A stretch of 51,642 bases of DNA, counting the filler, from Sphacelaria rigidula (taxonomy: Eukaryota): NCBI GenBank assembly GCA_964200075.2. It is 2 parts of 2 records of this genome, joined end to end, with 100 filler letters (N's around TTAATTAATTAA, not from the genome) between each part and the next. Parts side by side here need not be neighbours in the genome. Positions count along the whole stretch, not along the records: positions 1 to 25,800 come from CAXNAA020000155.1; 1 more part is not named here. One strand, 5' to 3'. This document shows positions 1 through 51,642 of this stretch, one piece after another. Positions within the stretch are counted from its first letter, which is position 1. Every line of letters begins with the position of its first letter. The notes beneath the pieces were generated by a model, which saw only the letters and a list, made by a program, of their open reading frames with translations, was not told the origin of the DNA and did not search any database. Both the position numbers and the translations under genes were made by a program.

Positions 1-9
1 CGTTTTCTC

Positions 10-100
10 CTGATTTTTGTTTTGGTGAATCGGCATCATTTTCAGTCATTTTCAACTCAAAATGATGCCGATTCACAAAGTTTCACAAAACAAGAATCAG
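10..100. repeat. Inverted repeat/hairpin
   Basis: gtgaatcggcatcatttt (25-42) is the exact reverse complement of 59-76. Outer arms ctgatttttgttttg (10-24) and caaaacaagaatcag (86-100) also pair. Confidence 0.85.
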
Positions 101-1182
101 CACTTGCGTCCCCATCATATTTCCAATACCCACACGAAAGCTGGAATTTCGAAGCGTTGTGCACCCGGGAAATATCACATGCCCTCACCTGTGCGGGGGT
201 CGTGTGCATGTCGGACCCTGCGCTGTGAGGTGATGCGCCCGTCTGTCTCGAGAAGAACTTCCCGGTCGGCACTGGGGGCTGTTGTTGCCTTCATAGCCCC
301 CCTCTGAGAGAAGATCATCCTCATCCCCGTCGTTACTGTGTGCGGGTGACTCGGATCCCCCTGACACGGGCTGCTTGCGGCGTGGTGCCCTGCTCCCCCT
401 TTGCAATATCGTACGGAGCGGTCCTCCACTTGTCGAGCGGGTAGCATTCACGCTTGAGGGCATTGATTGCGAGCGTGAGGATCGCCCTCGCGTTCTGGAG
501 TGCATATCCGCTATTTATCACGGTTAGATGAAGTAGGACATAGCTATACCGCGTTTATATGTGATCGTTTTAGGCCGCGAGGATGGACGTTGGATGCATT
601 TTTGGGAACATTTCCCCGGCAACGAACGCGTCCGGCGCGATTTTTAGTGCTCGGAAAGTGAAGTGATGCAGCTGGCATGTGGTTATCATCCTCCATGACA
701 TCAATGCTGTCGCGGATAATATCTTAGACTTATGCTGTGAACCTGAATTGACAAAATCGTCTGCTTCGACGATAGGCGATATATAATTACCTATTGCCCG
801 CGGGTTCTCGCTTCAGTACTATGTTAGGTGGGTCGCCCAGTGCAAATCAGTGCTGTGTTTCGTAGGTGCACACGTGGAAAATGACAACAGATTGTAAACA
901 TTGACCATCCAACAGGGGTCTTCGATCGTTCGGCAGGTGTATCCTTTGCTTCTTGCCACGCTGTAGCCGGTGCGATTGTTCCAGACTGTGGTGTGAGGAT
1001 ACTTCCTCGTACATTTTTCTGTCCTGTGTGACCTTCCTTTGTATTTCACCGTCGACAACTTATATTAACCGACCTTCGCGAAGTTTGGGCGGGGGGGGGT
1101 GTTGAATTCCGTGACACGGTATCCAGCAGATGGGTGCGAACGGGACGCTGGGACTCATGCTCTGGGATATCGGGGCGGCAGG

Positions 1183-1509
1183 ATGGACGCCCTTCCTTTT
1201 AGCTGTCGCGGGTGCCACGAAGGGTTCAGCAGTAAAGTAGAATTGCGTTCGCATGAGCGTATGAATACCGGTAGAGGGGGTTGTCTGGCCGAGCAGCCAG
1301 GTCATATCGCTCTCACGGCGGATACCCCACCAGTTCAGCGGAATCTGCGTGCGTTACGTGAGCTGGAAAGCGGACGCCGTCAGTCGGAGGCAACGACTGG
1401 AGGCCAGCGTCGAAATTCACGAGCAGACGAGTTGGTTCGGGTGCCGCGTATCCACCAGGCAGGTCCTAGTGGAGCTGATCCGCCCTCAGAGAAGGACGAC
1501 CCGCACCAG
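1183..1509 (+). CDS. Transposase exon 1 (zinc-finger N-terminus)
   Basis: ATG at 1183, MDALPFSCRGCHEGFSSKVELRSHER (F-x-C-x2-C-x3-F-x5-L-x2-H). Ends CAG|GTGACA at 1510, phase 0. The link to exon 2 crosses a 5.85-kb intron and rests on phase and domain order. Confidence 0.6.
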
Positions 1510-1685
1510 GTGACATGCAGCACACTGAGTATACCACCCCCCACCCCTCTTCTCCATTGCTGTATCGGTAAACGGAAGTACTGCACCCTTCGTGGTAGTG
1601 AGCGCGCGGAGAGGTCGATAAATGCTACACAGCGCGTGCGATGTCAATGAACGTACACGTTTAGAGCATGTTTGAATTTCGTTTA

Positions 1686-1776
1686 TTTTTCGTTACGTCC
1701 ATCATGAGACGACGGCTGGACCCCTGGGGGGTCAGTTAAAGTACGACAATCAATCAATCAATCAATCACTCAATCA
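1686..1776 (+). mobile_element. 3' end of a non-LTR retroposon with (CAAT)n tail
   Basis: Short unique body ending ...gtcagttaaagtacga, followed by a (CAAT)n tail at 1747-1776, inside transposase intron 1. The class is inferred from the microsatellite tail. Confidence 0.45.
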
Positions 1777-3199
1777 GCACACATCTAGCAGTGCAGGTCG
1801 ACACGGCACAGTATAGTACCCGCCGCATGTCTCTGAGAATACCGTACGATCTCCGTATTACAGTACCGCGTATGCTGTCTGTTTGAGCGTGCAGTGGAAC
1901 TGTCTTGTTGCGGTGCAGTATCCCACGATCACTTGTCTCTTGCGCTCAGCTTCGACGGCAGCGTACTAATTTCTTCCTTGCCATATACGTTTGACCGTTG
2001 ACACACCAATTCAAGACGGAGCAGCATACTTACTCCCAGTAGAGACACCTTCACCATTCCAGTGCTCATGAAGTTTCTTCCATACACTACACATCAATCT
2101 TTGGCATATATTCTCCCAGTCATTTTCGCCGTCTTGGCCACTATCCATCTCCTAGTGTGTCCATCGTTTTGTCCCAACCGTGTAAGGCGTGAAATAATGT
2201 CATGCCGCCGTTGTTCACGCCCCGCTTCCTCCCTTCAGCAGGTGCCGTGCCTCCCTCTACACTTCACACTCGCCACTACACGAATTATGAATCCTTTCGC
2301 TTTGCGACAGGGGAAAATCTGTGTCTCTACTTCCTCCTCCCCTCTGCTGCTGGGATATCTCTTCTTCCTGGCGGGTCCAGGTCTGTCACCCGAAATTTCA
2401 GTTTCAATTATTCCCCCCCGTCCATTTCGCCATGCCGATATTTTCTTAGCCCGACCCCCTCTCTCAATCCCCGTATATCCTCACGTTCTGCTCCTCGCCC
2501 ACTTCGCGCCTAAAAGACGGGGGTTTACAAATTGGGGATGGATTTCCTGGGGGGGGATCTGCGGCGGGGGGATGATAATCTTTGTGTCCACACGAAATGT
2601 TCTACACATGGTTCCATTCCTTCATCTATTGGTAGCTACTACAGGTGGCGGCAGCACCTAAGAAATGTCCAGTTAAGGAATCGAGGCTCAAAATTTTCAG
2701 ACATTAAGAAATTGATACTAAGAAATTTTGCTCAGATCGGAGCGAATATAAGGATAAGAAATTGAAACATGCAGGAGGCTCGGCGGATAAGAAATCTATC
2801 ATCGACGCTGCGACCTTGGGAAATAAGAAACTGGTCCCAGACCCATCAGCCCCTCGACGCAAGGATGCCCCCCCCCCCCTCTCTACCCCCTCCTCACGAC
2901 AATACGGTACAATAGTCAGTATGTATTCGTGTACAGTACAGTACAGAACTACAGGGATTGTACAATAATGCATACGCTACAGTGTACATTATCGGAAGAT
3001 GACCACTGTCGGCGCACAAGAAGGTGCTCGCTGGTTGAGCGACCATTCGGACAATGTGTCTGCTGATACGCACCTATCTGCGGTAATGCATACCTCTGCA
3101 CCTCTGTATTACACCCCAATGCCCAGAGTGATCGCCTGCAGAGCTTCAAGCTTGATTGGCTGCAGCACAGAGTACAATCGTGTTGTTATCCGTGAAATA

Positions 3200-4218
3200 A
3201 CAGCTGATCATTGAAATTGAGGATGGAGATGGTCATTGAGGATAAGAACCCGGAGAATTTAAATCTTCGTATCCCACGAGATCTTCGAAGTATGATTCCA
3301 TTCCTTCACCTGTTCTACTGGTAGCGATTGATAACTACCGTACGCCTAGGCTTTTGCTTCTTATGCGCATTCCTTCTTTTTTTTTATGCGCGTTTTCCCA
3401 TTTTTTTTCGTGTTCAAAAGCGAACATTATGCGCGGATTTGTGCGCATTTTGGTGAAATATGCGCGACTTATGCGCCTTTTTCGCGTCGTTCTTGAGGCG
3501 GTTCCTGGCGGCACCGCTCATGGAACGTACCTTCCAGCTAGAAAACAAGACGGCACGTCGAAAATTTCGAGATTTCATTTATTATTTTTTTAATCAGTTT
3601 GGCATTAACATAAAGTAGCTCACATACAGCCCGCAACAATGTTCAACAAAAGAAATTACGAACACAAACGCCAAGACTTACGAACCACGCCATATGGAGC
3701 ACCCGTGGGCAGCTACCACCTGCTGGAAATGGGGTGCGTAATCCCGTTGGAGTACTACATGCGCCAAGTTATGCGTAAAACTTAGCTGTTATGCCTTTGT
3801 TACGCTGAAATCTCCGAAAACATTTGTTTTCCATTTTGCGCATATGCTTATGCGCAAAACCCCGTTTCATGCGAAATTATATGCGCGCATAAGAAGCAAA
3901 AGCCTACATACGCCATGCAAATTTGGATTTCGATTACCGAAATGTTGGGGTCCCAGGTGAAAAGTCGATTCCGGGGAATTTCGGTGATCCCATCGGATCA
4001 CCTACATTCCCCAAAATTGTTTCTTTACCTGTTATAGGACCCCAACATTTCGGTAATCGAAATCCAAAATTGTATGGCGTGTAGTAGTTGTCAATAGCCA
4101 CCAGTAGGTTGAGGAATGGAACCATATTGCGAAGATTTGGTGTGGATACGAAGATTCAAATTATCCGGGTTATTATCCTCAACGAAAAGCTCCATCCTCA
4201 ATTACCATGATTGGCTGT
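3200..4218. mobile_element. Foldback non-autonomous element, family B (core related to family A)
   Basis: Arms 3200-3346 plus 3915-3950 pair with 4037-4218 (e.g. ttcgattaccgaaatgttggggtcc / ggaccccaacatttcggtaatcgaa). Termini ta|acagc...gctgt|tg. Another right end of this family lies at 25901-25966 and ends gctgt|ta. Confidence 0.75.
3347..3906. mobile_element. hAT-type MITE
   Basis: 22-bp perfect TIR taggcttttgcttcttatgcgc. 8-bp target duplication cgtacgcc (3339-3346)/catacgcc (3907-3914). Subterminal TTATGCGC repeats. Confidence 0.85.
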
Positions 4219-4314
4219 TGAATGTATACGTACTAGTGTACTCTAGGGTACAGTGAATAGAACGAGCTGTGACTGCATGTTTTTTCATTGTTATCTGCCT
4301 CCCATATAATAACG

Positions 4315-4576
4315 GAATGATGCTACGGTAGAGGTGCACAAATATTATCTGAGGTTTGAATTGTTAGGAGCCCTGTTTCTCCTCCAAAACACCACTCACG
4401 AAATGCATGAGGGTACGCCAGGATTACTATTTCAATGTCCTACTGTAGAGATGTCCCGAATGAATTTGCAAACGAGGATGCCCTGACCCATACTCTCGTG
4501 CAATCTAGAATCGTTAGGAGCCCCTGAACCAGACAAGATTTCGAGCAAAAAGTGCACCCCTACCGTAGCATTGCTC
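4315..4576 (+). mobile_element. About 260-bp MITE family D (GAG...CTC termini, 4-bp TSD; Sola2-like), copy 1
   Basis: TIR core atgctacggtaggggtgcac. Flanks aacg/accg. Four more copies in the window. Confidence 0.8.
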
Positions 4577-5141
4577 ACCGGTATGTACTATATCATATAT
4601 ACATGATACAGTATGACACTTTTATTGCGATTCACCCCGATGTGATCGCCCTTATTTATATGTATTGCACAGCAAAGGAGTACACTACATCTGTGCTGCT
4701 CAATAATTTTTTTTTGCTGTGTACTGCGAGGCCCCTGAAGATAATCTGTCCAAGCAACACTGTAAAAAAACGAGATGTCTTCCTATATTGTACTGTGCCC
4801 CCCGATGAAGGATGTCGTTATGTCATGCAGTGCTTGTCCTGATACACCTGGCATGATTGTACGTATGGCTGTCCCTCGAGAGGTCGAAAGATGGGACCTT
4901 GCGGTTCTTAGTTCTTTGGTTGGTGGTATTTGGGGTCTTGAGTCTCGCCCGTAGTCGGACCCTATGTTCATTTCTACTTGGCCTCGCGCGTCGAGTTGGA
5001 AAGCCGTGTGCCGGCCTGAAGTCCGATATGGCCACCTGCGGCACCGGATCTTCTGAGGTTAGCCATATGTATTCTGAATTATTTATCCCTCTTTTGCTTG
5101 TATCGCGTTTTGTGAATTTTAAGTTGGGTCTACCGTTTTGC

Positions 5142-5253
5142 TAGCCTGTGACCACGGAAGGCGCCCGCATCAGATGCCCAGTACGAACGAACCGCGCAGA
5201 TTCGGAACGGTTTTTCAATATAAACACAACCACAACCACAACAACAACAACAA
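5142..5253 (+). mobile_element. Short retroposon 3' end with (CAA)n tail, copy 1
   Basis: tagcctgtgaccacgg...agatgcccagtac...gcgcagat...(caa)n. Reverse-oriented homologs at 27320-27412 and 47405-47547. Confidence 0.6.
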
Positions 5254-7362
5254 CTGTAGTACTACATCCGTTCGAAAAAAAAACTTTTGCTTTCAAGAAT
5301 TCCATCATTTTGTACGCGCCCGTGAAGAAAAAGAAATTGGCCTTTAAGAAATTCATCATTGCGCGTGTGCGGAAAGTAAGAAATTGGTTTAAAGAAATTA
5401 TGCTTGGCTCGGCGATAAGAATAAGATTTGAGCCTCGCCTCAAATTAGAGTTTCTTAACTAGTGACGCCACCTGTATATGGACAAGTACTGCACGCCATA
5501 AAACTCCGTATTCCGAGAACCGAAACGTAGGGGTCACAAGGGGAAAAAAAAAATTCGGCGTCCTCTTCGTTCGCCGAACTACCCCGGGTTTGGTTTTAAT
5601 CCCCGGGCGCCAACGTTTCGGTTTCCGAAATCTAAATTTGTGCCACGTGTAGTATCCGTCGCAAGCTACCAATAGGTTAAGGAGTGAAACCATGTTTCCA
5701 AGATTTCGGGTGGACATGAACATTGTAATTCTCTTGGCGCAGGTCCCCAATAAAAACCCTACCCCGCCTCGTTGAATTCCGTGATCTCAGCGCTTCCTCT
5801 CCCCTGCTTTCTATCGTGTCCGTTACTATTGTCTTGTGCCCCGCACTATCACCTACGAATAGTACTTCGTCTTTGTTTCCTCCTATTCCCCTCCATTTTC
5901 CCCCAATTCATGTATCCCACATTCGTCCGCCCGGCCCTGTCATGACTTTCTTCCACGCCAACCTATCAAGTACTGATGGCAACCTCTGCCCCTGCATGTT
6001 TTCAACGCTATGCTGACATCTCAACTCTGTCATGTCCCCGTTTTTTTTAATCCTTCTGGAAACCTCCCCTTCTGTCCCTGGGCTAGACGCCTCGTAGTGT
6101 AGGGCCGTGACGAGGAAGAAAAGATAGAGATAGAAAATGCCGCGGGCAACCATTGCACCATGGAACACGAGGTAAGAATATACAGATCAAATTAAATTGA
6201 ATAAATAAGTAATTGATCATTGGTTGGACTGGTCGGATTGGGGATGGATTCGGTTTTGTTTTTAAGAAGGAAAGAGGACAACAAAAAACTATTATTTAGG
6301 TAATAATTGCTTGGATGGGTTGGATGGGTTGCGGATGGTTGGGTTGTTCGATTGATTTCGAGATTTTTGGGAGAAGGAACGACGATATAGCAACACCCAC
6401 GGCAGGAGCAGGCAGAATGCTCCAGCTGGAGACGTCGGGGGAGGGTTGTCCAATCACACTACGCGACTGATGAAGAGTGTGCAATTGTATCCATCGACAG
6501 TAATCAACAAAAGCCAGATGAAACATGCTACTTAATACATAGCTACGGGTTCCCTAGTGTAATATGGCACATCGATACGTCAGGACTTTGGTGTACGAGG
6601 GAAGCACCCCTTGATGGGCTGCACCATCAGATGGCGAGTTTGTCAAGCCACATCATACATACCTGGCTGCGTGGTTGAGCACCTAGGGTTCACGTCACTA
6701 CATGTTGAAGGGTAGGGCGGCGACCCAAGCGCGATCCACCCTCAGCTTCTCGAGGGGGCGGGGAATATAGGTCCGGCTGCCGCTAGGCGTTTCGCGGGCG
6801 AATACTTCATGAAGTCTCGCATCATGCACTCATCATTAGTGCCACGCTGGAAAATCATTCCAGTGCGGCTACTTTGTTTGGGAATGCCGCGTACTGCACC
6901 AGTACCACTGACTGTATAGAGTAGATGTACTTCACCATACGCAATGTACTGTACTGTTGTGGAGTTCTGCATTACGCTATCTCTACTACAGTGTCTACAG
7001 CCCACGCAGCACAGCACTTCAGCACTGCAGCACAACAGTACTACAGCGACTTCTACTGCGCCCCATAGAAACAACAGAAGAGGGACCCTACCTTTTTGCT
7101 CACATTCACCCTCACCGATGTACATTGGGCGAATATTTTCGCACCCCACCTGTAAACAATTAATCATATCCTGCTCGACAAACATCAAAAGCAAGTCGTA
7201 GAAATCCCGATGTGCGTTCCGAAGTGGTTCCGATAGTTTATTCCCAAAGCTTAGGGTTAGCTCTATTACTCGTCATTTTCGAGCACCCAGGCATCTTCCT
7301 TGCTTCCGCCATATGCACTGTTTCCGACGTATCCATCGAGTTCGCGTTCCTTTCCTATGCAG

Positions 7363-8854
7363 GCGGAATGTGTCACCGGACACGAAGCCGGCGCTCTCAG
7401 GATGAAGACGACATGACACACAGAGGACAACCACTCGGAATGCTGGAGTAGCACGGGATCGGAAGAATGGACCCATGATAGTGATGACGATCGAAGTGAT
7501 GCGGGCGAAGATGTTGCTCTCGCCGGGGGGGATAGCGGCGCCACTGAGGGCGGCCGCAACATGGACGGGGTGCAGTAGGATGGTGAGGTGCACTCCGGCG
7601 TCGCGCAGACCCCGGTGTTTTCACCGGACAGTGATCCCGGAGGTGGGCACGCTTCGGTCCCATCTCTTGAAGACCTGCACATCCTATTCGGGGGACACAC
7701 AACGGAAGGGGGAGATGGTAACGTCAAATATCGGGAGAGAGCACGCCGCTCGCCGTATTATCCGTTCAGGAATCTCACTGAGCTCATGCCCTTTGTGTTC
7801 ATATTCAAGCACCAGCTGTCGAGAGCGGCTGTTACAGACCTCTTTCGACTGCTCCGTTGCGTGGACGGCGAGGAAGGAGACGAGGCGGGCTAGGGACGCG
7901 CATTCGATGCGCGGGATGTGCCGGATAATGCACACAATTTCATTCATAGGTTGAGGAAATACCCACCTCTCCTTCCCGTGATAAGAAGGGAGGTGCCCAC
8001 GACAACAGACGGGGTGACCGCTGACGTCTATGACATACCCTTGAACCTTCAGTACGCGCGATTCCTCAAGTCCAGGCGTTTGATGGAGGAGATCGATGCA
8101 AACCCCGGGGGTCATCTTTGCAGAGAGATGGAGGCCTCAGATAACGGTCTGGGAAGTGATCACGTTATGGCCGGTCCGACGGAACCGGTTCACGGCAGAA
8201 GACGTTCCATGATGCACGGAGGGCTGGCTCGTGGGTCACCATTCCTGGGTTATGACGGTGTCATTTGCCGCAAGCCACGAAGAGTGTACATCGGAGAGAT
8301 ATTGATCTGTACAGTCCCAACGGCGCGTGGTGACGACGAGGAGGAACGGCCCTGTCGGATAGTCAGCATATTCTGGGATGACTCCTCGCGGGTCCTTCGC
8401 GTGCAGCTGAGGCGCTTCCACTACGCCCCGGAGGTAGGTATTCGGTCGAACGTCACAGGAGAAAGCGGTTTGTGGGGGTATCAGAAAGGTTTGGGAGGCG
8501 CAGGGAGCTGAGGCCCTGTTCGATGTCGAACCATCCGCTTTGGTGGATCTGTGTGAGATGCTGACCATGACCGAGCGAAAGACGTGGACGACGCAGAAGC
8601 CCTGGGCGATGGGAGTCCGGCCTTCGTCGGAACGGACGTTGTGCTATGAGGGATTCGTCCGACAGACGCGTCAGCGACATAGGTCGGGCGGCCGATTCGA
8701 GGTTAGTGGCGAATGGCGTCGAACGGGGGATGCAGGAGAATACTTCCCGGACATGAGAGCCCCTGGCGTCCACCACAACACGAGTAACCTTCCCTTCTGT
8801 GGTATAGGCGCTGTACTGCATATCGACGCCTTCAATGTGCACGGGATGACGCAG
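7363..8854 (+). pseudogene. Transposase exon 2 (acidic linker, YYPF region, first catalytic Asp)
   Basis: Pyrimidine-rich acceptor ttcctttcctatgcAG at 7362. Reads ...SPYYPFRNLTEL...VYDIPLNL...AVLHIDAFNVHGMTQ|GT at 8855. Contains three in-frame stops and one frameshift. Confidence 0.8.
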
Positions 8855-8927
8855 GTGGGAGTATGGTTGCGAATGCGGGTCGAGTACAGGTCTTTCTTTT
8901 CACTACTCGGGCAAAATACAATATGTT

Positions 8928-9215
8928 AAAGGTTGGAGTAGACCGAGTACGGCCTCAAAACTTTGACTCAAAGACTGATCAGATTGAGAAGGGTCTCGCA
9001 TAGTGGGCTCAATTCTTGAGCATTCTGAGCACGGCGTAAAGTCCTCTACTCGATTTCGAGCTGTTCGGGTACGAACTTGAACACTCAGATCTAATGTGTG
9101 CCGTGGGTGTAACCTCAAATACTCGACTCAAAAGTTTGGTTGGGTTGAGCATGACCCCAAGTAAGCAGGCCGAATTTGGGGTAGGTAGAGCCCGATCTCA
9201 AATTCTCTGCTCGCC
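8928..9215 (-). repeat. Highly degenerate copy of the GAGGTCATAC internally repetitive element
   Basis: Starts aaaggttggagtaga (compare TIR at 20396). Contains reverse units such as gtaacctcaaatactc and catgaccccaagta. Confidence 0.45.
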
Positions 9216-9688
9216 CCGCACCCGTAAGCTGGTGCACCTCCGACGCCGCATGCCTGCTCACCCTGATGAACACCGAGCGAGCGTGACGTCGATGTTTTTT
9301 TTTCCAGGGTGCAGCCGCCAGGTATTGAAGTTGAGCGCTACACCTTGCAAAACGATGCGCACGGGCACGAACAACAAGTTGAGGTCGCACAAACATATGC
9401 ACCTCCACGCTACGAGGAAGATGTGCGACAGACATGGGTAGCCGAAATGAAGCACCAGGGCTGGGTGCGGATTCATCTCTCGCCGAAACGATATGCAACG
9501 CATGTTGCGAAGCGAAGATGTGGACGCAGCCGTGTCTAGGTCAGCGCCGCATCTGCTCATGTTGTGACATGTTTTCCTTGGATAATGCGCGATAACGCGG
9601 CGGAAACTCACGCCCTCTGCCGGAACCGTGACCCCTCACGGCGCACATTGACGTCGTACTACCGCTCAACCCCATGCTAACGTAACAG

Positions 9689-9901
9689 CTATCCGAGGAC
9701 GGGACATATGCCACCGTCGCAACCACTACCCGAAACCTTCAGCGATCGCAGAGACACCCTCACGTAACTACTGTGGCGGAGGCAGGAGCAACGGTGGAAG
9801 GGGAACTGTCCATGGTTGCCGGCGTCATAGGTGCAATGGAGAATGGCTGTATCGCTGAATGTTGGGTTCGAAACGCCGTAGGCGTCCGGGTTCTCATCAA
9901 G
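9689..9901 (+). CDS. Transposase exon 3
   Basis: aacAG|LSEDGTYATVATTTRNLQRSQRHPHVTTVAEAGATVEGELSMVAGVIGAMENGCIAECWVRNAVGVRVLIK|GCAAGT (GC donor). Open, 71 codons. Confidence 0.75.
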
Positions 9902-9915
9902 GCAAGTATTGCATA

Positions 9916-10818
9916 TAGTAGTCACCGCCAGAAGTCTGCAGAATGCGTAGTTGTTGCAATTTTTTACTTTTTTCTCGAGTGATATTCTTTGGAAGTACTT
10001 GAACGCGCTAACGTCGGGAGATGGAGGGGGAAAGTGTATGCTGAATTCAAACCACAGTGCCCAAGTTCATGTTTTTGGGGCCATATGGACTTGATACCCC
10101 GTTTTCCAGGAGAATGTTCTTGACCGTTCTGGTCGGAAAACAACAGTCCCCCGGCTCTTTCGTTACGACACGGTATTTCATCATCTGAACGAAAATGTAT
10201 CAATTCTTCGAGGATTAAGATCAAGTTAGTCTTTTCCTCCTACACCCTAGGGACCTGAATGGAGCATTTCCCGTCTGTGGCATTTTTTCGGGATTTTTCG
10301 CCATAATTTCTCCATAAGTACTCGAAACCGCGAGGGTCGCTTCTTTTGGCAATAGAAGCAGATCGTACTCAAATCACGATGCCCAAATGGGTGTCGTGGG
10401 GGCGATACAGGGAGTTAAGACCCCGATTATCAGGACGGCGTTATCGACCGTGAGTTGTCCAAGAAACATAGCTTTCCGTGTCTCGCGCAGTGAAAAGTGG
10501 AATTTCGAAAAAACTAATCCTTTTTGGGGATTCATTTCTGTGATCGGGATGAAGTAGGTCAACCGAAAATTCCGAAGATGCAGAACCTGGGGTAGCACAT
10601 TCGCAGGACCCCCGAAGATCGATCAAGCCCGTATGTCATTCAACGTAAATCGCATTTTTCTTCTTCGGGTAATTGTGAAAAGGACTGTCATATATCAAGA
10701 TGCCCATTTTTGGCATCCAGCCTTCACTATGATGAGAGGTGGCAAGCGAACGAACTTCGGAAAGTCTCCAATGAACCACGAGACCACGGAATTTGAAAAC
10801 TTGTGGCGGTGACTTCTG
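9916..10818. mobile_element. TIR element of about 900 bp in transposase intron 3
   Basis: agtagtcaccgccagaagt near 9917 vs acttgtggcggtgacttct at 10799-10817 (inverted, 17/19 match). No coding capacity seen and TSD unclear. Confidence 0.55.
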
Positions 10819-11052
10819 GTGTACTACTGATTCGCCAACCTGACATAGTCGGGTCGCAGCGTCTGCTGTAGATTGAAGCCTTTTGGTCACGAGACGCGAG
10901 AGACACGTCTACGGAAGCGGCACCGGTTCACTTAGCGTTCGTGCTTACGCAATGACACAGACTCCCGTCTGGAATGAGACTCCCGTCTGGGATGAGGCCC
11001 ATCTCACACCCACTCTACCCCGCCCTGGACGACTCCGCTCCGACAAAATCAG

Positions 11053-11430
11053 GTTTTATTCCGTGGAGGCCTCTTCGTGATCATTGCAGATAGTCCGCAA
11101 AGAGCAGTTCTGACGAACGCGAAGCATCTGAATGGGTCTACGCTGTACCCCTGCCCGTACTGCCGGGTCAAGCAGACGGGAGAACACGACTGCCCATTGG
11201 GCCGGCATGTTATTGACATTACAAGCACAAATCGCTGTCGACAGGAATACGAAGAGGCATTCGCCCGCCTTGAGAAGCTGCCACCGGGATCGACAGCAAG
11301 AGTGGACTTGTCGAAGGAACTCGGGGTTGTGCCCAGGCGGGAGGGTCTGCCGCACCCGATGTACGACCTAGTGCGAGGGGGCGAGATACTGAGGCGAATA
11401 CCACCGGAAGCATTGCACGCTGACGCCCTG
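11053..11430 (+). CDS. Transposase exon 4 (second catalytic Asp, CxxC, ExLH)
   Basis: tcAG|VLFRGGLFVIIADSPQRAVLTNAKHLNGSTLYPCPYC...IPPEALHADAL|GTGAGA. Open frame. Confidence 0.85.
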
Positions 11431-11585
11431 GTGAGAGTCACATCACGGCCGCCTGGATCATCCATGTCTATTGGGCCATGACCCCACCATATGCGCAGTC
11501 CGAAACCGACCTCCAACATTTCACCCGCACGTCACCTTCTCGCCCCATGCTTGCTGTCCCTCCCGGCCGCCGATGGTGACGACAG

Positions 11586-11816
11586 AATCACCTAGGTTTG
11601 GTCCAGCCGTGGCCGCTATCGCTGTTGAACGAACGTGGACGAGAATGGGTAAGCAGTTTCATCCGTCAGCGCAGTGGGGGACTGTACGCGGCCGGCGCGG
11701 TGCCTGTGAAGGATCTTGTCAGGAACTACGCATCTTATACAGCATCGCACAAGTGGGAGCTGGCGTCGACAATGCTACTGGTCTTCCGCGAGCCCCTGAG
11801 GGACGTCGAAAACATG
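11586..11816 (+). CDS. Transposase exon 5
   Basis: acAG|NHLGLVQPWPLSLL...YASYTASHKWELASTMLLVFREPLRDVENM|GTGAGA. Phase 0 on both sides. Confidence 0.7.
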
Positions 11817-12859
11817 GTGAGAGAGGCGGCGATGGGTTACACACGCGCACGGCAGGATTGAAAATAAGCATGACTGAAATGGGAATTTGATTGGGCGAGT
11901 ACGAATGGTAGTCGCGCGACGCCAAACACAGTGGTGTCCGTCCCAACGCGCCCTGTCACGTGAAGACGCATGAGTTACGCGTGAAACTCGAACCCGGATA
12001 AAGTCAAGGGCGGGTCCAGAGGTAGGCCAGACGGCTGTCTCACATTTCGTACAAGGGAGGGTATCTGAAAAAAGTTTGTCCCCCCTACCCCACGCGAATA
12101 CAATACGAAGCCTGGTCCGGCGAAAAACCGGCGTGATCCGTGTCGCCTTTGTAGCGACGGACCCCAAAGCGGTTGGCGTCGGTTGGCGATGACGCTGTGA
12201 AACACGTGTCTCACTACGTAAGCTATGGCAAGCAGGTTACCGATGTTTTGTTGCACGCTTGCATTTTTTTATTTTTTGCGATAAACATGGTAGTCCAGCT
12301 ACATCCTGTTGTGCGGCGTGGGAGAACTTCATCTCCGCATTTTCGAGAGGATCGTGCTACGTAGTGTTGGAATGGTGAGACACCCATGAGGCAGTGTGTA
12401 GGCCATGGCTGTCCCTGGAGGTAGTGATACCAGAGAAGGAAGGAACTCATCGCGGGCTGTCATCCATGCAACATAATCAGCAGGCTTTGGGCCGAACAAT
12501 ATTTGCAGGATGCAGTTCACCCTTCGTGCGACTCGCCGAACACACAATGGCGCTTCGCGCTTGTTGATGGAGTGCGAGCCTGGTACGGTGAACACCCAGC
12601 GTGCTCCGTCCCGCCTTTGGAGGGATGTGAGGCCTATGGTCTGATGATGATGGCTTGCATGATAATGAGTACACCCTCCACGCTAATACCTCTGTAACAT
12701 ACAGTGAATAATTGAGAGTTTCAGGTCACATACACAAATGTGCGGTCTTGTTTTGTCACGGGGGCGACGGGGAGGCGGTAAAGTGGTAATAGCAGTGACG
12801 AGAACAGGAACTATCGACCGCCGCGCAATCGTACGTAGATTTGCGTGACGATATGAAGC

Positions 12860-14130
12860 CAATGTACCTGGCGGACAGACATCACTAAGGGCACGTTGAG
12901 CAGGGTATGTACTTTCCAGCCCCGTCGGAAAATACCCAGGTAGTCCCCATACCCGATGATTCGGTGTATTGGGTGCGACCTCAAACGCCCTGGCCAAATG
13001 TTCGGCAGTTCGGCCACGACGCCAAACACTAGGTATCAACATCTTGGGCGGATGGGGTATGACACCCACACCATACCCAAGTACGGGACAATCGAAGTCG
13101 GCAATACACGGCTGTGGACCAGCACTCTGATCCGATCTCAATAAAGTACCATATTCGACGCAATCTGGGAACGACTCTGATTTATATACCCGTACATTGG
13201 GAAGAGAGGTTGCGTCCTCAAATATTGAACCCAAGTGTGGATCAACACCCCCAGCATCACAAGGGAATATAGCGTGAGCTGAGTGTGATCACAATACCCG
13301 TAGAAAAGGTAGGGTACCCCGAATACCTCACCCTGTTACCCTCCCCGAATGTGGGGTACATGGGACTCGAATCCAACACTCGACATAAACACTTGGGGAT
13401 GTCATTTCAGGAATCCCCGGGTGTACAATACGGGGCGGATGTAACTACTAACCCTCGCCATCTATAACTGGGTGACTTCACTTCTCGGTCGAGCTCAAAA
13501 TTTTGGCAGAATGCCCGCACCAATACGCTGAGTTTTTTTACACCGCCGCCTACCATGGGAATCAGGGAGAAGCGGCAGTCTAAAAACGAAATGGCGCGCA
13601 ATCGCGAGAGCCCCGAGGCCGCCACTCCCGGAGCGCTTGACTTCAAGGGCACGTCGAGTGGACCACATACCACTTAAGGCTAGAGGAAGATGCCGTTTTT
13701 ACTCAACCGCAGGTGTGGGCAGACTGCGCACCTCCTCAAGTACCCACCCACAGGTGACTAGTCGGAGTACATCAAGTACTCTACCCGAACACTCGGTGAG
13801 CACTCGCGGCAATACATTGGCACAGATAGTGCTTAGGTATGAAGCCAATACTCAACCCAAATTCGGAGGCTCTGAGTACGATTTTATCATCACCCCACAC
13901 TTTTGGGATGCAGGGGATGACCTAAACCGCCCATGAACCCAAGTTCTAGCAAGAACTCCTGGCAACATCCAGGGTGAGAATATAGCACGGGTGTGATGTC
14001 AATATTTCACCGACAATCTGGGCAGGCTGGATACGATCTCTGTCCCCCTGCCCATATATTGTTGTGGATTGGGCATAACCTCAATCCTCTACCGTAACAA
14101 TAAAGTGGGTCACCTCAGCAATATTGAGGT
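12860..14130 (-). repeat. Old degenerate array of the GAGGTCATAC family (reverse orientation)
   Basis: Recurring variants of gtatgacctcaa (gtgcgacctcaaac, gcgtcctcaaatatt, gatgacctaaac, gcataacctcaatcctctac). Confidence 0.5.
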
Positions 14131-16178
14131 CTTCCTTTCCTAACATCTGTTCCCATTCTTCGTCGACTTCTCTGTCCCACCCTTGTCCACCCTGCACTTT
14201 CGTATCTTCCTTCCACGCAGCCCAAAAACGTGTTCCTGGCATTCTCATTATCTGCCTGCTCTAGACGCTATTTAGCAAGCTTTATTTTCTCATGCCTCGC
14301 ACCTCATCTTAAGCGGGTACATTCCGAAATCTTCGCCCAATGATGTATCACTCACCGTTTTCCAGTATCGAAGCATTTTCCTTGCTGGCGCCACGTGCCT
14401 GTTCTTCAACTTCATCATCAACTTTGCGGTCCCCTCCCATACCTCTCCCGCACTTTCCACGTTGGATACAAGCACGTCGATCACGAAAATTGTTGTGTCC
14501 CTAGCATATACTTAAGACTCTCCGAGGATCACGTCCATCCTGGCAACCTGTTCCTCACCCTTTGCAATGGTTTTTTTCACGTGTGCATCCGAACAACATG
14601 CACTAGAGGTGTGTTGCAGTTCCATCTCTCCCCACTTCGATCGACTTCCTCCGGGGTTTCGCCACACATTTGTTAACGTTCGCCGCCCCTTCCCATCTCC
14701 TTGTGCATTCTACCGTTTTCTCTACATGCTTTTGTATTCGATGTGGTGCACCAGACATCCCCGCGAAGTAATCCTCGTAGCCTAATGGTCCGACCATCGC
14801 CATGACGGTGGGCAGAAGGAGGGTTCGTAGAGTTTTTTTTTTCATAGCCTCTGATTTCCACCGTCGAGAGGATGAGAACGTGAATGAACACAGTACGAGC
14901 AGGTTCAGCCGACAATCCCAGGTGATGGGCAACAGTTTATCCACCCTAGTAAATCGAAGAGTTAGGCGCTGAAATTTTGCCGACATTTGTTTGGTCAGTC
15001 CCCCCAAGATTGTTTGAGGTGCAGATGAAAGAAAAAAAAAGACAGAGCGATCAAAAGTTGCGGCAAAATCAGGAAAATTCCATCACTTACCGATAAAATG
15101 ATAAATACGGCTGCACCCCAAACGACTTTGAAGGCACCAACGGCCAAAACATCGTGGTAAAATATCAGCTAAAAAGTCGTCAAATTGGGCGGTGAATCGC
15201 ACTTCTTGTGTGACAGAGCTGCGCTCAACAGTTCATAGTTACAACAAGTCATTACCCTGCGGGTCTGCGAAACGAAACGTATCCAGACACGCTACCACGC
15301 GACCCTTTCGGGAGTACAGTAGCGCGTCTCATCGTCAAAACCGCGCCAATCGAGTAGCGGCAGTGTGGTATCTTTACCATGTTCGTGTGCAGTTCGCAGC
15401 TATATGCTGAGGCCGCGGTGACTTGAGGAACTGGAGAAGTGTTGGTGCGCAACCCTCATCAGCGGTTTACTGCTGGACCAGCTCGTAGTACTCGGAGTTA
15501 GTTTGACATGAGTTGACGCGGTGCGGGAATGACGACCCGATCCGCGAGACGCAAAATGAAGGCGTGTACAGAGGAGAGGTGGGTCGATCTTCGGAGACGA
15601 GGGATTCGTTCCGAGAAAGGGGAGCAGAAAAAATGCGTCAAGTCCATCAGTACAGGGTGAAAATTATGCTAAATACTCGTCGGGGGTCAGGTGGCTTCCA
15701 GTCCTTCGAGTTTTGATTTCGCGCGAGATAGGAGAACCTCATCTCAGCGCCAAGTGAATGATCCTACTTTGCGCTGACGCCGTATGCAAGGCATGACTGT
15801 CTCTGCGGTTGGCGATACTCCACGATGAATCCAACCCTTCCGGGCTATCAACCAAAAACAATGTAATCAGATTAATCCGGATAGAGTAATCTTATCAGGG
15901 CGCACGTCACCGTTAATGCAACTAACCGAAGAGGTGAAGACGCCCCGCGCTTGGTGATCGACTGCCAGGCAGGCCAGTCAGAAATCCGATGTGCTCAGTA
16001 CCGACTTTGAACGGACGCGAGGTCAATGGGTACGTGACCATGGAACACAAGATACTGGGTACACCCCTCCCCGCGCGCGCCCTCCCACGCTCACACACAT
16101 CTCTTCCCGAGCCAACCCTAAACGGAAGTATTCCGAATCCTCGCGCGGTCAATCCTCCCCGCTAAATGTGCACTCCAG

Positions 16179-16361
16179 GAAAATTACATGAAGGCCAACC
16201 GGCTGTCGAACCTCGGTCATGGAGGGTTCCTAACACCACTGGACGTGCTTACGCGGTTGAGGAAGCTGGTACAATGTTCATCTATGCTCACGTACACGAT
16301 CCGTTCTCCGGAGTGGGGAGAGAAGGAGTTTCAAGGCCTGCACGACAGAGTAAAGGACTAC
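16179..16361 (+). CDS. Transposase exon 6
   Basis: ctccAG|ENYMKANRLSNL...LRKLVQCSSMLTYTIRSPEWGEKEFQGLHDRVKDY|GTGAGT. 61 codons, phase 0/0. Confidence 0.7.
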
Positions 16362-17416
16362 GTGAGTTCATCGATTGACTGTCCTCGTGGACGCGCGGGG
16401 TTATCGGTGGGGTGGCATGGATCCGGGATTGTTGAGACGGGTGTCCATGTCAACCGCGAAAAGAGAAGGAATCACCAGACTATCCCTGACAAAAATTCAG
16501 GAATCAGGCCGGAAAGACCGCCGCATAACCCCACACACGTGCCCGACACAGCGCCCCATCTCGAAGGGCGAGACACGGCGGTCACGGGAACGCGTGCGCG
16601 TGGCACGGCCGCCGAGGTAAGAAAGAGAAATAACAAACAACCGGCGTTCATAGCCGAGAAACTCTCAGATAACCGCGAGGCGTCCATGTTTGACGTAGGT
16701 CGAGTGGGATCCGAATGGCTTATATAACGAAACCTGACCCAAATAGGAAGGATGAAGGTGAAGGCAAATTACACGGATTGCAGCCGCAAGTACGAACAGG
16801 GGAACACAGATAGATGAGGGCGCGACGAACGATACGACGACAGCACCCCCAGGAAGAAGCGGGGAATAGATAAATGAAGCTCAAAGTGGGCGCCGAGAAA
16901 GAATCTCAGCGAGGATTGGACAAGGAGGAGCGGGCGCGAGTTTCTCAGCGTGGGACACTAATGTCTCGCAGCCCCCCATGGCCCGCCTACGGGTTACCAC
17001 GGCTCCATGTAGAATTCGCGGCAAACTCACTCATTACAGTAGGCCTTCTGCCACTGCTGATGCTGCCGCGCTTATGCATGCCAGACCGCGAAACGTACCG
17101 TAGATCAAAGAGCATTGCGGACGCATTCCTGTTGTCCATGCTTCTTTCACACAGTCACTCCGGCCGGTACCGATGGAGCAGGTGGCCATTCGGCGCATCG
17201 AGCCACCGTAGCATTCAACCATGGGCGTTAGACGCATGCGGCACGACACGTGGCCATGGCAGCCGCCGGCGACAGACCTCGCCAAGCCCGCAAAGACGAT
17301 ATATGCCTTCCATACACACACGAACAGGCGCACATGGTGATAAGCACAGCGATAACACTGAATGCACATGACACCTACACCATATGCCCCGCTACATTAA
17401 TCACCATACCACGCAG

Positions 17417-17507
17417 ATGCTGGTGGCCGTTGAAGTAATCCGTTCGGAGGGGGTGCGCCCTTCCCTGCATTCCCTGCTTCATCTCGCTCGAGCGGTCCGG
17501 GACGTGG
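17417..17507 (+). CDS. Transposase exon 7 (HxxxH motif)
   Basis: cgcAG|MLVAVEVIRSEGVRPSLHSLLHLARAVRDV-G|GTGAGT. The phase-1 donor matches the phase-1 acceptor at 22335. Confidence 0.75.
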
Positions 17508-19289
17508 GTGAGTGATCATAACTAGCTGCCGTGTTCACTACCTTCGGGCGAGGTGTTGGTATGCGATGAAGGCGCAGCTTACACAAGGTGGGAGCACCCG
17601 AAGTGAGGGTCTCCCGCCCATTTCAAGGCGCAGATGTCCACACGCCGAACGATTCATTCTTCGTCGAGACGAGTGCACTTGGTTATGTTTTTGGAAACGC
17701 TACAAGCATGTCTTTACAGCTCTCGGCGTATTGATTCTTTCACACCACGAACGATGACTCGACTAACCGCCCAGATATTTCTATCACTGGGAGCGATGCT
17801 TGAAGAACTTGATGCACGGAATTTGTCCACCACGAGCGCGGACTCGAATAATCACCCTACTATTTTGTATCGCTATGCGTTGTGACTCCGATACTCCACC
17901 TATTGATTTTGTGCACCACGAGGGATGGGTCGAGTAGTGGCCACATGAACTTTTTACACCACAATCCATGCCTTCAGTACAAGACGAACTACTTGTCGTA
18001 ACGACGAGTAACGACTCCAATGTCCTAGACCTCCAACGAAGGCCCTACAGCAGGAGAACGAGGGCGAATCTCACGGGCTGTATCCGCGTTCGCCCAAGAT
18101 ATAACAGACTTCCACCACTCGTTGCGGATATAAAACTTCCGACCATCTTTTGTGCCGTGCCTAGACATCGGCCGTGCTGCACGGTGTCATGTCCCGCAAG
18201 AACCCAAGTTGCAAGTCCGCAAACGGTACATAGTACAAATTACCTCTTTTAGGACTGAACGCCACTAACACAGGGTTCACCATGTGTTAGCGCAAGAAAT
18301 ATAAAACTGTCCGGGAGCGACCTACCCAATCACGGCGCTTCAAAATACCGGCCGGGGCTGAAGCGGGAAGTTATGCCACTGCGGAGTATCTGCGTGTATC
18401 CTGTTCCCAGTCCCCGAACGAACGCTCCAAGCAAAAGAAATCCCGCATGGGGCGGGCTAGTTTGTCATTTTTTTGTGGTAGCTACTTGGTCGACAGGGAT
18501 GAACAAGTTGTGAATTGGCAGCTGATCTCCGTCGCGGAGAACTGACCACAACGTGTGAGTCTGCAGAGGCAGCTGCTGCTTTGGGGGTCGTTGCTGTACT
18601 GTATGCGCCGTAACCCCATGCCCTACGAAGAATATTTGTCGCATGTAACAAACAGGGAGATCGTGGCCCACCCCTACCACAGATGAATTTGTGGGGCAAG
18701 GTGATGACAGCAATATCATCCAAAGCCACACCCCATTGAACGCTGACTACGGTGGACGGCGGTGCTGCTTGTTCACAACCGGCACAATACCTCATGTACA
18801 TTCCACCACCCAAAATATAGAACAGTTTGTACTTTCACCTTAACCCAGTTTGAATGAAACATTTGGTTTTCAGTAAAATGATGCCACGGTGTCGTGCAGC
18901 TTGCGTGTAGACGCAAATGTCATGCCCACAACCGTCACTGATCGTTCTGGGCGTCCTGGAGGGCTCTCAGACGTTCAGTCCGCAAAGGGTTCATAATTTT
19001 TCATGTCGATAGAGAGGGACAATTTGTGACTGTCGGGGTATCGCCACTGGTCGCAGTTTGAGTGGTCCCAAAATCAGGGAAATCGAGATACACGAGCATC
19101 CGACACTATTTCTGAAGATGTATGCGGCCATAGACCATGTTCAGGTCATGAAAACATCAATTGCTCGCCTTCATCCTCACGTCTCGACTTGAGTCCCTAA
19201 CCAGGAGCCACGACTCGTGTAGCAGAGATATTTCCCAACACGAGCACTCGTCGAGAGCACGACCTCTCTATTTACTTGACAACAAGGGG

Positions 19290-19560
19290 TGACTACAGTG
19301 CTCGCCCCTTCCATTTCTTGCCGCCACGAGCAATGACACCTGTACTCGCCCTATGTTTCATTTTTGTCACCACGACCATTGAATGGAATAGGTGGCCCAC
19401 TGATGTTTCCACCACGAGCGATGACCGATCACCCGCCCTACCAATTTTTGCCACTACGACCAATGGCTTGAGTATTCGCCCTATCTTTTACGCAACCGTC
19501 GATGACTGCACCAATCGCCCTATTATTTGTCCCACCGTGAGCGATGACTGGAGCTCTCGG
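19290..19560. repeat. Degenerate tandem repeat of about 40 bp (CTCGCCCTA..TTTTG.CACCACGA.CGATGAC)
   Basis: About six diverged units visible. Related sequence at about 17880-18060. Confidence 0.55.
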
Positions 19561-19973
19561 CGTGCTAATAGTCTTTCATCAAGAGGAATTACTCCAGTAC
19601 TCGAAAAATTGGTTTATGCCACAAGAAGTAATGACTCGAATGATCTCCGACCTCCAAGCACGCCCACAGGCGGCCGAACGACTGCGAGTGCGACGAGTCA
19701 TGCTCGTGCTCGTCCGACATCCGCAAATGTCTCACCTGCTCCGCATGGCACCCGTGCATGGTAAACGCGGCCGAAGACTGAAGCCATTAAGGTGTTCTCC
19801 CTGGGTCCTCCTACCGCAGAGGCACAACGCGCTCTGAAAGCGCGAAGGTAGGGATAACATACCCCTCACACAGGTCTGGCATCCATTGCCGACGATGCCA
19901 AAGAATACACCACCCACCGCGTGAGATAGGGAGCAGGTTACCGTTTTTTCGGATAATACATATTTGATTGCCG

Positions 19974-20229
19974 AAGGAATTCCACAGTGCGGGTGCACAT
20001 TTCGCGCGTGATCTACTGTGCTCGATGGGTCCCTGACGATTCTGGATGCACAAGGGTATGGGCCGGGGCATCCATGTTGGCAACTTCGGTCAGGATACCC
20101 CCAGCACATTGGAATAGTAATCCTGGCGTACTCGTCGATATTTCGTAAGCCGTGTTTTGCAACGGATGGAGGGCTCCTGACTATCCTAACGTCTGAAAAC
20201 AATTGTGCACCCCTACCGTAACATCACGC
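19974..20229 (-). mobile_element. MITE family D, copy 2 (diverged)
   Basis: Ends gtgcacccctaccgtaacatcacgc. Flanks gccg/gcca. Internal sequence aligns with the other copies. Confidence 0.75.
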
Positions 20230-20395
20230 GCCAGTGGGAGGAACCACATGGTTTGAAGGACCTACTTTGGTCCTCTTCTGCGGCGCAATGGGATGCGCTC
20301 ATCGCCAACCCATGTCTGCATGATCTGTATTATTCCATGGCAAAATTGCATTTGATGGCCTCGACCACACACGACCGTACCCGTGCGAGTTCTTC

Positions 20396-20950
20396 AAGGG
20401 CGGGTTGAGTAGAGTATACTCAGTACTAACTAGTTTTGGGGAGTCATGCTTGAAGTACTCAAAATTCGAGTATTGGAGGTCATACTTTTGGTACTCAAAA
20501 TTTGAGTAGAATACTTGAAGTCATGCTGTCAATACTCCAAATTTGTGTAGAGTAATGAGGTCATATCCAAGTGATACTCAATACTGGAGTATTTCTGAGA
20601 GTACTTACCCAATACTGGAGTAGAGTACATGAGGTCACACAGTTTTCGGGGTCATAATTTTAATACTCATATTTGACCAGAGTACTGGAGGTCATACCCT
20701 GATGATACTCTATACTCGAGTATTTCCGGAAGTACTTACCCCATCCTTGAGTAGTCTGTTCGAGGTCATCTTTTGACTTCTTGAAATTTCTTGAAATTTG
20801 AGTAGAGTATATGAGGTCATACTTTCGAGTACTCAAAATCTTGGCAGGGTATTTGAGGTCAAACTTGCAATACTGAAACGCCGGGTAGAGTAGATAGTCG
20901 GGTATTTTACCCGAGTATTCAAAAGTTCATTCTCCACTCAACCAGCCCTG
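20396..20950 (+). mobile_element. TIR element filled with about 38-bp GAGTAGAGTATTTGAGGTCATAC repeats
   Basis: Left TIR aagggcgggttgagtagag, right ctccactcaaccagccctg. More than ten internal diverged units. Confidence 0.7.
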
Positions 20951-21339
20951 GCACTGTTCCCACCATCGGATCTCCCATGGAGGAGTCAGATGTGCCGCCC
21001 AAAGCGTCGCTCATTTCGACAAAACGTACTCGACTACCCGTCTACTCGAGACCCCGACGGTGATGAGTACCGCCTAGTACTGAAGCTGATATCGCAAAGA
21101 TAACGAGGTATGAAGTGTGCGAGAAACTGACATGGGTGGGGAAAGGTGAGCTGCGACGCGTAGGCTCATGTGCGTGCACACTTTTTGTCTTTTATGGCCA
21201 CCCGACTGTTCGCTCATACTCATTGTAGCCTGTCACGTAGCGTCACTCATCTAATTGATGGCCATCGTTGACCGATGTATTCAACATAGTCTGTGAAGTG
21301 AGGTGACGTAGTCGCCCGCGGTCACCGTTACTCATCATA

Positions 21340-22046
21340 CTCCAGGTATACTCTATGCCTGAGTGTTTTCGAGAATGCTTACCCAATATTTGAGCAGAGT
21401 ACTTGAGGTCATACTCTTGGTACTGAAAAATTGAGTAGAGGATTTGATGTCACCCTTTTAATACTAAAAAATTGAGTAGAGTATTGAGGTCATACCCAAG
21501 TGATATTTTATGCCGAGTGTTATCGAGAGTGTTTACCCAATATTCGAGCAGAGTACTTGAGGTCATACTTCTGGCACTGGACATTCGAGCACAATGTTTG
21601 AGGTCACCGTCTTGATACAAAATATTCGAGTACAGTATTGAGGTCATACCCAATTGATACTCAATACTGGAGTATTTCTGAGAGTACTCACCCAATACTC
21701 GGGTAGAGTATTTGAGATCATACTTTTAATACCCAAAACTAGAGTACAGTTTCTGAGGTCACCCTTTCAATACTAAAAATTCGAGTAGAGTATTGAGGCC
21801 ATACCCAAGTGATAATCTATACTGTAGTATTTCGCAGAGTACTTACCCAATACTTAGGTAGACTATTCAAGGTCATACCTTTGAAACTCTATTTCTGAGT
21901 AAAGTATTTGAGGTCTTACTTTACGTACTGAGAAATCGGGTAGAGTATTTGAGATCATACTTGCGATACTCAAGCGCTGAATAGAGTAAATAGCCGGATA
22001 TTTTACCCGAGTATCCAAAAGGACATACTACACTCAACTCGCCCTT
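21340..22046 (+). mobile_element. Second, 5'-truncated GAGGTCATAC repeat element
   Basis: Same units and same right end (tattttacccgagtat...actcaactcgccctt). No left TIR found. Confidence 0.7.
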
Positions 22047-22111
22047 CTTTATCGACGTGGTCACCAATGTCTGCGGTGTTCCATGACCCACGGCAGTCGG
22101 CGGGCGGGAAC

Positions 22112-22113
<2 letters not shown>

Positions 22114-22181
<68 letters not shown>

Positions 22182-22239
22182 CCCCGCAGCGCGCNNNNNN
22201 NNNNGGGGGGCGCCACCCCCCCCCCCCCCCCCCCCCCCC
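22114..22239. other. Assembly gap with poly-C flanks (probable artefact)
   Basis: Ns at 22195-22204 flanked by long homopolymer C runs. Confidence 0.8.
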
Positions 22240-22335
22240 TGTTCGACAGAGTAAGTGAAGTATATACTGGCGGCATCCAACATCGTCACCCCGGCATAAC
22301 ACAGATATTATTGTTGCACCCGCCCGCACCGACAG

Positions 22336-23522
22336 GCGTCATGCCCGACGCTTCAGTGGGCGAACACGCTCATCAGATCCACAAGCGATCAAACAAATCC
22401 AGCAGCGGGCGCACCCCTGCCGCACACCATATCCAGAGATTGAACACACGACTGGCGCTGAAGGCAATGGCTGATGGTACGTCGTGGCTTGCCGTAGGCC
22501 GTGAGTGAGCGGCCGGGGGCTCCAGGACGTACAGCGTCAACACGGGGCCAGGGTGCAGCCGGCTGCTGTCTCACCTTCGCAAGACACTGCGCGGGGGGTT
22601 GGGATGTCCCGTCGACACCGAACGCAACTCTTCGGCGTCGTTGTCCACGGGTGCATCAAGCACATGGGAAATGCGCCTGTGGCCGGAAAGCGGGGGGGGG
22701 GTGAAGAGGAAAACGACGGCGCACAAGGGGGGCGACATCTGAACTGGCAGGCAGCCATCCAGAAATCGTACACGCGCCCTGATGCAGCAACGCTGATTAA
22801 GGGTTACCACACATGGTTCGGGTGCGGGAGAGAGGGCAGAGAGCCGCCATGCGACCAGGCAGCGTGTCCCGACTGTTGGGACCAAAGTAGTGGCGACGCC
22901 GGCGGCTTAGCCAACATCCGGTTGGAAGGGTGGAGATATCGGGGGAACGCGCCGCGCGTTGAGAGTTCGGGGACGGGAAGGTGGCGAGGCGGGAACGTAT
23001 AGACCGCAGGGAAAGCAGGAGCTGAGCATGGGTGGGCCTTTGGTGAAGGCAGATGGGGAAGACGTCGAGATATATGTTACCCCCCGCGCCGCCGCAAACC
23101 GCTCGGTCGGCGTAGGAAACATCACGATGGCTAGTATTCTGTATTTCTTCGGCCATGTGGCTAACAGTAGGCCAGATGGTGGAAGTCCTCCCGCGACACA
23201 GTGGATGGCCGTATACGAGTACGTGAGTATTGCGCCCGGGAACGGGACGAGTTTCCACTGCGACTCCGCGACTCAGCATCCCATATACCTCCTTCGTGCG
23301 GAAGGGGGTAGGCCTCAGATTTTTTCCGTCGGCGCCATACGCAAGCATGTATCTTTGGTGCATGCATGCCCGATACGCGGAGAATGCAAGCCGAAGAGGT
23401 CGGCGCAAGGGCCTGTCCTGCGACATCACTACAAGCTTGCCCGTGCGCAGAATAGGACTCCGGACCTTTACCTATTAAATGGACATCCCCACAGCGTGTG
23501 CCGCACAGACACGTTCCTTTAA
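22336..23522 (+). pseudogene. Transposase exon 8 (catalytic Glu and C-terminus)
   Basis: acAG|(G)VMPDASVGEHAHQIHKRSN...LALKAMADGTSW...NTGPGC..., ending IFSVGAIRKHVSLVHACPIRGEC...HHYKL...YLLNGH...FL* (TAA ends 23522). One stop and two frameshifts. Confidence 0.75.
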
Positions 23523-24015
23523 CTGCAAACGGCAGCACTTAGTGCCCCCAAGCCCAGCCTGCAAAATAATGCTTTTAAGGAACGGCGCTTGGGAGCGATA
23601 GTTCGTTCGGTTCGGGGCAGGTGTATAGTACTGCTGTGCTCACCGGGGCGAGTAGCACCGACCACCATTTCGTGACACTAAGTTGACGTTTAGTTCGCAG
23701 TGATATTCGTCAACGCCCAGTGCGGTTGGGGGGCGGCCGTGGAGATTGAGGATGGGGTAGGTCGGGTGACGAGGAGTGGGAGGCGCCGACATTGGGATTC
23801 GCGTGTGTTGTTGACGCAATGCTGTCGAGTGTGGGTGCAACGGAGGGCGGGGAAGAGGGAGTGGCGGGGGCAAGGGGAGCGGCGGCGTGAGATGCATAGC
23901 GATATGTGAATGAGGCGTGTGTGGTCAGGTGTGCGTCTCACGAGTGTTTCTGTTTCGCGTAGGGTCTGGTATGCTTACCATAGCATGAAGTGTTGTGAGG
24001 ATTCTATCTTCCTAC

Positions 24016-25683
24016 CTTAGTGTGCGATCTGTGATTGCCGTGCGGTCGTCCCTCCACAGAAAGACAGTGTCATGTTGACGAACGTAGTGCCCTCTGCACG
24101 AATCTCTGACACGCAATACAACCGATGATGGTTGTTCCCTCTGACAGTACCTGTGGTACCTGCACGGATCACGCATCACTGACGATGAAGCGATGGCACC
24201 GTTATCTTTCGAGAGTCGACATCGCAACGAAATTTCAGGGGGTCGATGTTGGACTCTTGAATTCTTCCGCCTATCTACCCGATCTATGCAGTAAGGCTTT
24301 CAAGCAAGACGTGTAATACAAACCGTGAGCCCCCGTGGGACGAGGGGGAACCCGCACGCCCCGGCTCTTGAATGGCGAGCTTGTACGGTCCATCCAACAA
24401 ACGAGGGTTAACTTCGCAACTCGTATATGGAACAAGTTTGAGGTAGTCAATTATTTGCATGAAACATGCAAGAAGCCACTGCTGGAGAGATTCTTGTCAA
24501 CTGGTGAAGCACTGCATGTTTTGTTCTTCGCGTAAGGTTATAAACCCTGACCCTACCCGGAACAAAGTTTGCTGAGGTTGTGCACCCCGAATTCGACACC
24601 ACATATCGTTTTGAATCCGGAATTTAGCGCTCATCGTGGCCGGCCATTCGCGGCCGAGGCATAATCTTGCACGTGGAACTTTGAGGGGAAATGTGGGCGT
24701 CTACCGCCCTAAAGCTTGTGCCTCAACTGGTGAACATGTTTAAACGATGTTAGCACCATGCATACGCCAGGAGGTCATTCCGGCAAATTCAAGTCGCAAA
24801 TGCGGCATGTTTCCTCGTTACGTTCAAACCCGGATAACGAGCCGTCAAGTCAGAACTGAAGCTGTACGGCAAATCGAAGAGGGGGTCCCATGCCGTCCTC
24901 CATACAATTCTTGCTTCTTGCGTCATCGCCACGTGTTCTAGTCGAAAACACACTGACTTTGCAACAATCATGATCGTAACCCATCTCGATGGAGTCCGCT
25001 GTTCACAAGTTGCCGCTGTCCGGACAAAGACTTGCAATTTACTTAGAGCCCCCCAGGGCACGCAATATCCTGCTTGCACCCGGGAAGTCAACGCGTTTTG
25101 TCATTCATTGAAGGCGTAGCGAACTGTGATGTTGTTGTACCCTGAACCTGACAATGAGTAAGAGTCCGCATTCGATGTTTTTCAGCCTCCGTCCACGGAC
25201 AGGCTGAGGGAAAATGACATCCATTCGCGTAGGAACAGTCATAGGGTCCGACAGTATTTGAGTCGGAGGTCACTAAACAGTGTCCGTAGAGTAAGGTGGA
25301 ATGTGTGTGCGGGGGAAGAATAACCTTCCACTACTGGGCGTAGAACGGGATTTTCATCCGTCGCCCCCTGCACACCGTTCCAAAACTCCCTCAAAACCCT
25401 GCAGGCTACTTTAGGGTGAATGGCCAAATATTTCCGCCCCGACAAATCCGATATACACAAGAACGACCCGAGAAACGAAGGTATTATCATCGTGACCCTT
25501 ACGAGGAAGCGCGCATGCAGTGTGACACGCCCAGGTTTTCCTTGTGATCTTTCCTATGGCACTTTCTTCCCCCGGCGCCAGCAGTAAAAGTGTTTTCTCG
25601 CCAAACAAGGGCCTCGAAATTGTCATGAAATCGAAATCGTGAATCCCCGACTCATGTGTACCGCACGTCAACATGAATGAAAC
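24016..25683 (-). pseudogene. Degraded JmjC-like (cupin, 2OG/Fe dioxygenase-type) coding region convergent with the transposase
   Basis: The exon from 25683 reads VSFMLTCGTHESGIHDFDFMTISRPLFGEKTLLLLAPG, with H to G-x-K to P spacing as in the first half of JmjC. The exon at about 24481-24016 reads ...*CVIRAGTTGTVRGNNHHRLYCVS...TTFVNMTLSFC, with G-x10-H-x-hydrophobic as in the second half. Stops and frameshifts are present, and HxD is imperfect (HDFD). Confidence 0.45.
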
Positions 25684-25734
25684 CTTCATAACAAACGTCA
25701 AAGAAGATATTCGACGGGAAAAAATAGTAGTAAC

Positions 25735-25800
25735 GAGTAATGCTACGGTAGGGGTACACAAATAATTTCTTAGGTTAAAATTGTTAGGAGCCCTTTATCT
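25735..25800 (+). mobile_element. MITE family D, copy 3 (truncated by gap)
   Basis: gagtaatgctacggtaggggtacac...ttgttaggagccct, then Ns. Confidence 0.75.
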
Positions 25801-25900
25801 NNNNNNNNNNNNNNNNNNNNNNNNNNNNNNNNNNNNNNNNNNNNTTAATTAATTAANNNNNNNNNNNNNNNNNNNNNNNNNNNNNNNNNNNNNNNNNNNN
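25801..25900. other. 100-base scaffold gap with TTAATTAATTAA linker
   Basis: N-run with a central all-frame stop linker. Both flanks are repeat ends. Confidence 0.95.
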
Positions 25901-27319
25901 GATTTTAATCCTCCGGGTTCTCATCCTCAATGAAAAGCACCATCCTCAACATAGATGATCGGCTGTTATAATGTGTATTCGGTGCACATACCACGAATGA
26001 TGGGTTTGAAAGATGTCAGTTTGAATCACGTGTATAAACAAAAGGTCGGAAATACGTACGCGTGGTTCATACCGTACGAGTGGTACATCGAAATCATGTA
26101 AGCTTGATCTGTACCGCACGAATGGCAGGTGCAAAAGGTGTACGTATAATTCACGCCGCATGAATGGACGGTGGAAACATGTACCCATGATCCATGCCGC
26201 AATAACGGGAGGTGGGGAACATGAACCTATGGTTCATGCCATATATATCGCAGATGGGAAGGATACACCTTCGACGGTGAGCTGCATGGCACGCGGGATC
26301 ATGTACGTTTTATGTAGTGTCGCACGGATCACAAGCCTATGACATATACGAGTAAATATTTTATACGAATAACAGTTTGCTAATGATTTGTATGGTTGAT
26401 TCGTGCAAAATTTGAATATGGAAGGAATCATGATCCTATTCGTCCGCTCCCTGCAAAGTTCGAGTATCACAGGAATACCGAAGCGAACATCAAGGAGGTT
26501 GGGCACTCTACTGTGCGTTTGTAACCGTGATTTGTATTTGTTTTGGGGGGGAATAGTTATGAGTCTAAAACTGTATATTATGTTTGAGTAAGTAACCTCA
26601 CTAAATCATGCGCGTGAATATGCGATGAGCAGTAACTTCGAGATAGCGAGAAGGTATGAGCATGCTTTGTATTACAGTGGCAAGTTACTTTATCTGTGAT
26701 GACGGCTGTCACAAGATTCATCTTTTTTGTGAGTGTATTACACGATACAAAGAGTCATTTACGTAACGAATTAATACGTGCGACGTGTTCGGGGGGGGAT
26801 TCTGGCTCTGATTTTTGTTTGTTGAGTTGGTGAATTTGCGTTGTTTTCGAGCGCCTGAAACAGGTTTCCTCCGGACGGTCTGGGTTTTCATTTTCAGTTG
26901 TTCGCAGAGAGGTGTTGTCGACGGCTACTCAGTTATTCGATGCTGAGCAGAACCAGGGAAGGTGTATGATGAGGCGATCGCTCGAGCTCACACCCACGGG
27001 TATTGACCGGAAGATGTCGGGCTATATCCGACAAGGTATCATGAGTGGGGAAACTGTTTACTTGTGCAGGTGTCAGCATCTGATTGCAAATGAATATCTC
27101 GAATTATGGTTTGGGTTAACTGTAGCTACACGACCTCACTTCCTGTTCTCTCCCGAATATTCTCCCGTATGTGTTACGGTCCCCATGAGTTGTGAGCGCA
27201 ATATTTTTTGTCCGTACGTCGCTGCGCGGGAATCGTGCGTACTGCTGTACCGGTTGATCGATCAAGGGTTGATGCTTTGGCTGTAATTGCGCGCATCCCG
27301 GCCTCATTTTGATCTTGAG

Positions 27320-27412
27320 TTGTTGTTGTCTTTTCATTAAAAATCGTTTCGATACTGCGCAGTACTCTGTACTGGCATCTCATGCGGACACGTTCCATGG
27401 CCACAGGCTAAC
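27320..27412 (-). mobile_element. Short (CAA)n-tailed retroposon end, copy 2
   Basis: gttgttgttg...ctgcgcagtactctgtactggcatctcatg...cacaggcta matches 47450-47547. Confidence 0.6.
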
Positions 27413-27505
27413 TACCCCAAAATACGGTGAAAATAAATAAAAAATAAAATTAGGCCCAGAAACATTCACACAGACGCTATGCAAAAGAAATAACAATCGA
27501 GTAAA

Positions 27506-27761
27506 GAGCCATGCTACGGTAGACGTGCACCTATTGCGCAAAATCTTGTCTGATTCAGGGGCTCCTAACGATTCTAGATGGGCAGGAATATGGGTCAGGG
27601 CATCCCCGTTTGCAAATTTATTCGGGATATCCCTAGCACATTGGAATAGTAATCCTGCCGATCTTTCACATATTTCATAAGTCGCGTATTGGATGAGATA
27701 AAGGCCTCCTAACAATTCTAACCTCAGAAGATATTTGTACACGCCTACCGTAGCATCAATT
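27506..27761 (-). mobile_element. MITE family D, copy 4
   Basis: gagccatgctacggtag ... ctaccgtagcatcaatt. 4-bp TSD taaa/taaa. Confidence 0.8.
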
Positions 27762-28278
27762 TAAAAAACAATATACCGTAAGCCTCCTAAGTTCCGATGC
27801 CGTGTACGACTATTCGGGTTATTGGAGGCAGGGCCCATTGGTTCACTCAACACGCGAAGCCAAACAGGAAGAAAGCCGAACTTAAGGGCCAAGATCACCA
27901 ACCATAGCGAATATACTGAATATATATAATCTCGGTAGTGTAAACGGCAGAACGGTTATGCGGGTGTTGGGAAATGGCCATCATATAAGATACACGTCGA
28001 TGAACTATATGCCATATATTCGAATGTAGAAATGATATCACTCGGTGGCCATGTTATACTACAAAAACAGACCCGCCTGGTAACATGTAAGTAATGTACA
28101 GTTGCCTTGCGCAGAATCTGGCTTGCCCAGTGAATTGAGTAGTTGTCAGTCCCTTCCTTTCCCCCAGACCAGTTCGCCGCCCTGTATGTACGCATCAATG
28201 ATTTGGCTACACCGTCAAGACACATGTGCGCACGGCAACGACAGCTTCCAGTGCGACCACTGCACCGTACACATTTAA

Positions 28279-28727
28279 CACTATATTCGTGAGATTCAGA
28301 GGGTGGTTTCAAATTCAGAGTGGATGCTCTAGCGTTCCTAACAGGCAACTCTTTTTTTTGTTTTGCTTGAGCACACGTGCTGTGCATGCAGCTACCGTAC
28401 AGTACCCCATTCGAGGAATTCGGCGGTCTGGTTGGTGAGATACCGCACAGAGCATTTTTACGCCTGGGGAGCATTTCGGAACTGAAACTGTTTCAGGCAC
28501 TAATCGGTTTTTCCTGAAAGAGGGGGTCTTTTGTTGCAATGGACTGACTACGTCGTTGCGATCAAGTGATGTGTCAAACTGATAGTGTATGTGATAGCTT
28601 TCATTGAAGCCACCAGCTGGGCACATTACTCCTCGAACTGTGGCGATGTCAAAATCGACGGGAAAGTCGATTGTTTCGGGTCTCACTCTGAATCTGAAAC
28701 TACCCTCTGAATCTCACGAATATAGTG
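28279..28727. mobile_element. MITE with 44-bp TIRs and CACTA...TAGTG termini
   Basis: cactatattcgtgagattcagagggtggtttcaaattcagagtg vs cactctgaatctgaaactaccctctgaatctcacgaatatagtg (42/44 match). Flanks ttaa/ttgg. Confidence 0.8.
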
Positions 28728-30571
28728 TTGGTTTTGATGTGACGTTAGCCTACACACAGTGTGCGCATACCAATATCTTAATACCAATACGTTGAGTCTC
28801 ACCAAAAGGTATCGACTCGAATACCCTTGTGTGCTACGTCTCCTGGTATATCATCGAAGACGACTCTGGCTTGCGTGTGGGTTCGTGATGCACGGCTGAT
28901 GGAGGAGTACTATATCAGCAGCATACTGGAAAAGAAAATAGGAGCAGTCCACTGGCGGTTCTGCTAATATCAGGTATTACACCTTTCTTTAGCGGAAGTC
29001 GGACCGACGAAACGAGTCTCTTGGTGCTGTAGTTGTAGTAGTAAAACATGTCTCGGCTTTGCCCGCCATCTCTGGGGTGAAGATTTTCCTGGGATGGCCG
29101 AAGTCTTGCCCTTCTTTGGACTCGAACTGAACTCCGAAAATGCTAACATCCAGCGGGAAGCACCTTTGTAGGCAACACTTTTGGAGAGAGTTACCCAAAC
29201 GATAAGCATTGACTTCTTCGACACTTACCCAGAGGCACTCCGCCTGATTGGCTTGTCGCTGTTGGCCTGTCGCCATCGACGTCGTGTGGCAATGACGGTC
29301 GCCGCCGGATGCTATCGGCCGCAATGACACCGGCCAGCGATCGCAGCACCCCTCGCTCCAACAGTTCCATCGTCTGGTCGGGGTTGTTTACGTCTGATCC
29401 CAGGCGTTGCAATTCTTCCAGCGCGTCAAGCGGCGGTACGGGAACATTTCCGCCCTGCCGGGACATTTTCGGGGAGTCAAAAACGCCTTCAAATCACGAA
29501 GGATATTACAGTCAGCAGTAAACTCGCTGCTATCTCGATGTATCCACCTAGATCTTCGTGTCCACCATTCTCTTCCTTTACGCGGCCCTTTCGTCTAAAG
29601 CTATTCTGCAGGGACCAGCCATCTCCTTGTTTGATGTCAGTGCGATCGGGGTCGGGTTTCTTCATGCTTTCTTTCTCCTTTTCTCTGCCCCTCGATTTGT
29701 TTCACTCTCTTTTCTTTCTTCAATTAATCATCTTTATCCTTTTCTCGCGTTGCGTTTCACCGAGTGTTTCCGTTTGTTTCGCCCTGCGTACATCTATCTC
29801 ATGCCTTATGACCATGGCTGGATCCATCGGGAATCCAGTGAGGTGCGACAATCCAGCAAGTATCTGATCAAAATGTTCAGGCCAGCGTGAATGCGGCAGA
29901 GTGACAATACTATCGCAGAGACCGTCTGAGAAAGTTACGAGTTTTCGTGACATCGTTGTAAGTTTATCTCATCGTGCCGTCTTAAGTAGGTTACCTTATA
30001 ACTGCAATCATTGACGTCCATATTCCACCTTCCCAGCGCGTCAGCTGCGTCAGCTGCACTTGGTGCCAGTGCCCCGCTATCCGACAGCCCCAGGTGATCT
30101 CGCCCTAGGGCAGCAGCTTCGGCGCACAGACTTGGGTTTGAGCACGCCACGTCATCCTGTCACGAGATTATCGCACACCATTCGCTGAGTGGTGGGGAGC
30201 GCGATGTGATGATCATCCGTCATCCTTGATCCATATTTGTGGTGACTCATTAATGTGATTGTTCCTTAAATATATCAGAATGTGGGCCCTGTTAGTCTAG
30301 CGCTTCCATTTCTACGCGCTCTCACTCATTGTCACATATACCAGGGCAAGCGCGGCCGCATTGAGAGCTCGGGGTTGCCTGAAACGCCGCGAGAAAATAC
30401 ACATTCGGACGACAAGATTTCAAAGTAATCGAAAGGAAACCTCACCGCCTCAAGCTTTGCACTGAGCGATTGTAGGGCATCGATACGGCAGCATGAACCA
30501 CTGTGGTCTAGTACTTCGTTTCCGATACTGGCATATAGCCGGAGTGTTTCATTAGCCTCATGTCATATCAA

Positions 30572-32336
30572 GAGGGTCTGCTCGAAACTGGGGTTCAAAG
30601 TCGCAAGCTATGTTTGGATTCTCGCAATTTCCACCAAAATAGTTTGGGTTGGGAAAGCACTTACGGCTAGTGTATCTGTGATCAAAGCTGAGCAGGTATG
30701 GCTGAATGCACCCGCTTCGGGGGGTACCCGTGTGTCGATGACGATGCTACCGAAGGAGAAATGGCGGAGAGGAAGCTTCTCGCCCGTGCCCTTGGTACTT
30801 CTTCGTTCGGCGATCCCAAATCGGTCGAGAGATTGGCACCAGGTTACCACCATACCGCCATTTACCAGCCCTTCCCTCAGCACAACAACGGCACGCGGCT
30901 AGTTGTGCAGCCCCCGCGAAAAGATGCGGCTCAGCTTGGCTCATCTTGACTCATGTATTCGTGTCTTGTCTGCCGCGTTGAACAATGCAAAGGCCGGTTC
31001 CTTTCTGCTTCTCGTTTTGGACCGTACGTGACTCTGTGCGCTACGGAACACGTTCTCGAAAACAGGGCGACTTTCCCGTCACCGCTACCGTTCCCATGTA
31101 CACACGTACGATCAATGACGGTTGCGCCAAGGTCCACCCGCGCGTTTATTACAAGTATTATGTGCCACTTGCTGCAATGACAGCAGTACAGGTCAGGGTT
31201 ACCGTAGTGTAGCGTAGAACCCATGTGTATGGAGATCTTCTTGGTAAGTCTAGTGAAACAAGATACCTCTGGCTGTGGCTTAGCTTCTGCTGACGTGGCC
31301 CAAATGGGGGCTGGCATTTTGTAAGCTGTGAGCTGCGGGGCGCTATGTTTGATGTACAGTCAATGTACAGCGTGGGGAGGGGTGGTGTTCTCCATTCTTC
31401 GAACGTCCTTCACTCTGCCGTGGGGTTACAAAGGACGCGGCAACTAGTCCATAAATGTGTTACCAAAACGCCCCTGCTTGTGGTGGAACCATATCTTGCG
31501 TCTGGAAAAGCATGTGGTGGCCTTGGCAATGTGAAGGGCGTTCCAAGAACTGAAGGCACCGCCACTCTCCAAGCTGTGGATCGACTGTAAAAACAAAATA
31601 GCACCCCGCAGCTCACAGCTTACAGCATGCCAGCCTCCATGTGAGCCAAGCCGCCGGATGCTAAGCCACCGCCAGTGGTATCTTGTTTCACTAGGCATAC
31701 CCCGAAAGCCTCCATGGTCATGGGTTCTACACTACATTGCCGTAATCCTAATCTGCACTACCGCCCTTGTAGCAAGCGGTACATGATACTTACGATAAAA
31801 GCACTGACGCGCGAATGCATCTTAGCGCAGCTGTCCTTTCTCGTACACGAGTACATGAGAGCGTTAGCGGTGTCGGGAACATTGCACTGTTTTTTGACGA
31901 CGGGTTCTGCAGTGAAGGAGAGTCACGTCCTGTCCAAAACGAGAGGCGGTAAGGAATCGACCTTGGCACTGGTCAGCGCGGCAGACAAGACACGAATATA
32001 TGGATCAAGATGCGCCACACCGAGCCGCAATTCTTTGGAGGACTGTACAACTAGTCGCCTGCCGTTGTTGTGCTGAGGGAAGGATCGGCAAATGATGTGT
32101 ATGGTGCTATCCCGGTGCCGATCTCTCGACCAATTAGGAATAGCCGAACGAAGATACACTAAGGACACGAGCGAGGAGCCCCCTCTCCGCCATTGCTCCT
32201 TCGGTCGTATCGTCATGGACACGCGCGTACACCGGATTGGGCGCACTCAACAACACTTTATTAGCTTTTATCACAAATATACTAGCCGAAAGTGCCTTCC
32301 TACACCAAAATATTGGGTAGAGTCTACAAGACCCTC
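30572..32336. mobile_element. 1.77-kb foldback element with TIRs of about 800-850 bp (Sola3-like non-autonomous)
   Basis: 30572-~31420 is the diverged reverse complement of ~31525-32336 (e.g. ccttccctcagcacaacaacggc / gccgttgttgtgctgagggaagg; ctagtgaaacaagatacc / ggtatcttgtttcactag). Termini tcaa|GAGGGTCT...AGACCCTC|ttga. Confidence 0.8.
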
Positions 32337-32404
32337 TTGATCGTAGTAGTACTCACGTGCATGTATGTGCGACAAAATTTGCCTTATACCTTAGCGCAGT
32401 ACTC

Positions 32405-32673
32405 TGTGACGACATTACGTCATTACGTTGAGTTGGTAGTGATGATCTGAATAATGACCGGGGACACGGGGATTCTGGAGGATTCTGGAAGAATCCTGGA
32501 TAATGACCGGGGGGATTGGGATGATACCCGACGGGTCTAGAAGGTCACGCCTACAAGGGCACTCCGGAAATAATGAAATGTTGTAAAGGCTGACAGCTGA
32601 AACTGAGGCCAGTGAGAATGGGGAGCCCCTCAACAGCAGTAACCCACCAGTTCTTCTTCTGGCTGGCGTCACA
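32405..32673 (+). repeat. 5' LTR
   Basis: tgtgacg...cgtcaca, a direct repeat of 37939-38207. Confidence 0.95.
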
Positions 32674-33075
32674 ATATCGACATTGTGTTAGTGCTAGAGA
32701 TAGTACCTAGCGGAACCTGCCGGAAGAATTTTGACGGAAGAGTCTGGTAGCGGTGGACAACGTGATATACCACGGACGCGTGGAAGGGATTCAAGCTGAG
32801 GTGATTGGCAGAAAGGCGGTTGACCTGTGATTGATTCAGACTGAAGACTTGATGAAGCCGCGTGCAGCGGGAGTGTGGAGGCTCCTACGACTGTGTGGTG
32901 TGGCGACGAAGCAAGGGTGAAGTGTGCAATTCGCCATGGTCCGTTGGCCTGCGAGAGGTTCGCAGATAGCCGGTTGCTGCTATGGCGACCGGCTCGCGTG
33001 CGGCATCCAGCGTGACGCCCGTGGTTATGCGGCAAGAGTTGCGACCTCCCCAATACGGGGATAGGTACTCTGAGA

Positions 33076-33881
33076 GTGCATCTTGCACTTTCAAATACCA
33101 CGCACGTGGAGTACAGTAAGCGTATGGAGCCCGCTAAAGCAGGGGGTGCAGTGCGACATCAGGTAGTGTCGATGGCTCAACAAGTGCTGACGCATGCGCA
33201 AAGAGTGTTTGCGCGTGTGGAACATGGTGAGAGCACAATCATCCCGCCGCAAATGGTTGCGGTGATCAAAAAGCATGCCGGGCATGCGGCGGGCGCCGAG
33301 GTGGAGTTGACCCAAGCGACCGCGGCCGTGGCGGAAGCTGTCGCCATGGAGTCTCGGGGAAAGACGATGTTAGAGCGGGTGGAGCCGATTCTGTCCAATC
33401 TGGGAAATTTTTTATCAGAAAATCCGAACGTGGAAGTAGTATATCGTTCCCCCGATGATGAATATATCCCCGGAAACTAGTGATCACCAAGGCTTTGGTG
33501 GAGGGGTTAACGCCGGAAAGATTCAAGCAGGCTGTGCTTGTTGAGTTGCAGCACGAAACAGACTGGAAGGCCGGCCGTTACCTGGTAATGGACCCCGTCG
33601 TGGCCGAGGCCAAGAAGTGGCGGAAGATAGAGGTGCTCGGCTAGTCGTCCACCTCCACCCCGGAGTCTTTGCGTCGCCACGGCTCAAAATCGGCAAAATT
33701 GGCCGGCCGCGCCGCGACCACCACCCATTACGCGCGCGATTGCCCAACGTCTTCCGGTGGAGAGTCTGGGCAGTCTCATGCCGCGCGCCATCAGCATCGA
33801 CAGCACAAGGGTAAAGAACGAGGTGATCGGGGTGGTGGCAGCGGCGGGTCCTCCGGCGGTGGAGAGTCGCAGCCGAATTCT

Positions 33882-33914
<33 letters not shown>

Positions 33915-36900
33915 GGGCAGTGGCATTAGCAGGGATCTGGTTCTGGGTCCGGCGCCCCCGTAGGTGCTGCTGCTCCGCAACAGGCGGTGCAGGTGGGACC
34001 GACTTCTACAGTGTCAAACACTGCGCCGGCGCCGGTGGTGGCGCCGGTGGCGTCGCCGGCAGCAGCGACAGGTGCGACGCCTGCTGATATGCTGGTCAGA
34101 GTTTCGGCAAATTCCTGGTCTGCTGAATGAGGATCGCACCCACCGGCGGTGTCGTTTGAACCTGCTGGGGCGTCTTCGCCTGCGCAGCTTGCGCAGCCGT
34201 GGCGTCAAGCGGCATCAGCGGTGCATCGGTCGGCGGATGAAGTGCCAGTAGAGTTTGCGGACAAGTACGTTCCTGCGGAGCTGTGTCGTTCAAATCAACG
34301 GGAGCGTAGAGCCATTGCGGTTCGGGGTATGTGGGATTCTGGCGCCCACTTCACGAGTCATGTGAGTCTGGCGGTGCAGATTGTAGAGATGTTGGAGTGT
34401 CTTCTCCCGGGGTCAGCATGTTTCCGTCACGGAGCGCACTGTTCCGCTGCAGTTGACTTTCACGACTTCCTGAGGGCCGGCGCCGTTGCCTCCGATCTCG
34501 TTCGCGATCATGCAGGGGTCGAACGGCATCATTCTTCTGGGGTTGCCGACGCTTCAGGATCTTGGACTCGACCTGTACGCGCGGTTGTGGGACTCCATGA
34601 AGACGCGGATGTCTCCGCCTGGTCCGCGCGGGGAGACGCCCACCGTTTTGGGCAGTCGTCGCGTGAGCGTGTCGGTGGATGCTTTTCACGGGGCTGGGGA
34701 GCAGGTGACCGAGGAGCGGAATGAAACGGTGAAACGCTTGGTGGAGCGAGGCCCGGAGATGCTTAGGGATCCGGCGGAAGAGGGATCCACTAGGAAGGAC
34801 GCGCTCGAAGGGAGGGTGACGGATGCTGTGGCGAAAGGCCTCAGCGTCTCAGAAGCGGAGCGCCTGCGCGGTATCCTGCGTCTCCGCATCAACGCGTTTC
34901 GTCGTGCGCTGCGGGGTGATCCCCTGCGCGCGTGGAGCCCATGCGTGTTCAGCTGAAACCTGGGGCGCCCGCGGTGAAGACGAAGCCGCGGCGGTACGAT
35001 CCGGTGAGGTCGACTTGCTTGGCGTCGTGCATGGCAGCTCTTTCGACGCTCGGGTTGGTGTTAGGAACTTGCAGGCGGTGTGGTCTAGTCCGGCTATGGC
35101 GGTTCCGAAGAAAGACTCATTTGGCCTGGTAAGCGATAAACGGCAGTGAATGGGCAGGGTGAGAAGTCGCCGGGTGTGATGCCCAACCAAGAGTCGGACA
35201 TGCGTGATCAATTTAGTGTTCGTTTTTTTACAAGGTGGACCCCCTCCAAGGTTACCGGCAGATACCGTTGGCGGAGGAAGCGCAGGAGAGTTTCACAATC
35301 ACGACTCTTTCTGGCTTGTTTACCTCGAAGCGAGTGTCGCAAGGCGTGCTGAATGCCACGGCATATTTTCAAGGCATCATTACAGAACTTCTCGTCGGCT
35401 TAAAATGCAAGATATGGGAGGCTGATGTGTTTTTTTCGCGGACACGTAAGACAAACATCTAGACACGCTTGATGCTATCTTGGCTTGTTGAGAGAGTGTT
35501 TGGTTGTTTGCGGCTGCACAAAAGTGTACAGTTTTCGCCAGTAAGCTCGTGTGGTGTGGGAAAGTGTACGGACGCGTATCTCATGACCCTGTCAGATTGC
35601 AAGGCTTGTCTGACAAGCGGCGCCCGGACGGCCGCAGAAGTCATGCAATTCCTTCAGGCCGTGCAATTGGCTGCGTACCTCGTTGCTGCGTATGGCAGAA
35701 ATCGTAGCTCCCTTGCGATTTTTCCTCGAAAAACTCATGGCGGGTGCTGCGAGGCGGACGAAGCGTGTGGCAAAAAACCACGCTATTCCGCCTGCATCAT
35801 GGACGGAGGGCAGGCTGCAGGCGTGGGCGGCGGCGAAGGATCTGGTGGGCCTTGCCGTGACGCTGTTGCATTCTCGTCCGGATTGCCAGGCGTTGATGTT
35901 CCCGGATGCATCTGAGTGCCATTGGGGTAGTTTTGTCACGTAGGTGCCTGAAGTTGAAATACAACGACGCTTGCAGGTCGAGGATATGACTCATAGACCG
36001 CTGGCTTTCCTCAGTGGTAGTTTCAAGGGTTCGCAGTTGCGTTGAGCCACAATTGACAAAGAAGGTTTTGCTATTGTGAGCACCTTTCAACGTTTGGAGC
36101 ATTTTTTGTGGGATGGCGTACATATTTTCACGAATCACCGACATCTCGTGTATATTTTCAACCCGGAAGCGTGCGTTACGTCTGTGTCGAAGGCGTTGGC
36201 ACAACATGTGGAGGGTTGGAAAGGTGTTCTTGGTCAGTATCGTTACCCCATTTGCCATCTTTCGGATGGCTGAAACGCGTGGGGTGACTTGCTTTCGCAT
36301 TGGGTGAATATTCCGGCTTTGCCTGTGCGCGCTGTGGCTGTGTATGGTCCGCGTGAACCTGATGACTCCATGCCGTCCAAATATGTTGTCCACCAAGCGC
36401 AACGGGAAGAAGTTGGGGCCGAAGATGCGGATGTGCAATCTTTTGAGTCGGACATTGGTACTGCTATCTTGGACAGTGAAGGTCCGTTTCGTGTGCATGT
36501 GCATGGCCGAATCGGTTTGTGGATTCCGAGTTTTGACGAGCAGTTGCAGGTTGGCCTGATTATTTGCGCGTACATGCGCGACGCCGGGCATCGTGGTGTG
36601 GCTGCGACGCTCGTGCGCTTGCAAGCGTTTTGTGTCTGGTAGGGGATAGAGACTCATATGCGCGAATTTGTCCGCCAGTGTCTTCACTGTGCTGACTCGA
36701 GGGCGGGCGATGCTGTTCCCCGCCCGCTCAGTGAAACGGTACATGGGACAATGCCGAATGAAGTCGTCCTTTTGACTTCTTGTACGTGGGCGAGAGTGGC
36801 CCGATAGCTTCCCAAGGTTCGTCGGAGGATGCTAGATTCCAGTACAGTTGGTAATCATGGGTGATTTGAGCACCTTCTTGTCTCTGGAACCAGTAGCAGT

Positions 36901-37864
36901 GTGTACTGCTGAATCGACCGCTTCATCTTTGCTAAATTGGCGCAAAACTTTGGGGGTGCCGCGTGCGTGTGTGAGTGATACCGCCACGCATTTCAAGAAT
37001 GCGATCTTGGACCGATTGCGAGAGACTTAGCACGTTGATCACCAGTTTGCGGTGGCGTATTCTCCGTGGTCTAACGGCACGTTCGAACGCATGGTCAAGC
37101 AAGAAGTTCGTGTTTTTCGCTCTATTCTTCTCGAGCAGCGTAGAGCGATTTCTGAGTTGCCTGCGGTGCAATGGTCACTCAATACAGCGTATCGTCGTCG
37201 TTACGATAATACGCCGTACCACGTGATGTTTGGTCGTGCTCCTCGGACGTCTTTCTCAGTGTTGGCGTCTTCGTCGGCGGGTGAACGGGATTGTGATGTC
37301 TTGGATAATGGTCAAACTAAGCGTGCGTTGCAAGGAGTCTTCGACTTGCAAGAACGTTTCCACTTTCAAATGTAGAAGCGCGTTGCCGCGGAACGTGCGC
37401 GTAGACGTGAGGGGTTCTCGTCGGGGCTGGAACTGCCGAATTTTGAGGTGAGCATTTATGTCTTGTATGCACGCGTGCGTCATCCGGGGGTCACGCCCAA
37501 GTTGATGGTAGCATAGACTGGTCCGTGGGAAGGGGTTGGTGCTCACCACCCGCACGTGTTTGAGATCGAGAACATTGTTTCGGGTCGTGTTCGGACCGCC
37601 CATGTAGCTCGTTTGCGTTTCTATGCAGACTCGCAGCTCAATGTTACGGCTGACGTTAAGGACGTATCTTGGCACGCTTTCAATCAGGGGCAATTTCAGA
37701 TGGCCGAGTGGCAGAAGCGGACGATCGTTCGTTGATCGTGTTGGTTGCTGAGTTGGGATATGTTTGAGGCCGCTCCGGAATTTCTCACGAAGGAGTTGCG
37801 TAAATTGCGCGTGACTCGTGCCGTTGCTGCTCGTATTACACGTGAGTTTGGTACTCCGTTGTGA
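33076..37864 (+). pseudogene. gag-pol pseudogene (Zn-knuckle remnant, protease, RT, RNase H, integrase, deleted chromodomain-like tail)
   Basis: THYARDCP; MWDSGA; WSSPAMAVPKK; DPLQGYRQIPL...QGVLNATAYFQ with YxDD decayed to WEAD; FPDAS; AFLSGSF...DKEGFAIV; GHRG...CLHC; VSDTATHF; AYSPWSNGTFER; FEAAPEFL. Many stops and frameshifts. Confidence 0.9.
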
Positions 37865-37938
37865 CCTGCTCATCGGTTTGGCGTTTTCTACGTGTCAAGC
37901 TTGTTGATCGATTTTCGTCCAACGCGCTTTGGGGGCGC

Positions 37939-38207
37939 TGTGACGAAATTACGCCCTTACGTTGAGTTGGTGGTGATGATGTGGAAAATGATCGGGGACA
38001 CGGGGATTCTGGAGGATTCTGGAAGGATTCTGGATAATGGCTGGGGACACTGGGATGATACCCGGCGGGTATAGGAGGCTGTGCCTACAAGGACACTCCG
38101 GAAATAATGAAATGTTGTGAAGGCTGACAACTGAAACTGAGGCCAGTGAAACTGGGGAGTCCCTCAACAGCAGTGACCCACCAGTTCTTCTTCTGGCTGG
38201 CGTTACA
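37939..38207 (+). repeat. 3' LTR
   Basis: tgtgacg...cgttaca followed by ACTC. Confidence 0.95.
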
Positions 38208-38720
38208 ACTCATACAGAAATATGTGTGTGGAGATATACTAGATATGACCTACCTCCCAGATAACTTGTCGGCTCGTCAACGGCGGTTAGAAGCAAGTCC
38301 AGTACGAAACAGCCAAAGTATGCATGTACATTCACACTGAAGACTATCACGCTCGTGGACGCTGCTGTCGCTTGGGTAGAATGTTTATACCGGTACAGCG
38401 AAAGTGCACTATACGTTTCAACACAATACTACATTCGCGGTACTGAAGTGCGTTGTTGGAGTTGTAAACGTAGAAGATGGAAATTTCCTGCCCTTGACCT
38501 CTTTCATCGGAAAAAATCGTTCGGAATACAGGTGGACCATTTCTCTGTAATAGCGGATATACACAGTAGCTGCAGATAAACTTGCGATTCTGTTGCCGTG
38601 GTCTCAGGCGCTGCGTTTTTCTATTTCTTGAAGTATTTGCGTAAGGTACGAAGCAGCATTTCATTGATCTCACATGACGTCCATCCATCCTTCTCATTCA
38701 TATAATTCAGCGGTAGAATA

Positions 38721-38976
38721 GAGCAATGGTACGGTAGGGATGCACTTTGTGCGCAAAACCGTGTCTGGTTTAGAGGCTCCCAATGATTCAAGATGCACAA
38801 GAATATAGGTCAGTGCATCCCCGTTTGCAAATTCATTCGGGATATCTCCAGAACATTGGAGTAGGAATCCTGGCGTACTCTCACATATTTCATAAGTCGT
38901 GTTTTGGATCAGATACAGGGCTCCTAACAATTCTAAACCCAGGAAATATTTGTGCACCCCTACCGTAGCATCACTC
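38721..38976 (-). mobile_element. MITE family D, copy 5
   Basis: gagcaatggtacggtaggg ... cccctaccgtagcatcactc. Perfect 4-bp TSD aata/aata. Confidence 0.85.
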
Positions 38977-39177
38977 AATATGTAAATAAGGGAGTAGCTT
39001 GTATGCTATTATTTTTGACAGGTTCCCCAATTTTACCCGATATTCGCTATCCCTCTCTTCACCAAAAGCTTCTTTTCGTTGTAGAGTTGTGTCTTTCACC
39101 GACAGCCATGCTGGCAAAATGTAAACGAGAGAAGGGGGCAAAGTAAAAAATGTCGTTGCAGGTACAGTTGTATATTC

Positions 39178-39469
39178 TAGACTGAACTGGAAATGTGTCG
39201 AAGTATGTACTTTCCGACGATTCTACAAGTCATGCCAATATAATCCTCCCCCGAAGTGGTAATCTTCTCGCGTATGTCAGTTCCCGACTGTACGAAGTTT
39301 TGTTACGTCCATCTAAATATAGTAGACTGAACTGGAAATGTGTCGAAACATGTGCTCTCCGACGATTCTACGAGTCATGCCTACTGAGTGCTCCCGAAGC
39401 GGTCATCGTTTCACATAGCCTATATCAGTTCCTGACTGTACGAAGTTTTGTTACGTCCATCTCATAAAG
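39178..39469. repeat. Tandem duplication, 145-bp period, 2 copies
   Basis: tagactgaactggaaatgtgtcgaa...gactgtacgaagttttgttacgtccatct starts at 39178 and again at 39323. Confidence 0.9.
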
Positions 39470-42400
39470 TACATCACCTCCACCATGTTGCGGTCGACCA
39501 TATTATTGTCACTGGCACTGCCCCGGCGGCGGCGACAATATCGGAGAATGCTCGAGAACGGTGTCATCCAACCAGAATCGTTGGGGTTGTTTTGCGCGAG
39601 AGACTTTCTGTGTTCATGGGGTCGAAACGGGACGGAGATGGGGTCGAGATGTTCAGGTCTAGCCGTAACCATCCCAGTTTACACGTCGTCGGGAAGCAGT
39701 GAAACGCTCCGCTGATAATCGACATGACGATTTGGAAGCATGGAAATATTTGCACAGATCTCCGTTGATGACTGCAAGATATCACAACTCTAGTCAACCA
39801 AGTAACTATGAGCTGGACGTGCGCAGCACGCTCGATTGCGCGCCACTCCGCAACATCTGTAGATTTTATACTAATTTTACCCACCACATTGAAAGCTATC
39901 GCAAGGGCACGCTCGCGTTGTACATCGAAAATAGTGACAGGATGCGGGACATATTCAAGTCGTTGTAGCGAAGAAGATGAAGGTAAAGCTCACCGAGTCC
40001 TTCCGTATTTACTCTTCGCACATGACTGTAGGCCTGATATTTCCAGCAGGGCATATTCTCTTTTTACCGTTTCTCGGATTTCTAGTTGGGCAGGTCGACA
40101 CTTGTGTGGAGCCGAGGCCTGACGACTCCATTGAATCTGCTGTGTACTTACTACTTCTAGACCCCGACATCAGAAGCCAGGCCAGCACAGGTGAAGGGGT
40201 CTGTATACGGTTCCCGTTATATCGATCGATTCGGTGTGCAGGTATGCTCCCTCGTACCTTTTGTCTTGCAATCGCAATTGATGCCGGCGCGCGCTCCGCC
40301 ATCGTGCGTTCATATATATTGCCGTGGCCTGTGACCAGACAAGTGCAGAAACATGGCGAAAAAAATGCGCGGATGGAGACTCCCATCATCAGCCGCTCCA
40401 TGTGACAGTGCAAAACAAATGGGAGGACGACAGCGGTCGGCGTAAATTAATTCATATAGAAACGCATATACATTTACATATGTATACACACACATATATA
40501 TAAGGGCTTGGTGCTCAGCGTCACTGCTCAAATTGAGCGATCCCAAGGCAAAGAAAAATGTGAAGTATTCAGGGCCAGGGTATGTATGATTGGCAGAAAA
40601 TGTTGGATATTTTGATAAACAGATGGGAAGCTAGGGAGAGATCAAGATTTATCTGTAGGCTACCGATTGTGTGCACGACTTTGTCGTTCGGGTTACTTCA
40701 GGGCATCATATAACTGCACAGAGTGCACTCAGCATTATCTCTCAAAAACTGTCGAGGGGAAAACGCCAGACGAGAACCTAACTGCACGGAGCTGTCATTT
40801 TTGACCGAAAGTCGTCATTGCGATAATTTCACAGAAGACAATGATTCTTTACTGACCGTGGGCAACACCAGAAAACAACCGTTGAGTGCACAGAAGACAC
40901 CACGGCTCAGGGGATTGGGGCTAAAATGATGCACTGGAGAAATCCCTATCAATGTCTTCGACGCCGCATAACTCACGAGACGACGACTATGAAACGTTTC
41001 ATATACCCCGTCGGTTGCAAATAATAGACGATGCTCCCAAGGGTACTTCCGTGGCAATCCGGGACAAATTCTCGCGGGCCAAAATATGATTGATATAAAA
41101 AAAAATCATATTTCGACTGAGAATCTGATGGAGATGCCGGATTCAAGGCCGTTTTGCAACTTCTCCTTTCGATCGGAAATGAAGTGTCACCAGTGGCCAG
41201 CTACCGATGATGAATGACCATCTTACACTCGAGATTGCCAATTCGGGATATTCAAGACGGACTATCAAAAAGACAACCCGGATATCGCATCTCCACAGTC
41301 GAGTTGGTACGGGTAAGGGCAAAGTGCGGCCAAATCGGGATAAATTCGGTTTTCACAAACGCAATACGACGCTTCAGCAGTCGGACGACGGGTGATGACC
41401 GATTGATTTGAATTCAGACCAACTGGCGGGCTAATCGTTGCCCTTCATTGGTTCTGGCTATCTAAGAAACACCTCATCAGGAATAAAAAATTATCTGCAT
41501 GGCACGTGCGACTACAAATGAACATATTTATGATGTCGCATGTGGAGGGTGGACCCACGGGGGGCTTTCGGGGATAGGGAAGTGGCCATCCACGGGGAGT
41601 TGTATCCACCATTTTGCCGTCGCAAACGAACGGTGGTGTTCCTGACTAGTCTAGGATTACATTGTGAGTGTGTCCAGGGAAGCATTGTAAGGGTGACAAT
41701 CTATCTACGTACCAACAGCCCCTGAGGGGTCCTATTAAGCGCAGTATGAATCTTGCCGAAAACGATTGTATATGGGCGCCATGCAGTGCTAAAAGGTCGC
41801 AATATAAACCAGTCCATAGCTTTGCAGCTTTATACCACATCGCTTGCCACAAGTCACTGTTTGGGGGAAACAAATCCCCACGTATCGGCCAAACGCCCCT
41901 GCCCCCCCCGAACGTATCACTCCATCCGCACGATATGCTTGACACTCTCAGCAGGAGATTTCATACGCAAAAAGGGTCTAGCATACGAAGGTTCCAGTCG
42001 ACCGCGGAGGGGTCCGGTTAGTCCAGGATCTGTACATCAAAACGTGCTAGTGGGTCAATGTTGTTCAGCGATTCGGACACGGTGTGGCACGTTTAGTCGC
42101 ACCAGTAGAATTTCTCATGATGGTGTACTATAGTAGCCGATATCAGTCGTAATACGTTCGCGAGTACACCACGAGAATACCCTCCTGAAGGTACACCTGC
42201 ATGATCACGGCGCCATGAATGCGCTATGCGATGGTGCTTCCATAGTAACTTTTATCAAGCTATCGTGGGTTTCTCCCGCGACAACCACCGGCCATGATAC
42301 TGCCTAGTACAAAACTACCATTCGGCGTGCATGTCGCCTCCGCAGTACTATCGTGATGTTGGCACGTTACCATCATGTACACCTAACCAACCCGCACAAC

Positions 42401-42896
42401 CTGAGGACAACCTATCACAACATACAGCATAGATGTACACCCCACCAAGGCACACCATATAGGTTTACGGGCATGGGTTCAGCATTAAGGCTTGCGGTAG
42501 GTATTTGATTTCAAGTTTAGTTCATTGTGGAGCTTGCGGATGACTCGGTGAGCATGAAATTATGCACACACACGTACACGTATGATATTTGTGGTTTTGC
42601 GTCAGTCGTGGATAACAACGATAATGATTCCCGAAATGGTGCATATACGACTTTCCGGTGAAACGTGTGTAAGATGAACTCCGGGTGTATCTTCCATTAT
42701 ATCTAGTCCCGGCATCGCCGCAGGAGTGTCATCAAAAGTCTCATGTGCTGCTTTGGTCCGATCACGAGCTGCCACGATAGCACCACGTCAGGGTCGTGGG
42801 AGGATCTACCATTGCGGTCAACAACGTCAGGTTCGTTTTTCGGATCGTACTCAGGTGGTGTCCCGCGCTCGCGAGAATCACACTCTGGTGGGGTCT

Positions 42897-45800
42897 TCAT
42901 TGTACCTGTGCCCGGCACCAGTCGGCGGTGGCGAGGATCTTGAGTTCTTCGTATAGGTCGTTGAGGAGAGACACCAACAGGTTGAGCATCACGACAACCA
43001 CCACCACAGCAAACAAGGCCGCGAAGATATACCTAGTGGGGTAAAAGACGAAGCAGAGTTGGGTCCAATAAAATGAGGAGGTGAAAACAAACCTTTTGGA
43101 GGATGGTTCACTCATGAATCACGAGTGACCTGCGGTATGAGTATTCAATCGTTGGAAAACACCAATAGTGTGTGAGATATCTCGTGAGGTGCACAGTCGT
43201 CTACGCCATGGACGGGCGACACCTGCAAGTCGGAGACTACGACAAACACCACTACCGTAACAACTAACGTCGCGAAAACGCACGTAATGCACAGCTGGAG
43301 AATCGGGTGCAATGGGTGTCGTATGACGGGCAGCGCATGGTGTATGGTACCGTTCAGCATGCACATCTTCCCGTCTAGCACAAAGGATATCTACATACAC
43401 AGTTCACCCCTTCGGCAAGCGTTTCGTTCTCGAACATTGCCTTCGCAAAGAAGTTTCGTGCCACAAACGTACAAGTCGTCACCTCCAAGTGCTGTAGAGG
43501 TTTTCATCATCAATGTCCTCGAAGCTGATTTCGCCCAACGACTCGGGGTACTGCGTCGCGAGCGTCGCAGACATGCTACGATGACTCGATCGAAGTTGAC
43601 CGAGAAGAGTATACCTGATGCAGACGAGAAACCAAGGACTCTCATGTTTGTTGATGCTCTTCATGCGGCGTGATTTCCCGCTCTCCCCCGCATGTTATTC
43701 ACTTCTCGGGTTTCACAAGTTTCGGACCCAAAAGCGATAACGCATCTAAAGAACATCGCGCTTACTTCCCTCTTTTGCCAGTCTTCCACTCTGAAGACGC
43801 ACAAGCACTAAATGCTGCGAATAATCCGCGTCCCTGCATGGATACAATCTTGCAGAGTGGACAAGATAGGGCACCTTGGCCCAGAAACCCTGAATTATCA
43901 GGGAATTCGCAGTAAAGGGTATTTCTAAGTACCTGAGAATGGACGACCAAGACCACTAATTGTTTCAGGATACCTGGTGTATCAATTTCTGCAAACAGTG
44001 AGTGTAGTGATCCAGGTTACCTGCGGTGTTGACTGCTGAAGATATCGAATGCTTCGGGGTATCTACAGTATCGATTTCGGAGAGTACCGAGTAGTTTGGT
44101 CAACCGACTGCCGAGCGTACAGAGTTCGGGGATGAGGAGTAGTACGCTGAGACACAGAATAGCACAGCGAAACGACGTGCTGTGCAACGTCAAAGCTGTT
44201 CAAATGTTTCCAGCACGCCGGAAATACCAACATTATCTAATCTCTGCCGGAGAATATTCTGCTTGCATGGCTCGCAGCCGCGCACGCAGGTTTCAAAGTA
44301 CTTGCAGCACGGACCACCCAAAGCACAGAATATTCTAGGGTACCTGAGAAAAGAAGTGTCGATAATACCGAGTGTTCTTGAGCACCTGAGGTATCGACTG
44401 CGGAAAACCCCGAACATTTCATGGTAATGAGGTGTGTATTGCATCTTTTTATTTTCCCATGTACTGTAGCACTCGCTCGGGCTCGGGTTTAGCTCAGACA
44501 AAGGGGCGGGGTCAGGGCTGAGCCTCTTCGTGGCTACGCTTCCCTCGCAACCCGGGTTCAGAAAATGAGGCTTTGGAGCTCACTAAGGGAACGCTTTGCA
44601 TCGTGGTGGTTTGTGTGAGATCAGGGGACAAGTACATCAGCGTTCTTGAAGAGCATCGTAGATCGCCGGCACACTATCCGACATTCCGGCCTGACATGGG
44701 GCGTAGCGGGGGTCACACCCTTTGCATACTCTTCTACGGACTGTGCTGCACAGTAGGTTTGTCCCGGACTGCCTTACCCCCAAGCAGCACCCGTGACACC
44801 ATCGTATGTCTATACTTGTAGCGCAATGTGTCGGCTCGCTTGACTATCATCGCAGTGCTAACCTTTGCGACTCTACGGAGAAGCATCCAAAGACATTTAT
44901 CAACATCCGGGATAGAAGTTTGATCGGCAGAGCGCACGACGGAACGATTGTGTCTGCAGCATACTCACTGTGTATTTAAAGTACACCGCAATGTCTCCGT
45001 GAATAATTTCTTACCTAGCAAATGACCACCCCATGTAAATGATAGCTACAAGCGGCATGAAGCTCCTCAACAGCTTTCCTGTGCGGAGAAACATAATGAA
45101 GCAAGCATCACAGATATTACGAATGGTGAAGAAGGTGAAACATGTGACTGGCAGGGGTCATTTCAGACGACCCTCGGGAGAACAACAGTACAGATATTTG
45201 GCGAACAACAGCGAAGAAATAGCAGCAGCGACGGTAGCAGTCGTAGCAGGAAAGAAAACAAAATAATAAAGCAGCATCACCGATAACAGCCAGAAATAGA
45301 CTGTTGGTCAATAACCAGCAATAACCGGGACGATGTTTCGATTAAAATGCACCCAACATTTTGAGTCGCAGAACTAGCTTGGGGTCTACGATTGCCCCCA
45401 TGGCCAGAAACACATTGTAGCACCCCTGTAATCTAAATCCTGTTCTAGAGGAGCAAGCGCTCGCATTGATTCATCGAGATTCCCCAACAGATGCCATGCA
45501 CATGGCCCGTCAATAGACGCCAATGGTAGACTGCACTTCTGGAAACGAATGGCGGGTCGACAATGACCTCCACCTGTTCATAGTGCACCAGAGTACAGGA
45601 ATGATCGCGATGGCTACCGCTCACCGCACCTTGCACCATTCCAGCATCTATCCTACTCTATTGCGGGAGTGATCGGTATAACTCGCCTGCTCATGACTTG
45701 ATAATGTAGTCAATGGTGATCAGCGCCTACCCGATTGGGCGTAAATCAAACGCCAAAGATGTGTACTCCCGGTCGGATTAGGCCTCGCCTACCACAACCA

Positions 45801-48800
45801 ACGCTCATGAACTTGACGGAAGGGCGGCTGGATGCATCTGTATTCGTGTGTAGGCATCTGCTTGCCTAGTCACAATCATAGCTTATCGTCTTCAGAAAAA
45901 ATACCTTTCAATATGGTGAATAGTCATTCTTGATCAACACCCTGTCCATCTACAAACAGTGCTCATCACCTCATCATAGATCACTCAAGAACTAAACATG
46001 GATGCTCAAGATTTATTGTCTTCTCCATTCACAATCAGAAGTTATCGGTTGAAGGAAAATACCAAAGCTCTTATTCATGACTGTTCGCCTTTTCAGCCGG
46101 GTTAAATCACAATTGTCAATCATCAAGGTGTCATCAGTACTACGGTAAAATTCCACACGGGTTATTTCTCTTCGTGACGCGTCGCAATCCACCAGTCATG
46201 CGTGATGCTCGGCTGAAACATGTACCCTAGTCATTCGAGTGGCACAGGCGGTGGTTGTGATGAACAATTTAATGAAATGTGAAAAGTGCTCCCTTTGTCG
46301 TCGTCTTGGTTAGTGTCGACTCATGAGGAAACTCGACACTACAGGTCTTGCTCCTGTTCGTTCCACTCCTATGTTGCGTGCGTTCACCACATCCAATCGC
46401 GAGGGTAGTAAACTATACAGCTTATGTGCCTATCGGCTGCCTTCGAAGATCCACAGACTTGGCTAAGTACAAGAGATGGCAAACTATTTTGTCCACCAGA
46501 TATTGAAAGCAACAAAAAGCACTCAACTAACATACAAGTTCGGTGGTGGGTCGTACTATCCCTAGCTACTGTTCGTCACAGAATTGGTTTATGATCCCGA
46601 TGGCTAACGTGCCTTCCTGGTGAGAGCATGTGCGTACTTGACATCGGCACTTGCCTATCATGAGAGTAATCATCTTGACAAGCAAGAAAACGTCTTGGAA
46701 GACAGATTGCAAGGGGTCCATGAGCTTGACCCACACCAGCAGCAGAACGGTCGCCACCCACTGCCGTTCCGTCAGCTCCAACTCCACCAACGGTCTGGTA
46801 GCAGAGTAAGGGGGGGAGAGAACTGATGGGTCTTTTGGTCAGCGTTTGTCGCTCCACGATCGAATGCGTCTTGAAGCATCTGCATGTCCCACCAGTAGCA
46901 TGTAAATAGATCCCCTGAAGCTTCATACAAGTACTGTTGTCTACGCACGCAAGCATGTCGAAATAACACTACCAGATTGACCTGTTTTAAAGTACAGCGT
47001 ACTGCCATTCACCGAGACCAGCTCTTCGATTGTTGATCAAGTTGGGGGGGAGCGTGAGACTCCACGATGTGAGACATCCTTGTGAGCATCATCGCGGTCC
47101 CTACACGACATAAATAAGATGTACGTGGCTTGTATTTCAAACTTTACATGTGTGTGAGCCCTCGGCTCACTAGACGTCACGGAACAAGGTTCGGTACAGA
47201 CACCCAGCGGTGGCATGGTTGGGTATGCTGATGATACGTCAGGTCGGTTCTGAGTCACCGCGAAGGTTCCAATGAGGTGCGATACAGTGGGAGCTGAATT
47301 TGACTGCGCTTAACTGGGACCCTGTGCCGGACCATTCTAGTGAGGCGTCTCGAAGTAATACAACGACAATTGCGACCGCACTCGGGTGGGGTTATACAAG
47401 CGCTGTTGTTGTCGTTGTTGTCGTCGCCGTCGTCGTGGTTGTTGTTGTTGTTGTCGTTTTTGTCTTTGCATTAGAAAACGTTCTGATATCTGCGCAGTAC
47501 TGTGTACTGGGCATCTAATGGGAACACGTCCCGTAATCACAGGCTAATAATCCTAAATAAAATATGAGGAGATACAAGCGTAGGACCCATGTTTGAACGG
47601 AGTTGCAACAACTTGTACTTGCCTGAGGTCGACATACTGGTCCTTGACTCTCAGTTGAAGGTCTTCGTAGGCATCTCCTCGTGCAGCGTACAGCCCAAAT
47701 ATTATCCAGTGTCCAGCGATCAGCAGGACGTCGAACAAGTTAGCCAGGCTTAGGAAGTAAAAGTGTCCCTGAGGCGATACGTAGCCATGGGAAGAGGCGT
47801 AGTCGAAGGGTTAAAATCTACCGTCAAAATACAGTAATCCACACATAGTTTGGCGTGTTTTGCCCGAGTTTAGTGTTAATTAGAGTCGCGTCGCCCACTC
47901 AGCGTCCTCATGACCGACGAGGAAATGAGAGTCTGTCAATGGCGATAGAGAATTTAGGTCGGTAGCATCTCTTCGGGTTTCGTGTATGTATATTTTGCCG
48001 ATTTCCAAGTCTGCATTCTTCAGGATACAACCATGGTATTATGAACTATGTGTAGCGCGCAATATACGCTATGGTTTCGTGCGCTCTCCTTGAAGTGTCA
48101 ACATGCTACGCCAGTGAACCTGTCCGAGCTGCTAAGCCCGTAAGAGTCTCGTATTAGAAATGTTACAAAACACGGGGACAGAGAGTGTGGTGATGCGCTC
48201 TTGTGGTGTGATCAGTGCACGATTAGTAGCCAGTTAGGGCGTAGGGTTGCGCGTTCGAATCAACGCAGATACCATAGTTTTAGGCAAAAGCTGTTTTCCG
48301 TCGTTAAACGCGTGGGAGCCTGAGCAACAAAGGAATTTTGACGAAAGCCGACGGGTTACGGAAGCGATGGTCCAATCCTCTAAACGTAAATTCCGGGCAA
48401 GTACCGGGCGAAAGATGTGTCGATCCCTTGAGAATAAGCACTTGTCCCAAGGAAGGAGATGCAGGAGAGGGAATTGAAGCGTTTTTTTAACCGTTGGGAA
48501 CCAATGAGCGCTCCTCGGCACCCAAAACTTTGTTGCGCGTTTGACTGGGCAGCCGGCCACTCACAGCCCAGAGCCGATCGTTCACCCGCAGAAGTTATAC
48601 ATGTTCCAAACTACAGCGCTCGGAGAGCTTAAATGAACCAGCATGGGACAGTTGAGTTCACGCCCGTCAACAATCGAGATTCAACGTTTTCGAGATATTG
48701 GCGTTCAAACGGACATGTTTGAGAAGTGACTTCAGATGCGATAGGGAATACTCGTGTCGTTATGTCCTCGAAGTCGACCATCTTGTCTTGTGAACACAAC

Positions 48801-50265
48801 TAGCGCACCTGACGCCGAAGATCAAGCACCTCCTTCGCAAAATTTGCAAACACAAGGCCCAGGAGGGCTACATCCGCGAGGAACGTCAACCTGAGTAGCA
48901 GTAGGGTCAGCGTTCATGTTGGGAGTAGCGTTCATGTTCGGAGTAGAGTTAGTGATTAGGGATTTAGGGGTTACTTTCGACGTGCGGAGAGCGATGCAAT
49001 CAAAGTGTCCACTACATGCGGTCGCCCCGGTGGCTCAGTTGTTTACCTCGGATCCTTCTCACGGTTTGGCCGTGGGTTCGAACCTCAGTGCAGTCACACG
49101 ATCTGGGATTTGTTCTCGCACAATGCCCAACAGTGGAGAGCGACCATGTTGTCGGTACACCAAACTCGACTTCAACGTCGACGAGGGAAAGCGAGTGCTG
49201 AATCCCTCTCGCGATAAAAATTAGGCGAGCACCGCAGAAAGAAGGTGGACTACAAAAACAAAAAAGTAATAAACAACTTCTGTGTTGGCCTTCCTCCTGT
49301 GTGACCCTGGCTGATGCACCCACATATACCGAAAGGTGCAGACTGGCGTCCAGAAAAGATGGGGTGATAACACACTACACTATACATAAACTACTGATTC
49401 GTGAAGGTTTTCAAAACACTGGTTCTTGCCACTCTCGGCACAAAAAGAAACATGCTCACTTGAGCACTATACATATAGTGTGTGTAGGATAAACGTTAGG
49501 AGTGAGGTGCATGAAGATTCAAGGGTGCACATTGTCTCAAACGGCCGTGGCACTTTTGCCATGATTCACATTGCGCCTGTCCTGCGTTCACGTAGCATAA
49601 ATAGCAGCCGAATTTTAGGTATATCGGCAAAATCTAATGAGCACTTTCGCATGAAAAATAAACGAACGGCATAGGTACTATCATCACGCCGCCGATCATC
49701 GAGCACGCCTCTATGCTTCGGGAACCCCAAACGTACAACCTGAAATGCTTCGCAGTCAACGGTATGCACACCCTAACATGCGGAGCAGTCAACGACACAT
49801 ACATTTATGTGCCTGTTAAGGCTTTGCCCACCGTCAAACCCTGACCCAAGAGGACCAAATAGATGGGTACCATACGTCAACGTAGTTTGCCATATCCAAG
49901 ATGTACAGAAGGTAGTTTGGCCAGCTGACGGGTGAGTCACCGCTTGTTGTGTTTGATCGCGATTGGATGTTTGCCCGTACACAGAAAGGCATTGCCATGC
50001 GGTACCTGTCAACGCCCCATCCCCCAGATTCGCCTTCGACGCGTTCCAACCAATCCTCTGCACCCTCTCCCGCCGCAATATGACGCAATGCGGTGAAAGA
50101 GTTGAAGGAGTTGAATGTGATGTACACCGGATGGGTCAACGGCAAGCCCCCCTCTGCCGGAGTTTCCAGGAGGATCCTTGCGTACACATGTTTTCTCGAC
50201 GTCAAGCTGCTAAAGGCCATTTCCAAGGAGACGGCTCGTGTGGCCTCGTCGATCCATCCGTCGGC
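42897..50265 (-). CDS. Polycystin-2/TRPP (PKD2-like) cation channel; at least 7 exons, 5' part unresolved
   Basis: Exons 50265-~49871, 48890-48809, 47768-47623, 46794-46655, 45078-45015, 43614-43483 and 43032-42906 splice in phase. They give GWIDEATRAVSLE..ETPAEGG (polycystin domain), S2 ..FAKEVLDLRRQGHFYFLSLANLFD (S3), YVDLRPL, LLLVWVKLM..LVKMI (S4), S5, pore SLGEISF and S6 MLNLLVSLLNDLYEE. No stops in these exons. Confidence 0.85.
42906..43032 (-). CDS. TRPP exon (S6)
   Basis: YIFAALFAVVVVVVMLNLLVSLLNDLYEELKILATADWCRAQ, then either a GT donor at 42905 or read-through VQ* to 42897. Confidence 0.9.
43483..43614 (-). CDS. TRPP exon (pore loop)
   Basis: YTLLGQLRSSHRSMSATLATQYPESLGEISFEDIDDENLYSTW. 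Phase 2/2. Confidence 0.8.
45015..45078 (-). CDS. TRPP exon (S5)
   Basis: cacAG|GA KLLRSFMPLVAIIYMGWSFA AG|GTAAG. Confidence 0.85.
46655..46794 (-). CDS. TRPP exon (S4)
   Basis: PLVELELTERQWVATVLLLVWVKLMDPLQSVFQDVFLLVKMITLMI-G|GCAAGT (GC donor). Confidence 0.85.
47405..47547 (-). mobile_element. Short (CAA)n-tailed retroposon end, copy 3
   Basis: (GTT/GTC)n tract at 47405-47457 followed by a body homologous to 27320-27412. Confidence 0.6.
47623..47768 (-). CDS. TRPP exon (S3)
   Basis: GHFYFLSLANLFDVLLIAGHWIIFGLY...QYVDL-R|GCAAGT (GC donor). Confidence 0.85.
48809..48890 (-). CDS. TRPP exon (S2)
   Basis: tcAG|G LTFLADVALLGLVFANFAKEVLDLRRQ|GTGCGC. Confidence 0.8.
49024..49380 (+). mobile_element. 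tRNA-derived SINE, copy 1
   Basis: A box tggctcagttg, B box gttcgaacc, about 280-bp body shared with copy 2, CA-rich tail. Confidence 0.8.
49871..50265 (-). CDS. TRPP exon (polycystin domain end); 3' boundary uncertain
   Basis: tatAG|ADGWIDEATRAVSLEMAF...ILLETPAEGGLP. The donor at 49870 (TG|GTACCC) was chosen only for phase. Confidence 0.65.
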
Positions 50266-50928
50266 CTATAATATTGGGGAAACTTTATGAATGAAACCCT
50301 TGAGTGTCAACGTGACCCAAACATCAGAAAGATAGCCCAAGAAGGGGATTGTACAGGCAGTAGGGAAAATACAGGGGGGAGCTGGGCAAAACCGTCCTTT
50401 CTGACTGCAAGGAACGAACAACAGCAACGTTTTGTCAGGTAGGTTGTCGATAACCCCCTTAAAACGTTTCATGCGTACTTCACGACCCACCCGACGTGTA
50501 AGCAATACTTGTAGGCTTACCAGCAGTGCTGGAGTCTTATGACGCCTTGTCCTGGTGGTCACCCATCGTTCGTTTATCCTTTTAACCATCGCTATCGTTC
50601 TTCTTTTCTTTTATTCTGGTGAATCAAGGAGGCTCTCAAGAGTCGCCTGCTTGGAAATGATCCTAAGCCGTTTTCTAGTATTATAAACATATCTGACACG
50701 ATCATATCCGACGCAAACCATGTTGTCTATATGTTGCATACTAACTTCATTCATCGAACACGGCCTAATCTCCTGCTCAATTTCTTCGTTTGTACAAAGT
50801 TAGCGGATGCATGGACAACACTGCAGTGGCCGTCCTCAGAGTTAACTCTGAAACGTTTGCCGACTGAGGAACCGTTTGTCGATTGAGTACTAGGCAAGGA
50901 TGTTATTTCCCTCTGACCAATGGCGATC

Positions 50929-51504
50929 GCCCCGGTGGCTCAGTTGGTAACCACGAATCCCTCTGACGATTGAGTTGTGAGTTCGAATCTCAGTGCAGTC
51001 ACACGATGTAGATTTTTCTTTCACACTATGCTCAACAGTGGAGAACGACTATGTCGTGGGCACACAAAATTCGACTTCACGGTCGACGAGGGAAGGGGAT
51101 CGCTGAGCCCCTCTTGCAAAGAAAACTAGGGCGAGTGTAATGCGTGGGAGGACCGCGTGCTCAGAGGACCACACCGGAATCCCAGCACTCCCATGCTTAG
51201 GGTTAGGGTTAGGGTCAGTGTTGGGGTTGGGGTCAGGGGCGTGGTCCCTGCAGGGACTGGTCCGATTGGTGTTGGTATACGTCGATCCTGAGGTGTTTCG
51301 AGCTAGGGTGCGGTCCTCTAAGCACGCGGTCCTCTCACGCATTACAGCGAGCACCACAGGAAGAAGGCGGAGTACTAAAACGAAACAGTAATAAAACCTC
51401 CTGTGTTGACCTTCTTCCTGTGTGACCCGGCTGGTGCACCCACATATACCGGAAGGTGTAGACTGGCGTCCAGAATAGATGGGATGACAACACACACACA
51501 CACA
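50929..51504 (+). mobile_element. tRNA-derived SINE, copy 2, interrupted by a MITE
   Basis: A box tggctcagttggt, B box gttcgaatc, (CA)n tail. Colinear with copy 1 except for 51136-51351. Confidence 0.8.
51136..51346. mobile_element. 211-bp TGT...ACA MITE with 35-bp TIRs, 5-bp TSD and internal TTAGGG repeats
   Basis: GCGAG|tgtaatgcgtgggaggaccgcgtgctcagaggacc ... ggtcctctaagcacgcggtcctctcacgcattaca|GCGAG. The paralogous SINE at 49225 has a single GCGAG (empty site). Confidence 0.9.
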
Positions 51505-51642
51505 ACATGGGCGTTTGTCTTTATCCTGGCGGGTTTCACTCTATATGAGTACGGTTCTTAGCTAACCCCTTATTCCCCGCTGTATTTCATTTTGGGCAAT
51601 GGCCTAGAAAAGGTATACCTTCTGGTTCTTTGCCTAAGAAAG

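Follow-up and report, generated by a model that had tools for sequence, protein, structure and literature searches.

The locus at 1183-23522 on the + strand of the window (the whole stretch of Sphacelaria rigidula DNA that was analysed, 51,642 nt) is very probably the decayed transposase gene of a DNA transposon from a brown alga, in a copy that is transcribed and spliced. Within the CMC/CMCT group, the transposon would fall in the EnSpm(CACTA)/Plavaka branch. Eight exons encoding ~1,366 aa would have made up the ancestral gene. Judging from its family, the intact enzyme would bind the ends of the element, and then cut and paste it. Exons 2 and 8 carry eight breaks, which leave only a 521-aa frame starting at Met 8558, with the putative catalytic core kept and the N-terminal and C-terminal domains lost.

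Exon-intron structure of the locus

The earlier note had joined about 1,360 codons in phase over 22 kb, some 80% of which was intron. Eight + strand exons were found, adding up to 4,099 nt (~1,366 codons) in phase, and the gene span of 22,340 nt is composed of 18% exon and 82% intron (Table 1). The motifs named in that note were all located at their + strand positions. Its description of the splice sites as canonical holds for most borders, which are GT-AG, but not for intron 3, which is GC-AG. The length of the gene reflects the long introns of brown algae, into which younger high-copy repeats have been inserted.

Table 1. Features of the locus and of the public gene model (positions in the window)
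Feature	Position	Strand	Description
Exon 1	1183..1509	+	ORF; ATG start at 1183, 109 codons, donor GT at 1510
Finger-like block in exon 1	1198-1263	+	C-x2-C-x12-H-x3-N
Intron 1	1510..7362	+	5.85 kb; nested repeats including inverted-arm pair 2553-2637 / 5664-5748
Exon 2	7363..8854	+	N-terminal region with YYPF (7756) and putative first catalytic D (HIDAFN, 8819); tblastn to P0058, P0056, P0055; alternative acceptor at 7341
Exon 3	9689..9901	+	71 codons
Intron 3	9902-11052		GC-AG
Exon 4	11053..11430	+	Putative second catalytic D (ADSPQ, 11086), C(2)C (CPYC, 11152), EALHADAL (11407)
Exon 5	11586..11816	+	77 codons, NHLGLVQ...
Exon 6	16179..16361	+	61 codons; weak tblastn to P0056 (E 0.002) and P0057 (E 0.001)
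Exon 7	17417..17507	+	H(3)H motif HSLLH at 17468-17482; ends in a split codon
Intron 7	17508..22335	+	At least 4.8 kb
Tandem array in intron 7	~20468-22045		155-nt unit
Poly-C in intron 7	22114-22185		
Assembly gap (N) in intron 7	22195-22204		
Exon 8	22336..23522	+	Putative third catalytic residue E (VGEHAHQIHK, 22356), then Cys/His-rich C-terminal domain (CPDCW 22865, ILYFFGH 23136, LVHACP 23355, YLLNGH 23469); final stop 23520
P0063 span	8558..22508	+	Only long open frame of the transcript

The zinc finger attributed to exon 1 was recovered in part: a finger-like block is present, but only three of the four zinc ligands are found (the fourth is N), and the match to Pfam zf-C2H2 (E 0.0024, 18.7 bits) lies below the cut-off of 25.2. 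When the donor at 1510 is joined to the acceptor at 7363, exon 1 enters the frame that encodes YYPF.

Public gene model and transcript-like contigs

The locus is transcribed and correctly spliced. A 521-aa gene model from the public collection, P0063, which its source assigns to Sphacelaria rigidula, matches seven exon pieces of the window with 100% identity (8558-8854, 9689-9901, 11053-11430, 11586-11816, 16179-16361, 17417-17507 and 22336-22505). It runs from Met 8558 to 22505, is followed by TGA, and joins 17507 to 22336 via a split codon. In contigs of runs X1, X2 and X3, whose run type is a guess of the tool, exons 2-7 are connected by the joints 8851>9686, 9899>11051, 11429>11585, 11815>16178 and 16361>17417. 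These are the same borders as in the gene model, with GT..AG or GC..AG ends. Both results bear out the proposal of a single multi-exon gene. The gene is not hidden, as had been claimed, because its open core was already annotated. Contigs of the DNA run X5 continue through the introns, and the depth in this run was 7,500-49,000 at 1647-2293 and 2941-5528, compared with ~14 elsewhere.

Run X1 also provided an unbroken contig over exon 2 (7339-8851). In X1 and X3, exon 2 is preceded by ~158 nt placed at ~1350-1507 of the window, the last 86 nt of which equal 1422-1507. Exons 1 and 2 thus appear to be joined in transcript-like contigs, a joint that is absent among those listed above. Contigs and window differ at 6-9 places within 1397-1469, and the 5' part of these contigs may derive from a near-identical second copy.

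Superfamily assignment

PMC12730594 gives the order D, D, C(2)C, H(3)H, E for the CMC/CMCT group, with C(2)C and H(3-4)H as signature; the group is used here for the EnSpm, Mirage, Chapaev, Transib and Plavaka DDE transposases. The acidic triad was present in the order D, D, E in a motif-level test, the catalytic-type residues of P0063 being D90 (HIDAFN), D183 (ADSPQ) and E474 (VGEHAH), and CPYC and HSLLH correspond to the C(2)C and H(3)H signature. The CMC/Plavaka-like motif order that had been reported is borne out, and the neighbours of the 521-aa product in the ESM Atlas, a single source that gives no alignment, agree with it. By features these were Plavaka (PF18759, 0.94) and Transposase_21 (PF02992, 0.93), with Plavaka at 0.95 for the relative P0042. 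By structure, neighbouring Plavaka/Transposase_21 clusters were found at TM 0.59-0.78, among them a 98% Plavaka cluster (TM 0.65/0.76 over 392 residues) and a Transposase_21 cluster (TM 0.59/0.74, which reaches the Atlas bar). A cluster auto-named 'C2H2-type domain-containing protein' has 96% Plavaka members.

The HMMER search against Pfam Transposase_21 and Plavaka suggested in the earlier note gave no transposase match. None of the Pfam models matched any window exon, P0063 or the scanned relatives, and the transposase families were seen in 0/47 members at E <= 1, in 0/4 proteins, and in 0/6 proteins at E <= 10. A search of the PDB by sequence gave no match. Since there was no Pfam match, the product was filed under the wider CMC/CMCT group and not under PF18759 or PF02992.

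The whole-protein model was poor (pLDDT 53.6, pTM 0.44). For this model, 8 of the top 10 Foldseek rows were RAG1 chains, and for the exon-4 model they filled every one of the 15 rows shown, to rank 17. All of these matches were below significance, with E values of 0.11 or worse. In VIA-align, residue 708 of mouse RAG1, the second catalytic Asp of that protein, was matched by residue 182/183 of the model, with Z 3.9-4.2 (below significance) and rmsd 4.4-4.8 over 81-85 aligned residues. Taken together, the motif order, the Atlas neighbours and the weak RAG1 matches point to the EnSpm/Plavaka (CMC/CMCT) group.

Relatives and conservation

Out of 1.84 billion representatives, a search with exon 4, the exon of the second D, retrieved 53 relatives at E <= 1e-3. 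They have 29-85% identity to this exon and are mostly short, exon-sized frames. Profile searches added brown-algal proteins from Ectocarpus (3), Scytosiphon, Laminaria and Sphacelaria. By tblastn, these brown-algal relatives align in the same order as the window over the stretch YYPF to YLLN. Exon 8, which lies beyond the assembly gap, was collinear with P0057 (Ectocarpus) in three frames, with a summed E of 8.9e-45, and also with P0058 (Ectocarpus). Both proteins run collinearly across the joint between exons 7 and 8 (H(3)H, then GE.AHQ.HK.NK). Identity to P0056 is 39% for P0058 and 36% for P0057, and the three proteins stand under three different Ectocarpus labels. The family thus seems to be multi-copy and divergent in brown algae (Ectocarpus, Laminaria, Scytosiphon), with many truncated members.

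D183, C204, C207, E289 and H292 were each kept in at least 90% of 62 rows. The first catalytic D was kept in all 8 sequences that cover its position, and H(3)H was present in all 5 relatives covering that region. The LH.D.L motif is followed by V in 46 of 57 rows, 42 of the 46 being VR or VS, as a GTRAG donor reads when translated through. In the same way, the Q before VF.RGG (17/27 rows) corresponds to a CAG acceptor read through. By these read-through splice sites, the intron positions are common to family members.

Breaks in the reading frame

As the earlier note had reported, exons 3-7 are open throughout, and stops and frameshifts are confined to exons 2 and 8. In-frame stops were located in exon 2 at 7414, 7576 and 7891, together with a frameshift near 8437. 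The latter lies inside the unbroken contig, and the relative P0055 reads straight across it. In exon 8, stops were found at 22506 and 23000, and frameshifts between 22616 and 22682 and near 23053. Since the 521-aa frame lacks the N-terminal and C-terminal domains, this copy is most likely unable to mobilise itself. On the other hand, an intact, expressed catalytic core is also compatible with a retained function.

Element ends

Elements of the CMC/CMCT group end in 5'-CA..TG-3' with inverted repeats, and produce a 2-5 bp target duplication. Neither terminal inverted repeats flanking the gene nor a target-site duplication was found in the window, which begins only 1.2 kb 5' of exon 1 and offers a single copy for comparison. 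A comparison of 1-1200 with 23480-45000 gave no inverted pair of at least 13 nt. The gene probably sits in a mobile element, but the 'giant DNA transposon' of the earlier note could not be delimited because no pair of terminal inverted repeats was found.

Discussion

The distribution of the breaks could be read in another way, namely that the frame from Met 8558 to the stop at 22506 encodes an exapted host protein, a truncated transposase core kept by selection while the rest decayed. All eight breaks fall outside the 521 codons, D, D, E and both zinc motifs are intact, the transcript is spliced correctly including its GC-AG intron, the genome annotators called a gene, and a second study's DNA runs (X5) also contain the locus. 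However, eight random breaks in 1,367 codons leave an open run of at least 521 codons in 19% of cases by chance (P ~0.19), and the frame begins deep in the transcript, after exon 1 and a ~1.2-kb part of exon 2 that contains three stops. The multi-copy, divergent and often truncated nature of the family also speaks against selection for a host role, which is therefore considered unlikely. Nothing points to the domestication that the earlier note had offered as an option. It is less likely still that a brown alga has recruited the core from an EnSpm/Plavaka-like transposase as a host gene, a parallel to RAG1 outside animals.

A transposase gene copy is also favoured over a chimera, in which exon 1 with its zinc finger, exon 8 past the gap at 22195, or both, would come from other elements or genes and be aligned by chance. 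In its favour, the exon-1 part of the contigs differs from the window, and the poly-C and the assembly gap (22114-22204) lie directly before exon 8. Against it, P0057 and P0058 span the exon 7-exon 8 joint, P0063 links the two exons within one codon, exon 1 meets 7363 exactly in the YYPF frame, and two runs carry window sequence of exon 1 before exon 2. In addition, the 'C2H2-type' Atlas cluster consists almost entirely of Plavaka members. A chimera is thus quite improbable, if slightly less so than the RAG1-like recruitment. An assignment to the KDZ (Kyakuja-Dileera-Zisupton) transposases, which belong to the second group of giant DNA transposons in brown algae, is the least probable reading, and a highly improbable one. 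KDZ elements generate an 8-bp target duplication. PMC12477816 describes KDZ transposases that can be longer than 1,300 aa, as well as giant KDZ elements in Ectocarpus, but no Pfam KDZ match was found, and no KDZ family is among the named Atlas neighbours shown, those with a family being Plavaka or Transposase_21.

The splice model drawn by eye was right almost to the base, and long intron-rich genes can thus be recovered by reading of this kind. Neither the Pfam Plavaka model nor the Transposase_21 model detects this brown-algal family, whose members stand in public proteomes as unnamed, domain-less proteins. For this reason they can pass filters meant to strip transposons from gene sets.

Among known systems, RAG1 of the RAG1/Transib core was the only solved fold ranked first for both models. 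Residue 708 of RAG1 is matched by the second D of the family, with C(2)C similarly spaced behind it. The likeness is limited to about 85 aligned residues, all scores are below significance (E no better than 0.11, Z at most 4.2), the other domains differ, and no close kinship is claimed. EnSpm/CACTA transposases of the TnpD type (PF02992) share multi-exon genes, the motif order and a structural neighbour in the Atlas with the window, but PF02992 gave no match, and neither CACTA ends nor a 3-bp duplication was found in the window. Plavaka (PF18759; fungi, red algae) includes the nearest named Atlas clusters to the product by both features and structure. Red algae have giant Plavaka elements of 17-19 kb (bioRxiv 10.1101/2025.02.11.637652). 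In contrast, the present host belongs to the stramenopiles, the window showed no accessory genes, and the Pfam Plavaka model did not match the family even at E <= 10.

The closest named relatives are Ectocarpus proteins. PMC12477816 describes giant EnSpm and KDZ elements of Ectocarpus, >10 kb in size, which contain nested TEs and whose transposase genes are spliced and often pseudogenized. The giant EnSpm elements agree with the window in their brown-algal host, spliced genes, nested TE insertions and frequent pseudogenization of the transposase. One of them is EnSpm-1_Ec32 (15,164 bp; named Plavaka-1_Ec32 in other supplement tables of that paper), and the window gave no sign of its ends (21-bp TIR, CACCC; 2-bp duplication). 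Its protein-1 is given in supplement 1 of PMC12477816 as a C-terminal piece that lacks a DDE, whereas a full D, D, E core is present here. Therefore, as a candidate idea, the family could be the missing autonomous partner of Ectocarpus EnSpm-1. The locus itself is probably an ordinary new Sphacelaria copy of the giant intron-rich elements already described in Ectocarpus.

Gene structure and splicing

The window was eukaryotic in character, with approximately 50% G+C and rich in repeats. A profile built from the relatives retrieved P0063, a public gene model of 521 aa (source name 'unnamed protein product [Sphacelaria rigidula]'), which matched the window letter for letter in seven pieces (see table). 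The open middle of the eight-exon model is therefore an already public gene model, so that the description of the gene as hidden in the earlier note does not stand. The exact match also places the origin of the window in this brown alga or in a genome nearly identical to it.

Contigs from four public sequencing runs were aligned over 1000-20400. Three of them (X1-X3) are small runs from one study whose RNA nature is presumed, none being on record as RNA. The joints 8851>9686, 9899>11051, 11429>11585, 11815>16178 and 16361>17417 were present in X1-X3 contigs, and the intron ends, after shifting of the joint positions, were GT..AG, or GC..AG at the second joint. In contrast, the contigs of X5, a run from a different study, continued uninterrupted across the same introns. 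The joined contigs of X1-X3 are most simply read as spliced RNA.

A 2,751-nt X1 contig covered 7339-8851 without a break, which indicates that exon 2 is a single exon and that a frameshift, not a short intron, accounts for the change of frame near 8437. An intron at about 8434-8502 was considered and rejected, since P0055 and the Ectocarpus proteins also read through this stretch in frame 2; the change is a 1-nt frameshift. Two acceptors of exon 2, 22 nt apart, were apparently used, 7341 in X1 and 7363 in X3. An X2 contig was unbroken from 6835 into exon 2, and its passage across 6835-7362 points to intron retention or to an internal start.

Exon 1 starts with ATG at 1183, comprises 109 codons, has its donor at 1510 and joins 7363 in the frame that bears YYPF. 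The exon 1-2 joint was not among the joints listed (31 more stood outside the list). In the X1 contig the leading 158 nt, and in an X3 contig the leading 157 nt, mapped outside exon 2, and the depths of these two contigs (11.9 and 12.5) recurred exactly in contigs at about 1350-1507. From these equal depths we infer the joints 1509>7341 (X1) and 1509>7363 (X3). The contigs bearing exon 1 in these two runs differed from the window at 6-9 clustered sites within 1397-1469, where X5 matched the window; exons 2-7 were without differences. The mismatches hint that the 5' ends of the X1 and X3 contigs may derive from another expressed copy of the 5' exon, nearly identical to this one. Taken together, the exact mapping of P0063, the joints in X1-X3 and the in-frame joining of exon 1 to 7363 bear out the splice model that had been proposed.

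Coding state

The eight exons total 4,099 nt, or about 1,366 codons, and make up 18% of the 22,340-nt span. Exons 3-7 were open, and stops and frameshifts were confined to exons 2 and 8, as had been noted earlier. The sole long frame is the annotated one of 521 aa. Given 8 random breaks, an open run of at least 521 codons has a probability of P ~0.19, and the frame is therefore no sign of selection.

Coordinates of gene pieces, coding breaks and repeats
Feature	Position	Strand	Basis
P0063 pieces	8558-8854, 9689-9901, 11053-11430, 11586-11816, 16179-16361, 17417-17507 (split codon), 22336-22505, then TGA	+	exact protein mapping
Exon 2 breaks	stops 7414, 7576, 7891; one frameshift	+	frame analysis
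Exon 8 breaks	stops 22506, 23000; two frameshifts	+	judged against Ectocarpus P0057
High-depth X5 stretches	1647-2293, 2941-5528, 10058-10704, 11999-12645, 19763-20400		contig depth
GGGTAGAGTAYTTGAG, ten copies in intron 7 tandem array	20504-21953	+	motif scan
GGGTAGAGTAYTTGAG, four copies in introns 2 and 5	9114-13786	-	motif scan
~260-bp repeat copies	4318-4576, 20032-20226, 25735-25800, 27505-27758, 38720-38973	both	

Relatives and intron positions

A search of 1.84 billion representatives with exon 4 alone found 53 matching proteins at E <= 1e-3, nearly all of them exon-sized frames of 76-316 aa. The closest relatives include P0002 and P0003, with 85% and 75% identity over exon 4. Seven of the 53 were omitted from the family alignment A1, four as long proteins with several short stretches (P0043, P0047, P0049 and P0052) and three as very short (P0040, P0053 and P0054). 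Profile searches gave longer relatives, and these were brown-algal throughout: three Ectocarpus proteins, one protein each of Scytosiphon and Laminaria, and the Sphacelaria model. None of them carried precomputed Pfam domains. They aligned collinearly to the window, beginning in the YYPF region and continuing to the YLLN end, which places exon 8, past the assembly gap, in the same gene. The only locus from the P0001 metagenome scan (L001) was rejected as unrelated, as only 56 residues and no other exon matched.

In 46 of 57 rows a V follows LH.D.L, and in 42 of those 46 it is VR or VS, a GTRAG donor read through. The other 11 rows comprised five annotated models, two like them (...ALVQ), one ending there and three others; the two ...ALVQ rows are read as spliced. 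In 17 of 27 rows the residue just before VF.RGG is Q, which corresponds to a read-through CAG acceptor. Judged by these read-through sites, the intron positions are common to the family.

Family assignment

All the motifs named in the earlier note were found on the + strand at the positions assigned to them. Catalytic-type residues lie at 8819 (D), 11086 (D) and 22362 (E, in VGEHAH), and zinc-type motifs at 11152 (CPYC) and 17468 (HSLLH); all five were conserved among the relatives covering them. The zinc finger of exon 1 was weak (C-x2-C-x12-H-x3-N, scoring 18.7 bits where Pfam requires 25.2).

The HMMER comparison with Pfam proposed in the earlier note gave no transposase family for any window piece or relative, and no PDB sequence matched the family alignments A1 and A3 at E <= 10. 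In the ESM Atlas, Plavaka (0.94) and Transposase_21 (0.93) clusters led for P0063 by features. By structure, its neighbours had TM values of 0.59-0.78, and three rows among them reached the Atlas bar for Plavaka or Transposase_21; one further row was a cluster automatically named 'C2H2-type domain-containing protein' with 96% Plavaka members. The relative P0042 showed the same lead.

The AlphaFold model of P0063 was poor (pLDDT 53.6) and that of exon 4 only was fair (pLDDT 78). When 350,542 PDB chains were searched with Foldseek, RAG1 accounted for 8 of the top 10 rows with the P0063 model and for all 15 rows listed down to rank 17 with the exon 4 model, in both cases with E values of 0.11 or worse. 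In VIA-align, residue 708 of mouse RAG1 was paired with residue 182/183 of the model (Z 3.9-4.2); its wide search with the whole model returned only helical hairpins (Z <= 4.5), with RAG1 at ranks 46-47. The RAG1 matches of these models are weak, yet they agree in direction with the family assignment. The EnSpm/Plavaka-type assignment is supported at the level of the group, though not by Pfam.

Repeats in the introns

High-copy repeats fill parts of the introns, where X5 depth reached 7,000-64,000 compared with about 14 elsewhere. Nested inverted-arm pairs were found within introns; intron 7 contains a tandem array, whose unit is 155 nt long, and an assembly gap (22195-22204). By far the deepest stretch in all four runs was the one in intron 5 starting at 11999, with depths of 7,600-8,800 in X1-X3 and 64,390 in X5, which points to a very high-copy repeat; it had no match to Rfam or tRNA models.

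The 16-nt motif GGGTAGAGTAYTTGAG (<=3 mismatches) occurred 14 times, compared with 0.5 expected. Its oppositely oriented clusters are reminiscent of the subterminal binding-site arrays of CACTA-type transposons, yet they sit within the gene. A family of repeats of about 260 bp was present in five copies with 75-88% identity. Many contigs stopped at 4573-4578 and continued into varied sequence, a pattern like that seen where a dispersed repeat ends.

Other features of the window

Neither Rfam nor tRNA models matched anywhere in the window, and Pfam gave 0 families for 49 other frames of at least 110 aa; a CybS match (E 0.0077, under the cut-off) was taken as chance. Two direct repeats (32404-32674 and 37938-38208), each 271 bp long and sharing 89% identity, are separated by 5.3 kb, and the stretch between them shows a strong G-over-C skew (0.13-0.16). 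This arrangement may represent a long-terminal-repeat element, and no Pfam match was obtained for the largest frame between the repeats (35800-36831, - strand, 344 aa). A large inverted repeat occupies 30638-31419 and 31525-32314; its arms, each about 790 bp long, are 77% similar and separated by about 100 bp. Two 44-N runs with TTAATTAATTAA between them make up 25801-25900, which looks like a scaffolding linker and not biology.

Comparison with known giant elements

The earlier claim of a giant transposon was overstated or unproven; no inverted ends around the gene were found within the window. According to PMC12477816, giant transposons exceeding 10 kb occur in Ectocarpus (EnSpm, KDZ and Sola-1), with nested TEs, spliced genes and a transposase that is often pseudogenized. 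One of them, EnSpm-1_Ec32 (Plavaka-1_Ec32 in other tables of the same source), measures 15,164 bp; its inverted ends (CACCC) are 21 bp long and its duplication 2 bp. Giant Plavaka elements have also been reported from red algae (bioRxiv 10.1101/2025.02.11.637652). The gene of the window fits this picture of giant, spliced and often pseudogenized transposase elements.
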